Shown: in pieces, positions 1 to 64,000 of the stretch
How positions within the stretch are numbered: the stretch's first letter is position 1
How the letters are laid out: each line of letters begins with the position of its first letter
Assembly: GCA_023267635.1 (NCBI GenBank)
Contig: JAHFMX010000001.1
Span: 83,165-147,164, forward strand
DNA length: 64,000 nucleotides
DNA from: a bacterium
GTDB taxonomy: Bacteria > Patescibacteriota > Minisyncoccia > Phycocordibacterales > UBA5272
Reading direction: 5' to 3'
Program-made: the position numbers and the translations under genes
The notes under the pieces: model-generated
Told to the model about the DNA's origin: nothing
Database searches by the model: none
Seen by the model: only the letters and a program-made list of their open reading frames with translations

Positions 1-179
1 ATGATGAGGGAGCCAATGCTTCCTGCAAGGAACATCACTGTGAACCCGACAACTAACTGGTAGATGCGAGTATTGTCTGGTTGGAGGTATTTGCCCACGG
101 ATATTGCCGTCTGTGTAATTATTACAGAAGTAATGGTCCACTCAAGAGCTCTCCATGGAGTGTATTTGGGTGGAGGCAC
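1..179 (-). CDS. N-terminal fragment of a membrane protein; gene continues beyond window start
   Basis: Open minus-strand frame from 179 down to position 1 encoding VPPPKYTPWRALEWTITSVIITQTAISVGKYLQPDNTRIYQLVVGFTVMFLAGSIGSLI with hydrophobic stretches; AGGA about 6 nt upstream of GTG at 177-179; absent from the ORF track because it is truncated. Confidence 0.3.
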   Translation of the reverse strand, partial: MPPPKYTPWRALEWTITSVIITQTAISVGKYLQPDNTRIYQLVVGFTVMFLAGSIGSLI

Positions 180-197
180 CAAAATTCCTTTCAGGGT

Positions 198-380
198 TTA
201 GTAGCAGCGAATCTTCTCGCGGCCGCTGGTGCGGTTGCGACTGAAGCCGATGATGATCCGACGTTGCGCTGGAATCTTGCTGGGTTGAAACCCTGAGGTT
301 TCGCCAGTGAATGCTCCTGGTGTCGGAATATCCACGGTTTTTGCTTTGTGTCCTGGGCGCTTCACGGTGACTTGGCACAT
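198..380 (-). CDS. small basic protein, 60 aa; possibly a divergent ribosomal protein L28-like
   Basis: ATG at 380 preceded by AAGGAG with a 7-nt spacer; local GC about 53% against about 40% background; N-terminus MCQVTVKRP resembles the L28 CxxTGKRP start and FQPSKIPAQRRIIIG resembles L28 FLPNLxxxRIxVDG, but the GNNVSH motif is missing. Confidence 0.4.
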   Translation of the reverse strand: MCQVTVKRPGHKAKTVDIPTPGAFTGETSGFQPSKIPAQRRIIIGFSRNRTSGREKIRCY

Positions 381-524
381 ACTGTTTCTCCTTGGTTGTT
401 GTTAATGTACAGAAATGAAATCGGGTATCCTATACTCTATTATACACCATTTAACACATTTGTCAAGTATCCATAACCCTTATACATACTGTCTAAATAA
501 AAAAGCTATGGTAGAATACTCCAC

Positions 525-1160
525 ATGATTATCACTCACTTTGGACGACAACACTTTAAATTTCAAGTTGGAGATACAACCTTTGCCCTTAATCCTGTTT
601 CTAAAGACGGAAAAGGAAAGGTTGCTAAATATGGTGCAGATGTATGTCTTATTACGACAAACCATCCAGACTATAACGGACGTGAACAAACAGAGCACGG
701 AGGAAAGACTCCTTTCGTAATTATGGGCGCAGGGGAGTATGAAGTTGCAGATATTTTTATCAAAGGATTTGGTACAGAAGTTGAACTAAAGGACGGAAAG
801 ACTGCAAAGAAATACCAGAATACAAGTTACTGCTTTACCTTTGATGGTATTAAGGTGACATTCCTCGGTGCGCTTTCACATATGCTTGAGCCTGCACATA
901 AAGAAATTATTGATGAGACAGATGTTCTCTTTATTCCAGTTGGAGAAGATGGGTTCCTTCTTAACGCGTATGATGCGCACAAGCTTGCTGTGTCACTTGA
1001 ACCGAAACTCATTATTCCTATGGATTACAATGAGCAGTCAATTCCAATTTTCTTGAAAGAAGCAGGAGCAGAAAAAGTTGAACCAGTTGAAAAGCTTACT
1101 ATCAAGAAAAAAGATATTGATGGGAAACTCGGCGAGGTGGTTCTCTTTCACGAAATGTAA
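525..1160 (+). CDS. MBL-fold metallo-hydrolase-like protein
   Basis: 211 aa; N-terminal beta-lactamase-like pattern MIITHFGRQ..DTTFALNP..GADVCLITTNHPDY; canonical HxHxDH is degenerate; followed by a hairpin terminator. Confidence 0.45.
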   Translation: MIITHFGRQHFKFQVGDTTFALNPVSKDGKGKVAKYGADVCLITTNHPDYNGREQTEHGGKTPFVIMGAGEYEVADIFIKGFGTEVELKDGKTAKKYQNTSYCFTFDGIKVTFLGALSHMLEPAHKEIIDETDVLFIPVGEDGFLLNAYDAHKLAVSLEPKLIIPMDYNEQSIPIFLKEAGAEKVEPVEKLTIKKKDIDGKLGEVVLFHEM

Positions 1161-1165
1161 ACAAA

Positions 1166-1190
1166 GCGCGAACGTACAGTTCGCGCTTTT
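1166..1190 (+). terminator. intrinsic terminator
   Basis: Perfect 8-bp stem GCGCGAAC/GTTCGCGC with loop GTACA, then TTTT. Confidence 0.6.
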
Positions 1191-1209
1191 ACGTTATACT
1201 TAACCACAT

Positions 1210-1500
1210 ATGAAATTCCCATTTTTTTGGAAGAAGGAAAACATACAAGGCGATGATCTTATTATTAAAGAACAAGCTGAACAAACACTTCTAGGACGCA
1301 ATCATGATCTCGATGCCATACGAGAGCGATTAGAAAGAGAGTACCCGAGCGCAGAAAGCGCTATTGAGGATTATAGAAAGGAGTATGTAACTGAAGCACA
1401 GTTGGCGTTACGATTTTCACCTGAGGAAATTGACACCATTCATGCTGAACGAGATGGGAGGGATAGAGAAGACGCTGAGATTCCTTCAGGATATTTATAA
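1210..1500 (+). CDS. hypothetical acidic protein
   Basis: 96-aa ORF; TATACT at 1195-1200 nine nt upstream of ATG; stop overlaps next start as TAATG. Confidence 0.4.
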   Translation: MKFPFFWKKENIQGDDLIIKEQAEQTLLGRNHDLDAIRERLEREYPSAESAIEDYRKEYVTEAQLALRFSPEEIDTIHAERDGRDREDAEIPSGYL

Positions 1501-1826
1501 TGAAATTTATTTTAAAACATTTTACGCTTCGTTATTATTTGAGGCATGTACGAAAGCAAAATAAACACATGCAACATGTGCATGCTATTGCGTTTGCTGG
1601 GATTATTACGGCTCTTATTGCGGGTGTTATTTTGTACGCCGACTACGGATTTTGGCACGAAACATACGTTGCAGAAGATGCCCTTGTTGTTACTGATGCA
1701 AACATACCGGAGGAGTCTTCCGGATACTCCTGGGGGAGCTTTTTTGCAGAAGCTAAAGAGCGTTTTGCAAACATTGGAACAACAAGTGCAAGCTTCTTAG
1801 AAGGTAAAGAAACATATAAAAAGTAG
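1500..1826 (+). CDS. hypothetical membrane protein
   Basis: 108 aa with one TM segment AIAFAGIITALIAGVILY; translationally coupled TAATG with upstream ORF. Confidence 0.4.
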   Translation: MKFILKHFTLRYYLRHVRKQNKHMQHVHAIAFAGIITALIAGVILYADYGFWHETYVAEDALVVTDANIPEESSGYSWGSFFAEAKERFANIGTTSASFLEGKETYKK

Positions 1827-1857
1827 CATAAAAGCTATAGCAAAAGAGTTCACTTTA

Positions 1858-1866
1858 TGGTATACT
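1858..1866 (+). promoter_or_regulatory. extended -10 element TGGTATACT upstream of gyrA
   Basis: TGnTATACT 25 nt upstream of the gyrA ATG; no clear -35. Confidence 0.35.
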
Positions 1867-1891
1867 AAAAAGATAATAATCCCTTATATCT

Positions 1892-4378
1892 ATGGCAAAA
1901 AAGACTGTTCCACAAGGAGAAAATAACGATGCTGGAGGTGCTTCTGTAGCAGTTCACAACGCCCATCTTAAGGTAAATATTTCTCGTGAAATGAAGGACG
2001 CGTATTTGGATTACGCGATGTCTGTTATTACTTCTCGTGCGCTTCCTGATGCTCGAGATGGAATGAAACCAGTGCACCGTCGAATTCTTTTTGCGATGAA
2101 CAACATGGGTCTTACTGCGGGAGCAAAGTTCCGAAAGTCTGCAACAGTGGTTGGAGAAGTACTCGGTAACTATCACCCTCACGGAGACGCATCAGTGTAT
2201 GATGCGATGGTAAAAACAGCGCAGGATTTTTCGTATCGTTATCCACTTGTTATGGGGCAGGGAAACTTTGGATCAATCGACGGTGACGGAGCAGCTGCTA
2301 TGCGTTATACGGAAGCAAAAATGTCGAAGCTTTCTATGGAAATGATGCGTGATATCGAAAAGGACACGGTAAAGATGGTTCCTAACTATGACGGTACAAA
2401 GCGTGAACCTCATGTTCTTCCAACATCTGTTCCGAACCTTCTTCTTAACGGAACACTTGGTATTGCCGTTGGTATGGCAACAAACATTCCTCCACACAAC
2501 TTGGGAGAGGTGATTGATGCTACGGCGCATTTAATTGATAACCCACACGCAACGACTGAAGAGTTGTGTGACTACGTTAAGGGGCCTGACTTTCCACTTG
2601 GTGGAATTGCATTCGGTCAGTCTGATATTCGTGCAGCGTACGCAACAGGGCGTGGCGGAGTTGTTGTTCGAGGAGAAGCGGAAATTACAGAAACAAAGAA
2701 TGGAATGTTCCAAATCATTATTACTTCTATTCCATACCGTGTACTGAAGAGTAATCTCATTGAAAACATTGCAGATCTTGTGCGTGAAAAGAAAATTGAA
2801 GGCATCAAAGGACTTCGTGATGAATCAACAAAAGACATTCGCGTGGTGATTGATTTGAAGAGTGGTGCTCAGCCACAGAAGGTTCTTAACTATTTATATA
2901 AACACACAGAACTAGAATCAACATTCCATTACAACGTTGTTGCGCTTGTTGATGGTGTACCTCAAACGCTTGCTCTTAAAGGAGCACTTGAAGCGTTTAT
3001 TGGTCACCGAAAGGAAGTTGTTCGTCGTCGTACTGAATTTGATCTTAAACGTGCACTTGAACGTGAACACATCTTACTTGGTCTTAAAAAGGCGCTTGAT
3101 CACATTGATGAAATCATCAAAACAATTCGTGCTTCAAAGGACACACCTGATGCTCATGCGGCTTTGGTAAAGAAGTTTAAGTTCTCAGATATTCAGGCAA
3201 CTGCGATTCTTGAAATGAAGCTTCAGCGATTGGCTGGACTTGAACGAAAGAAGATTGAGGATGACTTGAAAGCAGTTCAGGCTCTCATTGCAGAGCTTAA
3301 GGCAATTCTTGCATCAGAAAAGAAAATGCTCGCAATTATCAAAGGTGAACTTACTGATATCAAAGATAAATACGGAGACGAACGCCGCACAAAGATTGTA
3401 AAGCATCGCGCAAAGGAATTTAATCCAGAAGATTTGATTGCAGATCAGGAACAAGTACTTGTGTATACATCAGGAGGATATGTAAAGCGTACAGACCCTG
3501 CAGAATTTAGAACACAGAAACGTGGTGGTGTTGGAGTTGTTGACATGAACACGAAGGAAGAAGACTTCGTAACGATGTCACTTACTACCTCAACTCACAG
3601 TGATCTTCTCTTCTTTACTGACAAAGGAAAGGCATATCAGATCAAGATGTATGATCTTCCAGAAGGGAAGCGTGCCACTCGTGGGAAATCAATCATGAAC
3701 TTCCTACAGCTAGTGGACGGTGAAAAGGTAACGTCTATCCTTCCAATGTCAAAAGATGTGAAGGCACTCGTTGGGCAGTCTCTTATGATGATTACAAAAG
3801 AAGGAACCGTGAAGAAGTCATCTGCTGAAAGCTTTAAGGATGTGCGAAGAAATGGTTTGATTGCGATTCGTCTAGAGGACAAGGATGAATTACTTGCTGC
3901 ACTTTTTGTAACGGGTGAGGACAATGTGATGCTCACAACTCAGAATGGTCAGTCAATTCGTTTCAATCACACAGATGTTCGAGAAATGGGTCGTACTGCA
4001 GGAGGGGTGATTGGTATGAAGTTAGACAAGGGAGATATCATTGTTGCTGCAGATAAGATTCCAGAAGGAACTCGTGGAGCTGAACTTCTTGTGGTAACTG
4101 CAAATGGATATGGAAAGAAAACAAAACTTTCTGAATACAAAACACAGAAGCGTGGAGGTTCAGGTATCAAGACAGTGAAGGTAACAACAAAAACTGGTCC
4201 GCTTATTGTGGCTCGTGTGGTAACTGCAGAGCATGAAGAACTTCTTGCGGTATCAAAAGATTCACAAGTGATCAGAACAGAAGTAAGTTCTATCCCAACG
4301 CTTGGACGAGACACACAGGGTGTGCGAGTGATGAAGTTGCGGGAGGGGGATAGTGTTGCAACATTTAACTTGCTTTAA
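1892..4378 (+). CDS. gyrA: DNA gyrase subunit A
   Basis: 828 aa; N-terminal [28 protein letters not shown] with the catalytic Tyr region; C-terminal beta-pinwheel repeats. Confidence 0.95.
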
Positions 4379-4380
4379 AC

Positions 4381-5136
4381 ATGTTTAAAGATTCCTTAGA
4401 TTTTTTTAGAAATATTATTCTGGGGAAAGAAAATGATGTGGTAGTTTCGGCAGAAGATACTTTGAAGGAAAGAATATCATCTCCTTTCTATGGTTATTTT
4501 CTGATTTCTTGGATTATATTTAATTGGAAGTTTATTTATATAGCTTTTTTTGTAAGTGAAGAAAAAATTTTCCAAAAAACAGGACTATTGAGAGAAGAGT
4601 ATCTCTGGTTGAATTCACCAGTAGATGTTTTGGGGAATATTTTTCAATTTGTTCTATATCCGTTTATGTTCTCACTCTTTGCGATATTTGTTCTACCGTA
4701 CATTTCACAGCTCTTTTTTTGGAAAAGTGTACTCAATAAGAGAGCTCTATTAAATATTGAAAAAAGATTGAATGAAAAAATAGCGGAGAAAATTGATTCG
4801 GACACTAAAGTTATCGTAGCAGAAACTAAAAAAAAGGTAGCTGAAAAAAGTGCAGAAGCAGAAGCGCCAGAAGTTCTTTGGGAAAGAGAGTTCGAAAAAT
4901 TCAAAAAAAATATTCTTTATCTTGAATTTGGTAAAGTAATCTACAATTTTTATAAAGGAAATGAGTTTTCTATATCTGCCAGCATGGCTGCCTTTTTAGA
5001 TTTAAACGGACTGGGAAATGTTCAATTGTTCAACAGTAAGGTGGCATTAGAGGAGAAAGGAAAGTTTTTTGTAAAAAAATATTTGGAAATTAATCCGAAT
5101 GCTTTATTAATATCACCAGAGAATAGTTCTAGATAG
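4381..5136 (+). CDS. hypothetical membrane protein, very AT-rich
   Basis: 251 aa; two hydrophobic segments then a Lys/Glu-rich helical region; starts 2 nt after the gyrA stop; GC clearly below neighbours. Confidence 0.45.
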   Translation: MFKDSLDFFRNIILGKENDVVVSAEDTLKERISSPFYGYFLISWIIFNWKFIYIAFFVSEEKIFQKTGLLREEYLWLNSPVDVLGNIFQFVLYPFMFSLFAIFVLPYISQLFFWKSVLNKRALLNIEKRLNEKIAEKIDSDTKVIVAETKKKVAEKSAEAEAPEVLWEREFEKFKKNILYLEFGKVIYNFYKGNEFSISASMAAFLDLNGLGNVQLFNSKVALEEKGKFFVKKYLEINPNALLISPENSSR

Positions 5137-5213
5137 GTTAGCTTCTTAGAGTTTGCTGGTTGATAGCCTATCCACTACTTACTGTTCATCACCTGCTGCT
5201 ATACTGTACCCAT

Positions 5214-5735
5214 ATGTTTTTAACCCCAGACCATCTTGTTCGTGAATTATATTTGAAGCCAGGAGATCGCGTGGCTGATATTGGTTGTGGAACAGGAGCG
5301 TACACTATTGCGCTTGCTCGTGAAGTAGGAGATATGGGTCAGGTGTACGCGGTGGACGTACACAAGGATCAGTTACATACCCTCGCAAGCACACTTGAAC
5401 GCCAGAAACTTTTGAATGTTGAAATTCTCTGGGCGGATATCGAAAAAGGAATTCCTATTGATGCATATAGTTTGGATGCAGTTGTGCTCTCTAATGTTTT
5501 GTTCCAATTACAAGATATTGATGCAGCGCTTACGTATGTTGCAAAGATTGTAAAACCAGGAGGAATGCTGCTTGTAGTGGATTGGTCTAAGTCACACGCT
5601 GGTATTGGACCACATAGCTCTCACGTAGTAACAGAAGAACAAGCAGAAACATTTGTTCTGAAACATGGATTTCGTATGCAGAAAAGATTACCTGCAGGGG
5701 ACTATCACTACGCATTTATTTCAGTATCTGCGTAG
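5214..5735 (+). CDS. class I SAM-dependent methyltransferase
   Basis: Motif VADIGCGTGAYTIALA (GxGxG SAM-binding); start set at ATG 5214 because TATACT at 5200-5205 lies 8 nt upstream; the ORF track extends to 5160. Confidence 0.7.
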   Translation: MFLTPDHLVRELYLKPGDRVADIGCGTGAYTIALAREVGDMGQVYAVDVHKDQLHTLASTLERQKLLNVEILWADIEKGIPIDAYSLDAVVLSNVLFQLQDIDAALTYVAKIVKPGGMLLVVDWSKSHAGIGPHSSHVVTEEQAETFVLKHGFRMQKRLPAGDYHYAFISVSA

Positions 5736-5822
5736 TATCTGGGCTGGAAAATAAAGGCGGGAAGTAAGGGTTGAGGTTTTTGTCCACTACCTAGTACCCA
5801 TTACCTGCTATATACTGTTCTC

Positions 5823-7121
5823 ATGTTACGCACAATACTTCTCGGCGCTGGAATTTTCGCAGCTCTACTTTCTATATTAATATTCTCTGGGAAAATTCCT
5901 CTAGGGAACGCAAAAGATAAACCAGTAGGAGAGGTTGTCTTATGGGGAACTGTTGATGAGGTGCAAATGAATACGATAGTGCAGGAATTTAATCCGCAGG
6001 CCAAAACGTACCAAGTACGGTATACGGAGATTCCAGCAACACAGTTTAGTCAGAAGTTACTCGAAGCTCTAGCTAATGGAACAGGACCAGACATGATTAT
6101 TGTTCCTCATCAGCTTATCCTAGCGAATCAGACACGACTCTACCCATTTCCAATTGGCTCGCTATCAGAGAAGAAATATAAAGATCTCTATGTAGATGGG
6201 GCTTCGGTGTTGTTTACTCCATCAGGGGCGCTCGCACTTCCTGTGTCTATTGATCCGTTGGTTCTTTTCTATAACCGTACATTATTCTCTAAACATGGCA
6301 TAGTTAATCCTCCGCAGTATTGGGATGAGTTAGTAAACATGGTTCCACTCCTTACTATTCTTGATAGTCGTGGTCAATTTGTAGAATCCGCTATTTCTCT
6401 TGGTGCTCCAAATACACCGTATGCAAAAGAAATTCTTATGGCAACTGTGCAACAGCTTGGACAAACTCCAGTACTTAAGCAGTATCAGGAAGATGGTCAG
6501 TCGTATCTAAGTGTCACTGCGAATACTCCAGTTACGCAGGACGGTGAAGTGTTTCCACTAGCAACGGCTGCGCGATTCTTTACCCAGTTCTCAGATCCAA
6601 CAAAAAATACCTACACATGGAGTCAGTACGGAGGGAATGCAGAGGATCAGTTTGTGGCAGAAAAAGTTGCTATGTATATCGGACGAGCAAGTGAACTTGC
6701 GACACTTCGTGCACGTAATCCAAAGGCAGATGTAGAGATGTCATATCTTCCTCAGACGAGGGGGTACAATACATTTTCAACAACAGGACAAATGTATGCA
6801 ATCGGCACACTTAAGACAAGTAAGAATCTTGTAACGTCACTCACTATTGAGGGAGAGTTTGCGGGTGCTGGGGTTTCTCCTGCAATTGCGTCTCTTATGG
6901 GAACTGTTCCAGCACTTCGCGCGTATTCAAGTACTGAAGGCCTGTCTGATGTAATCGCTCGAAGTATGTTGGTCGCAAAACCTTGGTATGATAGTTTCCC
7001 AATCGAATCAGTAACACTCGTCTCTACCATGCTAGCTGACATTATAAGTGGAAGAGCGGGAGCGGCGGATGCGGCGGCGGACTTTGTATCTCGTTTGCAG
7101 GACCTGTATACTCCACTGTAA
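5823..7121 (+). CDS. membrane-anchored extracellular solute-binding-like protein
   Basis: 432 aa; N-terminal TM anchor then periplasmic-binding-protein-like sequence (LWGTVDE..QEFNPQ..); no adjacent permease or ATPase genes; TATACT 6 nt upstream of ATG. Confidence 0.4.
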   Translation: MLRTILLGAGIFAALLSILIFSGKIPLGNAKDKPVGEVVLWGTVDEVQMNTIVQEFNPQAKTYQVRYTEIPATQFSQKLLEALANGTGPDMIIVPHQLILANQTRLYPFPIGSLSEKKYKDLYVDGASVLFTPSGALALPVSIDPLVLFYNRTLFSKHGIVNPPQYWDELVNMVPLLTILDSRGQFVESAISLGAPNTPYAKEILMATVQQLGQTPVLKQYQEDGQSYLSVTANTPVTQDGEVFPLATAARFFTQFSDPTKNTYTWSQYGGNAEDQFVAEKVAMYIGRASELATLRARNPKADVEMSYLPQTRGYNTFSTTGQMYAIGTLKTSKNLVTSLTIEGEFAGAGVSPAIASLMGTVPALRAYSSTEGLSDVIARSMLVAKPWYDSFPIESVTLVSTMLADIISGRAGAADAAADFVSRLQDLYTPL

Positions 7122-7130
7122 TACTCAGCT

Positions 7131-8111
7131 ATGAAATCCTCTACCATGAAGACAGTTTTCCTCTCAATATTTCTTGCGACGGTGTTAGCTACTCTTTCGG
7201 TTTCTGGTGTGCAAGCTCAAACTCCTTCTATTGCGGGAGATGGTACATGTGGAGCAACTGCCGCGGACGTATGTACCCCTCAGGATTTAAAAGAAATGGG
7301 AAGGAAACTTCTCACTATGTTTGCATTGCTCGGTAGTGGAATACTGGTTGTTATCATCGGTATACGTTTAGTAACATCTATGTTTGCCTACATGCGGGGA
7401 GATGTTATGGCTATTAAAAAGGCAGGCGAAGCTGCATTTAATGCGGCGATCGGTTTCTTTATTGTGTTTGCGGTTGCTGGAGGAATATTCCTATTAGGAC
7501 TTAAATACCTAGGTGCTCAACCATGGGTGGGGCAACTGCTTCAAATGTTTTCAAGTGCGTTTGTAGAGACAGCGTATGCACAGGAAACACTTTTGCCCAA
7601 TCCGCTTGGATCAAACAGTGCGTATGATCTTATATTAGCTGCAATGAATCTTGCAATGAGATTCTTTATTTACCCAGGACTTATCGTAATGTGGGTAGCG
7701 TCAGGATTTAAGTTTATTTATTCACAGGGTAACCCAGAGGGGCTTAAAACTGCACGCAACTGGTTGTTTATGTCTTTTATTATTACGGTTGTTGCGTTTT
7801 CACTCCAGGCGTTTCTATTAGCTTTCCGTGCGACGGCAGAGAAGATCGTTCCTATAGAGAAGAGTCAGACTATCCCTGCACCACAGACCACATCTCCTCT
7901 TCCTACAAACACAAATACTCCTGTTGCATGTGGATCAATTGCAAGCGAAGTACAGCGCAACGCATGTTTTGCAGCACAAGCGGGGACGACGGATGGTCGT
8001 GGGAAGCCAGAACCTAAGACACCAGGAGCTGCTTGTGTTGTGGGAGGAATGAATGGTAGGTGGGTGGGGGATTCTCTTAACGGATATTGTGTTGCAGGAG
8101 GAAGCAGATAA
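7131..8111 (+). CDS. membrane protein with VirB2/TrbC-pilin-like core and Cys-containing C-terminal extension
   Basis: Signal peptide, multiple TM helices; segment VMWVASGFKFIYSQGNPEGLKTARNWLFMSFIITVVAFSLQA matches the helix-loop-helix pattern of the three small paralogs downstream. Confidence 0.45.
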   Translation: MKSSTMKTVFLSIFLATVLATLSVSGVQAQTPSIAGDGTCGATAADVCTPQDLKEMGRKLLTMFALLGSGILVVIIGIRLVTSMFAYMRGDVMAIKKAGEAAFNAAIGFFIVFAVAGGIFLLGLKYLGAQPWVGQLLQMFSSAFVETAYAQETLLPNPLGSNSAYDLILAAMNLAMRFFIYPGLIVMWVASGFKFIYSQGNPEGLKTARNWLFMSFIITVVAFSLQAFLLAFRATAEKIVPIEKSQTIPAPQTTSPLPTNTNTPVACGSIASEVQRNACFAAQAGTTDGRGKPEPKTPGAACVVGGMNGRWVGDSLNGYCVAGGSR

Positions 8112-8170
8112 TCCTTGTGGGTGGAAAATATGTAAGATACACTATAGACACTATTAACTTATACGCAGCC

Positions 8171-8914
8171 ATGAAAAAGATTCCTTATCTCCAAATTCTT
8201 CTCTTTATTTGTATTGTTAGTTTCGTTTCTATTCCTACGCTTGTGTTTGCTCAGGATGGTGCTGCTCAGATTAACAAAGGCTTTGATACATTTGGCGGAA
8301 TCATTACTAGATTTACTCAAACAATCGTTCGCTCACTTGCAACACTCTTTGCAACCGCGGCCATGGTTGCGTTTTTCTACGGCATCGTACAGTTCATCTG
8401 GGGGTCACGAGACGGAGATGCTACGAAAGCAAAGAATGGTAAGAATTTTATGCTGTGGGGACTCATTGCGCTTTTCGTAATGTTCTCAGTCTGGGGAATC
8501 ATTAACTACGCTCAGGGAATATTTGGTATCGCAGGAAAAAATACAATTGTTATCCCACAGATTGAATTAGGGAATGGTAAGACTCAAGCAGATCCAAGTT
8601 CACAGGGATTGCCAATACTTAGGACTATCTACTATTGTTCAGATGGAACGCCGTATTACAATCAGTCTGATTTCAAAACAGCCTGCGCTCCTGCTCCAGG
8701 GGGTTCATCATCAAATACAACTAACACAAATCCTTGTGCTAATGACCCTAATGGTTTGACGCAGTATGATCCTGAGAGTAAAGGATGTGTGCGACCTTCA
8801 TCGCCAGGAGGAACTACTCAAACACCATATACTTGTCCAGATGGAGTAACGCCGTATTATGCTCCATCTGACTTCTCAACGGTCTGTACAGGTAGTGCGG
8901 CAAGTGGCATTTAA
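8171..8914 (+). CDS. T4SS pilin-like protein (VirB2/TrbC topology) with Cys/Pro-rich C-terminal domain
   Basis: Signal peptide MKKIPYLQILLFICIVSFVSIPTLVFA, then two hydrophobic helices separated by a short GDATKAKNGK loop (FFYGIVQFIWGSRDGDATKAKNGKNFMLWGLIALFVMFSVWGII); paralog of 10461 and 10976; the ORF track extends upstream to 8087. Confidence 0.5.
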   Translation: MKKIPYLQILLFICIVSFVSIPTLVFAQDGAAQINKGFDTFGGIITRFTQTIVRSLATLFATAAMVAFFYGIVQFIWGSRDGDATKAKNGKNFMLWGLIALFVMFSVWGIINYAQGIFGIAGKNTIVIPQIELGNGKTQADPSSQGLPILRTIYYCSDGTPYYNQSDFKTACAPAPGGSSSNTTNTNPCANDPNGLTQYDPESKGCVRPSSPGGTTQTPYTCPDGVTPYYAPSDFSTVCTGSAASGI

Positions 8915-9129
8915 TTTTTCCGACATGTATAAATACAACTTACATCAACGTAAGTAGGCGTGCGTGGAGCGTCACTGAACTTAATTGTAGTCAGCAGAAG
9001 TCTACCTTTTAGAAAATTAGGGTTTAATTACCAGTATTGACAGAATCTTTTTGGTAACGTAGTGTAGAAAATGAAGGTACCGATACATGTCGGTTACTGC
9101 ATTCTTTTTCAACTCATTGGAGGTATTTT

Positions 9130-9888
9130 ATGACCACGAAAAGTGACCCAACGACAGGTGAAAAGACGTTTATGGAGTCTGTTCAGCAGGGTGGGCAACG
9201 CCCACCTAAAAGAGGAGTGGAGGACCATGAGGCAAGAAGGCCTCAAAGGCCAGCTCCTCCTCCCCATGGAACCGCGAGTGGTGGGCAACCTCCAACGCCA
9301 CCACCAGCTGTTCCTGGTGGTGGCGACAACGGAAAGTCTGGAGGTGATGAAGGTGGATCAGGGGGCGGGGTTAAGAAATGGCTGGAGGACAACAAGTTGG
9401 CCACGCTCTTTCTCGGACTTCTTCTGTTGACTACTTTTACTGCAATCGGCAATCAGATATGGGTGTACTATACCCGGCAAAGCATCCAATTGGTCAAGGA
9501 GCTCAACGACGCAGAGTCGTCTCCTGCCAAGGTTGCCGTGCCGCGTGTGGTTCCTGCCAAAATCCCTGTGCCGCCTGCAGTGCAATGTCAGTCGCCTGCA
9601 CCCGGAGCTACGCTTTTCTGGCAGCCACTATCTCTTTCACCAGGAAGCTGTGTGGAGCTTGCTCCACCAGCAAACGGAAGTATGTATTTTTGGGCGACAT
9701 TTTCTGCTGTCCCGAAATCCATGGAAGGCGTGTCTGAGATCAAGAGCGCGCGCGACGCAGGTGGACAGGACATTGTTCCAACAGGCGTTTGCCAAGGATC
9801 CAATTGTCAGGATTTCATCCGCAATCACTTGGGGCAAAGCTTGTTTGTGCGACAAGTTTCCAACCAAAACTTACATATCAAACTTTAA
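9130..9888 (+). CDS. Pro/Gly-rich membrane-anchored surface protein
   Basis: GGAGG 8 nt upstream; N-terminal PPPP/GGxGG low complexity, one TM (LATLFLGLLLLTTFTAIG), C-terminal Cys-containing domain; region GC about 55%. Confidence 0.5.
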   Translation: MTTKSDPTTGEKTFMESVQQGGQRPPKRGVEDHEARRPQRPAPPPHGTASGGQPPTPPPAVPGGGDNGKSGGDEGGSGGGVKKWLEDNKLATLFLGLLLLTTFTAIGNQIWVYYTRQSIQLVKELNDAESSPAKVAVPRVVPAKIPVPPAVQCQSPAPGATLFWQPLSLSPGSCVELAPPANGSMYFWATFSAVPKSMEGVSEIKSARDAGGQDIVPTGVCQGSNCQDFIRNHLGQSLFVRQVSNQNLHIKL

Positions 9889-9900
9889 AGGAGTATCTTC

Positions 9901-10284
9901 ATGTCACCTCCACCAGCAAAAACCACACCAGCCGCAGCCGAGAAGAAGGAGGATGAGAAGAAACCCGAGAAGAAGAAGTCGCTTGGTGAAAATCTTGCGA
10001 TGATCCTGCTCTCCATTCTCTTCATTGTCATTTTCCTGTATATCCTCAATCCGCTTTTGGGAATGGGATTTGACGCAAGCGCGCAGACGATACGAACGAC
10101 TGGCGATGGATTGCAAAGCAACGGGGTTGCCTTGATTCATGCAGGCATCGGCGCTGGGGTCTTCATGGCTGGACTTACCGGCTTCATCCTGAAGATGCTA
10201 CTCATCGCACTGGTTGTCGTCGGTAGTGCACTGCTCGCACGGCTTATTGTCGGATTGATGAAGCCAAAGGAAGCTCACCATTAA
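9901..10284 (+). CDS. Lys/Glu-rich N-terminus membrane protein
   Basis: AAAGGAG RBS; 127 aa with 3 hydrophobic helices; GC-rich like the upstream gene. Confidence 0.5.
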   Translation: MSPPPAKTTPAAAEKKEDEKKPEKKKSLGENLAMILLSILFIVIFLYILNPLLGMGFDASAQTIRTTGDGLQSNGVALIHAGIGAGVFMAGLTGFILKMLLIALVVVGSALLARLIVGLMKPKEAHH

Positions 10285-10313
10285 AAAGCCGTCATTTGCA
10301 CGTTACGCAATAA

Positions 10314-10388
10314 GGGGGTTTCTCACCTCCTGCATCACTCGGTATTACACCGCTTTGATGCGGGTCCGAGAAACCTCCTTTTCCTTTT
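10314..10388 (+). terminator. long-stem terminator / structured 3' element
   Basis: GGGGGTTTCTC (10314-10324) pairs with GAGAAACCTCC (10368-10378), enclosing an inner hairpin GCATCA..TGATGC, followed by a TTTTCCTTTT tract. Confidence 0.45.
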
Positions 10389-10405
10389 CCCCAATAAAGC
10401 TGGTA

Positions 10406-10422
10406 ATTCCTTGCAAAGGAAT
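10406..10422. promoter_or_regulatory. 17-bp perfect palindrome ATTCCTTGCAAAGGAAT overlapping the -35 of the pilin-like gene promoter
   Basis: 7-bp arms ATTCCTT/AAGGAAT around GCA; overlaps TTGCAA -35. Confidence 0.5.
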
Positions 10423-10438
10423 GGGAGAGCGCTATACT
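10411..10438 (+). promoter_or_regulatory. sigma70-like promoter TTGCAA-16-TATACT
   Basis: -35 TTGCAA 10411-10416, -10 TATACT 10433-10438, 16-nt spacer, 22 nt before the ATG at 10461. Confidence 0.5.
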
Positions 10439-10460
10439 TTATATATACATAATAAATAAT

Positions 10461-10862
10461 ATGAAAAAAGCTTTACAAAGAATTTCTGTCGCAGTGGGGG
10501 TTATGGCAACAAGTGTTTCACTTGCATTTGCTCAAATTACAATTGGAATCGGAACACAGCAGGGTCAGGTAAATGGTGGAGCGCTCCTCCAACTCCTTTC
10601 ACTCGCTCAAGAGATCATGAGTCGCCTTGTGCCGTTTGCTGTTACGCTCGCGGTGCTCGCGTTCTTCTGGTTCCTTATCAAGTTCATCTTTAAGTCTGGT
10701 GATGCTACAGGAAGAGCTGATTCACTTAAAGGTATGGGATTTTCTATCCTTGCACTTTTCGTGATGGTTTCTATTTGGGGTATTATCGGACTTCTCGGTT
10801 CTATCGTTGGAGTTGGACAAGGTGGAAATATTCCAATCCCAGGAGTTCCACGACCTAACTAA
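10461..10862 (+). CDS. T4SS pilin-like protein (VirB2/TrbC family topology)
   Basis: 133 aa; signal peptide MKKALQRISVAVGVMATSVSLAFA; two hydrophobic helices separated by KSGDATGRADSLKG; shares G-D-A-T..K..G..LFVM.S.WGII with the 8171 gene. Confidence 0.55.
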   Translation: MKKALQRISVAVGVMATSVSLAFAQITIGIGTQQGQVNGGALLQLLSLAQEIMSRLVPFAVTLAVLAFFWFLIKFIFKSGDATGRADSLKGMGFSILALFVMVSIWGIIGLLGSIVGVGQGGNIPIPGVPRPN

Positions 10863-10896
10863 TCTCAGAACTTTTTACAGATTTTCTTTGTACAAA

Positions 10897-10925
10897 CAAA
10901 ACACCCTCGAAAGAGGGTGTTTTGT
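10897..10925 (+). terminator. intrinsic terminator
   Basis: ACACCCTC-GAAA-GAGGGTGT perfect 8-bp stem followed by TTTTGTT. Confidence 0.65.
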
Positions 10926-10975
10926 TATATATACTCATGTATACTTATATACAATTACAAACAATCATATTACCT

Positions 10976-11227
10976 ATGTCTGGAGAACAAATTTTATCAA
11001 ACGTCGTTACTGAAATCTTCAGCCCGCTCTACCAAGCTGTTGTCGGTGTCGCTATTCTTTATTTTCTCTACGGTGTAGCAAAATATGTTCTTGATCTTAA
11101 TAATCCAGAAAAGCAGACATTTGGAAAGAGTCATCTTTTATGGGGAATGGTTGGACTCTTTATTATTCTTTCAGTCGGAGGGATATTAAGTGCTCTTAAT
11201 GAGTCACTTGGCGGAATGTTTAAATAA
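10976..11227 (+). CDS. T4SS pilin-like small membrane protein (paralog)
   Basis: 83 aa from ATG 10976 (the ORF track starts 10922); ILYFLYGVAKYVLDLNNPEKQTFGKSHLLWGMVGLFIILSVGGIL matches the helix-loop-helix pattern of the paralogs; no cleavable signal peptide evident. Confidence 0.45.
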   Translation: MSGEQILSNVVTEIFSPLYQAVVGVAILYFLYGVAKYVLDLNNPEKQTFGKSHLLWGMVGLFIILSVGGILSALNESLGGMFK

Positions 11228-11255
11228 AAAGCTAGTGTGCTAGAATGAGCAACAT

Positions 11256-12647
11256 ATGAACGGAACTGACATGAATGCAATGGAAAAAATCGTATCGCTT
11301 TGTAAGCGTCGAGGTTTTATTTTCCCTGGGTCTGAAATCTATGGAGGACTTGCTGGAACATTTGATTACGGGCCTCTTGGTGTATTACTCAAGAATAATA
11401 TTGAAAATAGTTGGTGGGATCATTTTGTTACCAATCGAGATGATATGTATGGAATTGACGCTGCTATTTTGATGAATCCACGAGCGTGGGAAGCAAGCGG
11501 GCACGTTGGAGGATTTTCTGATCCATTGGTTGAAGATCTTGAAACAAAGAAAAGATACCGAGCTGATCACCTTCTTGAAGCAAGTGGACACAGCGCCCTT
11601 GGCTTGAATCTTGAGGAACTTAATTCAAAAATCCAGGCACTAGCATTAGCTGGAAAGTTAGAAAATTCAGAGGGAACGGTGTTAAAGAAAATTGGCGAGG
11701 TACGACAGTTTAATATGATGTTTAAGACCCAAGTTGGAGCTACTGAAGATCCAACATCAATTTCCTATTTACGCCCAGAAACAGCAGGTGGTATGTTTGT
11801 TAATTTTAAAAATGTTGTTGATAGTTTCCACCCGAAACTTCCATTTGGTCTCGCTCAGATTGGAAAAGCATTCCGCAATGAAATTGCTCCTCGTGATTTT
11901 ATTTTTCGTCTACGAGAACTTGGACAGATGGAGATCGAATATTTTTGTCACCCTTCTAAATGGGAAGAGAGATTTGAACATCTTCGCACCGAGTTTCTTA
12001 CATGGATGATTTCTATTGGATTACCAGAATCAAAAATACATGAAGTGGAAATTGGGGATGGGGACAGAGCTCACTATAGTAAACGCACAATTGATTTTGA
12101 ATTTGATTTTCCTATGGGGCAGAAAGAACTTGCGGGGCTAGCTTACCGTACAGACTTTGATTTGAAGGCGCATAGCGAATACAGCAAAACTGACCTTTCT
12201 TATTTTGATGAAGAAACAAAAGAGCGATTTATTCCACACTGTATTGAACCATCTATTGGAATTGAGAGAACATTTCTTGCTGTTCTTTCGTCTGCGTATA
12301 ATGAAGAAGAGATTGACGGAGAAATTAGAACAGTGCTTCGTTTTAATCCAAAAGTTGCTCCAATCCAGATCGCGGTGCTCCCACTTTCGAAAAAAGAAGA
12401 ACTTTCAGTTCCTGCAGAAAAAATTGCTAAAGATCTTAAAAAGATTGCACGAGTGTCATATGATGAAACGCAGTCAATTGGAAAGCGATATCGTCGTCAG
12501 GATGAAATTGGTACACCATTTTGCGTGACCGTTGACTTCGATACGCTCACTGATAACGCCGTAACAGTCCGTGATCGCGATACGATGGAACAAGTCCGTA
12601 TCCCAGTGGCTGATTTAGCTTCTTATTTTTCAGATAAACTTGTTTAA
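11256..12647 (+). CDS. glyQS: glycine--tRNA ligase (dimeric class II form)
   Basis: 463 aa; KRRGFIFPGSEIYGGLAGTFDYGPLG and class II motifs; extended -10 TGCTAGAAT 9 nt upstream of ATG. Confidence 0.9.
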   Translation: MNGTDMNAMEKIVSLCKRRGFIFPGSEIYGGLAGTFDYGPLGVLLKNNIENSWWDHFVTNRDDMYGIDAAILMNPRAWEASGHVGGFSDPLVEDLETKKRYRADHLLEASGHSALGLNLEELNSKIQALALAGKLENSEGTVLKKIGEVRQFNMMFKTQVGATEDPTSISYLRPETAGGMFVNFKNVVDSFHPKLPFGLAQIGKAFRNEIAPRDFIFRLRELGQMEIEYFCHPSKWEERFEHLRTEFLTWMISIGLPESKIHEVEIGDGDRAHYSKRTIDFEFDFPMGQKELAGLAYRTDFDLKAHSEYSKTDLSYFDEETKERFIPHCIEPSIGIERTFLAVLSSAYNEEEIDGEIRTVLRFNPKVAPIQIAVLPLSKKEELSVPAEKIAKDLKKIARVSYDETQSIGKRYRRQDEIGTPFCVTVDFDTLTDNAVTVRDRDTMEQVRIPVADLASYFSDKLV

Positions 12648-12692
12648 GCGGTGGTTGCGTAGAGTTAAGAAATACTGTATAATATACACATT

Positions 12693-12854
12693 ATGGCAAA
12701 AGGACAGGATAATCTCATCCAATTAAAAAACAAGGAAACAGGCGAAGTCTACTGGACTTCAAAGAACAAGAAGCTTGTTACTCGAAAGATTGAACTTAAG
12801 AAGTATTCAAAGAAACTTCGTAAGCACATTACTTTCAAGGAAACAAAGAAGTAG
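12693..12854 (+). CDS. rpmG: 50S ribosomal protein L33
   Basis: 53-aa ORF MAKGQDNLIQLKNKETGEVYWTSKNKKLVTRKIELKKYSKKLRKHITFKETKK matches the L33 pattern MAKG...T.KNK......ELKKY......H..FKE.K; missed by the ORF track because under 60 aa. Confidence 0.75.
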   Translation: MAKGQDNLIQLKNKETGEVYWTSKNKKLVTRKIELKKYSKKLRKHITFKETKK

Positions 12855-12863
12855 TAGTCCCTA

Positions 12864-12892
12864 AAAATCACTGTCCAAAACAGTGATTTTTT
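12864..12892 (+). terminator. intrinsic terminator after rpmG
   Basis: AAAATCACTGT-CCAAA-ACAGTGATTTT then TT. Confidence 0.65.
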
Positions 12893-13061
12893 GTTAGTAT
12901 TCAGTGGTTGGAAGAAAAGCACTGTGTAGCATAGGGATGAGGCCCTGAAGCGAGTGTGTAGTTGTTCCCTTCAATGGGAATGGTTCATGCTATCGCATCG
13001 CCAGATGCCGTGGAGCCGCAATATGAAATACTCCCCTGTGGTTTTCTTTCAACACCACTTT

Positions 13062-13132
13062 GGGCCTATAGTTTAATGGTAGAACAACGGCCTCCAAATC
13101 CGTTGGTCGAAGTTCGATTCTTCGTGGGCCCG
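13062..13132 (+). tRNA. trnW: tRNA-Trp (anticodon CCA)
   Basis: Cloverleaf: acceptor GGGCCTA/TGGGCCC, D-arm GTTT-AATGGTA-GAAC, anticodon loop CTCCAAA (U33, CCA at 34-36), T-arm CGAAG-TTCGATT-CTTCG; 71 nt; classic rpmG-tRNA-Trp neighbourhood. Confidence 0.8.
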
Positions 13133-13218
13133 CTGAAATAAAAATACTGCACGCACTGTGCGGTGTTTTTATTTGTATTCCCCAGAGCATTTTTCTAAAA
13201 CAGGTTATACTTTAAAGC

Positions 13219-14274
13219 ATGGATAAAAAACTTCGTGTTGGTATTAATGGATTTGGTCGCATTGGTCGCGCTTTCTTTAAAGTTGCTGCACTTAGGGACG
13301 ATATGGAAGTTGTAGCAGTAAATGATTTAGGGGACATTCACAATCTCGCGTATCTTCTTCAGTACGACACAGTCTACAAAGTTGCGCCATATGACGTGCA
13401 AGCAGAGATTCATGACACCGAGCAATACCTCACAACTGGAGGTTCATTTGAATCACGTGTGCGAGTGTTTCAGGAAAAAGACCCTGCCGCTATTCCATGG
13501 GGAACACTTGATGTAGATGTTGTAGTTGAATCAACTGGACTCTTTACAGCGTATGACAAAGCTTCAGCTCATCTGAAAGGTGGAGCTAAAGCAGTTGTTA
13601 TTTCTGCTCCAGCAAAAGCAGGAGAAGATGAAAGTGTTAAAGGGGAAACAATTCTTCTTGGAGTGAATGAAGAAAAATTTGGAACATGCTCTGTTACTTC
13701 AAATGCGTCATGTACAACAAATGCTTCTTCTCCAATCATTGCGATTCTTGATGAGGCACTTGGTATTGAGAAAGCTATTTTAAATACTGTGCACTCTTAC
13801 ACTGCATCACAATCAATCGTGGACGGTCCAAATAAAAAAGATTTTCGTGAAGGTCGTGCAGCAGCACAGAATATTGTCCCATCATCCACGGGGGCGGCAA
13901 TTGCAGTAACAAAAGCATTCACATCGTTAGTTGGACTCTTCGACGGTATTTCAATCCGTGTACCAACTCCAGCAGGCTCGATTGCAGATATTACCTTTAT
14001 CTCAAAACGACCCACAACAGCTGAAGAAGTTAATAAGATATTACAAGATGCTGCAGCAACTGAGCGATGGTCTTCTATTTTCCAAGCTACAGAAGAGGAA
14101 CTTGTTTCAAGTGATATCATCGGACTTCCTTTTGCTTCTATTGCAGATCTTAAAATGACTCGCGTGGTTGGTGGTAACCTTGTTAAGGTTCTTGCGTGGT
14201 ATGACAATGAAATGGGGTATACGCATACTTTAGTAGAACATGTGCATCGTGTAGGGCAAAAGTTGGTCAAATAG
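13219..14274 (+). CDS. gap: glyceraldehyde-3-phosphate dehydrogenase
   Basis: RVGINGFGRIGRAFF N-terminus, SNASCTTN active-site region; TATACT 7 nt before ATG. Confidence 0.9.
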   Translation: MDKKLRVGINGFGRIGRAFFKVAALRDDMEVVAVNDLGDIHNLAYLLQYDTVYKVAPYDVQAEIHDTEQYLTTGGSFESRVRVFQEKDPAAIPWGTLDVDVVVESTGLFTAYDKASAHLKGGAKAVVISAPAKAGEDESVKGETILLGVNEEKFGTCSVTSNASCTTNASSPIIAILDEALGIEKAILNTVHSYTASQSIVDGPNKKDFREGRAAAQNIVPSSTGAAIAVTKAFTSLVGLFDGISIRVPTPAGSIADITFISKRPTTAEEVNKILQDAAATERWSSIFQATEEELVSSDIIGLPFASIADLKMTRVVGGNLVKVLAWYDNEMGYTHTLVEHVHRVGQKLVK

Positions 14275-14298
14275 GGCCTTTACAGACAGTGTCTATAG

Positions 14299-14396
14299 AA
14301 TTTTCAATTTCTAGTTTTCAATTTTCAATAAAAATCTAATGTAAACAATTAAAACATTATATATTGATTAGAAATTTAAAATTCCAAATTTAAAAT
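14299..14396. repeat. AT-rich intergenic repeat (TTTTCAATTT / GATTAGAAATT family)
   Basis: ttttcaatttctagttttcaattttcaat...attgattagaaatttaaaattccaaatttaaaattagc; copies in both orientations at 40141-40210, 46942-47058, 56006-56110, 57443-57486, 57848-57902, 61836-61952, 63150-63189, 63570-63622. Confidence 0.75.
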
Positions 14397-14417
14397 TAGC
14401 CTGCTATACTATTTCAT

Positions 14418-14885
14418 ATGACAACTATCTATTTGGCTACAGATCATGCGGGCTATGAATTAAAAGAAGCAATTAAAGCGTGCCTTGAAACAACCGAGAA
14501 TTACGAAGTCTATGACTGTGGGGCGCTCACTCTAGAGCCAGGGGATAACTATCCAGAGTATATGGCTCGTGCGGCAGAGAAGGTGCAGTACGATTCGATG
14601 CATGATCCATCGGTCGCTATTATTTTTGGAGGTTCGGGAGTAGGGGAAGCTATTGTTGCGAATCGTTATGCTCATGTGCGCGCTGTCGTCTACGCTGGAG
14701 GACCACTCGATGTCATCAAGGTATCACGTGAACATAATGATACAAATGTGCTTTCTTTAGGTGCTCGTTTTGTTTCAGGAAGTGAAGCTAAACAAGCGGT
14801 AGATCTTTTTCTTACGACGCTCTTCTCTCATGATGAACGACATGCTGATCGAGTAATTCAGATCGACGAGGTAACAAGTAAGTAG
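14418..14885 (+). CDS. rpiB: ribose-5-phosphate isomerase B
   Basis: 155 aa; MTTIYLATDHAGYELKEAI is typical of the RpiB/LacAB family; TATACT 7 nt before ATG. Confidence 0.85.
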   Translation: MTTIYLATDHAGYELKEAIKACLETTENYEVYDCGALTLEPGDNYPEYMARAAEKVQYDSMHDPSVAIIFGGSGVGEAIVANRYAHVRAVVYAGGPLDVIKVSREHNDTNVLSLGARFVSGSEAKQAVDLFLTTLFSHDERHADRVIQIDEVTSK

Positions 14886-14886
14886 T

Positions 14887-15891
14887 ATGGAACATGCACC
14901 ATTTTCTAATCAAGGGTTAGAGCCAGAACGTTTAGAAAAGGAAGAGGGTTTGTGGGTTCAAAAAAGAGAACAAGTAGAAGATTTTCTAAAAAATGAAATA
15001 GATTTTACTGCCATAGGTGACATAATTGGGGAGATGTATTTTAAGTCTCGTCCCGACGCTCCAGAACGAGGACAAGATGATTTACGCAAGTATAGATTTA
15101 GTAATATTTATGATCCAAAGTATGAAGTGCAGTATGTTTATAGTGATAACGGTAAAGCTGTAACAGCTCAGGCTAAAAAGGGGAGAATACATTTCTCAGC
15201 ACGGTCTTTTTTTGAAAATAACGAACTGAATCGAGCGTTGCTGCTTCATGTAACTATTCATGAATTATGCCACCTCGCTTCTTTAACGGTTTCTTTTGAC
15301 TCAAAAACAGAACGCACGCAATTGAGCGGAGTATCATCCGTAACATATAATGTTCAAGCGTTAAGAGAGGATACTGTAGAGGGAAAAGATAAAGAATTAG
15401 AAGTATTATTTAGTGGGCTTAACGAAGGAATTACTGAGTTCGTTTCAGATGCGGTGTATAGTGAATACCTTGCGCGAACTGGTAAAGTTTTGGAAACTGT
15501 ATACCAAAAAGGATTTGTAACTAACGAGGTTCATGGTTTGATTGAAACACCAGTAACATATTATGATGAAAGAATTGCAGCTTACGAATTAATTGAAAAG
15601 ATAAGTCAGGAAAGTGAACTACCCATGGAGACCGTAACAGAAGGTTTCGTTCAAGCCTATTTAAGGAATGAACGACTTGATTCAGAAGACTTGTTAAGTT
15701 TTTTTGATGAAGATTCAAAAGCTGTATTATTTTTGAATAAATTAAAAGGTAATGATATTGCAAAACATGAGCACGATAAACAGCGTTTTTTGGTAGATAT
15801 TTTACCTAATACAGAAAGGATTTTTGTAAAGGCTTTATTTGGTAGAGATGTGGTTGGGACGTATAATAAGAATATAATAGAGTCTCTATAA
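14887..15891 (+). CDS. hypothetical protein with HExxH zinc-metallopeptidase motif
   Basis: 334 aa; HVTIHELCH motif; start 1 nt after the rpiB stop; no other recognisable domain. Confidence 0.45.
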   Translation: MEHAPFSNQGLEPERLEKEEGLWVQKREQVEDFLKNEIDFTAIGDIIGEMYFKSRPDAPERGQDDLRKYRFSNIYDPKYEVQYVYSDNGKAVTAQAKKGRIHFSARSFFENNELNRALLLHVTIHELCHLASLTVSFDSKTERTQLSGVSSVTYNVQALREDTVEGKDKELEVLFSGLNEGITEFVSDAVYSEYLARTGKVLETVYQKGFVTNEVHGLIETPVTYYDERIAAYELIEKISQESELPMETVTEGFVQAYLRNERLDSEDLLSFFDEDSKAVLFLNKLKGNDIAKHEHDKQRFLVDILPNTERIFVKALFGRDVVGTYNKNIIESL

Positions 15892-15915
15892 AACTACCAA
15901 CATCTAATTTAGTAT

Positions 15916-16590
15916 ATGAATATCGTCCCTGCAATTCTTACGTATAGTTTTGAAGAAGTGAAAGAAAAACTTTCACGCCTTGAAGGGCTGGTGACACATG
16001 TTCAAATTGATGTGTGTGATGGAGTGTTTGGAATGTATAAAACTTGGCTCCCAGAAGGGGAAGATGGGGCAGAAGTATTATCTTCTGATTTCACGTACCA
16101 GTTCGATGTTATGGTTGATGATTGGCGAGTGTACATTCCACGGTGCCTTGCACATAAAGCTTCTTCTATTGTGGCTCACGTAGATATGTTTTCAGATCAG
16201 GATCTTGCTGATTTAGTTGCCATGGTTTCTCCGGCCACTATACCGCTCGGTATTTCTGTTTCAAATGATAAAGATGTTGAACTGCACGCTGAAGCTATAC
16301 GTAAAATACAAACCATGTACCCAAATGTATTCATTCAGGTAATGGGTATTCCTCATGTGGGCGCGCAGGGTCAGTTCTTTGATGAACAAGCACCAGTCCG
16401 TGTAAAAGCGCTTAAGCAACAATTTAGTAATCTTCTTATTCAAGTTGATGGAGGCATGAGACCAGAAACGGTTGCGTCTGTTGTTCACAGTGGTGCTGAA
16501 ACAGTTGTAGTTGGTTCTTTTTTGTTTGCTTCTTCAGATATTGGGAGTGCGCTTAAAAAATTAGAACTCCTCGAGTGTAATTCTATCTAG
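15916..16590 (+). CDS. rpe: ribulose-phosphate 3-epimerase-like TIM-barrel protein
   Basis: 224 aa; IVPAIL..HVQIDVCDG..; C-terminal QVDGGMRPETVASVVHSGAETVVVGSFLF matches the Rpe phosphate-binding end; lies between rpiB and transketolase. Confidence 0.55.
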   Translation: MNIVPAILTYSFEEVKEKLSRLEGLVTHVQIDVCDGVFGMYKTWLPEGEDGAEVLSSDFTYQFDVMVDDWRVYIPRCLAHKASSIVAHVDMFSDQDLADLVAMVSPATIPLGISVSNDKDVELHAEAIRKIQTMYPNVFIQVMGIPHVGAQGQFFDEQAPVRVKALKQQFSNLLIQVDGGMRPETVASVVHSGAETVVVGSFLFASSDIGSALKKLELLECNSI

Positions 16591-16660
16591 AACAGTGTAG
16601 TGCACATTTTCTGTGAACTAGACGCTCTCGTAAGAGCACCTCACACTGTATACTGTAGGC

Positions 16661-17527
16661 ATGCATTCTCTTACTGATGTTGAAGTTCAAGCGCTCACAC
16701 TTCGTGCAGAGGATATACGTGAAAGTATCGTAAAGATGCTTGTTGAAGCGGGTTCAGGTCATACAGCTGGTCCGCTCGGTATGGCAGATGTTTTTACTGC
16801 GCTTTATTTTAGAATACTTAACCATAATCCGCGTCATCCAGACTGGATTCAGCGTGACCGCGTAATTCTTTCAAATGGACATATTGTTCCTGTGCTCTAT
16901 GCAACTATGGCTCACGCTGGATATTTTTCAGTGTCAGAACTTAAAACGTTACGAAGATTCGGGTCACGTCTGCAAGGGCATCCACATCGAGAAAGTCTAC
17001 CAGGACTTGAAACAACCTCAGGCCCTCTTGGGTGTGGACTTTCTCAAGCAATTGGTATGGCGCTCATGGATCGCCTCGAAGGACACAAGCCAAATCGTTA
17101 TTTCTATTGTTTGATGAGTGACGGAGAATTAGACGAAGGACAAAATTGGGAATCATTGCTTCTTCTTAACAAATACAAGTTAACAAAAGTAATTCCTATT
17201 ATTGATCGCAATACTATTCAAATTGATGGGTACACAGAAGATGTGCTCCCACTGGAATCTCTTAAGGATAAATTAGAGAGTTTTAATTTTCATGTGATAG
17301 AAATTGACGGTCATGATTTTAGAGATATTATGAGAGCTGTTGGAGCTGCTAAAAATTCATTGGATAAACCAACCGTAATCATTGCACACACCATCCCTGG
17401 AAAAGGGGTTACAGCATTTGAAGGTGATTTTAGGTGGCACGGAAAAACTCCGAATGAAGAAGAAGCAAAGAAAGCTTTGAAAGAACTTCGTACATTTAAG
17501 GGGAAGGTACTACACGGAGAAGCTTAA
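16661..17527 (+). CDS. transketolase, N-terminal (TPP-binding) subunit
   Basis: 288 aa; GSGHTAGPLGMADVF, GHPH motifs; TATACT 6 nt before ATG. Confidence 0.85.
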   Translation: MHSLTDVEVQALTLRAEDIRESIVKMLVEAGSGHTAGPLGMADVFTALYFRILNHNPRHPDWIQRDRVILSNGHIVPVLYATMAHAGYFSVSELKTLRRFGSRLQGHPHRESLPGLETTSGPLGCGLSQAIGMALMDRLEGHKPNRYFYCLMSDGELDEGQNWESLLLLNKYKLTKVIPIIDRNTIQIDGYTEDVLPLESLKDKLESFNFHVIEIDGHDFRDIMRAVGAAKNSLDKPTVIIAHTIPGKGVTAFEGDFRWHGKTPNEEEAKKALKELRTFKGKVLHGEA

Positions 17528-17531
17528 TACT

Positions 17532-18518
17532 ATGTTACGAAAAACTTTATTTACAGTCAAAGAAGAAGAGCGAGCCACACGAGATGGTTTTAGTGATGGG
17601 CTTGTACAAGCAGCAGATGATAACTCAAAAGTTGTTGCTCTTTGTGCTGACTTAACAGAGAGTGTACGTATGGAGGCGTTTCGTACAAAGTATCCAAATA
17701 GATTTTTCGAAGTAGGTATTACTGAGCAAGCGATGTCGGGTGTGGCAAGTGGTATGGCTGCGATGGGATATGTTCCTTTCATGGCATCCTACGCCATGTT
17801 TTCTCCCGGAAGAAACTGGGAGCAAATCCGTACCACCATCGCGTACAATAATGTGCCAGTGAAAATAGTTGGAGCTCACACTGGATTATCTGTTGGGCCT
17901 GACGGGGCAACACATCAAGCGCTCGAAGATATAGCGCTCATGCGTATGGTTCCAAATATGGAAGTGTTTGTTCCGTGTGATGCGATTGAAGCAACAGCAA
18001 TCACGCAGCATATTGCAAAAACAGTAAAACCTTCATATCTTCGCCTCACTCGTGAAAAGACACCGCTGATTCTTTCAGACGAATATGAATGGAATGGTGG
18101 CAAGGCATACATCATGTCATTTCCACGACACAAGCATGGAGGGGATTTTATGCATTCAGTGGGGATTATTGCATGTGGTCCTGTTATCTATGAAGCGCTT
18201 AAAGCGGCAAAAGAATTAGAAAAAGAAAATATAGGAGTAACGGTGGTAAATATGCCACAAGTAAAACCACTTGATGGTGGGTTCCTTCTTCGTTTTGCAA
18301 AAGATGTGAAGGCCATTGTTACGGTTGAAGAGGCTCAGACAGCAGGAGGGTTGGGTGGCGCGGTTTCAGAATTTTTAAGTGAACATCATCCAATTCGTAT
18401 TATCCGTGTTGGAGTTGAAGATAGATTTGGACAATCAGGGAAACCACAAGAATTATATGAGGAGTACGGTCTTACAGCAAAACATATTGCTGAAAAAATA
18501 CGATCAGTGATCAGATAG
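17532..18518 (+). CDS. transketolase, C-terminal (pyrimidine-binding) subunit
   Basis: 328 aa; FEVGITEQAMSGVASGMA, transketolase C-domain; immediately follows the N-subunit gene. Confidence 0.85.
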   Translation: MLRKTLFTVKEEERATRDGFSDGLVQAADDNSKVVALCADLTESVRMEAFRTKYPNRFFEVGITEQAMSGVASGMAAMGYVPFMASYAMFSPGRNWEQIRTTIAYNNVPVKIVGAHTGLSVGPDGATHQALEDIALMRMVPNMEVFVPCDAIEATAITQHIAKTVKPSYLRLTREKTPLILSDEYEWNGGKAYIMSFPRHKHGGDFMHSVGIIACGPVIYEALKAAKELEKENIGVTVVNMPQVKPLDGGFLLRFAKDVKAIVTVEEAQTAGGLGGAVSEFLSEHHPIRIIRVGVEDRFGQSGKPQELYEEYGLTAKHIAEKIRSVIR

Positions 18519-18520
18519 AT

Positions 18521-18550
18521 AAAAAGCGCGCCTCATAGGCGCGCTTTTTA
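18521..18550. terminator. bidirectional intrinsic terminator between convergent genes
   Basis: AAAAAGCGCGCC-TCATA-GGCGCGCTTTTT. Confidence 0.7.
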
Positions 18551-18560
18551 TCTGCACTCT

Positions 18561-19562
18561 TTAAAGTATTACTAGTTTGTAACTCTCAGGGGCTTTTTGT
18601 AAAAATTCCTCAATTGCTTTCTCGGAAAGAAGCCCTTCTTGAGCCCCGATATGCTGCACAACATTCATACTGTTAATTGGCGCGCGGTTGATTGCGTAAA
18701 TAGGATCATACCCTTTAACAAGATATGCAATGAAGGTTGAGAAAAAAGCGTCTCCTGCACCAGTGCGCTCAAGCGGCGGCGCAATGTCTGGGTAGATTGG
18801 CATATTGAAATAGGTATGATCATATTTCATATAGGCGCCGAGAGGTCCGTCGGTAATAATAACAGTCGACGGGCCGAGTGCTTCTAATCCATCCAGTAGT
18901 TTTTTTATATCATGTTCATCACTTTCAAGTAAGACTTGGGCTTCTTCTTTATTAACACATACAACATCTGTTTCTTTGTAGAGCTCTGTATTCTTTCCCA
19001 TCTTGAGTTGAAATGTTCCTGGCTGAAACGCTACGCGTACATCTGGATTATTTTTTACATACGCTGTCAGCTCGTCGTGGAAGCTTTCAGTGTGAGCACC
19101 TAGCGAAGAGATGTACAACCAAGTAGGGGAACCAATTGCTGGAAGGGAATAATCAAACGCTTCGTGTTTTACAAGAATGGTTCGATCATCACCATACCAT
19201 AGTACGTAGTGATAGTTAGTTTTTTTACCAGCTTGCAGTTGTATGAAATCGCTCAGCACACCTTCTTTAACAAGCGTTTCTCTACAGAGATTTCCATAAG
19301 CGTCCTCACCTAACCATGTGAGAAGGGAAGAGTGTACACCTAAGCGCGCAGCTGAAACCGCAGCGTTGGCGCTGTTTCCGACACCAGCAATAAGAGTAGC
19401 GCTTTCGTAAGGAACTTTTGCGCCGTATGGAATACAAAGTTCAGGACCATTAGCTGTTTCTTGCACATGTCCCACAGAAAGCTTGATGAAAGGTTCAATA
19501 ACTGTATCACCAACCGCGAGGAATGTTCCTGTATTTGTTGCACTATTTTCCTTATCTGTCAT
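18561..19562 (-). CDS. PfkB-family carbohydrate kinase (ribokinase-like)
   Basis: 333 aa; C-terminal TGAGDAFFSTFIAYL signature; N-terminal GG-type sugar-binding region. Confidence 0.8.
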   Translation of the reverse strand: MTDKENSATNTGTFLAVGDTVIEPFIKLSVGHVQETANGPELCIPYGAKVPYESATLIAGVGNSANAAVSAARLGVHSSLLTWLGEDAYGNLCRETLVKEGVLSDFIQLQAGKKTNYHYVLWYGDDRTILVKHEAFDYSLPAIGSPTWLYISSLGAHTESFHDELTAYVKNNPDVRVAFQPGTFQLKMGKNTELYKETDVVCVNKEEAQVLLESDEHDIKKLLDGLEALGPSTVIITDGPLGAYMKYDHTYFNMPIYPDIAPPLERTGAGDAFFSTFIAYLVKGYDPIYAINRAPINSMNVVQHIGAQEGLLSEKAIEEFLQKAPESYKLVIL

Positions 19563-19590
19563 GAACGTATGGTATCACGAACTTCTTGTT

Positions 19591-19705
19591 CCAGAGTGTG
19601 TAAAAACTCCTGAGGCAAGGCGTGCGAGTGAGGAATCATGAGGACGTACAACCTCGTACGTTGAATGGTTCCAAGCGAAGTGAAGCGTAGTATCAGGAGT
19701 TTTTA
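19591..19705. repeat. 23-bp perfect inverted repeat pair flanking a 69-bp spacer
   Basis: CCAGAGTGTGTAAAAACTCCTGA (19591-19613) and its exact reverse complement (19683-19705); inner hairpin ACGTAC..GTACGT; sits between divergent pfkB-family and fba genes. Confidence 0.8.
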
Positions 19706-19729
19706 CACACTCTGGTATACTGTATTGAT

Positions 19730-20620
19730 ATGATGAAGCTTCCGCCCCAATCCAACCATTATTTAGACACGATTCTCGCATACAAAAAAGAAGGCAAAGC
19801 AATCGCACATTTTAATATTTCAAATCTTGATCAAGCACGAGCAATTGCAGACGTTGCACAAGAGTTGCAGCAGCCAGTTATTATTGGTGTGAGTGAAGGG
19901 GAGCGTGAGTACATTGGAGTAAAGATGGTACGTACAGTAATCGAAGAGCTTAATGAGGAATATGCTATCCCAATTTTTTTAAACGCTGATCATACCTACA
20001 CACTCGAAAAAGTAATGGAAGCAGTAGAAGCTGGATACGATAGTGTTATAGTGGACGGTGCAAAACTTCCATATGAAGAGAACGTGGCGTTAGTACGAAT
20101 CTGTACAGATGCCGTTCGTATGTATGAAGAAAAAACAGGTAAGCGTGTTTTGGTTGAAGCAGAACTTGGGTACATTGGTCAGTCATCATCTTTGAATCAG
20201 TCTCTTCCAGAGGGAGTAAGTGAGGCGAACCTTACTACGGTTGAACAAGCTAAGGATTTTGTTATTCGGACAGGAATAGATATGTTCGCACCAGCAATTG
20301 GAAATGTGCATGGAATGCTTGTTGACGCAGAGGAGCCAAAGCTTCATATTGATCGTCTTAAAGAAATTGCAGCTGCAATAGATATACCACTCGTACTCCA
20401 CGGAGCAAGTGGAAATACAGATGAAGACTTACGTGCAGCAATTGATGCAGGAATTGCACTTGTTCACATCAACACAGAAATTAGAAAAGCCTTCCGTGAT
20501 GGGGAAATGAATTATTTGGAAGAGCATCCAAATGAAGTTGCGCCGTATAAGTTTGGAAAGGAAGGACAAGAAGAAATGAAGAAGGTAGTGCGTGCGAAGA
20601 TGGAGTTATACGCTAAATAA
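19730..20620 (+). CDS. fba: class II fructose/ketose-bisphosphate aldolase
   Basis: 296 aa; IAHFNISNLDQARAIADVA..IIGVSEGE, class II aldolase Zn-binding His pattern. Confidence 0.8.
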   Translation: MMKLPPQSNHYLDTILAYKKEGKAIAHFNISNLDQARAIADVAQELQQPVIIGVSEGEREYIGVKMVRTVIEELNEEYAIPIFLNADHTYTLEKVMEAVEAGYDSVIVDGAKLPYEENVALVRICTDAVRMYEEKTGKRVLVEAELGYIGQSSSLNQSLPEGVSEANLTTVEQAKDFVIRTGIDMFAPAIGNVHGMLVDAEEPKLHIDRLKEIAAAIDIPLVLHGASGNTDEDLRAAIDAGIALVHINTEIRKAFRDGEMNYLEEHPNEVAPYKFGKEGQEEMKKVVRAKMELYAK

Positions 20621-20634
20621 TAAAGAAATAGTTT

Positions 20635-21777
20635 ATGAATCACGATTACAATAAGGAGTCTATCGATTTACATAAGAAGCATCACGGGAAAATTGAGTTA
20701 GCAGTTAAGGTTCCCATGAATGATAAAGATGATTTATCACGTGCATACACTCCTGGCATTGCTGAAATTTCAAGAGAAATAGGAAAAGATCCATCACTTG
20801 CAAGAGAGTATACGTTAAAGCGAAATACTGTCGCTATTATTTCTGATGGGTCAGCAATACTTGGACTTGGTAACCTAGGAGCACTCGCCGCAATTCCTGT
20901 TATGGAAGGAAAGGCTGCAATATTAAAATCTTTTGCTGGAGTGGACGCGTTTCCTATTTGTTTAGACACACAAGATACTGAGGAAATTATTAAAGCAGTG
21001 AAACAGTTGGCTCCAGTCTTCGGTGCAATTAATTTGGAAGACATCGCCGCGCCAAAGTGTTTTGAAATTGAAGAACGATTACGTCGTGAGCTTTCTATTC
21101 CTGTTATGCATGATGATCAGTGGGGGACAGCAACTGTTGTTCTTGGGGGGCTTATCAATGCGCTTATGGTGACGGGCAGAGAAACAGGTTGGGATGCAAA
21201 AATTGTAATCAACGGAGTTGGTTCAGCGGGAGTAGCGACAGCCCGTATTCTTCTTTCGTACGGATTTAAAAATATATTGTTCTGTGATAGTAAGGGTATT
21301 ATCCATACAGGACGCCAGGACTTGAATGATCAGAAAAAAGAATTACTCGCAGGTTCTTTACTCGGGGGGCATGAAGGAACACTTGCGGACGCAGTGGTAG
21401 ACGCTGATGTATTTATCGGTGTATCAAAAGCAGGAGTATTAACTGGAGAGATGATTCATACTATGAAGTCTAATCCAATTGTGTTTGCGCTGGCTAATCC
21501 AATTCCAGAGATCATGCCTGAGATTGCAAAGGAGGCAGGGGTTGCGGTGATGGCAACAGGGCGAAGTGATTTTCCAAATCAACTCAACAATTCACTTATT
21601 TTCCCAGGATTATTTAAAGGAGTACTTGATGCCAACATTAAGCAATTTGATATCACTATGTTTACTCGAGCAGCTCTCGCTCTCGCACAGCATGTAAAGA
21701 ATCCAAGCAGAGAGGAAATATTACCAAACATGTTTGATAAGGAGTTGGTGGATGTGGTTGCTAACACAGTTAGATAG
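20635..21777 (+). CDS. NAD(P)-dependent malic enzyme (short form)
   Basis: 380 aa; LSRAYTPGIAEISREI, GLGNLGALAAIPVMEGKA, NPIPEI motifs. Confidence 0.8.
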   Translation: MNHDYNKESIDLHKKHHGKIELAVKVPMNDKDDLSRAYTPGIAEISREIGKDPSLAREYTLKRNTVAIISDGSAILGLGNLGALAAIPVMEGKAAILKSFAGVDAFPICLDTQDTEEIIKAVKQLAPVFGAINLEDIAAPKCFEIEERLRRELSIPVMHDDQWGTATVVLGGLINALMVTGRETGWDAKIVINGVGSAGVATARILLSYGFKNILFCDSKGIIHTGRQDLNDQKKELLAGSLLGGHEGTLADAVVDADVFIGVSKAGVLTGEMIHTMKSNPIVFALANPIPEIMPEIAKEAGVAVMATGRSDFPNQLNNSLIFPGLFKGVLDANIKQFDITMFTRAALALAQHVKNPSREEILPNMFDKELVDVVANTVR

Positions 21778-21782
21778 ATAAT

Positions 21783-21815
21783 ATAAAAATGAGGTCCCGC
21801 GAACGGAACCTCATT
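21783..21815. terminator. hairpin terminator, convergent genes
   Basis: AATGAGGT-12 nt loop-ACCTCATT; T-tract on the minus-strand side, A-tract on the plus side. Confidence 0.45.
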
Positions 21816-22545
21816 GCATAGCTGAGAAATCAAATATTCTGTTCCAGTTTTCTTGGACCAGTTTCTTTTGCCTTTCTCGAAGTAGTGGCACAAGTTTGCG
21901 CCACTGTGGTGAAAGTGCACCACATTCGACCCTAATCTCAATTTCGGCCTCAAGGCGGTTAAAAATGAATACAAAATACTTCTCTGTTTCTTGGAGTTTT
22001 CTCACTTGTGAGTGGAGCTCCATTCCGTAGAGAGTCGAGAGGTTGTCTTCTCGGTCAAACACCTTGGCGATGAGTGACCAGATGTAAAACAACTTCACAA
22101 GCCGTGCCAACATGTGATGAGAGTGTTCATTTCCTTGTTTGGTAATTTGCATTGTTCCAAATGCAATCTCTGCGGTGAATCGAGCTAGAATTTTTTCTCG
22201 AACTAGCTCTGGATCAAAGCCTGCTTTCTTCGCGTCTTCTATTACGTCGTGAAGCAACAAGATCATTACAATCTTGCAATTCCAGATACCAAGTAGAACA
22301 AACACTAGAAGCAGTCGCATTACCGCTCGGTGGATGTGATAGAAGTAGTGCTCTCCTGTTGCACGTTTAGGTGCATTGAGGTGGTGTTCAAGACTGAAAT
22401 CATAAACAATCGAGAGTTCAACAGTTTCTTTTTTCGACGCTTTTGTTTTGCCGAGCCCGTGCATGAACTCGAGCTTTTTTGGAAGCTGTGAGTCCATGGA
22501 AGTTCTCCTTGGTGTAGAAACTAACGAGGCCACGATGAGCGGCAT
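21811..22545 (-). CDS. HD-domain protein, SpoT/RelA-like (p)ppGpp hydrolase domain only
   Basis: EHYFYHIHRAVMRL and LLLHDVIEDAKKAGFD match the RelA/SpoT HD motifs; no synthetase domain; true start may be an internal Met (about 22497). Confidence 0.55.
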   Translation of the reverse strand: MPLIVASLVSTPRRTSMDSQLPKKLEFMHGLGKTKASKKETVELSIVYDFSLEHHLNAPKRATGEHYFYHIHRAVMRLLLVFVLLGIWNCKIVMILLLHDVIEDAKKAGFDPELVREKILARFTAEIAFGTMQITKQGNEHSHHMLARLVKLFYIWSLIAKVFDREDNLSTLYGMELHSQVRKLQETEKYFVFIFNRLEAEIEIRVECGALSPQWRKLVPLLRERQKKLVQENWNRIFDFSAMQ

Positions 22546-22706
22546 ATATGCTCACGTGGGTTGTCTTGAACGATTACACAATAGATAACAAAAAAGAAAA
22601 AGGGAACGCCTACAAATATAAGCGCTAGTCCCGCCAAAAGGATCGCGAGTACCCCCTTCCCGCAGAATATGACCCCAAGCAAGAGATTTTCGAGTAGGTG
22701 TCGCAT
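22521..22706 (-). CDS. possible small membrane protein
   Basis: 61-aa frame MRHLLENLLLGVIFCGKGVLAILLAGLALIFVGVPFFFFVIY.. with AGGA 6 nt upstream; lies in the tgt/HD intergenic region; the longer ORF-track version overlaps tgt. Confidence 0.25.
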   Translation of the reverse strand: MRHLLENLLLGVIFCGKGVLAILLAGLALIFVGVPFFFFVIYCVIVQDNPREHICRSSWPR

Positions 22707-22784
22707 GACAGTTCCTGTAAAGTTCAACTGCCCGCATACTACTTGTTTTAGTGGGAGAAGTCTACTTTGTGATAGTATGGGGAC

Positions 22785-24041
22785 ATGTCGTTTTCTTTCG
22801 AGATAACCCACAATTCTAAAGAAGCTCCGCTTGCTCGATCGGGGGTTATTCATACTCCGCACGGAGATATACAAACTCCTGCTTTTATTACTGTTGGCAC
22901 AAAAGCTACAGTTAAAGCTCTCACCGCTGAACAGATTCGTGATGCGGTCGGCGCTCAAGCAGTTCTTGCAAATACTTACCATCTCTATCTTGAGCCAGGG
23001 GATGAAATAGTTGCCAAGCATGGTGGTTTCCCAAAAATGATGAACTGGCAAAAAGACGGAAAGGTGCTTCCTTCAGTAACCGACTCAGGAGGGTTCCAAG
23101 TTTTTTCATTAGGACAGGCTCTTGGGCACGGGGTGAGTAAGATCGCAACAAGCGAAGAAATTTCAGCGTATGAATCTACGCTGAGTAAGCGTGAGGAAAA
23201 AGAAATCGCTCAAGAAAGCATTCATGAAAAGATGGCGCACATTGATGAAGATGGAGTGACGTTTAAATCAGTGATTGATGGAAGTAAACATAGATTTACT
23301 CCTGAACGTAGTATGCAGATACAACACAATTTGGGAGCGGATATCTTTTTTGCTTTTGATGAATGCACTAGTCCGCTTGCTCCTATCACGTACCAGAAAG
23401 AAGCGATGGATAGAACGCATAGATGGGCAAAGCGTAGTCTCGATGAGCATAAACGATTAGGTGTATCAGCAGCAACAGGAGAGATGCAGGCGCTCTTTGG
23501 AGTTGTACAGGGCGGAGCATATGAGGAATTACGTCGTGAATCTGCAAAAATACTTGGTGCTATGGATTTTGATGGATATGGTATCGGTGGAAGTTTCACC
23601 AAAGACGATATGGCAACAGCGGTGCGATGGGTATGTGAGGAACTACCAGTTGGAAAGCCTCGACACTTGCTTGGTATTGGGGAACCGCTTGATATGCTGC
23701 TCGCCATTGAAAATGGCATTGATACATTTGATTGTGTTGCGCCAACTCGAATTGGAAGAAACGGAACACTCTATACGCTTGATGGACGTATTAATATTAC
23801 TAATGCAAAGTATAAGGATGACATGTCTCCTGTATCGGAGGATGCTACATGGTACACACATGGGTATACAAAAAGTTATCTTTCACATTTGTTCAGAGCG
23901 GATGAAATGCTCGCTGCAACACTTGCGTCCATTCATAATCTGAAATTTTTAACAGCACTCGTTGATGATGCACGTAAAGCGTTACAGGAAGGAAGGTTTA
24001 TGGAATTTAAAAATAGTTTTATCGCACGATACTATAAATAA
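22785..24041 (+). CDS. tgt: queuine tRNA-ribosyltransferase
   Basis: 418 aa; ARSGVIHTPHGDIQTPAFITVGT, Zn-binding C-terminal region; TAGTAT 6 nt upstream of ATG. Confidence 0.9.
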   Translation: MSFSFEITHNSKEAPLARSGVIHTPHGDIQTPAFITVGTKATVKALTAEQIRDAVGAQAVLANTYHLYLEPGDEIVAKHGGFPKMMNWQKDGKVLPSVTDSGGFQVFSLGQALGHGVSKIATSEEISAYESTLSKREEKEIAQESIHEKMAHIDEDGVTFKSVIDGSKHRFTPERSMQIQHNLGADIFFAFDECTSPLAPITYQKEAMDRTHRWAKRSLDEHKRLGVSAATGEMQALFGVVQGGAYEELRRESAKILGAMDFDGYGIGGSFTKDDMATAVRWVCEELPVGKPRHLLGIGEPLDMLLAIENGIDTFDCVAPTRIGRNGTLYTLDGRINITNAKYKDDMSPVSEDATWYTHGYTKSYLSHLFRADEMLAATLASIHNLKFLTALVDDARKALQEGRFMEFKNSFIARYYK

Positions 24042-24049
24042 GGTAAAGA

Positions 24050-24079
24050 AAAAAGCCGCACAGTGTGTGGCTTTTTTTG
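24050..24079. terminator. bidirectional intrinsic terminator
   Basis: AAAAAAGCCGCACA-GTG-TGTGGCTTTTTTT. Confidence 0.7.
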
Positions 24080-24087
24080 TGGCTTGT

Positions 24088-24501
24088 CTAGGGTCGGGGT
24101 TCCTTGTAGCGCCACCCACCTGAAAGGCTTCCCCCAATAATCCCGCAAGAAAACAACAAAGCAAGCAGAATCGGTGGAAGGTTTTTCCAAACCCAAGAGA
24201 AGAAACCAAAGTACCAAAGGATGGTGCAGAAAATAATAACTGCCGCCACAACACAACCAAGGAAACAGTTGAAAACAGCTATTTTTACTTCTTCTGCCGG
24301 AGACATTTCTGGTTCAACTCTCTTTTGTCGAGGTGTGTGTTTTTGTTTTTCGACACACGCAAACAAGAAAAAAGTAATCGCAGGCAGAAGCGGCAGCCCC
24401 CATACAAGTTCAGGGTAGTTTTTAAATGCCAGCCACCCAGAAAAGAGTATGCACGCAAACGTACATACAAGGAAAAAGATTTTTCGTATGATTTTCCGCA
24501 T
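24088..24501 (-). CDS. hypothetical integral membrane protein
   Basis: 137 aa with 4 predicted TM helices. Confidence 0.45.
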   Translation of the reverse strand: MRKIIRKIFFLVCTFACILFSGWLAFKNYPELVWGLPLLPAITFFLFACVEKQKHTPRQKRVEPEMSPAEEVKIAVFNCFLGCVVAAVIIFCTILWYFGFFSWVWKNLPPILLALLFSCGIIGGSLSGGWRYKEPRP

Positions 24502-24532
24502 ACAGCTCTCCTTCTGCTTTACAGCAATGGTT

Positions 24533-24637
24533 TCAGATCAATGTGGCAGCAACGATGATGAATATCACCAGTGCTTCCATCTTGTGATTCATGAGGAATT
24601 CGAGGTCTCCCTCGCCCTCTTCGTCGGGTGTTTCCAT
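24533..24637 (-). CDS. possible 34-aa membrane peptide upstream of the membrane protein gene
   Basis: ATG with GGAG 8 nt upstream; METPDEEGEGDLEFLMNHKMEALVIFIIVAATLI; ends 31 nt before the downstream gene. Confidence 0.2.
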   Translation of the reverse strand: METPDEEGEGDLEFLMNHKMEALVIFIIVAATLI

Positions 24638-24687
24638 AGGTTTGTCTCCTGTCTTGTAAGGGGTTATTCAAACAGCTTTCAATTTTA

Positions 24688-24696
24688 TGCTATAAT
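24688..24696 (+). promoter_or_regulatory. extended -10 TGCTATAAT upstream of uvrB
   Basis: TGnTATAAT 12 nt before the ATG at 24709. Confidence 0.4.
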
Positions 24697-24708
24697 GACA
24701 TCTTAACT

Positions 24709-26751
24709 ATGTCAAGCAAGAATACACGCAGAGATAAGGGGGTATTTGATATCAAAGGCTTTACTCCAGCAGGAGATCAGCCGAAAGCAATTGCCGAACT
24801 TGTAGTTGGACTGAAAAAGGGGACAGCAAAACAAACACTCCTCGGCGCTACTGGGACTGGTAAAACGTTCACTATTGCGAACGTTATTCAGCAGGTCCAA
24901 AAACCAACGCTTGTTATTGCTCACAACAAAACTCTCGCCGCCCAACTCGCTCAAGAATTTCGTACTTTTTTCCCAGATGCTGCAGTGCACTATTTCGTTT
25001 CGTACTATGATTACTATCAGCCAGAAGCGTACATGCCAGTGACGGATACGTATATTGAAAAAGATGCTCAAATCAACGAAGAGATTGATAGATTACGTCA
25101 CGCTTCAACACAGGCGCTGCTTACCAGAAAAGATGTAATCATCGTTGCGTCAGTTTCTTGTATTTATGGTTTGGGATCTCCAAAAGACTATGAGCGAGAG
25201 AATATGATTCTTTCTGTTGGAGACAGCGCATCGAAAGTAGAGCTTATGCAAAAGTTTGTGGCTATTTATTATGAACGTACAAATGCCGATCTTTCACCTG
25301 GAACATTTCGTGCGATAGGAAATAGAATTGATATCATGCCTATTTCTGAAACGCTCATGCTTCAGATAGAAATTGCAGGAGGAAAAATTTCTCGCCTACA
25401 AACAGTTGATCCAGTATCGATGAAACTTTTGTCCGTAGTTGATGAATATTATATTTTCCCTGCAAAGCACTTTATTTCTGACGTACCAACACGTGAACGT
25501 GCCGTTGAAACAATTCAAAAAGAATTAGAATCTCGTTTAGCAGAATTTGATAAGGAGGGGAAAATTCTTGAAGCAGAACGTCTTAAGCGTCGAACACGCT
25601 ACGATGTGGCCATGATTAAAGAAGTAGGGTTTTGTCAGGGAGTAGAAAACTATTCTCGACATCTTTCAGGCAAGCTTCCAGGGGAGGCTCCAGACACACT
25701 CCTAGAATATTTCCCACACGATAAGGACGGGAAGCCAGATTTCCTTACTATTATTGATGAGTCACACGTAACCTTGCCTCAACTTCACGGCATGTATGCA
25801 GGTGATCAGTCACGCAAGCAAACGCTTGTTGAATATGGTTTTCGTTTACCAAGTGCGAAAGATAACCGCCCACTTCGATATGAAGAGTTTGAGAAAAGAA
25901 TTGCTGATGTGATCTATGTGTCTGCTACTCCTGGAGCATATGAACGCGCAGACTCTGCGACAATTATTGAACAGATTATTCGTCCAACAGGATTGCTTGA
26001 TCCAGTACTTGAAGTAAAGCCAGTAGAAGCAAAAGGGGCGTATGAAGGACAGGTGCATCATTTTATTAAAGAAGCAGTAGCTGATATTAAATTAGGTGGG
26101 CGTATTATTGCTACGACGCTCACCAAGAAAATGGCAGAGAGTCTTTCTGAGTACTTGAAAGAACAGGGGGTGAAGGCAGAGTATCTTCATAGTGATATTA
26201 AGACCATGGATAGAATTCAAATTCTTACAGAATTTCGTAAGGGAAAGTTTGACTGTCTTGTTGGAGTTAACTTGCTTCGAGAGGGACTCGACTTACCAGA
26301 GGTAACGCTGATTGGAATCTTAGACGCTGACAAAGAAGGGTTCCTTCGTTCAGAAACGTCTCTCATCCAAACAATTGGTCGTGCAGCTCGTAATGTTCGC
26401 GGGCGTGTTATTTTATATGCTGATGTGATGACAGGATCGCTCGAGCGAGCTATTGCTGAAACAAATCGTCGTCGCACTATTCAGGAAGATTACAACAAGA
26501 AGCACGGAATTACTCCAACGACCATTAAGAAGAATATTCAAGATATTACTGAAAGTATGTTGAGTAGTCACGATAAGGCAGTGTCAGAGGAGCTTCAAAT
26601 AGATGCAAAAGTATTTGCTAAAAATCCTGACAAGCTTATTAAATTAAAGGAGAAGCAAATGAAAGAAGCTGTGAAAGCGCTTGATTTTGAGACTGCTGCA
26701 ATCCTTCGTGATGAGATTAAGGTGTTGAAGATACGGTTGGAAAATAAGTAA
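24709..26751 (+). CDS. uvrB: excinuclease ABC subunit B
   Basis: 680 aa; GATGTGKT Walker A, helicase motifs, C-terminal UVR domain. Confidence 0.95.
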   Translation: MSSKNTRRDKGVFDIKGFTPAGDQPKAIAELVVGLKKGTAKQTLLGATGTGKTFTIANVIQQVQKPTLVIAHNKTLAAQLAQEFRTFFPDAAVHYFVSYYDYYQPEAYMPVTDTYIEKDAQINEEIDRLRHASTQALLTRKDVIIVASVSCIYGLGSPKDYERENMILSVGDSASKVELMQKFVAIYYERTNADLSPGTFRAIGNRIDIMPISETLMLQIEIAGGKISRLQTVDPVSMKLLSVVDEYYIFPAKHFISDVPTRERAVETIQKELESRLAEFDKEGKILEAERLKRRTRYDVAMIKEVGFCQGVENYSRHLSGKLPGEAPDTLLEYFPHDKDGKPDFLTIIDESHVTLPQLHGMYAGDQSRKQTLVEYGFRLPSAKDNRPLRYEEFEKRIADVIYVSATPGAYERADSATIIEQIIRPTGLLDPVLEVKPVEAKGAYEGQVHHFIKEAVADIKLGGRIIATTLTKKMAESLSEYLKEQGVKAEYLHSDIKTMDRIQILTEFRKGKFDCLVGVNLLREGLDLPEVTLIGILDADKEGFLRSETSLIQTIGRAARNVRGRVILYADVMTGSLERAIAETNRRRTIQEDYNKKHGITPTTIKKNIQDITESMLSSHDKAVSEELQIDAKVFAKNPDKLIKLKEKQMKEAVKALDFETAAILRDEIKVLKIRLENK

Positions 26752-26783
26752 AATACCCCTGACAAAGGCTGTTTTTTGTGTCT

Positions 26784-26812
26784 TTGCACATTCTTTTCCC
26801 TAGGCGTATACT
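26784..26812 (+). promoter_or_regulatory. sigma70-like promoter TTGCAC-17-TATACT
   Basis: -35 at 26784-26789, -10 at 26807-26812, 6 nt before the ATG at 26819. Confidence 0.45.
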
Positions 26813-26818
26813 TTGGGC

Positions 26819-27343
26819 ATGAAAACATACAAAGCCATTTTATTAGCAGTTCTCGGTCTTGTGATTGTAGTAGCAGGAGCATATTTTTATATGAAGGATA
26901 AACCTGTCGCACAAGCGCCAATTGTTACAAGTACCATGAAAACGTTGGAAGGTCAGGTGGTTCGTGTATTTGAAGGTGAGAATAAGCTTATCTACAGTCT
27001 TGATATTCCAGAAACGGCAACATCAACACTTAGTATGAATGATGCGCTTGTAAAAATTACTGATAATGGAGCGGCGTACATTTCAATGTACATGAGCTAT
27101 GAAGGAGGACGAGGGTATTCATCACTTGATTACATCAACAATGTGATCGCTCCTCGCGTGTCTACGCTAGCGGTTGTTGGAACAACAACTATTGCAGGAA
27201 GTGTTTGGACGATTGCTCAGTCAGCAAACACTGAATGGCATGTAGGACAGGCGGGAGACGGACAGTGGCTTATGGTTGTTGAAAGCGCGCGCGCTAATCA
27301 CGATCAGGTAGTTGAGACACTCGATTCACTTACTACAAAGTAA
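26819..27343 (+). CDS. hypothetical membrane-anchored secreted protein
   Basis: N-terminal TM AILLAVLGLVIVVAGAYFY then a soluble domain; the ORF track starts at TTG 26813. Confidence 0.5.
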   Translation: MKTYKAILLAVLGLVIVVAGAYFYMKDKPVAQAPIVTSTMKTLEGQVVRVFEGENKLIYSLDIPETATSTLSMNDALVKITDNGAAYISMYMSYEGGRGYSSLDYINNVIAPRVSTLAVVGTTTIAGSVWTIAQSANTEWHVGQAGDGQWLMVVESARANHDQVVETLDSLTTK

Positions 27344-27355
27344 TCTTCTTATACT

Positions 27356-27383
27356 AAAAACCGACCAGTTATGGTCGGTTTTT
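27356..27383 (+). terminator. intrinsic terminator
   Basis: AAAAACCGACC-AGTTAT-GGTCGGTTTTT. Confidence 0.7.
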
Positions 27384-27411
27384 AGTATAGAGAGTAAGCA
27401 CTTGGCAATTT

Positions 27412-27440
27412 TTGAAAAAGGTTGTCAAATATGCTATAAT
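27412..27440 (+). promoter_or_regulatory. consensus-like sigma70 promoter TTGAAA-17-TATAAT for uvrA
   Basis: -35 at 27412-27417, 17-nt spacer, -10 at 27435-27440; the ORF-track start at 27412 falls inside the promoter. Confidence 0.55.
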
Positions 27441-27459
27441 GCGGAAATTGTCCTCACCC

Positions 27460-30102
27460 ATGACTCCTAAAAAAACAACAAAAAAAGAAGGAACCAGTAA
27501 AACCGTGCAACACTTGGAAAGTATTATTGTTCGAGGTGCACGTACGCACAATCTTAAGAACATTACTGTGGAGATGCCACGTCACAAGATGATTGTGTTC
27601 ACTGGTCTTTCTGGGTCTGGAAAGTCTTCCCTTGCGTTCGATACTATCTTCGCTGAAGGGCAGCGACGATATGTTGAATCTCTTTCAGCGTACGCTCGTC
27701 AGTTTCTTAACCAAATGCAAAAGCCTGATGTTGATGAAATCGTAGGTCTTTCACCAGCTATTTCAATCGATCAGAAATCGGCTGGGCGAAACCCTCGTTC
27801 TACTGTTGCGACTATTACAGAAATTTATGACTACCTTCGTGTTTTGTATGCACGTGTTGGGAAGCCATACTGTGTTGATTGTGGATCAAGAATTCAAAAG
27901 CTTTCAAACGAAGAAATTCTTCACTTCATTTTGGATAAAGTAAAACATGCTGACGATAAACATAAGAAGGAAAAGATTCTAGGAGTTGAATATTCCCAAG
28001 CGGAACTTCATATCTTGTCGCCGTTAGTTCGTGGGCGAAAAGGGGAGCACTATCAAATGCTCTATGACATGCTTGGGCGTGGATATACTGAGGCTATTAT
28101 TGATGGTGAAAAAAAGTCACTTCGTGAACAGATTGTTCTTACAAAGACAAAGAAGCATGAGATTTCTCTTGTTGTGGATTCGATTGCGCTCGACGATTTT
28201 CGTCACAAGACCAGAGAGAAAGATTCACTCGTTAGACTCTCTGAATCTATCGAACGAGCTCTTCAGGAGTCAAACGGTCTCCTTGAAATTGAAATTCTTG
28301 GTGAGAAAACAATCATGAGTAATAAGTTCTCATGTGCTAATTGTGGATTTTCATTCCCAGAAATTGAACCTCGCCTCTTTTCTTTCAACTCTCCGTATGG
28401 AGCATGTTCAGCTTGTAACGGACTCGGCACAAAGTATTTCGGTGGACTAGATGAATGTGATGTGTGTATGGGTAAGCGTTTGCGACCAGAAGCATTGAAT
28501 GTGTTTTTGGATGATACTGAGAAAATTAACATCGTTGATATCACTGCGCTTTCTATTAAAGATGCTGTGGACTATTTCGCCCGACTTCCTCTTTCAAAGA
28601 AGGATCAGGAAATTGCCTCAGTCGTAATCAAGGAAATCGAATCACGCCTTATTTTTATGCTCGATGTAGGGCTAGACTATCTTTCACTTAACAGAAAAGC
28701 AGACACGCTCTCAGGTGGAGAAGCACAGCGTATTAGACTTGCTTCACAACTAGGAAGTAAACTTGTGGGCGCTCTCTATGTTCTTGATGAACCAACGATT
28801 GGACTTCATCAGCGGGATAACGATAGATTGATTAAGACACTGCTTCACCTTCGTGATATGGGTAACACTATTATCATCGTTGAGCACGATGAAGATACTA
28901 TCTATGCGTCAGACTTTATCGTAGACATTGGACCACTTGCTGGAGTCCATGGTGGTGAAGTTGTGGTGTCAGGGTATTTGGATGAACTACTTACTGCACC
29001 TAAAAATAAATCCGGGAGCCTCACACTTGCGTATCTTCGTGGTGAAAAAGAAATTCCTGTTCCAATACGCCGCACGGGGGATAAGGGCTCACTTCGTATT
29101 GAAGGCGGAAATGTATTTAATATTAAAGATCTAAAGGCCACCGTTCCGCTTGGAAAGATGACTGCAATTACAGGTGTGTCTGGGTCTGGGAAGTCGTCAT
29201 TCATGTATGAGATTTTATACAAGAACCTACTTGCTCGTTTAGAACGTCGCCATCGCTCAGCGCAGATTTATAACTGTACATCATTTACTGGAAGTGAATA
29301 TGTTTCGCGCGTAGTGTTGATTGATCAGTCGGCTATTGGGCGTACACCGCGCAGTAATCCTGCAACCTACACTGGGTCATGGACATTCATTCGTGATTTG
29401 TTTGCAGAGACCGAAGAGGCTCGTATTCGTGGATGGAAGCCGTCTCGATTTTCATTTAACGTGAAAGGAGGGCGTTGTGAAGCATGTCAGGGTAATGGAG
29501 AAATTGCAGTTGAAATGCACTTCCTTCCAACCGTCTATGTTCAGTGTGATGTGTGTTTAGGAAAGCGATTCATGAAGGAGACACTAGAAGTGAAATGGAA
29601 AGGGAAGAACATTTACGATGTTCTCTGTATGACTGTTGAGGAAGCTCTCACATTCTTCTACGATATTCCAGCGGTATATGATCGTATAAAATCTTTGTCA
29701 GATGTAGGATTGAACTATCTTGAGCTTGGACAGTCAGCTACAACACTCTCAGGTGGAGAGGCACAGCGTGTAAAAATTTCATCAGAACTGTATCGTCCAC
29801 ACGTTGAGAAAACAATTTACCTTCTCGACGAACCATCAATCGGTCTTCATTATGAAGATATTGCAAAGCTGATTGAAATATTAAACAAACTTGTTGATAA
29901 GGGAAATTCAGTTGTGCTCATCGAACACAATTTGGATATTGTAAAATGTGCCGATCATATTATTGATATTGGCCCAGAAGGTGGAGTAGGTGGTGGAAAG
30001 ATTGTTGCTTCAGGATCTCCTGAAAGTGTGGCGGGAAATGTGAATTCATACACAGGACAGTATTTAAAGAAAGTGCTCAAGAAAAGTAAAAGTAATAAAT
30101 AA
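27460..30102 (+). CDS. uvrA: excinuclease ABC subunit A
   Basis: Two ABC modules (GLSGSGKSSLAF, GVSGSGKSS), Zn fingers CxxC; start set at ATG 27460 downstream of the promoter. Confidence 0.95.
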   Translation: MTPKKTTKKEGTSKTVQHLESIIVRGARTHNLKNITVEMPRHKMIVFTGLSGSGKSSLAFDTIFAEGQRRYVESLSAYARQFLNQMQKPDVDEIVGLSPAISIDQKSAGRNPRSTVATITEIYDYLRVLYARVGKPYCVDCGSRIQKLSNEEILHFILDKVKHADDKHKKEKILGVEYSQAELHILSPLVRGRKGEHYQMLYDMLGRGYTEAIIDGEKKSLREQIVLTKTKKHEISLVVDSIALDDFRHKTREKDSLVRLSESIERALQESNGLLEIEILGEKTIMSNKFSCANCGFSFPEIEPRLFSFNSPYGACSACNGLGTKYFGGLDECDVCMGKRLRPEALNVFLDDTEKINIVDITALSIKDAVDYFARLPLSKKDQEIASVVIKEIESRLIFMLDVGLDYLSLNRKADTLSGGEAQRIRLASQLGSKLVGALYVLDEPTIGLHQRDNDRLIKTLLHLRDMGNTIIIVEHDEDTIYASDFIVDIGPLAGVHGGEVVVSGYLDELLTAPKNKSGSLTLAYLRGEKEIPVPIRRTGDKGSLRIEGGNVFNIKDLKATVPLGKMTAITGVSGSGKSSFMYEILYKNLLARLERRHRSAQIYNCTSFTGSEYVSRVVLIDQSAIGRTPRSNPATYTGSWTFIRDLFAETEEARIRGWKPSRFSFNVKGGRCEACQGNGEIAVEMHFLPTVYVQCDVCLGKRFMKETLEVKWKGKNIYDVLCMTVEEALTFFYDIPAVYDRIKSLSDVGLNYLELGQSATTLSGGEAQRVKISSELYRPHVEKTIYLLDEPSIGLHYEDIAKLIEILNKLVDKGNSVVLIEHNLDIVKCADHIIDIGPEGGVGGGKIVASGSPESVAGNVNSYTGQYLKKVLKKSKSNK

Positions 30103-30110
30103 GGAAAATA

Positions 30111-30140
30111 AAAAACCGCCACCCCTAGGGATGGCGGTTT
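30111..30140 (+). terminator. intrinsic terminator after uvrA
   Basis: AACCGCCA-loop-TGGCGGTT followed by TT; preceded by an A-tract. Confidence 0.65.
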
Positions 30141-30158
30141 TGCTACATGGGAGGGTTT

Positions 30159-30599
30159 TTAATCCTTCATATAGTTAAGGGCAACGAGGGCTGCTCGCAG
30201 TGTTTTCCGCTCAAAGCACAAGTTTCCAAACTGCGCGCCGCTGACCCAGTCAGTGCGGCCGCTTTTCACGAGGTTGATGAGGCTTTGGACCTCATGTTCC
30301 TGTTCTTGTGTGGACTTGAGTACTGGAGCATAAACGCGACATTTCCCATCCGCTTGTAGGCGAATGATGTGCCCTTTTCCTGGTCTGTCGCCGCTGTGGC
30401 TCACTTTCATGAGCACACTAGCGGAGCGCGGTACCGCAAGAGGTACGTCAACCTGTCCAGGTTTTCGCAGGAGTGCGATTTTCGGGTCTTTCGCCCATGC
30501 CGCGACTATGTCACTAGGACGAGAGGCTCTGGCTACAGCCCTCTCCTGTGGAGGCGGAAGAGTGTCTACTCCCGCATCTTTATTTTGTGCCAAAAACAT
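30159..30599 (-). CDS. hypothetical protein on a GC-rich island, opposite orientation to flanking uvr genes
   Basis: 146 aa; about 53% GC against about 40% flanks; no confident family match by eye. Confidence 0.45.
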   Translation of the reverse strand: MFLAQNKDAGVDTLPPPQERAVARASRPSDIVAAWAKDPKIALLRKPGQVDVPLAVPRSASVLMKVSHSGDRPGKGHIIRLQADGKCRVYAPVLKSTQEQEHEVQSLINLVKSGRTDWVSGAQFGNLCFERKTLRAALVALNYMKD

Positions 30600-30741
30600 C
30601 TTACTTACCTTCTTTGTAAAGAACTTTTATTATGACCATTTTGATTTGGTCTCGATTCGCTCACTGTAGTGCTAGTTTGCCGCTTTAAGTTAACTCGGTT
30701 TACCAGTTGCAAAGGCGAATATTTATTGTACAATAGATTCA

Positions 30742-31956
30742 ATGAAAAGGCAAGACCTAGAAAAGTGTGGATTACCAGACACCCCAGGGGTGTATTTTTT
30801 CCGTGACACAGAAGGAAACATTCTCTACATAGGAAAAGCCACATCTCTGCGCGACCGTGTACGAAGTTACTTCAATCCTGACCTCATGAAATCCCGTGGG
30901 TTGCGTCTTGTGAGTATGGTTACTGCAGCTCATACGGTAACTCACCAAATAACCGAAAGCGTGTTGGAAGCTCTTCTTTTGGAAAGTAAGCTAATCAAAG
31001 ATAATGTTCCACCGTATAACGCGAAGGAAAAGGATAACAGGAGTTTTACCTGCGTAGTCATTACCAAGGAGGAGTTCCCTCGAGTGCTTGTCATGCGTAC
31101 GCGAGAATACGAAAAGAGGTTTACCAAAAAAGATACGCTTGCCGTGTATGGTCCGTTTGCTTCACTCACCCAATTGCGCGATGCAATGAAGATAATTAGA
31201 CGTATGTTCCCGTACAGAGATAAGTGTGAAGTTAACCAAGGCAAGCCTTGTTTTAACGCGCAGTTAAAGTTGTGTCCTGGGGTATGTTATGGTGCGGTGA
31301 CGAAGGAAGAGTATAAAAGACATATCAGTAATATTCAGAAACTCTTCGAAGGTAAAAAGACAGAACTTAAAAAAGACCTTGAAAAGCAAATGAAAGAGTA
31401 TGCCAAAAAGCATGCGTTTGAAAAAGCTGCCCAGGTAAGAAATACGCTTTTTGCGCTTGATCACATAAAAGACATTAGCTTAATTAAGGATGATGAAATA
31501 GTGTCCTTTAAAGATTCAGCCTTTAGAATTGAAGGGTATGATGTTGCACACATTTCTGGAACGGATCGAGTAGGGGTTATGACGGTGATTGAAGGTAAGG
31601 AAAAGATGACGGATGAGTACCGTAAATTCAAGCTTCCAGAAAGAACCAATGATGATTATGCAGGCCTTCGTGAAATAATGCTTCGTCGATTTGGACACAA
31701 AGAATGGCGTTATCCAGACCTCATTGTGATTGACGGAGGGGTAGGACATAAGCAAACAGCTGAAAAAATTCTCGCCGGACTCGGACTTCTTATTCCAATT
31801 GTGTCAGTGGTAAAAGATGAACGTCACAAACCAAAGGACATTTTAGGAGCAGCACTTCATGTGGATAACCACAAAAAGGAAATACTTTTAGTGAACTCCG
31901 AAGCTCACCGATTCGCGATTGGGTATCACAAAGTCTTACGAAATAGGCTTGTTTAG
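30742..31956 (+). CDS. uvrC: excinuclease ABC subunit C, short form lacking the C-terminal HhH region
   Basis: 404 aa; N-terminal GIY-YIG (PGVYFFRD..ILYIGKATSLRDRVRSYF), UVR domain (EKAAQVRNTLFAL), RNase H-like endonuclease region (YDVAHISGTD.., DDYAGLREIM, IVIDGGVGH); ends without (HhH)2; extended -10 TGTACAAT 7 nt before ATG. Confidence 0.75.
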   Translation: MKRQDLEKCGLPDTPGVYFFRDTEGNILYIGKATSLRDRVRSYFNPDLMKSRGLRLVSMVTAAHTVTHQITESVLEALLLESKLIKDNVPPYNAKEKDNRSFTCVVITKEEFPRVLVMRTREYEKRFTKKDTLAVYGPFASLTQLRDAMKIIRRMFPYRDKCEVNQGKPCFNAQLKLCPGVCYGAVTKEEYKRHISNIQKLFEGKKTELKKDLEKQMKEYAKKHAFEKAAQVRNTLFALDHIKDISLIKDDEIVSFKDSAFRIEGYDVAHISGTDRVGVMTVIEGKEKMTDEYRKFKLPERTNDDYAGLREIMLRRFGHKEWRYPDLIVIDGGVGHKQTAEKILAGLGLLIPIVSVVKDERHKPKDILGAALHVDNHKKEILLVNSEAHRFAIGYHKVLRNRLV

Positions 31957-32081
31957 AAGCACGCGAAAAGGGCTGTCAAGACTAACTCTTGACACTGATT
32001 TGAGAGACAAAAAAGATGGCTTTTAGCTATAAATAGTTACAATAGGTGTATTAATAAATGTACTAATTTCAAGCGAGTGTT

Positions 32082-35063
32082 ATGGCTATTCTACAAATAA
32101 TTAAGAAGCGAAATGGTGAGTTTGTTCCGTTCGATGCAGATAAGATTGAGAGGGCTATTAAGAAGGCGTTCGTCAGCGTAACTCGCGACGAAAAAGCCGC
32201 GGTTGCAAAACATATTACGGAACTTGTTTCAAAAGAACTCGAACTTGAAGCCATTACGCGCGAGGGATATACACCAACGGTTGAGCATACGCAGGACCTC
32301 GTGGAAAAGCACATCATGGGAGCTGGTTTCTTTGAGGTTGCAAAGCATTACATCATTTACCGCTTTGAGCACGCCAAGATTCGTGAAGTGAAGAAGCAGG
32401 AGACGCTTGAAAAGGTGGAGGAGGGAGGTCTCGCCATCACAAAGCGCGACGGGTCTTCACAGCGCTTTGATATTGAAAAGGTTCGCACATCAATTATGAA
32501 CGTTATTGCTGGCTACGAGAAGGAAATTAACGTTGAGCAGATTCTTAACCAGATCAAACTTGAAGTGTACGAAGGAATGCCAACTCGCGAAATTCGTAAG
32601 GCTCTCGTGATGACGGTTCGTTCAATGATTGAACAGGATCCAGCGTATGCATACGTTGCATCACGCATGGTACTTCATTCAATTAATGAGGATATTCTTG
32701 GGGACGCGCTTGATTACAGTAAGATTGATGAACAGTACAAAGCTGCGTTTGCTACAGGTATCAACAAGGGACTTGAACGTGGTCTTTTGGATCAGCGTAT
32801 GAAGAACTTTGATCTTTCTCGTCTTGCGAACGCGCTCGTTCGTTCTCGTGACGATTTGTTTATGTATCTCGGTACTCAGACACTCTATGAACGATACCTC
32901 GTTCGTGATGTGGAAGGGGATGGAAAAATTATTGAACACATGCAGGGATTCTGGATGCGTATCGCTATGGGTATCGCGCTTGCTGAAAAAGAACTTGATC
33001 GCACAACACGTGCTATCGAATTCTATGAAGCAATGTCGACACTTCGTTTCGTGCCATCATCTCCTACACTCTTCCACGCTGGAACAAAGCACCCACAGCT
33101 TTCAAGTTGCTACTTGAACACCGTAGGGGATTCGCTTGAATCTATCTTTAAGGTGTACGCTGACAACGCACAGCTTTCAAAGTGGGCAGGAGGAATTGGA
33201 AGTGACTGGACAAATGTTCGTGCCTCAGGATCTCTTGTTAAGAAATCAGGCATCCGTTCAAACGGAATCATTCCGTTTCTTAAGATCGCAAACGACGTAA
33301 CGGTAGCTATTAACCGTTCAGGTCGCCGCCGAGGAGCAACATGTGTGTACCTCGAAAACTGGCACTTAGACGTTGAAGAATTCCTAGATCTACGAAAGAA
33401 CACAGGAGATGACCGTCGTCGAACACACGATATGGATACAGCGCTTTGGATTTCTGACCTCTTTATGAAGCGTGCACAAGAAGATGGAGATTGGACACTC
33501 TTCTCACCGGACGAAGTGCCAGAGCTCCACGAAACATACGGCTCAACATTTGAGGCTCACTACAACCGCTACGAAGCACTCGCAGCTGAAGGTAAGATGA
33601 AGGTATTCAAGACTATCAAGGCTCGTGAACTTTGGAGAAAGATGGTGACTATGCTCTACGAAACAGGACACCCATGGATTACATGGAAGGATGCATCAAA
33701 CGTTCGTTCACCACAGGATCACGCAGGAGTTATTCACAACTCAAACCTTTGTACAGAAATCACATTAAACAACTCAACAGAAGAAACAGCCGTATGTAAC
33801 CTCGGATCACTTAACTACCAGCGTCTTATGCGTGATGGTAAGTTTGATGTAGATCTCGTTGCAACAACAGTTCGTACAGCAGTGCGAATGCTTGATAACG
33901 TTATCGATGTGAACTACTACCCAACCGTAGAAGCAGAACGTTCAAACTTCCGCCACCGACCAATTGGAATGGGTATCATGGGATTCCACGATGCGCTCTA
34001 TATAATGGACATCAACTTTGACTCAGATGAAGCTGTAAAGTTTGCTGACGAATCAATGGAACTTATCTCATATCACGCAATTCTTACATCAGCTGACCTA
34101 GCACGTGAGCGAGGAAGTTATTCAAGTTACAAGGGAAGTAAGTGGGATAGAAGTATTTTCCCAGTGGACACTATGGCGCTCCTTGAAAAGGAACGTGGGG
34201 TAGAAATTCCAGTAAGCAAGGAAGGACGACTTGATTGGACACCAGTTCGTGAAGCGGTACGTCAGTACGGTATGCGAAATAGTAACACAATGGCGATGGC
34301 GCCGACTGCTACGATTTCAAACATCGCAGGTTGTGTTCCATGTATCGAACCGATCTACAAGAACATCTATGTGAAGTCGAACATGAACGGTGAGTTCATT
34401 ATCATCAACCCATACCTCGTGACTGATTTGAAGGCACTTGGTCTTTGGGACTTTGAAATGATTGGCCAGCTCAAGTATCACGATGGATCAGTGAAGGATA
34501 TTCCACAAGTGCCAGCGCATTTGAAGGATAAGTACAAGGAAGTGTTCGAGGTCGACCCATCATGGCTCATTAAGTCAGCGGCACATCGTGGAAAGTGGGT
34601 AGACATGTCACAATCCCTCAACATTTACTTTGCCGGAACTTCAGGACGTGAACTCGCAAACATTTATGAGTACGCATGGAACCTCGGTCTCAAGACAACA
34701 TATTACCTTCGTTCACTCAGTGCGTCTCAGGTTGAGAAGTCTACGGTTAACGCATCTGAATTCGGCTCAACACACAAGCGTGGAGCAGAAGGTGGAACAC
34801 AGGTTAGTTCATCCTCTGAAACTTCCGTTCCAAGTACTATGAACATGGAAACAGCGGTGGCTTCAGTTGTCGCAGCAGACGTTGCGGTTGCAGAAGCAAT
34901 ACCAGCGCCGATCCTCTCTATCGTTCCAGATATGGCACAAGTTTCTAACGTTGTTGTACAAGAACAAGTACCAGCATTTGCAAACATGGGTACACCAACG
35001 AAGACTGCATCAAAGTACAACATCACCGTTATGCCTGAAGCACGTTGCGACGGTTGTGAATAA
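32082..35063 (+). CDS. nrdA: ribonucleoside-diphosphate reductase alpha subunit (class I) with two N-terminal ATP-cones and a long low-complexity C-terminal tail
   Basis: 993 aa; ATP-cone 1 (KRNGEFVPFDADKI), ATP-cone 2 (KRDGSSQRFDIEKV), NLCTEI active site, C-terminal CDGCE redox pair. Confidence 0.9.
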   Translation: MAILQIIKKRNGEFVPFDADKIERAIKKAFVSVTRDEKAAVAKHITELVSKELELEAITREGYTPTVEHTQDLVEKHIMGAGFFEVAKHYIIYRFEHAKIREVKKQETLEKVEEGGLAITKRDGSSQRFDIEKVRTSIMNVIAGYEKEINVEQILNQIKLEVYEGMPTREIRKALVMTVRSMIEQDPAYAYVASRMVLHSINEDILGDALDYSKIDEQYKAAFATGINKGLERGLLDQRMKNFDLSRLANALVRSRDDLFMYLGTQTLYERYLVRDVEGDGKIIEHMQGFWMRIAMGIALAEKELDRTTRAIEFYEAMSTLRFVPSSPTLFHAGTKHPQLSSCYLNTVGDSLESIFKVYADNAQLSKWAGGIGSDWTNVRASGSLVKKSGIRSNGIIPFLKIANDVTVAINRSGRRRGATCVYLENWHLDVEEFLDLRKNTGDDRRRTHDMDTALWISDLFMKRAQEDGDWTLFSPDEVPELHETYGSTFEAHYNRYEALAAEGKMKVFKTIKARELWRKMVTMLYETGHPWITWKDASNVRSPQDHAGVIHNSNLCTEITLNNSTEETAVCNLGSLNYQRLMRDGKFDVDLVATTVRTAVRMLDNVIDVNYYPTVEAERSNFRHRPIGMGIMGFHDALYIMDINFDSDEAVKFADESMELISYHAILTSADLARERGSYSSYKGSKWDRSIFPVDTMALLEKERGVEIPVSKEGRLDWTPVREAVRQYGMRNSNTMAMAPTATISNIAGCVPCIEPIYKNIYVKSNMNGEFIIINPYLVTDLKALGLWDFEMIGQLKYHDGSVKDIPQVPAHLKDKYKEVFEVDPSWLIKSAAHRGKWVDMSQSLNIYFAGTSGRELANIYEYAWNLGLKTTYYLRSLSASQVEKSTVNASEFGSTHKRGAEGGTQVSSSSETSVPSTMNMETAVASVVAADVAVAEAIPAPILSIVPDMAQVSNVVVQEQVPAFANMGTPTKTASKYNITVMPEARCDGCE

Positions 35064-35094
35064 TTAATTAAAAAACGCTTAACATTAAAAACGT

Positions 35095-36207
35095 ATGCCC
35101 CCAACAACTCCCAACAACACACATGTAAACGGTTCATCAGGTCCAGTACCAGCGGGCTATAATCCTGCGAACCCAGTTATCGACCGCACTGCAGGACGTG
35201 TGGATGTAAACAAGCGTAAGATCATCAACGGTGAAGGGGCAGACGTGGTACAGTTGTGGCCAATCAAGCACAAGTTCGCATGGGACGCGTACAATGTTGG
35301 AAATGCAAACCACTGGCTTCCAACGGAAATCAGTATGCAGTCAGACATCGAACAGTGGAAGGCATCAAACGTACTGACAGCAGATGAACGTCACGCACTT
35401 CGTATGGTGCTTGGATTCTTTACAACAGCTGACTCAATTGCTGCGAACAACCTCGTGCTCGCATTCTACAAACACATTACCTCGCCTGAGGCGCGACTCT
35501 TCCTTCTTCGTCAGGCGTACGAAGAGGCGATTCACACACAGGCGTACCAGTACATCGTGGAGTCTCTTGGACTTGATGGAACAGAAATCTTCAATATGTA
35601 TCGTGAGGTGGATGCGATTTATGACAAGGAAGAATTTATTCTTTCTTTCAATCAAGGAATCTTTGATCCAAATTTCAAGACAGGAACATTTGAAAACGAT
35701 CAGAAGTTTCTTGAGAACATGTGCGTATTCTCACTCATCCTTGAAGGAATCTTCTTCTATTCATCGTTTGCGGTTATGTTCGGATTCCAGCGACAGAACA
35801 AGCTTGTTGGTTCAGCAGAACAGATTCAGTACATCATGCGTGACGAATCAACACATATGAACTTCGGTATCGATATGATTAACACGATCAAGCAGGAACA
35901 ACCAGAACTCTGGACACCAGCGTTTGTTGATCGTATCAAGGCGCTTATTGATAAGGCGGTAAAGCTTGAGTATCAGTTCGCAGTGGACGTTTTCCCTAAG
36001 GGAATCTTTGGACTTAACGCTGAAGGGTTCAAGCAGTACATCGAACACATCGCAGACCGACGTCTTGCTCGTGTTGGAATCGACCCTGTGTACAATACAG
36101 CAAACCCATTCCCATGGATGTCAGAGGCGGTGGATTTGAACAAGGAGAAAAACTTTTTCGAGACGCGTGTGACTGAGTATAAGACTGGCGGAACTCTTAG
36201 CTGGTAA
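35095..36207 (+). CDS. nrdB: ribonucleoside-diphosphate reductase beta subunit
   Basis: 370 aa ferritin-like R2; EEAIHTQAY and ESTHMNF iron ligand motifs. Confidence 0.9.
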   Translation: MPPTTPNNTHVNGSSGPVPAGYNPANPVIDRTAGRVDVNKRKIINGEGADVVQLWPIKHKFAWDAYNVGNANHWLPTEISMQSDIEQWKASNVLTADERHALRMVLGFFTTADSIAANNLVLAFYKHITSPEARLFLLRQAYEEAIHTQAYQYIVESLGLDGTEIFNMYREVDAIYDKEEFILSFNQGIFDPNFKTGTFENDQKFLENMCVFSLILEGIFFYSSFAVMFGFQRQNKLVGSAEQIQYIMRDESTHMNFGIDMINTIKQEQPELWTPAFVDRIKALIDKAVKLEYQFAVDVFPKGIFGLNAEGFKQYIEHIADRRLARVGIDPVYNTANPFPWMSEAVDLNKEKNFFETRVTEYKTGGTLSW

Positions 36208-36335
36208 GCCAGCTTCCATTTTCGGCGAATTTCTTTGTTGTCATCGTGCGCTCATGTGTCACTGTACAACTTGTACACCTCCACACTCGCGCACTCGACG
36301 CCTCGAACTTCATCCAAAACTGAAAGCTTAAGTAA

Positions 36336-36896
36336 ATGAAAAGAAAAGACTTAATTGATAATATTGAAGGATCAAGACTTAAGAAGCAGTTCCTAGAAGC
36401 ATTTCTCCTACAGAGTGCTTTTATTGAGGGGTTGTTAAAAAAGCTTGTAGAAGATAATTTCTTTTCAAAAGTCTCCCTTCCTATTATGATGGCCAAGCTT
36501 AAAGAAACTCCAAATTCGTTTACAGAGCCAAAGGAGATTGTTTATTTAAAAGAAAAACTATTAAGGCAAAATCTTTACGAGATTATAGAGCACCTTTCCA
36601 AGGTAGAAGTTATTGATGACGAACTTAAAAAGCAACTTCACTTTTATCGGGATAGAAGAAATTCTATTTTGCATGACCTTGTTGGTAAGATGTCAAAACA
36701 GGAATTCGAAAAAGAAATAGAAGAACTTGTTTCCAAGGGTGTTGCGATACTAAATAACCATTCAATGGTTGCAGCGTCTGAATCTGTAAGGCAAAGAGAG
36801 GAGATCGCAGAAGTAATTGAAAGCGGTGATGAGGAAAAACTTAAAGAGTACTTAGACGCTCTTGGAGAAAAGTCGAAGAAATTACCAGAGGTTTAA
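36336..36896 (+). CDS. hypothetical all-helical protein with HEPN-like R-x4-H motif
   Basis: 186 aa, charged helical; FYRDRRNSILHDLV contains RNxxxH; flanked by GC-rich non-coding DNA. Confidence 0.45.
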   Translation: MKRKDLIDNIEGSRLKKQFLEAFLLQSAFIEGLLKKLVEDNFFSKVSLPIMMAKLKETPNSFTEPKEIVYLKEKLLRQNLYEIIEHLSKVEVIDDELKKQLHFYRDRRNSILHDLVGKMSKQEFEKEIEELVSKGVAILNNHSMVAASESVRQREEIAEVIESGDEEKLKEYLDALGEKSKKLPEV

Positions 36897-36924
36897 AATT
36901 TCTTTTCCCTTCGCTCTCTAAAAA

Positions 36925-37105
36925 GATTTATAGAAAAAGAAAAGCCGAGGACTTATAAGTCCTCGGCAGGTTGCGTCACAGAGCTACGATGTGGAATCCA
37001 CGACACGTGGTGTACGCACCTTGAGTTGTTCAAGACAAACTCACATATAACACACGAAACGACGCTCGGCTGCGGCGACGTGCGCGCGTAGCTCCTACAG
37101 TATAC
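36925..37105 (-). ncRNA. candidate minus-strand small RNA (GC-rich, structured)
   Basis: Minus-strand extended -10 TGGTATACT (plus coords 37099-37107) and a minus-strand intrinsic terminator (stem GCCGAGGACT/AGTCCTCGGC at 36944-36967 followed on the minus strand by TTTTCTTTTT); about 170 nt, no ORF (ATG immediately followed by TGA); internal hairpins GTGGA-A-TCCAC and GGTG-TACG-CACC. Confidence 0.3.
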
Positions 37106-37138
37106 CATTATGGGTTTTGGTTCTGATATACTAAACCC

Positions 37139-38116
37139 ATGTTACACGTATCTCGCAGTCTTCCTGATATCGCCGTTCTCCGTGGAGGAAAAGAGGATTT
37201 TGGTGTGTCTCTTCAAGAAGGACAAGAGGTACTGAAATCACTCTCACAGATTGGCTATAAACCACTCGATGTGTTGGTTGATAAAGAGGGGAATTGGACA
37301 ACGCAAGGAAAGCCAACGGACGCGCACGCTGTGTTTACCCGTGCTCACACGGTGGTGGATGCAACACGAGACGCTCATGCCTCACACATTAAACTCGCAA
37401 AGAAAATGGGGATCACATTATTTTTCTCAAAAGGAAATGATGTACACATGGATAGGGAAGATATGTATCGATTGCTTCGCATGCAAGGATTTAAAGTTCC
37501 TGATACAACAGTTGTGCGAGCGAAGGCGTCACTTGAGGATTCTTTCTTTCGTAATCTCTGGTCAACATATCACACACCGCTCATGATTCGTCCGCTTGAG
37601 CGCAGTAGTACTGAACAGTCAAAACTCGTCACTGCATTTCCAGATTTTGAAAACACGGTACGAGACTTTCATAGTAAGGGGATAGATGTACATGTGCTTA
37701 CATATAAAAAAGCGCCAACATCATCCATAGCTGTACTCCCTAACTTTCGTGGAGAGGAACTCTACACACCTCTTTGGGTTGAAACATTTGGAAGCCTAAA
37801 TGCAATTCCAAATAGAAGTCATCCAATGCGCGCTCACGCAAACGCACCTGACTACAGAAAGGAACAAATGAAAGATATTGCTACAAAAGTATACAAGGCG
37901 CTTAATCTTTCTTCCCCAGCCTGTATCGATGTTGTTCCGCACGGAGATGGATATATGATTGTGAACGTTGAACGTACTCCGTCTATCGGTAAAGAGGGAC
38001 GCTTCATGCAGTCGCTCCATTCAACAGGAATTGATGTTGGGCAATATGTGCATTCTCAGATTCAGCGCGAACTGGAAAGCGTTGCACCTCTACAACCATA
38101 TGAGTACGCGAGATAG
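37139..38116 (+). CDS. ddl: D-alanine--D-alanine ligase-like ATP-grasp enzyme
   Basis: 325 aa; IAVLRGGKEDFGVSLQEGQEVLKSL..VLVDKEGNW matches the Ddl N-terminal pattern AVLxGGxSxExxVSLxS..V..D..G.W; TGATATACT 9 nt before ATG. Confidence 0.5.
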   Translation: MLHVSRSLPDIAVLRGGKEDFGVSLQEGQEVLKSLSQIGYKPLDVLVDKEGNWTTQGKPTDAHAVFTRAHTVVDATRDAHASHIKLAKKMGITLFFSKGNDVHMDREDMYRLLRMQGFKVPDTTVVRAKASLEDSFFRNLWSTYHTPLMIRPLERSSTEQSKLVTAFPDFENTVRDFHSKGIDVHVLTYKKAPTSSIAVLPNFRGEELYTPLWVETFGSLNAIPNRSHPMRAHANAPDYRKEQMKDIATKVYKALNLSSPACIDVVPHGDGYMIVNVERTPSIGKEGRFMQSLHSTGIDVGQYVHSQIQRELESVAPLQPYEYAR

Positions 38117-38183
38117 GCAACTCATTGCCATTATTTTAGGACTTCCAATTCTCATCGCAATTATTTTTTACTTTCTGTAGCTT

Positions 38184-38212
38184 TTGACAAAAGTACGTTT
38201 TTATGATATAAT
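38184..38212 (+). promoter_or_regulatory. perfect-consensus sigma70 promoter TTGACA-17-TATAAT
   Basis: -35 TTGACA 38184-38189, 17-nt spacer, -10 TATAAT 38207-38212; 65-nt leader with GAGGGG RBS before the ATG at 38284. Confidence 0.65.
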
Positions 38213-38283
38213 ATAGAGATAAGCCTATAGGGCTAACGTGTTTCTTAGTACTTTCAAAATAACTTACGTAACGAGGGGTAACA

Positions 38284-38895
38284 ATGAACAAGCTGTATTT
38301 CACTCTGGTGCTCGCTGTTCTTTCCTTTATTGGGAACGCACAAGCGGGAACCGTGACGCTTAATAAGAAAAAAATTGTTGAGGTGAACTCAGCTTCTGCT
38401 GTCTATGTTCTTAACGGGAAGGTGATTATCGACAACAAAGATTTCACACCTTCCGATACGAAAGAAGTTGATCTTATGGTCACCGGCTCGATCAAGGAGT
38501 TGAAAGTTAACTTCTGTGAATATTTGAGAATACACGGGGATGTGGAAACAACACAAACCAAATATTCGAAAATTGAAGTTGCGGGAGGTGTCTCTGGCTT
38601 GGCTAGTACGTACTCAGGTGGTGTTCATTCCAGAACGATATCGGGTACTGTATTTAAAAATCATGGAGAGATCATTTCCTCGAAAGAGAAAGAGCCTTTC
38701 CTTGAGGAGGCCAGAAAGATACGGGTCTTGATTAACGGCTCGATCAAGGAGTTGAAGGTCGGCGTTTGCTCAGGTGTCAGAATAAACGGCAACGCCAAAG
38801 ACGTTCAAACTCACTCGGGCAACATCGAAGTTTCCGGCACTATTTCTGGAGTGATACGAACCAAGTTTGGAGCAGTAAGCGCAAGTATCAAGTAG
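38284..38895 (+). CDS. secreted protein with internal duplication
   Basis: Signal peptide MNKLYFTLVLAVLSFIGNAQA; two copies of a roughly 45-aa module (GSIKELKVxxCxxxRIxGxxxxxQTxxxxIEVxGxxSG). Confidence 0.55.
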   Translation: MNKLYFTLVLAVLSFIGNAQAGTVTLNKKKIVEVNSASAVYVLNGKVIIDNKDFTPSDTKEVDLMVTGSIKELKVNFCEYLRIHGDVETTQTKYSKIEVAGGVSGLASTYSGGVHSRTISGTVFKNHGEIISSKEKEPFLEEARKIRVLINGSIKELKVGVCSGVRINGNAKDVQTHSGNIEVSGTISGVIRTKFGAVSASIK

Positions 38896-38908
38896 TGCAA
38901 TTTTTGTA

Positions 38909-38934
38909 CAAAACCACCCTCGGGTGGTTTTTTC
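38909..38934 (+). terminator. intrinsic terminator
   Basis: AAACCACCC-TCG-GGGTGGTTTTTTC. Confidence 0.75.
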
Positions 38935-39204
38935 TTTTGTTCTAAAGAGAAAGTAAACTTTTGTCTATATAAGACAATGGATACGCGACGCAGAATATTT
39001 TTTGATTGAGGTGTACAAGGAGTACTCCGATTGAGAAAAATATTCTGCAACAAAGTAGACGTGACTTAGATGGCAAAAGATTTCAATTTTTGGTTTTAGA
39101 AGGATGCAGATATTAGGCGCGGAGAAACGAACGAGGAGACGTACGAAGAGTACGTTGACGAGCGAGTGAGGCTCCGCAACAAAATAAATGCGCCTTATAA
39201 AAGT

Positions 39205-39238
39205 AAAAACCGCCCCTCTGGTAAGTATGGCGGTTTTT
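39205..39238. terminator. hairpin terminator (bidirectional)
   Basis: AAAAACCGCC-14 nt loop-GGCGGTTTTT; about 80 nt past the stop of the minus-strand DUF1508-like gene. Confidence 0.5.
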
Positions 39239-39315
39239 ACTTTGTTATTCTTTTTGCACTTGCGTGCATGAGAACGACGTCTTTGTTTGATGCGTTACGG
39301 TTGCTTCATGGCTAC

Positions 39316-39612
39316 CTACGCAACTTTTTTGTTAGCGGAAGGTTTTGCTTTCGAAGTTTCCGCTTTTTTGTGAGCAGCCTGTTTGAGGGACTGCTTCCCA
39401 GTTGTTTTTGAAGCCGCATCTGCTTTTTTATCAGCATCGACAAGCAAAGCCTTAGTGGTCCATTCAGATAGTTTCTGCGCTGTAGCTAGTGCGGTAGATT
39501 TTTTCTCATATCCTTCGGACATGAAAACCTGAGCACCACTTCGAGCGAGAAGTCTGAATCGATACAAACCTTTCTTATCTTTATAGACTTCAAGGATTGG
39601 TATCTTTGTCAT
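39316..39612 (-). CDS. DUF1508 (YegP-like) domain protein with Lys/Ala-rich tail
   Basis: 98 aa; ILEVYKDKKGLYRFRLLARSGAQVFMSEGYEKKSTALATAQKL matches the YegP/DUF1508 repeat. Confidence 0.6.
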   Translation of the reverse strand: MTKIPILEVYKDKKGLYRFRLLARSGAQVFMSEGYEKKSTALATAQKLSEWTTKALLVDADKKADAASKTTGKQSLKQAAHKKAETSKAKPSANKKVA

Positions 39613-39721
39613 CTATTTGTATTACTTAAATTCTGATAAACATGAAACAACTGTCTACCAACTAGTGTAGCAACACTGCGTGGTATACTCAAGTGAAAGC
39701 TAGTAAGTTATTCACATATTT

Positions 39722-40144
39722 ATGGAAGAATCAAAAACACACATCAATCCTTACATTGGAAATATCCAAGCACTCGTCATGCGGAATGATAATTTTCGTG
39801 AGGTTCTTTTTACGGGAGAGAAATCTCAACTCGTTGTGATGTCGATTCCTGTTGCTGGTGAAGTAGGAGAAGAGACACATGAACATGTAGAACAAACGCT
39901 CTACATTGTGGCTGGTATATGTAAGGTTGTGCTTGATGGCGAAGAACATGTTGTCTCAGGTGGAGATGTGATAGTGGTAACTCCTGGAACAAAACATAAT
40001 TTTATAAACGTAGGAGAAGAATTTGTAAAAATTATTACAACGTACTCTCCACCAAACCATATTGATGGTCGAGTTCATGCTACGAAAGAGGATGCCGAAC
40101 TTGATACTGCTGATGAGGAATTTGGTCATCAGTATACAAGTTAA
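39722..40144 (+). CDS. cupin-domain protein
   Basis: 140 aa; two-motif cupin pattern (GEETHEHVEQTLYIVAG..., GDVIVVTPGTKHNFINVGEE). Confidence 0.65.
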   Translation: MEESKTHINPYIGNIQALVMRNDNFREVLFTGEKSQLVVMSIPVAGEVGEETHEHVEQTLYIVAGICKVVLDGEEHVVSGGDVIVVTPGTKHNFINVGEEFVKIITTYSPPNHIDGRVHATKEDAELDTADEEFGHQYTS

Positions 40145-40213
40145 TTTTTAATTTAAAATTTGAAATTTTAAAAATTGATTAGAAATTAAAAATTTCAAAT
40201 TAAAAATTGCGCA

Positions 40214-40993
40214 ATGGATGACAGAAAATTCATCAATAAAGTATTAAGGCACTATAAAGTGTCAGGGCGACATACATTGTTGTGGCGTCGCAAGGTTACT
40301 CCCTACAGGATTCTGGTGAGCGAGATTATGCTTCAGCAGACTCAGGTGTCACGTGTGGTGCCCAAATTTGAGCTATGGATGAAAAGGTATCCAACGTTAT
40401 CCAGACTCTCTAAGGCATCTCTGTCTGACATTTTGAAGCTCTGGCAGGGGTTGGGATATCAACGCCGTGCAAAGGCGTTATTTGAAGTAGCACAAACCTC
40501 GAAAAGTATTCCAAAAACCTACGGCGAGTTACTTATGTTAAAAGGTATCGGACCATACACAGCTTCTGCCGTATGCGCGTTTGCCTATAATATATTTCCT
40601 GAGAAATTATTGGAAACAAATATTCGCACAGCACTCATCGAAGCATTTCACCAAGGTACCACTAAAGTTCACGATGGAGTCCTCCATGATGATCTTGCTC
40701 GTTTGAATCATCATTCACTAGTGAAGAATCTAGGTGCACGAGAGTGGTATTACGCACTCATGGATTATGGAGCACATCTTAAGACACTTCGTGTATCTCA
40801 TAACAGCAAGAGCGCTCACTACACAAAACAAACACCCTATGAAGGTTCAGCTCGTCAATTACGTGCGAAGGTATTATTTGCGATTACTCATCGTGAAAAG
40901 CTTCCACAAGACGAGCGACTAGAATCTGTTATCAATCAACTAACCAAAGAAGGATATATTATTAAAAAAGGAAAAGGATATGTCGTTGTCTAA
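40214..40993 (+). CDS. HhH-GPD superfamily DNA glycosylase (MutY/Nth-like)
   Basis: 259 aa; TPYRILVSEIMLQQTQV, helix-hairpin-helix LKGIGPYTASAV plus catalytic Asp region; no obvious Fe-S cysteine cluster. Confidence 0.7.
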   Translation: MDDRKFINKVLRHYKVSGRHTLLWRRKVTPYRILVSEIMLQQTQVSRVVPKFELWMKRYPTLSRLSKASLSDILKLWQGLGYQRRAKALFEVAQTSKSIPKTYGELLMLKGIGPYTASAVCAFAYNIFPEKLLETNIRTALIEAFHQGTTKVHDGVLHDDLARLNHHSLVKNLGAREWYYALMDYGAHLKTLRVSHNSKSAHYTKQTPYEGSARQLRAKVLFAITHREKLPQDERLESVINQLTKEGYIIKKGKGYVVV

Positions 40994-41000
40994 ATTGAAA

Positions 41001-41693
41001 CTATTTTTCGATTCCTGTTTCTGAAAGAAGTGTTTTTATTTGTCGTGGTGAGAGCATGTGAACGACACCAGATTTTAGTCCGTGTGATACGAATGAAAGA
41101 ATACGTACACGTACAAGTTTCTTTACCGTAAGGTTAAGTGCGTTAAGCATTCGTCTGATTTCATGTTTCTTCCCTTCTGTAAGAACAATACGAAGCGAAT
41201 GACCTTCGTTGTAAATAGAAACTGATTTTACAGGGGCGTACTGCGCTTCCTGCGTTCGTATTCCTTTTTTAAGAAGTGTCACTACACGTGGTGTACATTT
41301 TTCATACACAAGCACCTCGTATTCCTTTTCTCGGCCATGCTTTGGGTTAAGAAGAGCATCTGACACACGGTAGTCGTTGGTATAGAGAAGAAGTCCTTCA
41401 CTTTCTTTGTCGAGGCGTCCAAGCGGTTCACAACCTGGAAGTTCTGGGTGATGTCCAGTTACTTCACCTCGTGGCTTGTTGTAGAGCGCATAGATAAGTT
41501 CTTTGTGTGGATGTTCAACATGTATCTTGTCTCCTGATACAACCTTACTACCAAGCGTAGCTGGTTTTTTATTAATCATGACATATCCTTTTTCGATATA
41601 GGCATCAATAGTACGACGTGATCCAATTCCTTCATCACGAAGAAACGCGTTTATTCTTTTCTCTTCTTGGTTTGTGGCAATAATTTCTTTCAT
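41001..41693 (-). CDS. RsuA/RluB-family pseudouridine synthase with S4 domain
   Basis: S4-like RINAFLRDEGIGSRRTIDAYIEKGYVMIN, then ALYNKPRGEV..GRLDKESEGLLLYTND catalytic Asp motif; start set at internal Met to avoid overlap with the MFS gene. Confidence 0.75.
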   Translation of the reverse strand: MKEIIATNQEEKRINAFLRDEGIGSRRTIDAYIEKGYVMINKKPATLGSKVVSGDKIHVEHPHKELIYALYNKPRGEVTGHHPELPGCEPLGRLDKESEGLLLYTNDYRVSDALLNPKHGREKEYEVLVYEKCTPRVVTLLKKGIRTQEAQYAPVKSVSIYNEGHSLRIVLTEGKKHEIRRMLNALNLTVKKLVRVRILSFVSHGLKSGVVHMLSPRQIKTLLSETGIEK

Positions 41694-41704
41694 AGGTATA
41701 TAGT

Positions 41705-42874
41705 TTATCTGGTGTCTTTCATTGGGAATACGTACGCTACGCTCGCGAGGATTGCACATCCTAGAATGACGAACATTAATTGTGGACGAGCGATAAGGAA
41801 TGGTCCGATAAGAATTCCAAGCGCGCCGACAACAATAGTTGCAAAGCTAAGTGTGTTTGAGAAAAGCGCAGTAAGGGAGGCATCCTCTGGTCCAACTTTT
41901 TTAAAGTAGTATGCAAATGCCATTGTTTCTACACACGCAGCTCCAACACGTGAAAGGAGAAGAATGATAACCCAGATAACAGGATTAGCTGTGGTTACAA
42001 TAACACATAGGAAGACAGTAAGCGAGAGGATGAGTAATCCTCCAATAAGGAGCTCTTTTTCCCCATAGCGTTTATCTGCAAGGTAGCCGAGCTCATACGG
42101 AAGCACAACAAGAGGAATCAAAGCAAAAGGAAGTATGGCAGTAAGGTATACCGTAAGAGGAATACCAAGTGTTGCGAGGTAGATTGGTGAATAAATAACC
42201 ATAACAGCGTAGAAACACTGCACCATAAATTCTGCAATAAGGGCAGCGCGAATATTTTTATTTTTCCAAGCAACACGGAATGCTTGGTACATATTAATTG
42301 TTTCGTACGCCGGCTCTTCTATGTGGTACAGGTAGGTTCGTACAAGGAGTATGAATGGAACCAGCATACATGACGCAATAATATAGAGCGTTGAAAACGA
42401 AGCAAAGGAAAGAATACTTCCTCCTATAATTGGTGAGATGAGAATACCAATGTTGAGAAGCGTAAGGAAGAGTCCTCTAATTGAACCAGTTTCTGCATGT
42501 TTTGAGAAGCTTTCAATAAATACATTAAGACATACATAGAGAAGTGTTTGAAGAAGGAAGTGAGTTATAAAGAATGCTGCAATAAGAAGTGGGTTCTTAC
42601 TGATTCCGAAGGCGATAGTAATAACGATTTCCGCAATAACTAATCCGATAGTAAATCCATAGGTATGGAACTTCCTCATATATTTTGCCACTGACATTGA
42701 TCCGATGAGAGCTGCGATGGCACCAAACATGTACAACATGCTCACGGTAGATGATCCAAAGTATTGATGAAGATACGACGAAGTCGCATACAGAGGAATT
42801 CCGTAATGAAGGGCGTAGAGGAGGGTAAGAAGATAACTTACTATGAGAAGTTTATTCTTAATGATGGCGTGCAT
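41705..42874 (-). CDS. MFS transporter
   Basis: 389 aa, about 12 TM helices. Confidence 0.75.
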   Translation of the reverse strand: MHAIIKNKLLIVSYLLTLLYALHYGIPLYATSSYLHQYFGSSTVSMLYMFGAIAALIGSMSVAKYMRKFHTYGFTIGLVIAEIVITIAFGISKNPLLIAAFFITHFLLQTLLYVCLNVFIESFSKHAETGSIRGLFLTLLNIGILISPIIGGSILSFASFSTLYIIASCMLVPFILLVRTYLYHIEEPAYETINMYQAFRVAWKNKNIRAALIAEFMVQCFYAVMVIYSPIYLATLGIPLTVYLTAILPFALIPLVVLPYELGYLADKRYGEKELLIGGLLILSLTVFLCVIVTTANPVIWVIILLLSRVGAACVETMAFAYYFKKVGPEDASLTALFSNTLSFATIVVGALGILIGPFLIARPQLMFVILGCAILASVAYVFPMKDTR

Positions 42875-42981
42875 ATATGGAGATAGTATATCAGTTCACG
42901 TTGGGCTTTCTAGTGGGTAACAATGGCAGAAGGTCGACGCCGTAGGCGTCGACCTTCTTGTTCCATTTGTTGTTTTAGAAA

Positions 42982-44871
42982 CTAGACACTAATAATTACA
43001 GGTATAATCACTGGACGTTTTGCAGTCTTTTGAAGCAGGAACTTTGTCGTTGCTTCAGTCACGTCTTGCTTTAGCTGATCGAGGTTAGTGTAATCACCAC
43101 GAGCAAGTCCATCATCAATTACTTTCTTCGTAAGAAGACGTGTTTGGTAAAGGAGGTCTTGTGATTCTTTAAGGTACACGAATCCACGAGAGATAAGATC
43201 AGGAGACTTCTTAAGGGTGTGTGTCTGACTATCGATAACACCGATAACCACAAACATTCCATCTTCAGCAAGTGCCTGACGATCTCGCATAACCACATCT
43301 TGAATCTTTCCAACTGATGTTCCATCAACCACGATCATTTCAGAAGGAGCCTTTTCTTTAAGGATTCCAATCTTGTTACCGCCATCAGTGATTTCAATCA
43401 CCATACCGTTATCAGGTACTACGATATTGCTTTCTGGCATACCAAGTTTCCGTTCGATGTCAGCGTGCACGCGAAGCATGTAGTGATATCCGTGAACAGG
43501 GATGAAGAACTTTGGATGAACCTTTCGGTGAATCCACATAAGTTCATCATGGTTGGCGTGACCTGAAGAGTGAACGTCAGATGTTTTGTAGTGAATAAGA
43601 TGAGCACCTTGTCGAGATAGCTTATCTTTCAAATTTTGTACCGCACGTTCATTTCCTGGAACCACAGACGATGACATAAGAATAGTGTCTCGTGGAGTAA
43701 GACGAAGGAACTTATGAGTCTTGTTCGCAATACGTCCAAGGGCTGCAAATTCTTCACCTTGCTGACCTGTTGCAAGAATAAGAAGTTTATTTTCTGGGAA
43801 GCGCTGCATGTCTTCAAGACTAATGAGTGTCTCTGGGCGAACCTTGAGCATATTGGCAAGCTTTGCAATTTCAACGTTTGTCTTCATACTTCTTCCTTCG
43901 ATTACCACTTTCTTGCCATATTTTTCTGCTGTATCAAGCATGAAAAGCATACGCTCTACCTGAGAGGCAAAGGTACTAATGATAAGACGTCCTGGAGTTT
44001 CTCGAATGATTGTTTCGATGTTGTTGTATACAACAGTATCAGAAATAGAGAATCCTGGGTTCTCACAGTTTGTTGAGTCTGCCATAAGAAGAAGTGTGTT
44101 TCTTCCTTCGAACACTTTGTAACGATCAACTTCATCGTCAGTAGGAATATCATTATTGTGTTCGAGACGAAGATCTCCTGTGTGAACAATGTCACCGAAT
44201 GGAGTTTCAATCATGATACCCATTGAGTCTGGAATAGCATGTGTTACTCCAAAGAATCTCACTCGTAAATCGCCAAGTGTAACTGTATCGTTTTTCTCAA
44301 CAACGTTGATGGTAAGAGGGCTTAGGTGAGGGAACTCTTCCTGACGCTTCTTAATCATAAGAGACGTGAAAAGGCGAGAGTAGATTTGAGGGTTGCCAAT
44401 ACGAGGCATGATATATGGAATAGCTCCGATGTGATCGAGGTGACCATGAGTTACGAGCACTCCTTTGATTTTGTGCTTGTGCTCTTCGAGGTAGCGAGTG
44501 TTTGGAAGAATGAAATCAATTCCAGGAGTTGTTGTTTCCGTGAACTGGATACCACAGTCAACAATGATGATGGTGTCTTTGTATTCAACCATACTCATGT
44601 TACGTCCAATTTCTTCCACTCCACCCAAATGGATAACACGAATATCACCATCTTTTAGTGGGGGAATGTGATCTGTCTCACGCTTTCCGGTTACGGTCGT
44701 GTCGAATTTTGGACCAACCATAGATCGTGGTGGGCGAGCGTTTCGTCCACGAGCTCCGCTACGCGCGCGTTCTGGGCGCTTGAATCCAGGCGCTGCTGGC
44801 GTCTGTGTGTTGAGAGGTTCCATAGGAATGCTCTCTTCTGTTGGTAATGTTGTTGTGGTATCTTCGTTCAT
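42982..44871 (-). CDS. rnj: ribonuclease J
   Basis: 629 aa; metallo-beta-lactamase VTHGHLDHIGAIPY, beta-CASP domain, Arg-rich N-terminal extension. Confidence 0.85.
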   Translation of the reverse strand: MNEDTTTTLPTEESIPMEPLNTQTPAAPGFKRPERARSGARGRNARPPRSMVGPKFDTTVTGKRETDHIPPLKDGDIRVIHLGGVEEIGRNMSMVEYKDTIIIVDCGIQFTETTTPGIDFILPNTRYLEEHKHKIKGVLVTHGHLDHIGAIPYIMPRIGNPQIYSRLFTSLMIKKRQEEFPHLSPLTINVVEKNDTVTLGDLRVRFFGVTHAIPDSMGIMIETPFGDIVHTGDLRLEHNNDIPTDDEVDRYKVFEGRNTLLLMADSTNCENPGFSISDTVVYNNIETIIRETPGRLIISTFASQVERMLFMLDTAEKYGKKVVIEGRSMKTNVEIAKLANMLKVRPETLISLEDMQRFPENKLLILATGQQGEEFAALGRIANKTHKFLRLTPRDTILMSSSVVPGNERAVQNLKDKLSRQGAHLIHYKTSDVHSSGHANHDELMWIHRKVHPKFFIPVHGYHYMLRVHADIERKLGMPESNIVVPDNGMVIEITDGGNKIGILKEKAPSEMIVVDGTSVGKIQDVVMRDRQALAEDGMFVVIGVIDSQTHTLKKSPDLISRGFVYLKESQDLLYQTRLLTKKVIDDGLARGDYTNLDQLKQDVTEATTKFLLQKTAKRPVIIPVIISV

Positions 44872-44900
44872 ATATTTGTTGTTAATGATTAGTAATTAAT

Positions 44901-46625
44901 TTAATGAATAGTGTTTTCTACGATTTGAATAACTTGCTTGTAATATGTTTTTGGCCACACTCGCTCGCTGTATCTATGCCACATATGCACCAAGGCAAAT
45001 CGTGAGGCATTGGTATAACTGACAGAGGGTAGGAGTGTCGTCGCTTTATCTTTACTTATATAAATGAGAGATGGTGCGAATAAGAATATTCCTGGAACTT
45101 CATCAGCAAATTCTTGTCGTACTTCATCGTATGCTGCAGCTGTTTTCAGGATGTCTGAGTCAGTGCGTAGAATTTCTAAATTCTTATCAAGTTCGTTACT
45201 TACGTAATTTGAAATATTTAATCCAGGGTAGTTTCGTTGGCTTGAATGCCAGAAAGCATAGAGGTCAGATGGTGTTTCTGTGATAGAACCATAGAGAAGA
45301 GCTTGGAAGTTTCGTTCTCGAATAACAGACTGGTTAAGGTCAGATACTTCATATACAGCAAGTGTGGTCTGTACACCAATTGCTTCCCAATCGGTCTTTA
45401 TCATTTCAGCAACCTTTCTCATTTCATCGGTGTTTGCTGTAGCTAAGGTGATCTCTATTGTTTCTGATGCTTTGAATGCCTTACTTCCTTTGAGTAGTGT
45501 TATTGCTAAGTCTTTGTCATATGTTGAGCTCGCAACGTCTTCATCGAAAGGGTATGGTGCGTTGATGGCTTTTCCATAATTGTTAAGAACTGTTTGAACG
45601 ATTGCCTCTTTGTTGATTGCATGTGAAAGCGCTTGGCGAACTTTTTTTTCAGACAATGCCGGTGCTTTATTAGCATTAAAGAATACAGTGAACGTTCTTG
45701 GAAGAAGGGACGTGTGAATTTGAGAAGGTGATACACCAAGTGAAGTAATAGATTCTGGTGATAGTCCATGGATTCTGTCGATGTCTCCATTATTAAATGC
45801 GGCAATAGCATATCGTTCGCTCTGGTATGTACTAATAGTGAGCATGTCTATATATGGACGACCAAGAGTATAACTTTTGTGTGCCTCAAGGATAAATGTA
45901 TGAGGAATCCCAGAAGTAGACTTAATATCTTTTATTTTATAAGGACCACTTCCAATAGCATTAATGTTGTATGCACTTAAACTGAACTGTTCGTCATTAA
46001 GATTTTTCCACACATTCTTAGGAAGGATACCGATTGTTAGGTTATCCATAAACAGCGGGTATGGCTTCTTGAGAGAGAACACCATTTCAGTAGCAGATAT
46101 TTTTTCCATGGTGATACCTTCCCATTCAATACGGTGAGGACTTTTAATATTTGGGTTCTGAATAAGATTGATTGTGTAGATAATGTCATCGACAGTTACA
46201 TTTGTTCCATTATGAAAGCGAGCTGTGGATTTAAGTACAACAGTATAGTGAAGCTTATTTTCATTTTCTGTAACGGATTCTGCCATGTCTAATTCATTAG
46301 TGCCTAGCTCTCCTTTCTTTGTTAATCCAGCATAAACGAGCGCAGTGAGATCTTCATCTTGTTCACTTGTTGCAAGCACTGGGTTGATGAACCTCGGAGT
46401 GCCGATGATTCCTTCAGTAATGTCTCCACCGTAACTCGGTACTGTTGTGAGAAAACGTGAGTTAAATGAGATGAGTGCAGAAAAGAAAAGGATTGTTGAT
46501 ATAGAAATAAGCAACCAAAAGACTATCACGCGTTCTGGTGATAGTGTTCGGTAAAGCGCCTTCAGTGTAGAAGGTATAGCTTTGAGACCTCTCGTAGAGT
46601 TGTTTATGTCCATAGCAGTACGCAC
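44901..46625 (-). CDS. ABC-type substrate-binding protein, family 5 (peptide/nickel type)
   Basis: 574 aa; N-terminal TM anchor; FHNGTNVTVDDIIYTINLIQNP typical of SBP_bac_5; no adjacent permease genes. Confidence 0.65.
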   Translation of the reverse strand: MRTAMDINNSTRGLKAIPSTLKALYRTLSPERVIVFWLLISISTILFFSALISFNSRFLTTVPSYGGDITEGIIGTPRFINPVLATSEQDEDLTALVYAGLTKKGELGTNELDMAESVTENENKLHYTVVLKSTARFHNGTNVTVDDIIYTINLIQNPNIKSPHRIEWEGITMEKISATEMVFSLKKPYPLFMDNLTIGILPKNVWKNLNDEQFSLSAYNINAIGSGPYKIKDIKSTSGIPHTFILEAHKSYTLGRPYIDMLTISTYQSERYAIAAFNNGDIDRIHGLSPESITSLGVSPSQIHTSLLPRTFTVFFNANKAPALSEKKVRQALSHAINKEAIVQTVLNNYGKAINAPYPFDEDVASSTYDKDLAITLLKGSKAFKASETIEITLATANTDEMRKVAEMIKTDWEAIGVQTTLAVYEVSDLNQSVIRERNFQALLYGSITETPSDLYAFWHSSQRNYPGLNISNYVSNELDKNLEILRTDSDILKTAAAYDEVRQEFADEVPGIFLFAPSLIYISKDKATTLLPSVSYTNASRFALVHMWHRYSERVWPKTYYKQVIQIVENTIH

Positions 46626-46644
46626 ATGGAGTAGCTATTGTTGA

Positions 46645-46869
46645 TTAGCGAGCAAGAAGCGGGTACGCAAGTGCGAGAACGAAAGCCACCGCAATAATAA
46701 CCGTTAAACGGTGTAGTGACTTTTCCGCTCCACGCTTTTCAAGCGCAGCTCCTGATCCTCCGTCAGCACCAAAAGCGCCTGACGCATCGGTGTTAGCTCG
46801 TTGGATAAGAACGAGTGCAGTGAGGAGAATAGCTAGCGTTATTTGCACAATAGATAGCATGTGAACCAT
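46645..46869 (-). CDS. secG: preprotein translocase subunit SecG
   Basis: 74 aa, two TM helices with Gly-rich loop (LTALVLIQRANTDASGAFGADGGSG..RG.EK.L..T). Confidence 0.7.
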   Translation of the reverse strand: MVHMLSIVQITLAILLTALVLIQRANTDASGAFGADGGSGAALEKRGAEKSLHRLTVIIAVAFVLALAYPLLAR

Positions 46870-47052
46870 GTTTCCAGTATATCATAAGGGGTATAGGCCT
46901 GTAAATATGGGGATAGTTGTCCCTTCGTGGTGTGTTGAGAGCTAAATTTCTAATTTTCAATTTAAAATTTCTAATCAAATCTAAATGTTTCAAAATTAAT
47001 ACATGTAGACATTGAAAATTCAATAAAAATTTATAATTAGAAATTGAAAATT

Positions 47053-47075
47053 CTTTGCAACTACTGTTGCAAAGC
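47053..47075 (-). terminator. hairpin overlapping the dnaE stop
   Basis: CTTTGCAAC-TACT-GTTGCAAAG perfect 9-bp stem, followed on the minus strand by a T-rich repeat region. Confidence 0.4.
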
Positions 47076-50000
47076 TTTAATTTCATCAACAACAATAGTC
47101 TTTTCTCCGTTTCGAGTAGCAACTTTTCCACGTACCACAACAGGGAGGTCAAGAATAATTGCTGATTTGTAGCGCTTATAGGTTTCTGGGAAAACGGCCA
47201 CCTCAATCGACCCTCGATAATCACGCAAGGTAACAAGCGCCATGTGGTCTCCTTTTTTAGTTTTTGTTATTTTGCTTTTCTCGATAATAACAGCGAGTGA
47301 AACTTCTTTTCCATCCGGTGTATCGTGATGTACTTTATCAATATCAATTCCTCGAGCCTCAATTTTTTCACGCCATGGATCAAGAGGGAAGCCTGACACG
47401 AAGAGTCCAAGTAATTCTTTTTCCCATGCAAGCTTTTGTTCCTGGGTTACGAGTGGTGCACGCTTCATGGTAAATGAAGTTGTGTCTGCTTCTCCAAAGA
47501 GTGAGTTTTGGTGTCGGTTATCTTTTACTGCGTGTTTATGGAAAGCGAGAATGTTATCCATGTTTGCAAGAACGTCACCACGTTCTGCGAACTCATCAAG
47601 CGCTCCACACATAGTGAGAGCTTCGAGAGATTTTTTGTTAAGGTTCTTGTGAGTGATTCTGTTAATGAAATTTTCAAATGACGTAAATGGTCCTTTTGCT
47701 TTTCTTTCTGCAATGATAGCGTCCGCAATATCAACTCCTAAGTTTTTTACGGTGTAGAGACCGAAACGAATTTCCTCCTTTCCATTTTCATCAGTCACGA
47801 TACTAAACCCACCCTCACTCATGTTGATGTTTGGTGGAAGCACAATAATATTCATACGCTTACACTCGGACACAATTTCAGCAATTTTTTCTACGTCTCC
47901 TGATTCGTTCGTCATAATCGCCGTCATATACGCAACAGGGAAGTTTGCTTTCATGTACGCTGTTTGATAGGCAACACGTCCATAACTCGCAGCATGGGCT
48001 TTGTTAAATCCATAGGCTGCAAACGGTTCAATCAGTGACCAGAGGAGGTCTGCTTTTTTCTGAGACAGTCCATGTTCGAGAAATCCTTTGAAGAGTTTTT
48101 CTTTTTGAGCCGTCATTTCTGCTGGAATTTTCTTACCCATCGCTTTACGTAATTTGTCAGCTTCAAGCCATGAATATCCAGCCAAGTGAATGGCGATAAG
48201 CATCACGTCATCTTGGTATACAATCACGCCAAAGGATTGATCAAGAATTGGTTCAAGACGGGGGTCGAGATATGCGACAAGAGATTGGTCATGCTTTCGT
48301 TTGATGTACTCAGGAATCATTTCAAGTGGTCCAGGACGGTAGAGAGCCACCATAGCGTTAATGTCAAAAATAGTCGAAGGCTTTAGCTCCTTCAAAAATC
48401 GTGTCATACCAGAACCGTTTAATTGGAATAGTCCCATCGTATATCCGTGAGCAAGCATATCGAATGTCTTACTGTCATCAAGTGGAATGGTTTCAATATC
48501 AATAGTGGTGTTGTATCTGACTTGAGCAATTTCAATTGCGTCTCCTAAAATAGTAAGGTTACGAATACCGAGGAAGTCGAATTTAAGTAGTCCTGCATCT
48601 TCAATGGTGTACATGTCGTACTGAGTAATAACCTTGCCCCCCTTAGGGTCTTTTTGTATCGGACTGAATTCCCACAGCGGACGAGGCGAGATAACCGTTC
48701 CAGCGGCATGAACAGAAATGTGTCGCGCACAGCCTTCTACTTTTTGTGCCATGTCTAAAATGATTTGCACATCACGGTCCGTGTCATAGAGTTCTTTCAG
48801 TTCAGGCATTTCAAGGAGCGCTCCAGCAATTGTCACAGGGAAACCTTGTCGTGGCGGAGGAATCATTTTTGAAATACGGTCCCCAACCATGTAAGGAAAC
48901 TTCATTGCACGAGCAACATCCTTCACAGCCCCACGCGCCATCATTGTTCCGAATGTTCCAATCTGTGCAACGTTATCTATTCCATATTTTCTACGCGCGT
49001 AGTCAATAACCTCGTCACGACGAGTATCGGCGTAGTCCATGTCGATATCTGGCGCAGAGGGTCGTTCAGGGTTGAGGAAACGTTCAAACGGCAACTTGTA
49101 TTCAAAGGGGTCAACGATGGTAATACGAAGAAGATAGGTAACAAGAGATCCCGCAACGGATCCACGAATGTTAGTAAGAATTTTATTTTCACGAGCGAAA
49201 CGCAAGAGGTCGTACACCACAAGAAAGTATGGTGAATACCCTTTGTCCGAGATAACTTTAAGCTCATAATCAAGCCTCGTTTTAACTGTCTCTGTAAGCT
49301 CCATGTTACGCACAATAAGTCCCGCATGCGCTAGTTCACGAAGATCTTCATCGTAACTTTTTTTGTATTCAATGTCAGGAAATACCCACGCCCCAAGCGG
49401 TATTTGTAGGGAGCAACTTTTGGCAAGGACAAGTGTGTTTGAAAGAGCGTCAGGGACGTCCTTAAACTGTCCCATACCCGTAGCGACATCTACCATAGTA
49501 AAGTCATCTTTTTGGAACATGTGATTGTACTCATCTTGAGAATGTTCGTCGCCGTGAATAAGGTAGAGTGTTTTATGTGCAGCCTTATCTGCAGCCGATA
49601 AGTAGTGAGTGTTCCACGTTGCGATAAGTGGAGTGTCCGTCTCACGAGCGAGCGCTATTGTTTTGTCGTACATCTCTTTCCCACGTTCCATCGAAACCTG
49701 CGGATTAATTTCTAGGTAAAAATGCTCACCAAAATGTGACGCGTAGAACTCCAGGCGTTTTTTTGCTTCTTCAGGATTAATAACAAGAAGATTAGATACT
49801 TCACCCCACTGACCACCAGAGAGAACCGCAAGACCTTCTTTGTAAGTGATAAGTGTTGCTTCAGTAAGAAGTGGGTCAAGCGGATTTTCTACGTTCACGA
49901 TTGAGGTGATGCGCATGAGATTTTTGTATCCTTGTAGATCTCTTGCGATAAGAACTATTTTAAATCTCCGGTCTTCGTACTTAAGAGAAAATTCTACACC

Positions 50001-50186
50001 GATGATTGGTTTGATTCCTGCGTTCTCACAGCTTTTGTAAAACTCGATAGTTCCATACATATTACTGTAGTCAGTAATAGCTAGAGCAGGCTGACCGAGT
50101 GATGCAGCTTTTTTTACAAGAGGGTCTATTTTCGGGAGGGCTGAGAGTAGAGAGTAGTGACTGTGATTGCGTAGATGGACGAACAT
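47061..50186 (-). CDS. dnaE: DNA polymerase III alpha subunit
   Basis: 1041 aa; N-terminal PHP domain (HLRNHSHYSLL), polymerase core, OB-fold C-terminus. Confidence 0.95.
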   Translation of the reverse strand: MFVHLRNHSHYSLLSALPKIDPLVKKAASLGQPALAITDYSNMYGTIEFYKSCENAGIKPIIGVEFSLKYEDRRFKIVLIARDLQGYKNLMRITSIVNVENPLDPLLTEATLITYKEGLAVLSGGQWGEVSNLLVINPEEAKKRLEFYASHFGEHFYLEINPQVSMERGKEMYDKTIALARETDTPLIATWNTHYLSAADKAAHKTLYLIHGDEHSQDEYNHMFQKDDFTMVDVATGMGQFKDVPDALSNTLVLAKSCSLQIPLGAWVFPDIEYKKSYDEDLRELAHAGLIVRNMELTETVKTRLDYELKVISDKGYSPYFLVVYDLLRFARENKILTNIRGSVAGSLVTYLLRITIVDPFEYKLPFERFLNPERPSAPDIDMDYADTRRDEVIDYARRKYGIDNVAQIGTFGTMMARGAVKDVARAMKFPYMVGDRISKMIPPPRQGFPVTIAGALLEMPELKELYDTDRDVQIILDMAQKVEGCARHISVHAAGTVISPRPLWEFSPIQKDPKGGKVITQYDMYTIEDAGLLKFDFLGIRNLTILGDAIEIAQVRYNTTIDIETIPLDDSKTFDMLAHGYTMGLFQLNGSGMTRFLKELKPSTIFDINAMVALYRPGPLEMIPEYIKRKHDQSLVAYLDPRLEPILDQSFGVIVYQDDVMLIAIHLAGYSWLEADKLRKAMGKKIPAEMTAQKEKLFKGFLEHGLSQKKADLLWSLIEPFAAYGFNKAHAASYGRVAYQTAYMKANFPVAYMTAIMTNESGDVEKIAEIVSECKRMNIIVLPPNINMSEGGFSIVTDENGKEEIRFGLYTVKNLGVDIADAIIAERKAKGPFTSFENFINRITHKNLNKKSLEALTMCGALDEFAERGDVLANMDNILAFHKHAVKDNRHQNSLFGEADTTSFTMKRAPLVTQEQKLAWEKELLGLFVSGFPLDPWREKIEARGIDIDKVHHDTPDGKEVSLAVIIEKSKITKTKKGDHMALVTLRDYRGSIEVAVFPETYKRYKSAIILDLPVVVRGKVATRNGEKTIVVDEIKALQQ

Positions 50187-50217
50187 GGAACTAGTATATC
50201 AGCTGTATACTTAGCGC
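50187..50217. promoter_or_regulatory. 31-bp divergent promoter region with symmetric TATACT boxes for dnaE (minus) and rnhB (plus)
   Basis: AGTATA-tCAGCTG-TATACT: each arm reads TATACT toward its own gene, 6 nt from each ATG. Confidence 0.4.
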
Positions 50218-50859
50218 ATGAAAAGAAGAGTAAAAAGGCCACAAGGGGTTATTGGAGTCGATGAAGTTGGGCGAGGGCCTCTAGCGGGGCCTGTTACTCT
50301 CTGTGCTTTCTATGTAGAAGACGAAAAAGAGGCACTTAGAGAAATTTTTCATAATACTATTAGAGATTCTAAGAAGTTAAATAAATCTAATAGATTAAAT
50401 ATATATCAAATAATTAGAAAAAACAGATTGATTAAAACAAGAGTGGAATATGCGATTTCTTCACGTAGTGCGGAGTATATAGATAAGTACGGAATATCTC
50501 ATGCTGTGAGACAGTGTTTGGTTTCCTGTATGCGGACTTTAGTTAAAAAAGGTATAGAAATAGAGAAAATTAGCATACGTCTTGATGCAGGATTAAAAAT
50601 ACCGCTTAAAAACCTTACACAAGAAAGTTTTATTAAAGGGGATGAACGATTTGTTGAAATAGCACTTGCCTCAATCATGGCAAAAGTGTCACGAGATATG
50701 TATATGGAAAAGCTAACAAAAGAACATAATGAGTACGGATGGGAACGAAATGTAGGATATGGAACTAAATATCATAGAGAAGCTATAAAAAATATAGGAA
50801 TTACTAAGTACCACAGAAGAACCTATTTAAAAGCTTTTAAATTGTTTGATAAAATTTAA
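50218..50859 (+). CDS. rnhB: ribonuclease HII
   Basis: 213 aa; GVDEVGRGPLAGPV catalytic DEDD start. Confidence 0.85.
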   Translation: MKRRVKRPQGVIGVDEVGRGPLAGPVTLCAFYVEDEKEALREIFHNTIRDSKKLNKSNRLNIYQIIRKNRLIKTRVEYAISSRSAEYIDKYGISHAVRQCLVSCMRTLVKKGIEIEKISIRLDAGLKIPLKNLTQESFIKGDERFVEIALASIMAKVSRDMYMEKLTKEHNEYGWERNVGYGTKYHREAIKNIGITKYHRRTYLKAFKLFDKI

Positions 50860-51103
50860 TACTTTAAACACACCTTCATAACGTAACCTCTCTCACTGTG
50901 TGTTTCAATAATCTTTAAGTTGTATATAGATTACTCACCACATGTCCCTTAATAAAGATTTTGTTAGGTGATTGATTTTGCGTCGGACGCAGATTTTATC
51001 TTTGCACTGTAAGCTTTTTTAATTTGTACTTTATCCCCAGGTTAATCTAAAGTTATGCTGCGGCTATGCACTATTTTTACTATACTAAGTAATATCGAAG
51101 TAC

Positions 51104-54100
51104 ATGCAAGAGATTAGTTGCCCTCCATTTTTTATATATAAGAAAATTCTAATCTCTACCCTTGTCTTCTTTATTGGTATCACTTCTGTAGAGGTTCACG
51201 CAGCATCAGATTTTCAGCAGAATTTAAACACCACATCTTCTGTATCTGGCAATAGAGATACATCTTTCCAGTATCCGTCACTTTCAAACCTCATCACCTT
51301 ACGTGTAGCCACCCCCTCTAAACACAACCTTTCTCTTCCTGGAACATCTAATCGAGAAATAGCTGTCGCAGGTCCAACTATCTCTCTCATTGGAAACGTA
51401 CAACCACGAGAACTTATTTTGCGTAATAGTGAATCTTCGTTATTTTCTTTCCCATCATTCTTTTCTCTTCAGATTACTAGATACAAAATGCCACGTCTTG
51501 CACAGATTGAACTGCTCCCAGTAAAAAAATATGTATCATTTGCTTTGGGTGCAAATACAGTGCGTGCAGCAGAAGAGCTTTCAACAAAAAAAGCATCTCT
51601 TCCTTTCATTGATCAATTGTCACTCTCTTTCTTTTGCGCACTTGCTCCACGCAAACAGGTCATTGATAGTAGACGCTGTGATTATCAAACACTTGCAAGT
51701 GGGCGACTTGATTTACCGTCTGGTCTTGCAACAAACATCAATCCATCGGCAGAAGAGCCCTCAGCAACAGAAGAATTACCAGCTCCAACTGAAGTAGCCA
51801 CAACAAACCAAACCCCACCTCTCTCTCCATCTTCACCAATCTACCTTACCCGCTACATCACCTCCTACATCGGCATCCCAGGTCCAGCAGGTAAAGATGG
51901 AACAGATGGTAAAGACGGAGTAAACGGTATCACGTCATCTGCACCAGAAGGCTATGGTTCCTACCTCATTCCATCGTACTCTTCTCCAGCAACATCAATT
52001 GGAGTTTCTACCATCTCCTACCTACGACAAACAACCATTGAACTTCCTGTCATTACAGGAGGTACTGCAACTAATTTGTCTCTCATCACACCAACGGTAC
52101 AAGGTGGAGTATTCAGTGGTCTCTCACTCTTCAATGACTCTGCATCATTCACTGGTTCAGTAACCATCAACAACCTTACAGCTACCTCAACCACAGTAAC
52201 CAATCTCACTGCAACTAACGCCACTACCACCACCGCATACATTGATGTCCTTACCGTAGGATCATCCACTGCAGGAAGCCTTACACTAAGTGGCACCTTA
52301 AACGTAGCAGGGACTTCAACGCTTGCAACTACTACCGCATCTTCTTTCACTGCAACCTACGCAACCACAACAAACCTCTTCACGCAGAATCTTTCTGTGG
52401 GTAATGCTTCAACAACAGGGAATCAATCAATTGATGGACAATTCAACGTATCAGGAACATCAACCCTTGGAGCAAAGGTTTTCCTTAACGGAAGTGTGGT
52501 AGTTGGTACTTCCACTGATGAACTGTTCACCGTAAACGCACTTGTTAACTCAAACATTACTCCATCTCAGAACATTACCTATGACCTCGGTTCTGCATCT
52601 TTCTACTGGAGAAACCTCTACGCTAACAACATTAACGTAAACAGTATCTCTGCTGCCTCAACCACCATCTCTGGAACATCTAACAATGACTTCATTGTGA
52701 ACTCAGACAATGGTTCCTCTGATGCTGAAGATGCTTCCCTTGTGTTCTTCCGCGGACTCTCTACACCAAATGCTCTCATACGTTGGAACTCTGCAACCAA
52801 GCGTATTGAATCCAACATGAGTTTCAAAGTACAAAACGAAACACCAACCACAGGAACCACAACACTCACCGTACAAGCAGGCGCAGGACAGTCATCGACC
52901 AATCTCTTCGAACTCCTTAACAATGCAGGAACCAAACTCTCTGCATTTACCTCACAAGGATGGCTAGGTATTGGAACTACCACTCCCTCTACATCTCTTC
53001 ATCTTACTACTAACGATGGACTCATCATTCCAGCAGGTACAACAGCACAGCGTCCAAGCACAACTCTCCCAGGTGTCATCAGATACAACACTACTAACAC
53101 TGGCTTTGAAGGATTCAATGGTTCTACCTGGGGATCTCTTGGTGGAGTAAGTGATGCAGATCAAAATACCTACATCTCAGCTGAGAACTCAGCTGGAGCA
53201 AACAATGATGAACTGAAGTTCTATACCGCAGGTACACTACGAGGCATCTTCTCCTCAACAGGGAACTTTGGGGTGGGGACGAGTACGCCAGGGGCGAAGT
53301 TGACAGTTGATGGTACTCTAACAGCTGGTGATACTGTTATAAGTGGATCAGGTAATGCCAATGGTCTTACTATTAAAAATGGAACCACGAACCAAGCATA
53401 TTCAGGTGGGTTGACTCTTGCATCAAATGATGGCACATCTGTAATCTCAAGAATGTATGCCTCTACAGCAGGTTTGTTTTTGTCTTATGGTGGTGCAGAT
53501 ATTGGAGCTTTCACTGGTAGTGGATTATCCATCGTAAGTGGGGCAACGTATAAAATTAACGGGGCAACAATCGCTCAAGCTTCCACCACCCTCAATAACT
53601 ACTTCTTTGGTAATTCTGGAAATTTGACGATGACAGGTAATTACAACACCGCAACTGGTTATACCTCTCTCTTCTCCAACACCACCGGCTCCTACAACAC
53701 CGCGAATGGTGCGCAATCCCTCTACTCCAACACCACCGGATCCTACAACACCGCGAATGGCAGCTATTCCCTCATCTACAACACCACCGGAAACTTCAAC
53801 ACCGCGAATGGCAGCTATTCCCTCCAATCCAACACCACCGGCGGTGCCAATACCGCGAATGGTTATGCTTCCCTCAACTACAACACCACCGGCTCCAACA
53901 ACACTGCAAATGGCAGCTATTCCCTCAACCACAACACCACCGGCACCCAAAACACCGCGAATGGTATGTATTCTCTCTACTCCAACACCACCGGATCCTA
54001 CAACACCGCAAATGGTTATCAATCCCTCAACTACAACACCACCGGCACCCAAAACACCGCGAATGGCATGAATTCTCTCTACTCCAACACCACCGGATCC

Positions 54101-55987
54101 TACAACACCGCGAATGGTATGTATTCTCTCTACTCCAACACCACCGGCACCCAAAACACCGCGAATGGTTATGCTTCCCTCAACTACAACACCACCGGCT
54201 CCAACAACACTGCAAATGGCGTGAACGCCCTCTTCTCCAACACTACAGGTAGTTTCAACACCGCTTTTGGCTACCAAGCTGGATACGGAGATGGAACTGT
54301 AAATCAAGCTTCTATTATAGACAATTACATGACCTTCCTTGGCTACCAAGCATCTCGTGATGCATCTGTTGCTTCCACAACAGCTCTCACTAACGGAACT
54401 GCTATCGGAAAGAATGCTAGAGTCGGTGCTTCAAACACTATTGTCCTTGGGGGTACTGGAGCAGATGCAGTGAATGTGGGGATTGGAACTGTTCTACCAA
54501 CATCTCGACTTAACGTTGTTGGAACAACTACACTTGTTGGATCATCAACCTCTTCTACTGCACTACACGTAATTGGAAATATTGATAACACAGCAACGAG
54601 TACGTTTGCACCGAGACTTATTTCTAGTCCGAGTACTGGAGTAAATCCAGGTTCAGTCTTCGTCTCTGGTCGTTATGCTTATACGGCGAATTTTAATGGC
54701 AACTCTATGTCCATCATCGACATCTCCAATCCAGCTTCTCCTGCAACTATTTCTACCCCAAGTACTGGGTCAGGATCAGGTTCGTATTCAGTCTTCGTCT
54801 CTGGTCGCTATGCGTATGTGGCGAATGTTAATACTAACTCTATGTCCATCATCGACATCTCTAATCCAGCTTCTCCAACAGTTGTAGCTACTTCAAGCAC
54901 TGGAGCTGGCCCATACTCAGTCTTCGTCTCTGGTCGCTATGCGTATACGGCGAATCAAAATGCTGGCACCATCTCCATTATCGACATTTCCAACCCCACT
55001 TCTCCTATAACAGTAGCTACTCCAAGTACTGGAGCTACTCCACGCTCCGTCTTCGTCTCTGGTCGTTATGCGTATGTGGCGAATAGCGGTGGCAGTTCCA
55101 TGTCCATCATCGACATTTCCAATCCAGCTTCTCCAGTTACCGTCTCTACTCCAAGTACTGGAGCTGGCCCACAATCCGTCTTCGTCTCTGGTCGTTATGC
55201 GTATGTGGCAAATAATGCTAGCAGCACCATGTCCATTATCGACATCAAAAACCCTGCATCTGCCGTCACAGTAGCTACTCCAAGCACTGGAGCTGGCCCA
55301 CAATCCGTCTTCGTCTCTGGTCGTTATGCATATGTGGCGAATAATAGTGCTAACACGATGTCTATCATTGACGTCTCAAATCCAAGTTCCCCAGTTACCG
55401 TCTCTACTCCAAGCACTGGAGCTGGCCCATTCTCAGTCTTCGTCTCTGGCCGTTATGCGTATGTGGCGAATAATAGTGCTAGTTCCATCTCCATCCTCGA
55501 CCTCGGTGGTATTGAATCCACTTCAGCTATTATCCATTCGCTTACTACCGGTAATCTTTCAGTTAACAATGACATCTTTGCAAATGGAAATATCGTAGCG
55601 AATGGGGGACTCACCATTGCAAGCGGATTCCAATCCCAAAATAACTCATCTGTGTATGGCTCGCTTAATGTTTCTACAGCAAACAGCGTGTCGCAGCTAC
55701 GTCTAGGTAAAACAAGTTCTGTGTATGCTGATCTAACGCTTGATAGTGGGGGAGATCTTACTTTCACCACAACTGGGTATAACGTTAAAGCAATGAGTAA
55801 CAACTTGTATATTTGTGATAATGCAGGATGTCCAACACTCACCGCTACAAGTACAGCAGGAAACATCTTTGTGGAAAATGCTCAAGTGTTCGGTAATAAT
55901 TTCTCTATTAACCAGACCTCTTCAACCTCTCTTGGTATGTTTGATCATAGTGGCTCACTAATTATGACGTTTGATGAAGCTCCATAG
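51104..55987 (+). CDS. giant secreted surface protein: signal peptide, short collagen-like triplets, Thr-rich beta region, about 13 copies of a 15-aa repeat, 8 LVIVD-type beta-propeller repeats
   Basis: 1627 aa; signal KKILISTLVFFIGITSVEVHA/AS; GIPGPAGKDGTDGKDGVNG; NTANGxxSLxxNTTGxx repeated; SPSTGxGPxSVFVSGRYAYVANxxxxSMSIIDISNPASP repeated 8 times (LVIVD-like). Confidence 0.7.
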   Translation: MQEISCPPFFIYKKILISTLVFFIGITSVEVHAASDFQQNLNTTSSVSGNRDTSFQYPSLSNLITLRVATPSKHNLSLPGTSNREIAVAGPTISLIGNVQPRELILRNSESSLFSFPSFFSLQITRYKMPRLAQIELLPVKKYVSFALGANTVRAAEELSTKKASLPFIDQLSLSFFCALAPRKQVIDSRRCDYQTLASGRLDLPSGLATNINPSAEEPSATEELPAPTEVATTNQTPPLSPSSPIYLTRYITSYIGIPGPAGKDGTDGKDGVNGITSSAPEGYGSYLIPSYSSPATSIGVSTISYLRQTTIELPVITGGTATNLSLITPTVQGGVFSGLSLFNDSASFTGSVTINNLTATSTTVTNLTATNATTTTAYIDVLTVGSSTAGSLTLSGTLNVAGTSTLATTTASSFTATYATTTNLFTQNLSVGNASTTGNQSIDGQFNVSGTSTLGAKVFLNGSVVVGTSTDELFTVNALVNSNITPSQNITYDLGSASFYWRNLYANNINVNSISAASTTISGTSNNDFIVNSDNGSSDAEDASLVFFRGLSTPNALIRWNSATKRIESNMSFKVQNETPTTGTTTLTVQAGAGQSSTNLFELLNNAGTKLSAFTSQGWLGIGTTTPSTSLHLTTNDGLIIPAGTTAQRPSTTLPGVIRYNTTNTGFEGFNGSTWGSLGGVSDADQNTYISAENSAGANNDELKFYTAGTLRGIFSSTGNFGVGTSTPGAKLTVDGTLTAGDTVISGSGNANGLTIKNGTTNQAYSGGLTLASNDGTSVISRMYASTAGLFLSYGGADIGAFTGSGLSIVSGATYKINGATIAQASTTLNNYFFGNSGNLTMTGNYNTATGYTSLFSNTTGSYNTANGAQSLYSNTTGSYNTANGSYSLIYNTTGNFNTANGSYSLQSNTTGGANTANGYASLNYNTTGSNNTANGSYSLNHNTTGTQNTANGMYSLYSNTTGSYNTANGYQSLNYNTTGTQNTANGMNSLYSNTTGSYNTANGMYSLYSNTTGTQNTANGYASLNYNTTGSNNTANGVNALFSNTTGSFNTAFGYQAGYGDGTVNQASIIDNYMTFLGYQASRDASVASTTALTNGTAIGKNARVGASNTIVLGGTGADAVNVGIGTVLPTSRLNVVGTTTLVGSSTSSTALHVIGNIDNTATSTFAPRLISSPSTGVNPGSVFVSGRYAYTANFNGNSMSIIDISNPASPATISTPSTGSGSGSYSVFVSGRYAYVANVNTNSMSIIDISNPASPTVVATSSTGAGPYSVFVSGRYAYTANQNAGTISIIDISNPTSPITVATPSTGATPRSVFVSGRYAYVANSGGSSMSIIDISNPASPVTVSTPSTGAGPQSVFVSGRYAYVANNASSTMSIIDIKNPASAVTVATPSTGAGPQSVFVSGRYAYVANNSANTMSIIDVSNPSSPVTVSTPSTGAGPFSVFVSGRYAYVANNSASSISILDLGGIESTSAIIHSLTTGNLSVNNDIFANGNIVANGGLTIASGFQSQNNSSVYGSLNVSTANSVSQLRLGKTSSVYADLTLDSGGDLTFTTTGYNVKAMSNNLYICDNAGCPTLTATSTAGNIFVENAQVFGNNFSINQTSSTSLGMFDHSGSLIMTFDEAP
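53640..54260 (+). repeat. tandem 45-bp coding repeat, about 13 copies
   Basis: Unit approximately CAACACCACCGGxxCCTACAACACCGCGAATGGxxxxxxxTCCCTC; encodes the 15-aa NTTGxYNTANGxxSL period. Confidence 0.85.
54600..55500 (+). repeat. tandem coding repeat of about 120 bp, 8 copies (LVIVD-like propeller blades)
   Basis: Recurrent GTCTTCGTCTCTGGTCGTTATGCGTATGTGGCGAAT...ATGTCCATCATCGACATTTCCAATCCAGCTTCTCC. Confidence 0.85.
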
Positions 55988-56123
55988 AAATACCACATAG
56001 TAATGTGAATTTTCAATTTCTAATTTTCAATTTTCACTCAATGAGTTAATTTTAAAATTAAAAACATTGGAAATTCATTAAAAATTAGAAATTAAGAATT
56101 AAAAATTATGCTAGCATACACCC

Positions 56124-56909
56124 ATGTTTGAAGAAATAAAAAAGTTCAAAGACCTCATAGTTACATGGTTAGCTTTATTTATAGGGGTTGGTGTCTTCTT
56201 CTTCTTCTTTGGAATGGCACCTGCAACACTTTTTGGGCACTTGGTACATATTCCACTTCCAACCGATGTATCTTTTGCTGCGCAGTTTTTTAGAATGATG
56301 GAGGAATCTATTTTGCCAGCAGGGGTTACTCTTGTTGCGTTAGGTCCGCTCTCTGCTCTTAATACGCAAACGATTGTTGCGTTTATGCTATCTTTTCTGG
56401 TTACGTTTCCATATCTTTTGTATAGACTGGTGCGGTATATTTCTCCAGCGCTCCATACGAATGAGCGTAAAGCTTTTCTCACGGTGCTTGTTCCTGCTAT
56501 AGTTCTTTTCTTCAGCGGAGCACTATTCTCCTATAAGTTTGTTATACCTCCAACATTTAAGGCTTTGTATTCGTATACCGCTGCTACAGGAGTAGTATCT
56601 ATTTTTTCAATGGAAGCTTTTGTTTCAACGGTTGTTACATTTATGGTAGTTTCAGGGTTCTTGTTCTTACTACCTATTTTTATGGTGTTATTAAGTTTCT
56701 TAGGAATCTGTCCACCACCATTTTGGTGGAAGAATTGGCGCTATGCACAGTTCAGCTTTCTAGCCTTCTCTGCTATAATTACACTAGACGGAAGCGGTGT
56801 TAGCATGGTGCTACTCTCTTTGCCTCTGACAGGATTGTATGCTGTCGGGGCTACGGTTGCACAGGTTACACACAAACAAAGTATTACGGAGATTACAGGA
56901 ACAACGTAA
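56124..56909 (+). CDS. tatC: twin-arginine translocase subunit TatC
   Basis: 261 aa, 6 TM; FLVTFPYLLYRLVRYISPALHTNERKAF parallels E. coli TatC ILYQVWAFIAPALYKHERR. Confidence 0.8.
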   Translation: MFEEIKKFKDLIVTWLALFIGVGVFFFFFGMAPATLFGHLVHIPLPTDVSFAAQFFRMMEESILPAGVTLVALGPLSALNTQTIVAFMLSFLVTFPYLLYRLVRYISPALHTNERKAFLTVLVPAIVLFFSGALFSYKFVIPPTFKALYSYTAATGVVSIFSMEAFVSTVVTFMVVSGFLFLLPIFMVLLSFLGICPPPFWWKNWRYAQFSFLAFSAIITLDGSGVSMVLLSLPLTGLYAVGATVAQVTHKQSITEITGTT

Positions 56910-56945
56910 TCTATTTCTATTATTTATTAACTATCTATCACTACT

Positions 56946-57134
56946 ATGTTTGGAATCGGAATACCAGAATTAATTATTCTTGCACTTGCGTTTGGAATCC
57001 TCTTTTTTGGAAGTCACAAGGTGACAGAATTTGCTAAATCATTAGGTAGATTTACTGGTGAATTTAAAAAAGGTAAGCAAGAAGTTGAGCGTGAACTCAA
57101 AGCAGGGGAGGAGGAAGCAAAAGAAGATAAGTAA
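56946..57134 (+). CDS. tatA: twin-arginine translocase subunit TatA/E
   Basis: 62 aa; MFGIGIPELIILALAFGILFFGSHKV..GEFKKG matches the TatA N-terminal TM plus amphipathic helix (FG..KL hinge). Confidence 0.7.
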   Translation: MFGIGIPELIILALAFGILFFGSHKVTEFAKSLGRFTGEFKKGKQEVERELKAGEEEAKEDK

Positions 57135-57163
57135 AAGCAGGGTTGTTTGGTTGGTTAGAATAC

Positions 57164-57442
57164 ATGGAGCACAAAATACATATTCATCGTCAATACGAAG
57201 CGCAAGAAGAATCAATACCAGTTGAATCTAAACGCCGAGCCCTTTTAAAGTACGTTCTTTTTGGCGGTGGATTTTTTATGTTAGGAAAAATTTTTGGCCC
57301 AAGTATAAGTATGTTCTCATCAAGCGGTGAGTTTAGTAGCACAACAGATTTTCAAAATTTTCGTGTAGTTGAGTCAGGCAAGGAGTTGCAATTTTTTGAT
57401 AAAATGGGGAACGAAATTCTTACGTTAGACAAAGAAGCATAG
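57164..57442 (+). CDS. hypothetical small membrane protein
   Basis: 92 aa from ATG 57164; one TM LLKYVLFGGGFFMLGKIFGP. Confidence 0.35.
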   Translation: MEHKIHIHRQYEAQEESIPVESKRRALLKYVLFGGGFFMLGKIFGPSISMFSSSGEFSSTTDFQNFRVVESGKELQFFDKMGNEILTLDKEA

Positions 57443-57486
57443 AATTAATTTTCAATTTCAAATTTTTAATTTTCAATCAATTTACA

Positions 57487-57855
57487 ATGACTGAAGTTAT
57501 TAAAAATAAGTATGATTTAGAGGAAAGGACATTCAAATTTGCAGAAGATGTTATAGGGATATGTAAAACAGTAAAGAAAGACATTGTAAGCACGCCTGTA
57601 ATTTCTCAACTTATTCGTTCTGCGACAAGTATCGGTGCAAATTATATGGAAGCAAACGGTGCCAGTTCTAAAAAGGATTTTATAAATAAGATATTTATTT
57701 GCAAAAAAGAAGCACAAGAAACAAAGTACTGGTTACGAATATTGGCAGTTTGCTTTGATGACAAAAAAGTAGAAATAAGGAAATTATGGAAAGAATGCCA
57801 AGAACTCACTCTTATTTTTTCTAAAATAGCAGCCTCTTCAAAGCTTAAAAATTAA
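57487..57855 (+). CDS. four-helix-bundle protein (23S rRNA IVS protein / Avd-like family)
   Basis: 122 aa; conserved RSATSIGANYMEANGASSKKDF and FICKKEAQETKYWL core typical of the family; paralog at 63190. Confidence 0.7.
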   Translation: MTEVIKNKYDLEERTFKFAEDVIGICKTVKKDIVSTPVISQLIRSATSIGANYMEANGASSKKDFINKIFICKKEAQETKYWLRILAVCFDDKKVEIRKLWKECQELTLIFSKIAASSKLKN

Positions 57856-57980
57856 AATATTTAAGCATTCATTTAAAATTAGAAATTTGTAATTGAAAAT
57901 TACACCTCTTTTATATTTCTGTGGATTTACTACGTACCACAAGGAGGTGTCCGTAGTGTATACTGAAGGGAATAAACACT

Positions 57981-58385
57981 ATGGTAAAAATTTCTGCTAA
58001 CAGATTGGATATGGAGACAAAACGTCTCGAACGTCCTCAGATGAAGAATTACACTGAAACTCTTGTTTCAGTGACTGCAACAACTACAACTATACTTGAT
58101 ATTTCATCTGGAAATGTTTTTGCTATAGCTCAAGCTGCGGCGATTACGACACTTACGATCACCAATATCCCTGCATCTGGAACCGTATGTAGTATTACTA
58201 TCATTAGAACTCATGATGCCACTAGTACAACGTATGGAATAACTTGGCCTGTAGCGTTTAAATGGGCTTCAGCAACCGCACCAACACTTACTCAGACTGC
58301 AAACTCAGTTGATATTATAACTGCTATGACCAAAGATGGGGGAACAACATGGTATGCGTTTGCTGCAGGTCTTAACATGAGCTAG
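57981..58385 (+). CDS. small Thr/Ala-rich beta-structure protein, phage tail-fibre-associated-like
   Basis: 134 aa; alternating T/I/A beta-strand pattern, WPVAFKWASATAPTLTQTAN...DGGTTWYAF. Confidence 0.5.
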   Translation: MVKISANRLDMETKRLERPQMKNYTETLVSVTATTTTILDISSGNVFAIAQAAAITTLTITNIPASGTVCSITIIRTHDATSTTYGITWPVAFKWASATAPTLTQTANSVDIITAMTKDGGTTWYAFAAGLNMS

Positions 58386-58414
58386 CCATTTAATGTCTTT
58401 ACTTCACCTTCACT

Positions 58415-61400
58415 ATGCTAGCAAATAGAACTCTTCAAGCAGCATCAAATACGGGATATCAGATTCAGCGTAGTTTGCGGTTTCGTGGTAATGTAAGCGC
58501 GTATTTAAGTAAAACTTTTGCTACCGGAAACAGAAGGACTTGGACTTTAAGTTGCTGGGTTAAGCGTGGATCGTTGAGCTCTTTTCAAACTATGTTTAGC
58601 GCTGGCACAACTTCTCCTAATTATGCAGGATTTCGCTTTACTGATACTAATGCATTACAATTTTTTGTTGGCGGCGCTGTATCTGTTAATTGTATAACAA
58701 ATGCTGTATATCGTGATCCGTCTGCTTGGTATCATGTAGTTCTTCGTTTCAATACAACTGAAGCAACAGCATCTAATCGTATTATTATCTATGTAAACGG
58801 AACTCAATCTGTATTAGGTACAGCAAATTATCCAAGCCAAAACACTGATTGGGAGGTTAATAATACGTATATTCATACACTTGCAGCACAGTGGATTACC
58901 TCTGCAACTACACATTTCGACGGCTATATGTCTGAAGTTAATTTCATCGATGGACAAGCCTTAGACGCAAACTCCTTTGGCCAAACCGACCCTGTTAGCG
59001 GAGTCTGGTCCGCAAAAAAATATATCGGCACATACGGTAACAATGGATTCTATTTAGATTTTAACGATACGTCTTCTGTTGAAGCTCTTGGGTACGACAA
59101 GCAAACAACCTCACGCACATTCTCAACTGCAGGCACATATAGTTTTACTGTGCCAACATATTCAACTAGTTTAGTGGTGAAGCTTTGGGGAGGTGGAGGT
59201 GGAGGTGGAGGTGGAGGTTCAACGTTTGGAAATAGTGGAACAAACGGAACCGCTACTACATTCTCTACTCTTTCTGCAGGTGGTGGAGGAGGAGGGACGG
59301 GTGCATGGACAGCAAACCCAACAGGATCTTCTGGTGCCGGAGGAACGGCCACAGGGGGAACTATCAATACTAATGGAAACAGTATCGCAACCACAAACGG
59401 GGCCACCACGGGTGCTGGCGCACCAAACGGTGGAGGTAATACAGTCACCGCTACTGCTAATGCGGAACACTATGCTGGAACTGTTCCTGGAGGAGCAGGT
59501 ACAGGAGGGCGTTGGGAGGGTTCTGGAAATCCAACTGGAGGAGCGGGGGGTTCTGGTGCGTATGTAGAAAAAACGTACAATGTTGGTGATTTAATACCAG
59601 GCACTGTTATGTCTATTACAGTTGGCGCTGCCGGTTCTGGTGGTTCTTCTGACGCTGATCAGGGAGCGAATGGGGCAGATGGTCGTATTATGATTATTGT
59701 AGATAGAGTTTTTCTCACTGATGTTTCTAGTGTGGCTGGGTGGACACTTAACACAGGAGTAGGGGGAACACCTTCTATTACGCTTACTTCAGGCGATACT
59801 CGTGTTGCTAATGGTTCAAATAACTCTGTCGGGTACTATAAAACAATTTCAACAGTTATTGGTCAAACATATTATGTGGAGGGGCGTATATTTAACGTTA
59901 GCGTTGGAGCGGCTGATCGCGCCGCTTCTATTGTTAAAGCGGACGTCAGTGCATTTAATGTAAACGTAGTGACTATCGGGTCTGTTCTACAGTCTTCTGG
60001 TAGTGGAACTGTTCGCGGCACATTCGTGGCTACAGCTACTACGACGTATATTTCACTTGCTGCAGATATTCTTACTTCAGGGTCTGCGGATTTTGAGGAT
60101 GTTACTGTGGGAACGGTAGGGTTTATGAATAATTGGACCCCGACGAATATAAGTCTTACCGCAGGCGCTACCTATGACTCAATGCTTGATGTTCCGTTAG
60201 GTGGAGGGGGAAGTGAGAGAGGGAATTACTGTGTTCTTAATCCTTTAATTTCACAGACATCACTTGCTTCAGGGAATCTGTATGCCTCTACTACAGGACA
60301 ATCTGGCGCTGCTGGGACAATAGTTTTTCCATATGCAAAAACAATATTTGAATCAGTGTTTGGGCTCCCCGGTGCATCAAATCATGTTGGAGTAATTCAA
60401 GCAAACTGTACACAGTCGCAACTTCAAACTATAGCGACCGCTGACGGTGTTCTTTACCGATCTGATGGGGGTATTTTTAGAGATACAGGTAGCGGTTATT
60501 CACAAATACAGACCGTTGCAAGCTACACTAACAGTGAGGTGATTGGTGTGGCTGTTGATATTACGGTACCTTCTGTTCAGTTTTACAAAAATGGTTCTGC
60601 TGTCGGTACTCCAGTGTCACTAACGGCTTCCGTATCATATTTACCATTCGTCCATTTTGGAGGGGGTACTCTTAATGCTAATGTTAACTTCGGCCAACGT
60701 CCTTTTACATATACCCCGCCTACTGGATTCAAAGCTCTTCATACGGGTAATCTTCCTATTCCAGCAATTCGAAAACCAAATCAGTATTTCGATGTTATAA
60801 CCTACACAGGAGACAGCTCTTCTTCTAGAAGTATAACTGGACTGCATTTTGCGCCAGATTTTGTGTGGTCTAAACCGCGGACAGCTGGCTCATCCTCAAT
60901 TCCGCATTGGTTGTATGATAGAGTTCGTGGCACAGGCGCCAACTCTCTCTATTCGTTGTCGACAAATAATTCGGATGCAGAATTTGACTCGTTGGGGGGA
61001 TCTGGTAATGCGACAGCCTTCACTTCTGATGGGGTAACCTTTACCTCAGGAACATCTAATAATTTTAATAGAAATGAAAGTGGTGTTTTATTTGTAAACT
61101 GGAACTGGAAAGCCGGAGGCACAGCAGTCACCAACACCGCAGGAACTATCACTTCCCAAGTGAGTGCGAATACCACTTCTGGGTTTTCGATTGTTACTTT
61201 TACAGCTCACGCTGCAGGTTCTGGTACTTTTGGACACGGTCTCGGCGTTGTACCAGCCATGGTTATCGTTAAGTCCAGAAGCAGTGTTACTGATTGGTTT
61301 GTTTATCATAAATCTTTAGGAGAAACTAAAAATGTTCGACTTAATTTGACAGATCCCTCTGATATACGGACAGGTGCTTGGAATGATACAGCTCCGACAT

Positions 61401-61810
61401 CTACTGTTGTTACTCTTGGAAGTAATTGGGCATCATCAGTTTCAATGGTTGCCTACGTCTTTGCGGAAGTTGCTGGGTTTTCAAAATTTGGTAGCTACAC
61501 AGGAAATGGAAGCGCCGACGGTCCATTTGTATATTGTGGATTTAGACCACGGTATGTGATGTGGAAGCGCACAGACACCGCTGGCAACTGGTACATGTTG
61601 GACGCAGTGCGAGGCACATCGCAGCCTATAAACGCTACACTGTATCCGAACCTCTCAAATACGGAGTACTCTGCGTCAACAGAGTTTGTTGATTTCCTGT
61701 CAAACGGCTTCAAGCAAAGAAACACGGAACCTGACAAGAACGGCAGCGGCGGCACATACATCTTCATCGCATTTGCTGAAGCTCCGTTTAAGTACGCGCT
61801 CGCGAGATAG
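58415..61810 (+). CDS. large secreted protein: LamG/concanavalin-like N-terminal domain plus glycine-rich domain (phage tail-fibre type) plus C-terminal beta-rich region
   Basis: 1131 aa; WYHVVLRFNTTEATASNRIIIYVNG (LamG-like jelly-roll); YSFTVPTYSTSLVVKLWGGGGGGGGGGS...ITVGAAGSGGSS..GADGRIMII matches the glycine-rich domain of phage tail-fibre proteins. Confidence 0.65.
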   Translation: MLANRTLQAASNTGYQIQRSLRFRGNVSAYLSKTFATGNRRTWTLSCWVKRGSLSSFQTMFSAGTTSPNYAGFRFTDTNALQFFVGGAVSVNCITNAVYRDPSAWYHVVLRFNTTEATASNRIIIYVNGTQSVLGTANYPSQNTDWEVNNTYIHTLAAQWITSATTHFDGYMSEVNFIDGQALDANSFGQTDPVSGVWSAKKYIGTYGNNGFYLDFNDTSSVEALGYDKQTTSRTFSTAGTYSFTVPTYSTSLVVKLWGGGGGGGGGGSTFGNSGTNGTATTFSTLSAGGGGGGTGAWTANPTGSSGAGGTATGGTINTNGNSIATTNGATTGAGAPNGGGNTVTATANAEHYAGTVPGGAGTGGRWEGSGNPTGGAGGSGAYVEKTYNVGDLIPGTVMSITVGAAGSGGSSDADQGANGADGRIMIIVDRVFLTDVSSVAGWTLNTGVGGTPSITLTSGDTRVANGSNNSVGYYKTISTVIGQTYYVEGRIFNVSVGAADRAASIVKADVSAFNVNVVTIGSVLQSSGSGTVRGTFVATATTTYISLAADILTSGSADFEDVTVGTVGFMNNWTPTNISLTAGATYDSMLDVPLGGGGSERGNYCVLNPLISQTSLASGNLYASTTGQSGAAGTIVFPYAKTIFESVFGLPGASNHVGVIQANCTQSQLQTIATADGVLYRSDGGIFRDTGSGYSQIQTVASYTNSEVIGVAVDITVPSVQFYKNGSAVGTPVSLTASVSYLPFVHFGGGTLNANVNFGQRPFTYTPPTGFKALHTGNLPIPAIRKPNQYFDVITYTGDSSSSRSITGLHFAPDFVWSKPRTAGSSSIPHWLYDRVRGTGANSLYSLSTNNSDAEFDSLGGSGNATAFTSDGVTFTSGTSNNFNRNESGVLFVNWNWKAGGTAVTNTAGTITSQVSANTTSGFSIVTFTAHAAGSGTFGHGLGVVPAMVIVKSRSSVTDWFVYHKSLGETKNVRLNLTDPSDIRTGAWNDTAPTSTVVTLGSNWASSVSMVAYVFAEVAGFSKFGSYTGNGSADGPFVYCGFRPRYVMWKRTDTAGNWYMLDAVRGTSQPINATLYPNLSNTEYSASTEFVDFLSNGFKQRNTEPDKNGSGGTYIFIAFAEAPFKYALAR
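59190..59222 (+). repeat. (GGAGGT)5 hexanucleotide microsatellite encoding poly-Gly
   Basis: ggaggtggaggtggaggtggaggtggaggt within the Gly-rich domain coding sequence. Confidence 0.85.
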
Positions 61811-62029
61811 GGGTCTAATTAAACCGATTACAGTTTAATTAATTTCTAATTCTCAATTTTAAATTTCTATTGAATGAGTTAAAGCTTCAATGTTTTTAAA
61901 ATTAAATTCATTAAAAATTGATTGAAAATTCAAAATTTGAAATTGAAAATTAATAAGGTATTCCAAACACGTGTGGATGTATCCAGTACTCTTGAGACCA
62001 GACCTGTTGTATACTATAAATATAAATCT

Positions 62030-63148
62030 ATGATAGGAAAAATAGTTAATTTCATCCAGTATAATAACTTCTTCACACTTACTCTTATGTTTGTGTTTAT
62101 GGGGGCAAGTGCAACATTTGCTGCAAGTCCTGATGCTCGTGCGAGTATTATTGACCAAAAGGAAACCGTTCGTTCAGTTGATAACACCTATCTTATCAAT
62201 ACCGACTTCACGCTCTTTGAGGTGGGGCTAAAAATTCAGTCTGTTAAAGAAGATGATGAGTGGTACTACATTGACTACACCTACAACACTGCGGAAGTAG
62301 TTGATTATGTGTGGATGAGGGTTGCAAAGACAGCTTCAATGAAAGTAACTAAAAAGGAACTAGGAGCCAAAGATCTTGGTCTCTATGTTGCTGAACAATT
62401 AGGCCAGGTAACTGATCAGAAACTCGCATACCTACAAGATATTCAAAAGATAGAAAAGAAAATTGGCATGACACAGAAGGTTGTTGCTACGGAGTATTCT
62501 GGTTTAGTCGGGCAGTTTTTAAGTGCTGATGAAAAAACCTTCGAAGGGTATGTTCCTGTTAAGCCGCCAATACTTGTTGCAGCCTTTGAGTCAACAGGGG
62601 AGAACACAACATTGATTGGCACAGAGTTAGGAACGACCTACGGAGTACCAACCCCAACCCCACTTTCTCCTGAACAAATACAACGATTGATTTCAGATGC
62701 TGTGCGACAGCTACTCGCTGGAGATACTGCTACGACAACTGCGTCAACCACAATTGCTGTCATTGATACACCAACAACAGGAGGAGGGGGAGGTTCAACT
62801 CCAGCAGTGTCGACAGGGACGACCACTCCAGTTGATACATCAACTTCAACACCTGTAATTGCTTCAACAACGCCGACGGTAACTGGGACGACTACTCCAG
62901 CAGTAACTCCAACTGCGTCAACAACTCCATCAACTACTGCAACAACTACACCGTCAGATCCTGTAGCAACTTCTACTCCTGCAGAACCAACACCTGTGTC
63001 TGAGCCAGTTACTACGCCTGAGCCAACTCCAACTCCAACTCCAACTCCAACTCCTGAACCTGTAGTGGAGCCTACTCCTGCACCAGAACCAACACCAACA
63101 CCAGAACCGGCTCCTGCTCCTGTGGATGCAGTCACAACAACCCCTTAA
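62030..63148 (+). CDS. secreted protein with Thr/Pro-rich C-terminal linker
   Basis: Start set at ATG 62030 (the ORF track starts 61922 inside the AT-rich repeat); signal peptide FFTLTLMFVFMGASATFAASP; C-terminal TPTPTPTPTPEP low complexity encoded by a (CCAACT)n repeat. Confidence 0.5.
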   Translation: MIGKIVNFIQYNNFFTLTLMFVFMGASATFAASPDARASIIDQKETVRSVDNTYLINTDFTLFEVGLKIQSVKEDDEWYYIDYTYNTAEVVDYVWMRVAKTASMKVTKKELGAKDLGLYVAEQLGQVTDQKLAYLQDIQKIEKKIGMTQKVVATEYSGLVGQFLSADEKTFEGYVPVKPPILVAAFESTGENTTLIGTELGTTYGVPTPTPLSPEQIQRLISDAVRQLLAGDTATTTASTTIAVIDTPTTGGGGGSTPAVSTGTTTPVDTSTSTPVIASTTPTVTGTTTPAVTPTASTTPSTTATTTPSDPVATSTPAEPTPVSEPVTTPEPTPTPTPTPTPEPVVEPTPAPEPTPTPEPAPAPVDAVTTTP

Positions 63149-63189
63149 TAATTTTTAGTTTTCAATTTAAAATTTCTAATCAATTTTTA

Positions 63190-63555
63190 ATGACTCAAAT
63201 TATAAAAAAGGAATATGATTTAGAAAATAGAACGGCAGAGTTTGGAGAAAATATTATTAGATTTTGTAGAACTCTAAAATTAGATATCATAACCACACCT
63301 CTTGTTTCTCAGATAGTAAGATCTGCCACCAGTGTTGGCGCTAATTATATGGAGGCGAACGGTGCTAGTTCTAAAAAGGATTTCAGTAACAAGATATTTA
63401 TTTGCAAAAAGGAGATTCAAGAGACTAAACACTGGTTACGGATGCTTGCAGTTAATTTGGAAGATAGAAAAGTTGAAATAAGGGTTCTCTGGAAAGAAGC
63501 GCAAGAGCTTACCTTAATTTTTTCAAAAATAGCTTCATCAACCAAAAAGGGCTAA
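63190..63555 (+). CDS. four-helix-bundle protein (Avd-like family), paralog of 57487 gene
   Basis: 121 aa; about 70% aa identity to 57487..57855 including RSATSVGANYMEANGASSKKDF and FICKKEIQETKHWL; about 40 nt of upstream sequence also conserved between the two copies. Confidence 0.7.
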   Translation: MTQIIKKEYDLENRTAEFGENIIRFCRTLKLDIITTPLVSQIVRSATSVGANYMEANGASSKKDFSNKIFICKKEIQETKHWLRMLAVNLEDRKVEIRVLWKEAQELTLIFSKIASSTKKG

Positions 63556-63695
63556 TTATTTAGTAATTATAGTTTAAAAATTGATTAGAAATTAAGAACT
63601 AAAAATTAAAAATTGGAAATCGCTGATTCTATACACAAGCTAAAGGATACAGCGCTCTTGCCTTAACCCTTTAAATACGCTATAATAAACCAACT

Positions 63696-63899
63696 ATGGT
63701 AGTACGAATGAGACACACACGAGCGCATACGGCTAATCGCCGTAGCCACCACGCGCTTAAGGCAGCAAACCTTGTTGCCTGCAAAAACTGTAACGCTATG
63801 AAGACGCCTCATCACGTTTGTGATGCTTGCGGTTATTATCGTGGCAAGAAAGTATTACAAATTAAGGCTAAAGTAACAAAAAGCGCCACCAAGGCATAA
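63696..63899 (+). CDS. rpmF: 50S ribosomal protein L32 (zinc-ribbon type)
   Basis: 67 aa; RRSHHALKA and CxxC..CxxC with YYRGKKVL; TATAAT 9 nt before ATG. Confidence 0.8.
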   Translation: MVVRMRHTRAHTANRRSHHALKAANLVACKNCNAMKTPHHVCDACGYYRGKKVLQIKAKVTKSATKA

Positions 63900-63944
63900 C
63901 AGTCTACTTAGCTCCTAAACCTTCAACTGCTCCTTTAAAACCCT

Positions 63945-64000
63945 ATGAGTACCCGTCACATTGCACGAACACTCGCCCTCCAAACACTTTTCGAACTTGA
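63945..64000 (+). CDS. 5' end of a NusB-like gene (truncated by window end)
   Basis: MSTRHIARTLALQTLFEL resembles the NusB N-terminus (AR..A.Q.L[YF]). Confidence 0.3.
   Translation, partial: MSTRHIARTLALQTLFEL

Follow-up and report, generated by a model that had tools for sequence, protein, structure and literature searches.

A TATACT hexamer or a close variant lies 6 to 10 nt 5' of the ATG in 20 of the 59 open reading frames (ORFs), or about one-third of the genes, of a 64-kb stretch of DNA (64,000 nt, hereafter the window) from an uncultured ultra-small bacterium of the Patescibacteria (CPR), class Paceibacteria, with an AT-rich genome (42% GC). This box is very probably a -10 promoter element abutting the start codon, so that the resulting mRNAs are leaderless or carry a 2-nt leader and are translated from a start independent of a Shine-Dalgarno (SD) sequence. 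The boxed starts correspond to roughly one in two of the likely transcription units in the window; thus, the description of the mRNAs as predominantly leaderless in the initial annotation is tenable for transcription units but not for genes (20/59).

Distribution of the box in the window

All 13 box sites that had been cited were present in the sequence with the claimed geometry. On the plus strand, TATACT is separated by 6 nt from the ATG of a solute-binding protein (ATG 5823; 5811 to 5825), the transketolase N-terminal subunit (tktN, ATG 16661; 16649 to 16663), a 174-aa ORF (ATG 26819; 26807 to 26821) and, as tga-TATACT, a Ddl-like ligase (ATG 37139; 37127 to 37141), and by 7 nt from that of gap (GAPDH, ATG 13219; 13206 to 13221) and, as tgc-TATACT, rpiB (ATG 14418; 14405 to 14420). 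Longer spacers, both ending in AT, were found before a methyltransferase (tgc-TATACT, 8 nt, ATG 5214 rather than TTG 5160; 5200 to 5216) and a 96-aa ORF (TATACT, 9 nt, ATG 1210; 1195 to 1212), while variant hexamers precede tgt (tga-TAGTAT, 6 nt, ATG 22785; 22773 to 22787), uvrC (TACAAT, 7 nt, ATG 30742; 30729 to 30744) and rpmF, encoding L32 (TATAAT, 9 nt, ATG 63696; 63681 to 63698). The divergent genes dnaE (ATG 50186, minus strand) and rnhB (ATG 50218, plus strand) both have TATACT with a 6-nt spacer (50184 to 50220), in the layout CAT-6 nt-AGTATA-TCAGCTG-TATACT-6 nt-ATG, with back-to-back -10 boxes at 50193 to 50198 (minus) and 50206 to 50211 (plus) and start codons 31 bp apart.

The earlier list had been worded as a minimum, and seven additional boxed starts were indeed found. 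Four are on the plus strand, preceding a metallo-hydrolase (Lactamase_B_3; tgg-TAGAAT, 7 nt, ATG 525; 512 to 527), the glycine-tRNA ligase gene glyS (tgc-TAGAAT, 9 nt ending in AT, ATG 11256; 11241 to 11258), the class II fructose-bisphosphate aldolase gene fba (tgg-TATACT, 8 nt ending in AT, ATG 19730; 19716 to 19732) and tatC (tgc-TAGCAT, 6 nt, ATG 56124; 56112 to 56126). The other three are on the minus strand, before the PfkB-family sugar kinase gene pfkB (tga-TACCAT, 6 nt, ATG 19562; 19560 to 19574), an MFS transporter (tga-TATACT, 10 nt ending in ATAT, ATG 42874; 42872 to 42890) and secG (tga-TATACT, 6 nt, ATG 46869; 46867 to 46881). A 13-bp GC hairpin occurs ∼30 nt upstream of the MFS transporter box. 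One weak candidate, TAATAT 8 nt before the ATG of a 1,627-aa repeat protein (51090 to 51106, plus strand), was also noted, and an additional TATACT occurs 17 nt upstream of this start.

The identities of gap, rpiB, tkt, tgt, uvrC, L32, RNase HII, DnaE, the solute-binding protein, the methyltransferase and the Ddl-like protein were confirmed with NCBIfam/Pfam, and the N termini of the family models coincide with the boxed ATGs, starting at residue 4 for the PHP domain of DnaE, 2 for RpiB, 5 for SecG, 6 for L32, 9 for TatC and 6 for GAPDH. Two start codons that had been revised relative to the ORF track are reasonable, as the competing TTG at 26813 directly abuts the box of ATG 26819, and the competing TTG at 5160 sits 5' of the predicted promoter of ATG 5214.

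Exact TATAMT matches were present 5 to 10 nt before 14 of the 59 gene starts in the window, which is a clear enrichment over dinucleotide-shuffled versions of the corresponding upstream 30-mers (n = 2,000; mean 1.24, maximum 5; binomial p ∼3e-16). TATACT shows no overall excess (44 copies on both strands versus 55 expected from composition), but 11 of these 44 copies sit 5 to 9 nt before an ATG opening an ORF with 80 or more codons, ranking this hexamer first among all 4,096 for its position before ATG (permuted hexamers, 2.1%). Among the 2,205 ATGs of the window, just 17 have a box at 5 to 9 nt, of which 11 had been called as gene starts, rising to 13 once the starts at 5214 and 26819 are adopted. 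All 20 boxed starts in the window are ATG.

Promoter signatures in the window and in related genomes

The leaderless reading was further supported by promoter-type signatures both in the window and in a comparison set of 1.22 Mb from 76 related Paceibacteria genomes. In this pool, TATACT and TATAAT were the top two hexamers before ATG (15% and 14% of their copies, respectively, versus a mean of 1.6%), and 62 of the 76 related loci held at least two box sites, while four Bacteroidales/Bacillaceae loci processed with the same pipeline as a control yielded SD hexamers instead of the box. A TGn motif immediately precedes 137 of 275 ATG-proximal boxes but only 144 of 1,674 other TATAMT copies (50% versus 8.6%; p = 5e-55), and it is present at 12 of the 20 sites in the window. 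At the -35 position, a weak preference for T was observed (52% for ATG-proximal boxes versus 31% for other TATAMT copies), and a scan for canonical -35/-10 promoters revealed no enrichment (42 found versus 40.4 expected from shuffles), suggesting that these promoters rest almost wholly on the -10 region; a subset carries CCACTA 20 to 22 nt upstream in place of TTGACA. Moreover, TATACT outnumbers TATAAT by 33:1 among the closest relatives and by 11:0 within the window, indicating that the lineage of the window favours C at hexamer position 5, while most related lineages use TATAAT. No rpoD gene was found within the 64-kb window.

The distance between box and ATG was sharply constrained, with pooled counts of 4, 126, 47, 53 and 39 for spacers of 5, 6, 7, 8 and 9 nt, respectively, followed by a background of ∼8. 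Such an abrupt minimum at 6 nt is expected of a promoter, given the -10-to-start distance of the polymerase, and not of a ribosome-binding site. Neither GTG (4, 4, 0 and 5 at spacers of 6 to 9 nt) nor TTG (4, 2, 0 and 4) was enriched after the box in the pooled Paceibacteria loci. A pyrimidine occupies position -1 in 85% of the sites with a 6-nt spacer, and sites with 8- and 9-nt spacers have A at -2 in 80% and 56% of cases, respectively, with T at -1, so that a purine always lies 7 to 8 nt past the box. At the position of an archaeal-type TATA box, 20 to 30 nt before the ATG, nothing was found in the window or its relatives, the profile peaking at 6 to 9 nt.

From the geometry of the -10 box and from the pyrimidine at -1 followed by a purine at +1, we infer the transcription start sites and, in turn, the translation mechanism of the boxed genes. 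TATACT, usually preceded by TGn, is predicted to be the -10 element of a housekeeping sigma-70-family promoter, from which the polymerase would start 7 to 8 nt past the hexamer. With a spacer of 6 to 7 nt, the transcript would begin on the A of the ATG, while with a spacer of 8 to 10 nt it would begin on the conserved A two bases earlier and have a 5'-AUAUG end; transcripts from the latter sites therefore probably carry AU as a 2-nt leader. Because the 5' untranslated region would then be absent or only 2 nt long, translation would have to be leaderless, with the ribosome binding the 5'-terminal AUG without an SD interaction. The tightly packed downstream genes, which are without a box and in most cases also without SD, presumably depend on coupling or start at unstructured junctions that are rich in A and poor in G.

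Operon position and conservation among orthologs

The box avoids genes inside operons. In the window, none of the 13 genes that follow a same-strand gene at a distance of under 28 nt has one, compared with 20 of the 46 other genes (Fisher p = 0.002), and across the class the box was found at 27% of first-type genes, 12% of internal genes and ∼3% of off-register controls, percentages that are approximate because the gene starts of the relatives were assigned by a crude longest-ORF rule. Orthologs of boxed genes had the box at their N-terminal ATG in 160 of 278 cases, versus 16 of 137 for unboxed genes; for instance, it was present in 48 of 70 gap, 37 of 45 pfkB and 31 of 59 tktN orthologs, but in 2 of 53 tktC orthologs. 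The geometry of the fba box is identical in the five closest relatives, and in orthologs the box is kept while the flanking sequence is unalignable.

Terminator-like structures were found directly upstream of boxes, such as the GC-rich hairpin GCGCGAAC/GTTCGCGC with a T run, terminator-like on both strands (1163 to 1189), which ends 5 nt before the box at 1195. Some other boxed genes follow a same-strand gene at a distance of only 28 to 90 nt, without an evident terminator in between, and at these genes read-through leadered transcripts may coexist.

Predicted leadered starts and Shine-Dalgarno motifs

A few genes, all on the plus strand in the following cases, have the box farther upstream and on sequence grounds are short-leadered. 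In gyrA, tgg-TATACT lies 25 nt 5' of ATG 1892 (1861 to 1894), predicting an A/U-rich leader of ∼19 nt without SD, and in uvrB, tgc-TATAAT lies 12 nt 5' of ATG 24709 (24691 to 24711), predicting a leader of ∼5 to 6 nt. The uvrA start at 27460, another revised choice, was upheld, since no other ATG intervenes between it and the complete promoter TTGAAA-17 nt-(tgc)TATAAT (27412 to 27462), but the box ends 19 nt before this ATG, which implies a short SD-less leader of ∼12 nt and not a leaderless start. TGnTATACT also occurs 12 to 32 nt upstream of other genes.

Good SD motifs were restricted to about five genes in the window, namely, TTGGAGGT with a 5- to 6-nt gap before ATG 9130 (9114 to 9132, plus strand), AAAGGAG 7 nt before ATG 9901, AAGGAG 6 nt before ATG 24501 (minus strand) and AAGGAG 7 nt before ATGs 22497 and 380 (both minus strand). 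The pooled Paceibacteria loci likewise revealed no SD enrichment, with 29 matches versus 32 in the control region and, before internal genes, 6 versus 18, while the same pipeline did detect SD in the Bacteroidales/Bacillaceae control loci (13 versus 2). The earlier statement that SD sequences are mostly absent was supported, and the sequence 5' of the start codons is A-rich and G-poor.

Alternative explanations

Three other readings were weighed against leaderless initiation from an abutting promoter. The boxes could be real promoters that contribute a minor leaderless species, being internal or secondary elements in a very compact genome whose genes are expressed mainly from longer, read-through or upstream-initiated mRNAs. 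This would accommodate the boxed genes 28 to 90 nt behind a same-strand gene without a clear terminator, as well as the boxes that 12% of the closely spaced internal genes of the relatives have inside the 3' end of the upstream gene. It is nevertheless improbable, since neither SD nor any other ribosome-binding signal of use to a leadered transcript can be recognised at the boxed genes, since the exclusive use of ATG and the pyrimidine at -1 suggest that the ATG is under selection as a 5' end, and since the divergent pairs (dnaE/rnhB, pfkB/fba and 525/378) and the terminator-preceded sites exclude an upstream start.

We regard it as very unlikely that TATACT works in leadered mRNAs as an AT-rich translation signal other than SD, such as a Bacteroidetes-like motif or an S1 binding site, although the clade shows no SD enrichment, its upstream regions are A/T-rich and the box occupies the usual distance of a ribosome-binding site. 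The motif matches the sigma-70 -10 consensus, with its TGn and weak -35 T; it is missing from the internal window genes, where a ribosome-binding site would be expected; its 6-nt minimum spacer and downstream purine fit polymerase geometry; and it also occurs, as TGnTATACT, at greater distances from other genes and immediately 3' of terminators. As for chance, by which the composition of an AT-rich genome and the picking of favourable cases would have produced the pattern, the lack of a window-wide excess of TATACT is in its favour, but this reading is refuted for practical purposes by the shuffle, permutation and all-hexamer tests, by the sharp positional profile and by replication in 76 other genomes together with absence from the control loci.

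Comparison with known systems and implications

The leaderless promoters proposed here resemble extended -10 sigma-70/sigma-A promoters in having TG one base 5' of the hexamer at half of the sites, a weak or absent -35 element and a predicted start at a purine 7 to 8 nt downstream after a pyrimidine, and they depart from that norm in the C at hexamer position 5 in the lineage of the window and in the occasional CCACTA instead of TTGACA. The mycobacterial -10 box is a degenerate TANNNT, unlike the full TGnTATACT/TATAAT of the window.

According to the GeneMarkS-2 survey, group C includes Mycobacterium tuberculosis, Streptomyces and Corynebacterium (Actinobacteria) and Deinococcus deserti (Deinococcus-Thermus), in which, as here, a Pribnow-type -10 box is localised 6 to 8 (to 10) nt before the starts of first genes, and predicted leaderless transcripts make up ∼25 to 50% of the total, the remaining genes being handled differently (PMC6028130). 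The remaining group C genes use SD in that account (PMC6028130), whereas SD is not enriched in Paceibacteria; in addition, group C genomes are GC-rich, unlike that of the window. Among the group C features that we tested, localisation of the -10 box, its rarity at internal genes and the exclusive use of AUG were found, while SD at the remaining genes was not. Little or no SD enrichment and A-rich, G-poor pre-start sequences are shared with group B, the Bacteroidetes, in which, however, the motif precedes all genes, including the internal ones that are avoided here (PMC6028130, PMC5397173). A motif that also precedes internal genes cannot be a promoter. A group B-type ribosome-binding motif is contradicted in the present case by the avoidance of internal genes, the upstream terminators and the 31-bp spacer between dnaE and rnhB. 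Archaeal group D (Haloferax, Sulfolobus) similarly combines many leaderless first genes with weak use of SD. The archaeal TATA box is located ∼22 to 26 nt upstream of the ATG. An archaeal-type promoter was rejected, as a bacterial -10 element at 6 to 9 nt is found instead of a TATA box at 22 to 26 nt.

Our literature search found no paper linking Patescibacteria/CPR or Paceibacteria to leaderless genes, and the main text of the group C survey does not mention Patescibacteria/CPR (PMC6028130). Thus, the layout with leaderless first genes, known in other bacteria, is apparently new for Paceibacteria/CPR, with the twist that the internal genes are also without SD. It is plausible, though we put it forward only tentatively, that the Paceibacteria (Parcubacteria) have as a class largely abandoned SD pairing, with promoter-proximal genes being leaderless or having a 2-nt leader (AUAUG) from extended -10 promoters and downstream genes being translated from A-rich, G-poor SD-less junctions. 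Roughly half of the 16S rRNAs of Parcubacteria have no detectable CCUCCU anti-SD, and bS21 is frequently missing (PMC9297842). If SD pairing has indeed been abandoned, this would explain both oddities, and the Paceibacteria would be a bacterial lineage with a haloarchaea-like initiation regime.

Placement of the TATACT box

The window has a G+C content of ~42%, is coding-dense with the plus strand dominant, and contains a tRNA-Trp as its only Rfam family. The initial annotation had described a recurrent TATACT box shortly before ATG start codons, and all 13 box-to-ATG sites that it cited were found at the spacing it gave, with its gene names upheld by NCBIfam and Pfam. When the box was defined as T-A-N-N-N-T differing from TATAMT at no more than one position, or at two if a TGn extension (extended -10 element) was present, and placed 6 to 10 nt before ATG, systematic screening of 59 non-overlapping ORFs identified 20 genes with a box, among which a spacer (the nucleotides between box and ATG) of 6 nt was the most frequent (n = 10). 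Seven of these genes had not been listed before, namely, the ORF at 525, glyS (11256), pfkB (19562, minus strand), fba (19730), an MFS transporter gene (42874, minus strand), secG (46869, minus strand), and tatC (56124). Unboxed genes checked for boxed downstream ATGs yielded a single marginal case, at 41693 (TAAACT).

The TATACT signal is extreme in placement, not in abundance. The two strands of the window hold 44 copies versus 55 expected, and thus there is no over-representation at the word level. Eleven of the 44 stand 5 to 9 nt ahead of the initial ATG of an ORF with 80 or more codons, a placement count that ranks top among the 4,096 hexamers (2.1% for the 59 other orderings of its letters). 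TATAMT occurs 5 to 9 nt upstream of 17 of the 2,205 ATGs in the window, and 11 of those 17 are called gene starts, rising to 13 if the starts at 5214 and 26819 are adopted. Moreover, enrichment over a shuffled background was confirmed in the 30-mers preceding the gene starts, with 14 boxes against a mean of 1.24 and a maximum of 5 in 2,000 dinucleotide shuffles.

Two of the ORFs are doubtful and probably not genes: 12990-13190 (minus strand), which overlaps the tRNA-Trp (13062-13133), and 10922-11227 (plus strand), whose TTG start falls within a terminator-like hairpin, CACCCTCgaaaGAGGGTG. In addition, the gene of a 1,627-aa protein (51104-55987) contains eleven 51-nt tandem repeats (53543-54352) and 129-nt repeats matching LVIVD repeats (54624-55548), in a region with reversed GC skew and a G+C content (46%) above that of its surroundings.

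Conservation of the box in Paceibacteria

The comparison set comprised 76 loci (1.22 Mb) of the Paceibacteria/Parcubacteria group, picked as GAPDH relatives (88 to 55% identity) with one genome per species; their labels include Paceibacterota, Nomurabacteria, and Kaiserbacteria, all are from uncultured Patescibacteria (CPR), and the taxonomic placement of the window rests on them. Many other titles read "uncultured Candidatus Saccharibacteria" but look generic, being interspersed among genomes with the three labels above. Four outgroup loci, from Bacteroidales and Bacillaceae, were used as controls. TATACT and TATAAT were the two leading hexamers 5 to 9 nt before ORF-opening ATGs in the pooled Paceibacteria loci, with 15% and 14% of their copies so placed (mean hexamer, 1.6%), while the leading hexamers at the same position in the control loci were Shine-Dalgarno (SD) words. 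At least two box sites were present in 62 of the 76 loci. The nearest relatives used TATACT almost exclusively (TATACT:TATAAT, 33:1), and TATAAT prevailed in more distant lineages. The box was kept at orthologs of gap (48/70), pfkB (37/45), tktN (31/59), and fba (11/17), although the flanking DNA around orthologous boxes was unalignable. Orthologs of boxed genes carried a box in 160 of 278 cases, compared with 16 of 137 for orthologs of unboxed genes.

Operon position and physical constraints

The window has 13 genes that follow a same-strand gene at a distance below 28 nt, none of them boxed, compared with 20 boxed genes among the 46 others (Fisher P = 0.002). Class-wide, the box rate was 27% for first-type genes and 12% for internal genes, with ~3% in off-register controls, and the tightly coupled tktC had a box in only 2 of 53 orthologs. 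The transketolase of the window (16661-18518) is encoded by separate N- and C-terminal genes with 4 nt between them; tktN carries a box and is predicted to be leaderless (mRNA starting at the ATG), tktC has neither a box nor a well-placed SD, and this layout fits translational coupling. The box at 1195 follows a GC hairpin with a T run at a distance of 5 nt, and a 13-bp hairpin lies upstream of the box at 42890. The start codons of dnaE and rnhB are 31 bp apart, and this interval is taken up by two boxes that are separated by 7 nt and each lie 6 nt from their ATG. Between the 26819 ORF and uvrA, a perfect 17-bp hairpin (27347-27392; TATACTAAAAACCGACC-agttat-GGTCGGTTTTTAGTATA) is a probable bidirectional terminator; it has TATACT on both strands with no ATG downstream, so not every TATACT is a promoter.

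A probable promoter adjoining the start codon

The box hexamer is the sigma-70 -10 consensus, and TGn precedes 137 of 275 ATG-proximal copies versus 144 of 1,674 other copies (P = 5e-55). Only a weak T signal was seen at the -35 position of the box sites, and a canonical -35/-10 scan of window positions 1 to 20000 returned 42 sites versus 40.4 expected, that is, no enrichment, so that these promoters are -10-dominated. The scan itself is uninformative because a canonical -35 is missing from them. In sigma-70 promoters, polymerase usually starts at base 7 after the -10 hexamer, which is where a 6-nt spacer puts the A of the ATG. The pooled spacer counts rise from 4 (5 nt) to 126 (6 nt) and, after 47, 53, and 39 (7, 8, and 9 nt), fall to a background count of ~8. 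The peak was seen for ATG alone, with GTG and TTG flat across the pooled loci, which fits the known dependence of leaderless translation on a 5'-terminal AUG.

The bases just before the ATG vary with the spacer. A pyrimidine occupies -1 in 85% of spacer-6 sites, while spacer-8 and spacer-9 sites have A at -2 (80% and 56%, respectively) and T at -1, so that a purine in a suitable context always lies 7 to 8 nt after the box. This pattern predicts that transcripts begin at the ATG or 2 nt upstream of it. Five of the six window sites with spacers of 8 to 10 nt read ATATG (1210, 5214, 11256, 19730, and 42874 on the minus strand), and the nearly invariable AT before ATG at these spacers hints at 2-nt "AU" leaders as a class of their own. 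Leaders of a single base seem to be avoided, with a purine at -1 in at most 15% of spacer-6 sites.

Could the box instead be a ribosome-binding site? Its place just before start codons was weighed against its promoter-like flanks, the 6-nt minimum spacer, the restriction to ATG, operon position, and the neighboring terminators, and this reading was rejected. Boxed ATGs match the N-termini of family models and are therefore true starts rather than internal methionines. Moreover, TGnTATACT or TGnTATAAT also occurs 12 to 32 nt upstream of gyrA, uvrB, uvrA, a cupin gene, and others, distances impossible for a ribosome-binding site and thus arguing for a promoter. The sequence evidence supports the view that the box is a promoter adjoining the start codon and gives rise to leaderless mRNAs, as the initial annotation had proposed, with transcription start sites that we infer.

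Shine-Dalgarno usage

The same annotation had considered SD sequences mostly absent, and the pooled loci bear this out more strongly than it had stated. A histogram of GGAG-to-start spacers over all in-frame ATGs was dropped because codon periodicity swamped it. At called gene starts, SD 5-mers between -4 and -17 showed no enrichment over the control region (-31 to -45) in the Paceibacteria loci, either overall (29 versus 32) or for internal genes (6 versus 18), while the same procedure detected SD in the control loci (13 versus 2). The last 12 nt upstream of internal starts are rich in A and poor in G (7 to 15%). Packed genes of the comparison loci (L002 to L077) and of the window (4381, 7131, 14887, 15916, 20635, 35095, and 58415) lack both box and SD; between -3 and -12 their upstream sequence is rich in A, with G making up only 7 to 15%, and T is found at -1 in 52%. 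Judging from these junctions, initiation at packed genes must be SD independent, through coupling or an unstructured A-rich junction.

About five good SD sites nevertheless exist in the window, with GGAGGT or AAGGAG 5 to 7 nt before 9130, 9901, and, on the minus strand, 24501, 22497, and 380, and the organism therefore probably retains an anti-SD that is rarely used. No 16S or 23S rRNA was found in the window or in 81 loci: Rfam returned tRNA-Trp only, and conserved rRNA primers had no matches at up to 2 mismatches. A published survey detected the CCTCCT anti-SD motif in only 48% of Parcubacteria, in which bS21 is often missing (PMC9297842); it gave no functional explanation for these gaps and did not mention leaderless mRNAs. 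The class as a whole may initiate translation essentially without SD pairing.

Start-codon refinements

Several start codons could be refined. ATG 26819 is preferred to TTG 26813, a poor start because the box immediately precedes it and it would thus fall outside the transcript. Likewise, 5214 is preferred to TTG 5160, which lies upstream of a promoter region closely resembling that of the next gene (5823); the sole ortholog found for the 5214 gene is also boxed. For uvrA, the proposed start at 27460 over TTG 27412 was retained as the first ATG after the promoter (TTGAAA, 17 nt, TGcTATAAT within 27412-27460), with conserved UvrA sequence beginning downstream of it; its leaderless status was not, since a box 19 nt upstream implies a leader of ~12 nt without SD. 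In the minus-strand ORF 21811-22545, ATG 22497 is likely a better start than 22545, with CCAAGGAGAA (AAGGAG) 7 nt upstream and a 228-aa product that agrees with the ENA contig gene call.

Intergenic repeats and an upstream motif

Many intergenic spacers are filled by a family of AT-rich inverted repeats with units such as AATTTTCAATTTCTAATTTTCAATTT and AAATTGAAAATTAGAAATTGAAAATT. ORF-less hairpins occur at 14299-14398, 40138-40208, 46945-47053, 56008-56108, and 61840-61951, and repeat pairs with ~385 nt between arms occur at 57446-57481/57867-57902 and 63150-63190/63574-63614. These two copies bracket genes of PF05635 "23S rRNA-intervening sequence protein" (57487-57855 and 63190-63555), and the repeats resemble IVS-type hairpin elements dispersed outside rRNA. 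Several of them lie just upstream of the putative leaderless promoters of rpiB, secG, tatC, and rpmF and may serve there as terminators or insulators.

A subset of promoters has tCCACTA(c/g)TA 20 to 22 nt upstream of the -10 box, in the window at ~5172-5177, 5784-5789, and ~42911-42916 (minus strand) and in three related loci at ~3564 and ~9989 (L002), ~6169, ~8119, and ~8883 (L004), and ~5944 (L006). Of 50 promoter upstream regions in the close clade, 9 contained CCACTA versus 0.47 expected, and the gap, rpe, and tktN promoters of L004 share nearly the whole 33-nt upstream sequence. The motif could replace the -35 element in this lineage or serve as a binding site for a regulator.

Comparison with known systems and implications

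This kind of architecture is already known. GeneMarkS-2 "group C" genomes, typical of Actinobacteria and Deinococcus-Thermus, have a Pribnow box 6 to 8 nt from the start of operon-first genes, and 25 to 50% of their transcripts are leaderless (PMC6028130). The window resembles group C in its -10 box close to first-gene start codons and differs in its clade and in combining an AT-rich genome with a full TGnTATACT consensus; SD at the remaining genes is the one tested group C feature absent here. Among the papers in the library searched, leaderless genes or -10 boxes were tied to Patescibacteria, CPR, Parcubacteria, or Saccharibacteria only incidentally, with no mention of leaderless genes for Parcubacteria or of TATAAT for Patescibacteria; the coverage of a comparative study of non-SD initiation did not include these four groups.

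Gene finders that assume SD will misplace CPR starts, as illustrated by 5160 versus 5214, 26813 versus 26819, 27412 versus 27460, and 22545 versus 22497, and the box provides a simple and verifiable way to locate start codons and operon limits across thousands of genomes from uncultured organisms. TGnTATACT-N6-ATG is also a potential minimal expression signal for building genetic tools in these organisms. CPR bacteria have reduced ribosomes, and leaderless-type promoters together with unenriched SD allow translation initiation in this large, uncultured radiation to be explained in concrete and testable terms.

Follow-up and report, generated by a model that had tools for sequence, protein, structure and literature searches.

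Four short membrane-protein genes arranged in a row on the forward strand of a Patescibacteria genome raise the question of whether they encode pilins and, if so, which machinery these would serve. We examined them within a stretch of 64 kb (the window hereafter; Table 1), and we consider it reasonably probable (about 60%) that the locus is a chromosomal VirB2-like (PF18895) pilin array that feeds a T4SS encoded elsewhere, with a product acting at host contact. The source genome is that of a Nomurabacteria-type Paceibacterium (Patescibacteria/CPR); the genome closest to the locus is a Candidatus Nomurabacteria (81% identity), and the homologues are almost all unnamed CPR proteins, with one NCBI-named 'pilin' in Candidatus Paceibacterota. 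A small cluster of secretion-pilin-like membrane proteins of this sort is typical of ultra-small symbiotic CPR/Patescibacteria. The published survey (Quinonero-Coronel et al. 2025, PMC12102498) reports 441 VirB2-like arrays of 2-11 genes each in 383 Patescibacteria assemblies, and the locus therefore belongs to a known kind—a good example of an array type described in 2023-2025 papers (Wang 2023; Quinonero-Coronel 2025), not a new one. Possibly new are an invariant signal-peptidase-like site retained in the fused pilin A, a swappable Cys-loop tail on B, a C-D cassette of foreign composition and a solute-binding-protein (SBP) gene directly upstream of the array.

Table 1. Features of the pilin-like locus (nucleotide positions in the window).
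Feature	Position	Strand	Description
SBP homologue	5823-7121	+	432 aa; N-terminal hydrophobic anchor/leader; PF01547, PF13416
Pilin-like array	7131-11227	+	four co-directional pilin-like genes A, B, E, F; non-pilin membrane genes C, D interleaved
Gene A	7131-8111	+	326 aa; leader, C40/C48 pair, two hairpin domains, Pro/Thr/Cys tail
A hairpin domain 1	7278-7526	+	aa ~50-132
A linker site	7572-7583	+	A148-Y149-A150 then Q151; signal-peptidase-I-type site
A hairpin domain 2	7593-7856	+	aa ~155-242; after linker
A Pro/Thr/Cys tail	7857-8108	+	4 Cys
Gene B	8171-8914	+	247 aa; leader, pilin hairpin core, Cys-loop tail
B leader	8171-8251	+	
B pilin hairpin core	8276-8536	+	
B Cys-loop tail	8537-8911	+	predicted extracellular
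Gene C	9130-9888	+	252 aa; 28 Pro, 29 Gly; one TM helix
Gene D	9901-10284	+	127 aa; Lys/Glu/Pro-rich N-terminus, about 3 TM helices (hydropathy profile)
Long hairpin and T-rich run	10312-10380	+	closes C-D cassette; terminator-like; inverted repeat I2
Gene E	10461-10862	+	133 aa; leader and pilin hairpin, without tail
Stem-loop between E and F	10895-10926	+	perfect 14-bp; intrinsic-terminator-like
Gene F	10976-11227	+	83 aa; minimal leaderless pilin hairpin; ends array

Architecture and family membership of the pilin-like genes

Open reading frames on the + strand begin at the start coordinates of A, B, E and F, exactly where the sequence-only reading had placed four pilin-like genes, and the gene callers of relatives predicted near-identical products at 4/4 positions. 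These genes hold five helical-hairpin pilin domains, two of them in gene A; the earlier count was right for genes, but the second hairpin of A had been overlooked. In Kyte-Doolittle profiles, A, B and E each carry an N-terminal hydrophobic leader followed by two long hydrophobic helices with a short charged loop between them, and their leaders end in sites of the AXA↓Q type (VQA↓Q in A, VFA↓Q in B and AFA↓Q in E). F displays the hairpin and no leader, in agreement with the claim of a signal peptide in three of the four genes ahead of a two-helix hairpin, and the hairpin loops are basic. In an AF2 model, B has a helical leader and then helices at residues 38-81 and 84-117—a hairpin of 44 + 34 residues—with pLDDT values of 83-91. 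The Cys-rich C-terminal extensions expected on two genes were found on B (6 Cys) and A, and the shared sequence motif quoted in the same reading fits B and E well, F in part and A poorly.

PF18895 bears the name T4SS_pilin, a label that is an annotation derived from context; its curated (gathering) cut-off is 26.6 bits. F (35.1 bits, E = 1.4e-8) and B (26.9 bits) score above this value, and A (19.4 bits, on domain 1) and E (15.9 bits) fall below it, being linked to the others by BLAST or profile comparison; among homologues of A, 12/42 match the family. The second family proposed earlier, PF04956 (TrbC/VirB2), gave no match at E<=1, and when nine canonical VirB2/TrbC proteins were combined into a profile, only helix 1 aligned (13% probability, 30 columns). 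The description 'VirB2/TrbC-like' thus holds for architecture and for the PF18895 label, but not for sequence membership. Sub-threshold matches to NF045849 (the Mbov_0395 pilin-like family) were obtained for F (E = 1.7e-5), B (1.1e-4) and E (3.4e-3), and PDB searches by fold and by sequence returned no pilin.

The paralogy asserted for all four genes stands beyond chance for B, E and F in BLASTP (B-E, 6e-12 with 36% identity; B-F, 2e-8), but A is far more distant (A-B, E = 0.1). In hhalign comparisons, domain 1 of A matched the B family with 87% probability (E = 4e-6, 71 columns) and domain 2 with 69%, and the two domains matched each other with 81%; both halves of A belong to the family at the profile level only. 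The loop motif G-D/N-x-x remained in register throughout these comparisons. A separate control with reversed sequence gave no match.

Gene A, the tail of gene B and the C-D cassette

Gene A arose when two ancestral pilin genes fused, and its two domains occur as separate adjacent ORFs in the related loci L055, L062, L074, L078 and L057. Residues A148, Y149 and A150 of the linker are invariant or almost so among 43 family members; the linker motif aligns with the AVA↓Q leader cleavage motif in L055, where the second pilin is a gene of its own, and an NP[IL] motif just past the cleavage motif is common to both proteins. We read the linker site as the predicted signal-peptidase-I-type site of the second pilin—a relic, or possibly still used.

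In gene B, the six Cys of the tail form three loops of 16-17 residues, two of which are an internal repeat (score 83 versus 32.6 +/- 7.1 in shuffles). This tail is replaced in L002 by an unrelated Cys-rich one; moreover, B is 89% identical to its counterpart in L004 and 62% to that in L002, and for GlyRS the identities are reversed (73% and 96%, respectively). The locus is a recombination mosaic in which the B tail has been swapped among strains, with tail variation confined to this gene. Among relatives, E shows 88-90% identity (dN/dS 0.22-0.24) and F 95-96% (dN/dS 0.06-0.08). The stem-loop between these two genes folds as RNA at -25.2 kcal/mol (z -7.0; 0/200 shuffles equally stable) and occurs once in the window.

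Genes C and D, noted earlier as interleaved GC-rich, Pro/Gly-rich membrane genes, are both real, and the 9-10 kb bin has the highest GC of the window (0.503). C is not a pilin—it is a bitopic protein with a disordered Pro/Gly-rich N-terminus, a TM helix at aa 89-108 and a conserved 4-Cys C-terminal domain (aa 150-252), a predicted extracellular beta-sandwich. D, likewise not a pilin, is a small polytopic membrane protein (dN/dS 0.13) that no Pfam family matches consistently; in jackhmmer searches, ORFs of the D type turned up at 16 loci (12 from the genome scan, the others being exact or near-exact copies), and wherever the locus was readable they separated the B-type pilin from the one that follows. 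The GC3 of C and D (0.48-0.57) exceeds that of their neighbours (0.26-0.34), and the GC enrichment therefore does not stem from Pro/Gly codons alone. Together, C and D form a two-gene accessory cassette between B and E that is compositionally foreign, which may be a new detail. The hairpin closing it has an RNA fold of -39.1 kcal/mol (z -5.8; 0/200 shuffles equally stable), and a scan of the 8850-10520 stretch detected no repeats able to drive cassette exchange.

Conserved gene order and comparison with known systems

Co-directional arrays of 4-6 pilin-like ORFs are present in 62/78 related loci, within the gene order gyrA - methyltransferase - SBP - A - B - (C-D) - E - F. About 35 related genomes retain the order A-B-E(-E)-F, and in them the positions A1, A2, B, E and F are each orthologous and preserve their distinguishing features (the Cys pair, the NP motif, a tail or the lack of a leader); the pilin genes are complete, each with its own start, and purifying selection acts on them (dN/dS 0.06-0.24). 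Among the window's ORFs of at least 100 aa (all large ones and most others), we detected neither an ATPase nor a channel domain of a T4SS, VirB4, VirB6, VirB3 and VirD4 included, and the claim that the window lacks VirB4 and VirB11 is correct. In a close relative, an additional 10 kb on the upstream side likewise lacks VirB4, VirB6 and VirD4, and so does the neighbourhood (up to 10 kb) of the matched pilin in 77/78 related loci; the sole locus with a T4SS gene in that range holds a lone pilin, not an array. In one MAG (JAYVXX01), an array (L027) is accompanied by a lone B-type pilin on another contig (L023), where a VirD4/TraG-type ATPase lies 2.5 kb away. Our expectation of a T4SS in the present genome derives from published base rates only: VirB4 was found in 2,417/3,035 assemblies, and a pilin gene lay near virB4 in only 1,135/1,948 (PMC12102498).

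The arrays of that survey were found via the same Pfam family, are chromosomal and often have the pilin gene apart from virB4, as here; their paralogues share 25% identity on average and 54% at most, compared with 13-36% in this locus. In contrast, the present array comes from a Paceibacteria (Nomurabacteria-type) genome and belongs to a fixed gene block (gyrA - methyltransferase - SBP - array), and the parts of PMC12102498 consulted make no mention of an SBP neighbour, a fused double pilin or a C-D cassette. Another monoderm CPR member, Southlakia epibionticum ML1 (SEML1_0006-0019; PMC10633639; PMC12857230), also has several structurally similar, sequence-divergent VirB2-like subunits and, as here, no relaxase context. 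Its predicted pilins, however, lie inside a T4SS gene cluster and are essential by Tn-seq (PMC10633639), whereas our locus is known from sequence alone and is free of T4SS genes for at least 7 kb on its upstream side and 53 kb on its downstream side. Canonical VirB2/TrbC proteins (Agrobacterium T-pilin, RP4 TrbC; PF04956) and the F-pilin TraA share the signal-peptidase-cleaved leader (here predicted), the two hydrophobic helices with a short charged loop and a mature core of about 70-90 residues. Apart from the sequence divergence described above, the locus differs from canonical VirB2/TrbC in having no adjacent virB3-virB4, no outer membrane, long Cys-loop tails on two members and one tandem fusion. 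The Mbov_0395 family of Mycoplasma ICEs is similar in that its hairpin protein has 80 residues and belongs to a monoderm system of the MPF-FATA type, but scores here (17-24 bits) are far under the curated 40-bit cut-off of NF045849 and the ICE context is absent. Finally, the T4SS VirB2 paralogues of Bartonella and Anaplasma resemble the array in that pilin genes of a host-dependent bacterium have multiplied in tandem and diverged; they are canonical diderm VirB2 thought to vary antigenically, whereas the conserved orthologous positions here argue for division of labour over variation.

Proposed function and rival explanations

We propose that the array would supply five distinct, non-interchangeable hairpin subunits—two fused in A, one tailed (B), one tailless (E) and one leaderless (F). 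A, B and E would be inserted through Sec and then cut by signal peptidase I at AXA↓Q, and F would enter the membrane without a leader. The embedded hairpins would have both ends outside and the basic loop in the cytoplasm, which would leave both Cys-loop tails, that of A and that of B, outside the cell. This membrane pool could be used by a Patescibacteria T4SS (monoderm, MPF-FATA-derived, around VirB4, VirB6 and VirB3) encoded elsewhere, yielding a pilus-like or channel-lining structure where the host cell is contacted, with the strain-variable tail of B as a putative exposed host-recognition part. Against this proposal, a T4SS pilus has not been reported for any Patescibacterium according to review literature (PMC12857230).

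A T4SS-independent membrane complex built with the upstream SBP—for example an unconventional uptake or receptor complex whose membrane part comprises the five 2-TM hairpins with C and D—is an unlikely, though not negligible, alternative. It would account for an SBP homologue lying co-directional and <600 bp upstream in 60/67 arrays and upstream in 24/24 distant arrays with enough flank, for the 9 nt spacer to A, for the lack of an ABC permease or ATPase adjoining this SBP and for the scarcity of T4SS genes near the arrays. The SBP, which among solved structures comes closest to sugar-type SBPs (E = 3e-6), is also under stronger constraint than any other gene of the locus (dN/dS 0.02; 99% identical to L004/L005). 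Yet gyrA is upstream nearly as often (22/24 distant arrays), so that the SBP linkage is indistinguishable from plain conserved synteny; a transporter made of such hairpins is not known, and PF18895 members occur inside the essential S. epibionticum T4SS cluster and near virB4 in 1,135 of the surveyed assemblies.

The 'pilin reservoir' suggested by the sequence-only reading, taken as interchangeable variants for antigenic or host-range variation (modelled on the Bartonella/Anaplasma VirB2 paralogues or Neisseria pilS cassettes), strikes us as improbable. The strong divergence of the paralogues, the mosaic locus with its swapped B tail and the host-strain versatility proposed for pilin arrays in the published discussion (PMC12102498) would all suit it, but it is disfavoured because each position of the array has orthologues across relatives and its genes evolve under purifying selection; moreover, every gene is complete, variation is limited to the B tail and the 8850-10520 stretch scanned for exchange-driving repeats yielded none. 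Most remote is an artefact of hydrophobic composition, in which case the genes would encode generic small membrane proteins, or holin-like or DUF products, with no tie to secretion: weak sub-threshold holin/DUF matches (e.g., Phage_holin_3_6, E = 0.11) and hairpins devoid of a specific fold match point that way, but this reading is largely refuted by the above-threshold PF18895 scores of B and F, by the BLASTP paralogy of B with E and F, by the in-register loop motif and by conservation of the family throughout a class; the empty reversed-sequence control and the absence of phage genes nearby also weigh against it.

The pilin-like array and its family

The six ORFs between positions 7131 and 11227 all lie on the plus strand, and independent gene calls in related contigs gave near-identical products at the positions of the four pilin-like genes A, B, E and F. 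Hydropathy analysis revealed hydrophobic N-terminal leaders in A, B and E (ending in VQA|Q, VFA|Q and AFA|Q, respectively), followed by two long hydrophobic helices with a short charged loop between them; F contains both helices without a leader. The mature proteins are predicted to begin at Q31 in A, Q28 in B and Q25 in E. In an AF2 model, B displayed a helical leader ahead of a hairpin of 44 + 34 residues (helices 38-81 and 84-117, pLDDT 83-91). Pairwise identity among the paralogues spans 13-36%: BLASTP connected B to E (E-value 6e-12, 36% identity) and to F (E-value 2e-8), with A far more distant from B (E-value 0.1). The two halves of A, each a helical-hairpin domain, were compared by profile-profile alignment (hhalign): domain 1 aligned with the B family at 87% probability (E-value 4e-6, 71 columns), domain 2 did so at 69%, and the two domains aligned with each other at 81%—with the loop motif G-D/N-x-x in register in all alignments of the A-half profiles. 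Both halves thus fall in the family, which brings the four genes of the locus to a total of five pilin-like domains. A search of six-frame ORFs of the whole window with a B-family core HMM returned no additional pilin copy. These results confirm the sequence-only reading in its description of four pilin-like paralogues with leaders in three of them, hairpins in all and other membrane genes interleaved (C and D, between B and E), as well as in the Cys-rich tails assigned to two of the proteins: six Cys are present in B and four in the tail of A.

Features of the pilin-like locus and its surroundings (nucleotide positions within the window)
Feature	Position	Strand	Description
ORF between gyrA and a methyltransferase gene	4381-5136		251 aa, no family match
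SBP gene	5823-7121		solute-binding-protein homologue, PF01547
A	7131-8111	+	326 aa, pilin-like, two hairpin domains
A linker site	7572-7583		A148-Y149-A150|Q151
B	8171-8914	+	247 aa, pilin-like, Cys-rich tail
B tail	8537-8911		segment exchanged in a related locus
Inverted repeat	8920-8930 / 9083-9093		perfect, 11 nt, inside the B-C spacer
C	9130-9888	+	252 aa, membrane protein
D	9901-10284	+	127 aa, membrane protein
Hairpin after D	10312-10380		-39.1 kcal/mol, z -5.8
E	10461-10862	+	133 aa, pilin-like
Hairpin after E	10895-10926		-25.2 kcal/mol, z -7.0
F	10976-11227	+	83 aa, pilin-like, leaderless
rpmG	12693-12854		L33
tRNA-Trp	13062-13133		CCA
ORF between rpiB and rpe	14887-15891		334 aa, no Pfam match
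Putative giant surface protein	51104-55987		1,627 aa
Putative giant surface protein	58415-61810		1,131 aa

The T4SS_pilin model PF18895 (gathering threshold, 26.6 bits) was passed by F (35.1 bits) and B (26.9 bits), with A (19.4 bits) and E (15.9 bits) scoring below it; E is tied to the family via its BLASTP match to B and A via hhalign, and a precomputed PF18895 match exists for 12 of 42 A homologues. The architecture typical of this family—a two-helix hairpin with a short polar loop and, usually, a leader—is likewise present, F being leaderless. None of the six proteins matched PF04956 (TrbC/VirB2) at an E-value of 1 or below. Nine plasmid genes with a VirB2 or TrbC/VirB2 annotation served to build a reference profile, against which the B family reached 13% probability in hhalign (E-value 0.002, helix 1 only) and the A domains 0.1-0.5% with no alignment; a reversed-sequence control gave nothing. 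Moreover, virB3 follows virB2 in 9/9 of the reference plasmids and a VirB1-type or other T4SS gene precedes it in eight; a context of this virB1-virB2-virB3-virB4 type is absent from the array, the neighbours of which are the SBP gene and glyS (encoding GlyRS). By these family tests, the proteins are PF18895 members that are VirB2-like in architecture only. Purifying selection acts on the pilin cores (dN/dS 0.06-0.24), which favours specialised subunits over a reservoir of interchangeable variants. The pilin-like part of the initial interpretation stands, membership in the canonical VirB2/TrbC family is not borne out, and the 'pilin reservoir' that it had proposed as one possibility is unlikely.

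Other assignments were considered as well. F, B and E resemble the NCBIfam model NF045849, representing the Mbov_0395 pilin-like conjugal transfer protein of Mycoplasma ICEs, only below its curated cut-off of 40 bits (24.4 bits with an E-value of 1.7e-5, 21.9 bits and 17.0 bits, respectively). Type IV pilus pilins carry a class III leader with a G|F/M-x-x-x-E prepilin-peptidase site and a single N-terminal hydrophobic helix, whereas the proteins of this locus have leaders ending in AXA|Q, two hydrophobic helices each and no G-F-x-x-x-E motif; this identity was rejected. A holin was discarded too, the match having an E-value of 0.11 and no phage context. Foldseek comparison of the B model with the PDB returned generic helical hairpins, all with E-values above 1 and no pilin among the 50 matches listed, the fold being too simple to discriminate, and the B-family profile found 0 matches among PDB sequences at an E-value of 10 or below; both searches were uninformative.

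Fused pilin, variable tail and the C-D cassette

We compared the window with 78 related loci (each with ±10 kb, searched with our own HMMs). Co-directional arrays of four to six pilin-like ORFs occur in 62 of the 78, the maximum being nine, and the 35 or so closest loci share the order A-type, B-type, one to three E-types and F-type. Identities of the window to L004, L005 and L002, in this order, were 99/99/96% for SBP, 91/93/90% for A, 89/87/62% for B (the tail being replaced in L002), 90/88/90% for E, 96/95/95% for F and 73/72/96% for GlyRS. Across 8171-12647, B, C and D are nearest to L004 and glyS is nearest to L002 (96% versus 73%). By these gene-by-gene contrasts, the locus is a mosaic produced by recombination, and a breakpoint falls within the array.

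In five distant loci (L055, L062, L074, L078 and L057), the halves of A occur as two neighbouring genes that each have a leader of their own. The AVA|Q leader cleavage motif of the separate second gene aligns exactly with the AYA|Q site in the A linker, between the two hairpin domains; an NP[IL] motif common to the fused and separate forms follows, and A148, Y149, A150 and Q151 show little or no variation across 43 fused homologues. From the separate half-genes and the aligned motif, A is a fusion that has retained a signal-peptidase-like site. Cleavage may still take place there, and A may thus be a polyprotein cut into two pilins. A C40/C48 pair is located ahead of its first hairpin.

The six Cys of B form three loops of 16-17 residues (156-172, 189-206 and 222-239), and loops 1 and 3 constitute a significant internal repeat (score 83 versus 32.6 ± 7.1 for shuffles, 0/500 of which reached it). 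In L002, otherwise 90-95% identical in A, E and F, this tail is exchanged for an unrelated Cys-rich one (10400-10687 of that locus). The B tail is the variable element of the locus.

C and D are real genes, as the sequence-only reading had supposed in listing them among the interleaved membrane-protein genes; their dN/dS values relative to L004 are 0.44 and 0.13. They are compositionally foreign, with a GC3 of 0.48-0.57 versus 0.26-0.34 in neighbouring genes, and are the only genes with strong Shine-Dalgarno sequences (GGAGG and AGGAG). The slot between B and E holds C-type and D-type genes in L004-L007, with products in L005 and L006 just 34-40% identical to those of the window; it is empty in L001-L003 and L009. 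Overall, 16 loci were found to carry D-type genes and 18 to carry C-type genes, which follow a B-type pilin in the genome-scan loci, and a gap of more than 900 bp falls at the C-D position in 18 of the 25 arrays having such a gap. A word-indexed homologue search with C gave 2 matches, swamped by its Pro/Gly-rich stretch, and an exhaustive search with its C-terminal domain gave 12 homologues. This domain is a beta-sandwich rather than NTF2-like, and we therefore rejected C as a VirB8/PrgL-like bitopic T4SS component. For D, a VirB3/PrgI-like identity found no Pfam or NCBIfam support, the contact with the Mbov_0396 model being insignificant (E-value 0.042). A mobile element with terminal repeats was also considered and dropped, as no flanking direct repeats were found around C-D; the inverted repeat inside the B-C spacer is partly kept in L004. 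Directly downstream of glyS, L001 carries an inverted pair (13068-14224, minus strand) in which a C homologue of 291 aa is accompanied by an 88-aa gene; the pair was also observed in L002, L003 and L009, and the cassette thus seems to change position in the locus.

The SBP gene, T4SS genes and a possible function

Patescibacteria, which account for a large part of bacterial diversity, lead an attached life on other microbes and draw on these hosts for what they need. The SBP gene, sugar-type by its nearest PDB matches, ends 9 nt ahead of A. Its homologue lies directly upstream in 60 of 67 arrays and in 24/24 of the distant arrays with enough flank; gyrA is likewise conserved upstream in 22 of these 24, making the SBP linkage inseparable from plain deep synteny. 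Of all genes of the locus, SBP is the most strongly conserved, being 99% identical in relatives in which GlyRS reaches only 73%, and it is an orphan, with no ABC permease or ATPase gene beside it.

The ORFs of at least 100 aa scanned for domains, which took in every large one and most of the others, contained no VirB4, VirB6, VirB3, VirD4 or VirB11, in agreement with the initial remark that VirB4 and VirB11 are missing from the window. Its content is housekeeping throughout, e.g., gyrA, a methyltransferase gene, SBP, glyS, gap, rpiB, uvrABC, nrdAB, dnaE, rnj and others. In the close relative L087, the 10 kb preceding the start of the window hold ftsZ, ftsA, hisS, lepB and pth and no T4SS genes. 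The sole T4SS-type ATPase among the 78 loci, VirD4/TraG-like and 904 aa long, is found in L023 (4758-7472), where a solitary tailed pilin of the B type (9992-10969) follows 2.5 kb downstream; L023 is a separate contig of MAG JAYVXX01, which also bears the five-gene array L027. A T4SS encoded elsewhere in the present genome is plausible.

Published surveys provide a frame for these observations. According to Quinonero-Coronel et al. 2025 (PMC12102498), 3,035 Patescibacteria genomes were searched with PF18895 and PF04956; VirB4 was found in 2,417 of the 3,035 assemblies and VirB2-like pilins in 1,948, lying near virB4 in 1,135 of the latter. A 2025 review describes the Patescibacteria systems as unique among monoderms in their potential to make pili (PMC12857230), and another study states that the T4SS and an unusual pilin series are essential in the sole species tested, Southlakia epibionticum (PMC10633639). 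The layout of the Patescibacteria VirB2-like pilin array, as described in these sources (PMC12102498; PMC10633639), is matched here, with four genes and five domains at 13-36% identity; the published arrays also have a VirB4-type T4SS in their genome, often no more than 20 genes away. The locus is hence an example of an array kind already described rather than a new class of system. In the searchable literature text, the coverage of which is limited, neither the SBP neighbour nor the fused pilin nor the C-D cassette was mentioned, leaving their novelty unproven.

We favour, at a probability of about 0.6, a model in which hairpin subunits are pooled in the membrane and drawn on by a distant T4SS for a host-contact structure. 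The subunits would be inserted by Sec or YidC and processed by signal peptidase; once processed, they would form a membrane pool from which the Patescibacteria T4SS, encoded elsewhere, would build the structure—with the disulfide-loop tail of B exposed. The conserved SBP neighbour could instead suggest a T4SS-independent membrane complex coupled to this protein, the main rival; the linkage that would speak for it is the same one that deep synteny accounts for equally well, and we regard such a complex as rather unlikely. A more elaborate proposal treats SBP, fused pilin, tailed pilin, (C-D) and small pilins as a self-contained, class-wide Paceibacteria module, in which the hairpins and the orphan sugar-type SBP would form a device for host-nutrient capture or uptake, with or without a distant T4SS. 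Here, A would be a polyprotein cut at AYA|Q into two subunits, and C-D, moving between positions of the locus, an exchangeable host-binding beta-sandwich adaptor. We regard this proposal as unlikely. The locus does show that the pilin set of Paceibacteria consists of five distinct subunits in a fixed order, located apart from ATPase genes and encoded behind SBP; one of its pilins is fused, and another has a disulfide-loop tail that varies between strains. These features offer specific starting points for structure modelling, for proteomics and for studies of host range, and the SBP link, if functional, would be relevant to the suggestion that the apparatus takes up material from the host.

Transcription signals and surrounding genes

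The two stable hairpins, after D and after E, suggest that the array is divided into several transcription units, the predicted ones being SBP-A-B, C-D, E and F-glyS; the hairpin after D, followed by a T-rich run, closes the C-D cassette. Both were identified by reading the spacers and subsequent RNA folding. A scan for consensus promoters and terminators gave counts no higher than shuffles and missed both of these strong hairpins, and an Rfam scan of 5000-13400 returned tRNA-Trp only. This tRNA gene and rpmG lie between glyS and gap, an ordinary arrangement.

As for the source organism, the nearest genome at species level is that of a Candidatus Nomurabacteria MAG, with 81% identity. Of the few homologues that carry a source name, one is named 'pilin' in Candidatus Paceibacterota, and the others are labelled Paceibacterota or Nomurabacteria. 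The ORF between gyrA and the methyltransferase gene is very AT-rich (GC 0.30); a NUDIX gene occupies its place in L004 and L005, and nothing does in L001. This slot is a variable insertion slot. The ORF between rpiB and rpe is missing there in L001 and L002. Finally, two putative giant surface proteins are encoded further downstream, both candidate adhesins: the longer one contains LVIVD repeats and is encoded on a stretch of strongly negative GC skew, and the shorter one contains LamG, SPRY and DUF7483 domains.

Follow-up and report, generated by a model that had tools for sequence, protein, structure and literature searches.

The window analysed here, a 64-kb stretch of a Patescibacteriota contig, contains 14 arrays of AATT cores at 7-nt spacing, which form seven inverted pairs (elements A–G, Table 1), all intergenic and all in the same orientation as the flanking genes. 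The left arm of a pair reads (AATTTnC)x4 followed by AATCAAT, and the right arm, which begins 0–385 nt further on, reads ATTGATT or ATTCATT followed by (nnAAATT)x4. An arm comprises about five 7-nt units, whose consensus is CAATTTT in left arms and AAAATTG in right arms; within a pair the arms are inverted relative to each other. With 4–5 units in each of the 14 arms, they conform to the STRR-type tandem heptamer array (at least three contiguous 7-nt units in intergenic DNA). All of the AT-rich blocks picked out by an initial annotation of this DNA do occur there, displaced by a few bases at most from the positions it gave. What it missed is that the forward and reverse-complement forms always come in pairs, left arm then right arm.

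Table 1. Inverted heptamer-array elements of the window and the genes that they enclose.
Feature	Coordinates	Strand	Arms and other details	Surroundings
Element A, ORF-less, 99 nt	14299..14397	+	left arm 14299-14333, right arm 14363-14397; ATG-TAA retained in loop	gap (stop at 14274) upstream, rpiB (ATG at 14418) downstream
Element B, minimal ORF-less form, 66 nt	40143..40208	+	left arm 40143-40170 (4 heptads), right arm 40174-40208	first bases overlap upstream stop TAA (40142-40144); MutY-like gene ATG 5 nt past right arm
Element C, ORF-less, 108 nt	46945..47052	-	arms 47018-47052 and 46945-46979; reverse complement reads ...TTATTGAATTTTCAATG	8 nt past dnaE stop, upstream of secG
Element D, ORF-less, 100 nt	56008..56107	+	arms 56008-56042 and 56073-56107; loop retains ATGAGTTAA	LVIVD protein gene and tatC
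Element E, gene-bearing cassette, 455 nt	57447..57901	+	left arm 57447-57481, right arm 57867-57901	
Four-helix-bundle protein gene of E, 122 aa	57487..57855	+	PF05635 E 1e-17, TIGR02436 E 4e-23; net charge +7	no Shine-Dalgarno; ATG 5 nt past left arm
Element F, ORF-less, 111 nt	61841..61951	+	arms 61841-61875 and 61917-61951	
Element G, gene-bearing cassette, 465 nt	63150..63614	+	left arm 63150-63184, right arm 63580-63614	begins 1 nt past upstream stop codon; rpmF downstream
Four-helix-bundle protein gene of G, 121 aa	63190..63555	+	PF05635 E 2e-14, TIGR02436 E 4e-20; net charge +6	

The units are almost pure A/T, and the predicted folds of the elements are only about 2 sd better than those of shuffled sequences, as might be expected of a compositional artefact of AT-rich intergenic DNA. 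Such generic AT-richness, which the initial annotation had named as grounds for discarding its repeat family, is nevertheless refuted and deserves practically no credence. The window has 14 runs of four or more AATT cores spaced exactly 7 nt apart, and none appeared in 50 Markov shuffles; ATTGATTAGAAATT with up to two mismatches is found 12 times against 1.5 expected, and no more than 5 times in any of 100 dinucleotide shuffles. When the 64 kb were searched with an nhmmer profile derived solely from right arms of elements in other genomes, the search hit exactly these 14 arms and nothing else. In addition, the same arms persist in genomes of 56% GC, and syntenic relatives of similar composition carry no arrays.

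The pairs E and G tightly enclose genes of the PF05635/TIGR02436 four-helix-bundle family. Both products, which are 70% identical, score above the curated family cut-offs (64.6 and 54.1 bits against 33.8 for PF05635; 81.7 and 72.1 bits against 24 for TIGR02436). The AF2 model of the E protein (pLDDT 91.5) consists of four long helices, and its closest structures in a Foldseek search were 2RLD (E 1e-5, TM 0.76–0.85) and 2GSC (TM 0.78–0.84), both of them non-DGR proteins of the S23 family with five chains each; by analogy with them the window protein is probably pentameric. The Avd structures 4DWL and 8UB7 share the fold at a TM of about 0.7, with a sequence identity of only 12–14%. The five short pairs (66–111 nt) are internal-deletion derivatives of the gene-bearing copies, retaining the start codon and the last codons. 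Element F has its deletion junction, ATGAGTTAA, in common with D, and the AAAGCTT of an E-like C-terminus is still present in it; the junction and these C-terminal codons bear on how the ORF-less copies arose and spread. Cassettes carrying Avd-like (PF05635) genes have the repeats as their termini; this is the decisive point, and it was absent from the initial annotation.

The same cassette, (AATTTnC)x4-AATCAAT-ATG...stop...ATTCAATG-(AAAATTG)x4, surrounds at least 72 of 79 homologous genes (80 loci) from many lineages of Patescibacteria, including genomes of 56% GC; a gene was counted as flanked when its inverted repeat scored 36 or more, a level reached by 4.7% of 443 control genes. The cassettes lie in tiny spacers between co-directional genes and are oriented like them: the four-helix-bundle gene is co-oriented with both neighbours in 55/68 loci, the left arm begins no more than 7 nt from the upstream stop codon in 40/64 cases, and 34/83 right arms end 0–12 nt ahead of a start codon. 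Identity between the genes is 0.76–0.98 at codon positions 1 and 2 and 0.35–0.80 at position 3, while the arms keep an identity of 0.74–0.95 even in comparisons with saturated fourfold sites. Purifying selection thus acts on the gene and on both arms, all of which are conserved far better than synonymous sites. Heptad classes, defined by C, G or A at position 7 of the unit, track the protein clade, as plain descent predicts, and therefore do not discriminate between explanations.

Comparison of syntenic relatives indicates that the element is gained and lost, since empty, ORF-bearing and ORF-less states are found at the same sites. In the relatives L084–L088 (57 kb, TatC 67–94% identical) there are no arrays and the D and E sites are empty. 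The D site, empty in L084, L085 and L087, holds a gene-bearing cassette in L100/L101 behind an identical 20-nt flank, and element C is absent from the syntenic relative L103 (84–97% nucleotide identity). The loci L001–L003, at 99.6–100% identity, belong to the same population and are uninformative as a comparison. The orthologous rpsL–rpsG spacers of L005/L006 were considered as a further empty site and set aside as not clean, a spacer there holding a different heptad family.

As far as structure and behaviour are concerned, we are highly confident that the repeats form the paired arms of a small cassette of the IVS type; when the mechanism is included and the whole is taken as one statement, we regard it as probable. 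According to the proposed mechanism, the cassette would be transcribed within the host operon, its arms would pair, and RNase III would cut the stem, by analogy with rRNA IVSs, for which this was shown experimentally; we put the chances of the RNase III step at slightly below even. Cleavage at the arms would separate the element from the neighbouring genes, so that the insertion could be tolerated. Somewhat more tentatively, the protein, which is basic and presumably pentameric, may read the heptamer arrays in trans, one core per subunit, and would serve gene-bearing and ORF-less copies alike, either in their spread or in the control of processing and translation. The match between a pentamer and five cores is numerology, as Xanthomonas arrays reach 14 units and those of Coxiella have 3–4.

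Complementary termini of the IVS kind are present: the 35-nt arms are 79–84% complementary, although the RNA stems predicted for them are weak (-12 to -19 kcal/mol, z -1.7 to -2.5). A formal count gives 84% of positions as paired; the AATT cores, which are palindromic and invariant, supply most of this, and there is modest covariation. In 25–60% of the elements the spacer positions do not pair, and the innermost heptad unit is systematically non-complementary. We found no excess of sense-strand G-U wobble as a sign of an RNA stem (112 vs 147), and among the window elements neither complementarity nor identity of arms is higher within than between elements. Taken together, these results speak for recognition of the sequence more than for an RNA helix that is being maintained. 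An RNase III gene lies about 1.4 kb downstream in close relatives.

The presence of empty, filled and ORF-less states at orthologous sites, the appearance of one deletion junction at two different loci (D and F) and the conservation of the arms, resembling that of transposase-binding ends, would suit a DNA transposon with MITE-like non-autonomous copies, in which the arms are terminal inverted repeats (TIRs) and RNA processing is irrelevant. The factor bound to the TIRs would be either a recombinase whose gene lies elsewhere in the genome or the four-helix-bundle protein itself, moving the DNA. The protein subfamily comprises more than 8000 clusters, the top 120 of which share 66–83% identity across CPR classes, as against TatC identities down to 40–50%, which also fits mobility. 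We nevertheless consider this explanation less likely than not. The window contains no transposase, integrase or reverse transcriptase, no transposase was seen in the flanks of any of the 80 loci, and the four-helix-bundle protein lacks any known catalytic motif, which counts against a DNA-mobility step. The target-site duplication that the initial annotation proposed to look for is not visible in comparisons of D, E and C with their empty counterparts, the flanks being 10–25% diverged and the terminal AATT being able to mask a palindromic duplication. The strong co-orientation with host transcription would be unexpected for an element acting only as DNA, and carriage by phages was rejected, 0/80 best homologues lying on a viral contig. 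Of the three identities suggested initially, which also included promoter UP-like elements and possible binding sites for a nucleoid protein, a MITE-like family came closest: inverted-repeat elements that are small and dispersed, presence/absence polymorphism and deletion derivatives are all there, but the window shows no cognate autonomous element encoding a transposase, the full copies holding the four-helix-bundle gene only. The Avd fold of the window protein, together with the large LamG/SPRY/DUF7483 surface protein gene between the two gene-bearing copies, might recall a remnant or accessory of a diversity-generating retroelement (DGR), with its Avd gene and target "fibre" gene, and the initial annotation had indeed spoken of an Avd-like / fibre cassette. 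This idea is effectively refuted and hardly merits further thought, because the window has no reverse transcriptase and no template/variable repeat pair, the closest solved relatives of the protein are the non-DGR ones, and the same cassettes occur in unrelated contexts at 80 loci.

It is also possible, though unlikely, that the arrays are primarily host regulatory modules, a view compatible with the IVS-type explanation. The outward right arm would then act as a promoter, either through TTGAAA-N17-GAAAAT or with A/T-rich sequence standing in for an UP element or -35 ahead of an extended -10, and/or its A/U-rich sequence would enhance the translation of downstream genes that are near-leaderless and have no Shine-Dalgarno sequence, while the four-helix-bundle gene would be the regulator or one of the regulated genes. 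Start codons do follow many right arms at 0–12 nt, which is partly a consequence of CPR genome compactness; TGnTAnnnT motifs lie 7–9 nt ahead of the rpiB and tatC ATG directly past arms A and D, and the outward arms of F and E contain TTGAAA-17-GAAAAT matches. The arms are conserved in sequence and not in pairing, and the TTTTGAA/TTCAAAA arrays near start codons of Nostoc 7120 alter the expression of recF/recO reporters, for which a binding partner was postulated (bioRxiv 10.1101/2022.06.06.494920). Against this, promoter-like sites number 33 where shuffles predict 36, no enrichment was found for promoter or terminator function, and relatives have the same operons without any array, with spacers down to 3 nt. 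Regulation leaves unexplained the inverted pairing, the enclosed gene and the presence/absence polymorphism. The suggestion of promoter UP-like elements replacing a -35 is not established. The architecture points to an IVS-type cassette outside rRNA and not to a promoter UP element or a DGR; no transposase, reverse transcriptase or target duplication was seen.

Short dispersed intergenic inverted-repeat elements co-transcribed with their neighbours are familiar from the Correia elements of Neisseria, whose transcripts are RNase III substrates and can bear outward promoters, and from REPIN/RAYT; in MITE-type and REPIN systems non-autonomous copies outnumber gene-bearing ones, as they do in the window. 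The window elements differ from all of these in having no transposase or RAYT partner, no detected TA or other target duplication, and arms that are tandem heptamer arrays and not unique TIRs, while their "autonomous" copy encodes only a helical bundle of 120 aa. Avd, with the same four-helix-bundle fold, is a basic, pentameric, nucleic-acid-binding DGR cofactor, whereas the window proteins have no RT, TR/VR or mutagenic homing context. Cyanobacterial STRR heptamers (CCCCAAT and others) were reportedly described by Mazel in 1990. Like these and the Nostoc and Xanthomonas arrays, those of the window are intergenic tandem 7-nt units, usually in 3–5 copies, often in convergent inverted pairs and often at start codons; for the former, "a yet to be identified" binding partner was proposed. 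The papers on those arrays regard them as repeats of simple sequence, as formers of G-quadruplexes or as motifs with a regulatory role and draw no connection to PF05635, and our literature search found no published link between heptamer arrays and PF05635/IVP. The arrays of the window, Nostoc and Xanthomonas, however, are termini of PF05635-carrying cassettes. In Xanthomonas, where the GGGAATC arrays form 70–75 convergent inverted pairs per genome (PMC4692102), a 4-unit array overlaps the start codon of Xcc0516 according to published data, and Xcc0516 was among the matches of our fold search. Distant homologues from Nostoc, Planktothrix, Gloeocapsa, Chlorohelix and Treponema have inverted heptamer arrays of other sequence alongside; for 10 plasmid-borne homologues (30–45% amino acid identity) from five phyla, lag 7 is the strongest periodicity in 19/20 flanks, and a 50-kb stretch of a Nostoc plasmid carries two gene-bearing and at least three ORF-less pairs with 4.1–4.9 units per array.

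The likeness to 23S rRNA IVSs with an S23p/PF05635 ORF, such as those of Coxiella burnetii helix-45 and Leptospira, covers several features: a length of about 430–470 nt, terminal inverted repeats of about 28–35 nt, tandem heptamers reaching the start codon, the same protein family, a poor or absent Shine-Dalgarno sequence, a sporadic distribution suggesting horizontal transfer, and ORF decay and deletion variants (PMC4990558). In the Coxiella IVS, which RNase III cuts, a 28-bp terminal stem is accompanied by GACAGAT x3–4 ahead of the S23p ATG (PMC4990558). The window elements, in contrast, lie outside rRNA, between protein-coding genes, and no rRNA was found in the window or in the 10-kb surroundings of 80 homologous loci (loci covered, L004–L098), so the insertion into rRNA that characterises IVSs is not seen here. 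Their heptamer is AATTTTC, the ORF is under purifying selection where that of Coxiella is decaying, ORF-less copies are numerous in each genome, and RNase III cleavage is something we only infer. Rfam gave a tRNA as the sole match in the window and no known RNA family for the repeats at gathering thresholds.

From this point of view, the function of the very large S23p/IVP/"four helix bundle" family, the origin of rRNA IVSs and the tandem heptamers of Xanthomonas and of cyanobacteria, on record in the latter since 1990, are three puzzles that apparently concern the same thing. We suggest, as a speculation that may well prove wrong, that PF05635 pentamers are the missing sequence-specific partners of heptamer arrays, each subunit reading one 7-nt unit in a TRAP-like manner, and that the protein and its inverted arrays make up an unrecognised class of transposase-less mobile or regulatory cassettes extending from CPR bacteria to cyanobacteria, Xanthomonas and Coxiella, of which rRNA IVSs, STRRs and GGGAATC arrays would be special cases. 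Should the protein indeed read the arrays, there would be a concrete candidate to fill the place of the "yet to be identified" factor that binds heptamers. For annotation, the cassettes account for dozens of AT-rich hairpins per CPR genome and allow "Avd-like" genes of this kind to be flagged as non-DGR. If the protein reads the arrays, the two would also form a new kind of selfish or regulatory cassette colonising the operon spacers of the smallest bacterial genomes.

The window is a compact segment of bacterial chromosome (about 42% GC) that exact protein look-ups and homologues place among Patescibacteria (CPR) metagenome assemblies. Among its genes are the housekeeping genes gyrA, gap, rpiB, transketolase, uvrABC, nrdAB, dnaE, rnhB and tatC, and one tRNA is its only Rfam match. 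Two small proteins with CPR-typical T4SS_pilin-like domains are encoded at 8087–8914 and 10922–11227. Every repeat block cited in the initial annotation, which suggested that the repeats may be promoter UP-like elements, nucleoid-protein sites or a MITE-like family, is present in the sequence, and the 14-mer ATTGATTAGAAATT occurs 12 times with at most two mismatches versus 1.5 occurrences expected. The regularity behind the repeats is the recurrence of an AATT core at 7-nt intervals: the window has 14 runs of four or more cores at this spacing, against 0 in 50 Markov shuffles, and a profile made solely from arms of other genomes recovers 14 of the 14 window arms and nothing else. The order of the arms is constant, a left arm of (AATTTnC)×4 plus AATCAAT being followed by a right arm of ATTGATT or ATTCATT plus (nnAAATT)×4, and the arms pair up into seven elements. 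In element C the family consensus reads on the minus strand, so that all seven are co-oriented with their flanking genes.

Inverted-arm elements of the window (the ORF-less elements are 66–111 nt each)
Element	Position	Enclosed ORF	Protein family
A	14299–14397	none	
B	40143–40208	none	
C	46945–47052 (−)	none	
D	56008–56107	none	
E	57447–57901	122 aa	PF05635/TIGR02436
F	61841–61951	none	
G	63150–63614	121 aa	PF05635/TIGR02436

The ORFs of E and G begin with an ATG 5 nt downstream of the left arm, without a Shine-Dalgarno sequence, and their products are 70% identical. Of the gene-bearing form, the loops of the ORF-less elements still contain the start codon and the final inner units. The deletion junction ATGAGTTAA is common to D and F, and F retains the AAAGCTT of an E-like C-terminus. 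These sequence remnants show the ORF-less copies to be internal-deletion derivatives of the gene-bearing form, and at least one such derivative has spread to a second locus. The AF2 model of the window protein (pLDDT 91.5) consists of four long helices; its top structural matches are 2RLD and 2GSC, then the Avd/DGR RNP, and 2RLD, 2GSC and Avd (4DWL) are all five-chain entries. The net charge is +6/+7 for the window proteins, the CPR mean being +6. Neither transposase nor integrase was found in the 64-kb window; reverse transcriptase and TR/VR-type repeats were also missing from it, and on this ground the identity of a diversity-generating retroelement was rejected.

Cassettes E, F and G are located within or around a variable block comprising a LamG/SPRY/DUF7483 protein (1131 aa, 58415–61810) and the next, 408-aa protein (61922–63148), which is probably a fast-evolving surface-protein region. 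The block is missing from the related loci L084 and L103; in L087 and L100, also related, the DUF7483 gene encodes 801–914 aa. A giant LVIVD-repeat protein (51104–55987) contains in-frame tandem repeats of 51 and 129 nt (53543–54352 and 54624–55548), and its length varies among near-identical strains (1627 aa in the window vs 1525 aa in L001, a locus of the same population).

Syntenic relatives, located via TatC and via both cassette proteins, were seen in three states. In L084, L085/L086 and L087/L088 (TatC 94%, 70% and 67% identical to that of the window, respectively) no arrays at all were found within 57 kb, and sites D and E are short spacers with no element in them; the LVIVD protein gene and tatC, for instance, are 3 nt apart there compared with 136 nt in the window. 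L100/L101 carry an orthologue of E, and at their site D, behind a left flank identical over 20 nt, a gene-bearing cassette (124 aa) stands where the window has an ORF-less element. L103/L104/L106 (84–97% nucleotide identity, G protein identical) have kept G and lack C, and all three hold an ORF-less element directly upstream of rnc, the RNase III gene (11675–11766 in L103). These comparisons demonstrate that the repeats belong to a mobile cassette, gained and lost between relatives; no target-site duplication was discernible on comparing filled with empty sites. The 20-nt flank AAATACCACATAGTAATGTG to the left of site D is identical in the window (55988–56007) and L100 (621–640), while the arms next to it are not the same and one of the two copies lacks an ORF, which suggests that the element at this site was replaced by conversion from another copy. 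The flank includes a small hairpin, CACAT-agta-ATGTG. Identity in syntenic pairs is 76–98% at codon positions 1 and 2, 35–80% at position 3 and 74–95% in the arms, the last even with fourfold sites saturated at 25–40%; gene and arms are thus both under sequence-level constraint.

Closely related proteins (60–75% identity to the cassette protein) numbered at least 483 in a scan of species-representative genomes and came from Saccharibacteria, Kaiser-, Giovannoni-, Jorgensen- and Daviesbacteria, Microgenomates, CPR2, Berkelbacteria and others; none of the 80 best homologues is on a viral contig. The protein family as a whole exceeds 8000 90%-identity clusters at E <1e-5 among the matches listed, which is a lower bound. 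The same arms flank the CPR homologues almost everywhere, genomes of 56% GC included, with an inverted repeat (score ≥36) around 72 of 79 genes (91%) vs 4.7% of 443 control genes. The consensus reads AATTTTC AATTTTC AATTTnC AATTTTC AATCAAT TTTC AATG ... stop ... ATT gAAAATT CAATGAAAATT GAAAATT GGAAATT GAAAATT, the outer AATT on either side being the exact limit of sequence conservation, and pairs without an ORF are found in further CPR genomes too. Both neighbours are co-directional with the cassette gene in 55 of 68 loci; the distance from the upstream stop codon to the left arm is at most 7 nt in 40 of 64 cases, and 34 of 83 right arms end 0–12 nt ahead of the downstream start codon. No rRNA was found in the CPR loci examined. 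The right arms 3' of the four-helix-bundle gene in four loci (L040, L044, L049, L065) have GC-rich palindromes nested within the AT-rich arm (in L065, GAAAATTG-CCTGCCCGCCAAAGCCTTGGCGCAGGCGGG-GAAATTG), resembling a further small element with the arrays as its target. Kaiserbacteria rpsL-rpsG spacers (L005 12150–12240, L006 11110–11150) contain other heptad families (nnACTAG, ACTAnnn, nnACTAC ×4). CPR genomes may harbour more than one heptamer family side by side.

Beyond CPR, a plasmid tblastn search returned 31 records with homologues at 30–45% identity, from Nostoc, Planktothrix, Gloeocapsa, Pseudanabaena, Bernardetia, Chondrinema, Chlorohelix, Treponema and Monoglobus. In the ten plasmid loci read, the gene again lies between co-directional operon genes (e.g. 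HsdS|HsdR, helicase|methylase), and its flanks are period-7 arrays (lag 7 gives the highest periodicity signal in 19 of 20 flanks), with a unit that differs by lineage: (AATTCGT)×4/(ACGAATT)×4, (AATTCAA)×4/(TTTGAAT)×4, (CCCCAAT)×4(CGTAAAT)×3, GATGAAG-type, ATTTTAG and CTCTCCG. On the Nostoc plasmid pNFSY06, a 50-kb stretch contains two inverted pairs with the gene and at least three without an ORF; the arrays in them are each 4.1–4.9 units long, or about five AATT cores. Five plasmid cassettes (L091, L092, L095, L096, L098) lie within or beside defence operons: HsdS|HsdR, helicase|N6-methylase, near cas1 and near a Swt1-family HEPN gene. Several published findings are consistent with these cassettes. 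The Coxiella 23S rRNA intervening sequence (IVS), which RNase III cuts, has a 28-bp terminal stem and 3–4 GACAGAT heptamers up to the S23p start codon (PMC4990558). The Xanthomonas campestris genome contains 186 GGGAATC arrays, of which 70 are in inverted pairs, and one array of four units overlaps the Xcc0516 start codon (PMC4692102); the Xcc0516 structure, 2GSC, is among those that match the window protein in fold. TTTTGAA/TTCAAAA arrays close to start codons alter expression in Nostoc 7120, their binding partner being "yet to be identified" (bioRxiv 10.1101/2022.06.06.494920), and 23S_rRNA_IVP ORFs are occasionally found in CPR rRNA insertions (bioRxiv 10.1101/2024.02.27.582315). Within the limited literature searched, we found no published link between heptamer arrays and the PF05635 family.

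The expected long hairpin is predicted for the ORF-less copies as RNA, but it is weak (−12 to −19 kcal/mol at a z of about −2). In a set of 43 elements, paired positions make up 84% of the arms, largely owing to the invariant palindromic cores; spacer positions show CG/GC/UA exchanges, yet 25–60% are mismatched, G-U wobble has no sense-strand bias and the innermost unit is systematically non-complementary. This sequence evidence makes the arms look less like a helix preserved pair by pair than like one recognised unit placed twice, in opposite orientations. As for a promoter role, outward TTGAAA-N17-GAAAAT matches occur in some arms, with no enrichment. Extended −10-like TGnTAnnnT motifs lie directly after two right arms (14401–14409 and 56109–56117), 7–9 nt upstream of the rpiB and tatC ATG codons, which suggests leaderless or near-leaderless mRNAs for these genes. 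A terminator-like hairpin, CTTTGCAAC-agta-GTTGCAAAG (47053–47074), overlaps the stop codon of dnaE and borders element C, whose T-rich first units might act as the U-tract of the hairpin.

By analogy with rRNA IVSs, the cassette would be transcribed together with its neighbours, and in the transcript the arms would pair or be processed by RNase III. The basic, putatively pentameric protein would be the reader of the arrays, and movement would involve a DNA-level step. The repeats are real and non-trivial. The cassette to which they belong is a variant of the IVS type that is new, lies outside rRNA and occurs throughout CPR. It reveals a general association of PF05635 genes with inverted heptamer arrays, which has apparently not been described before.
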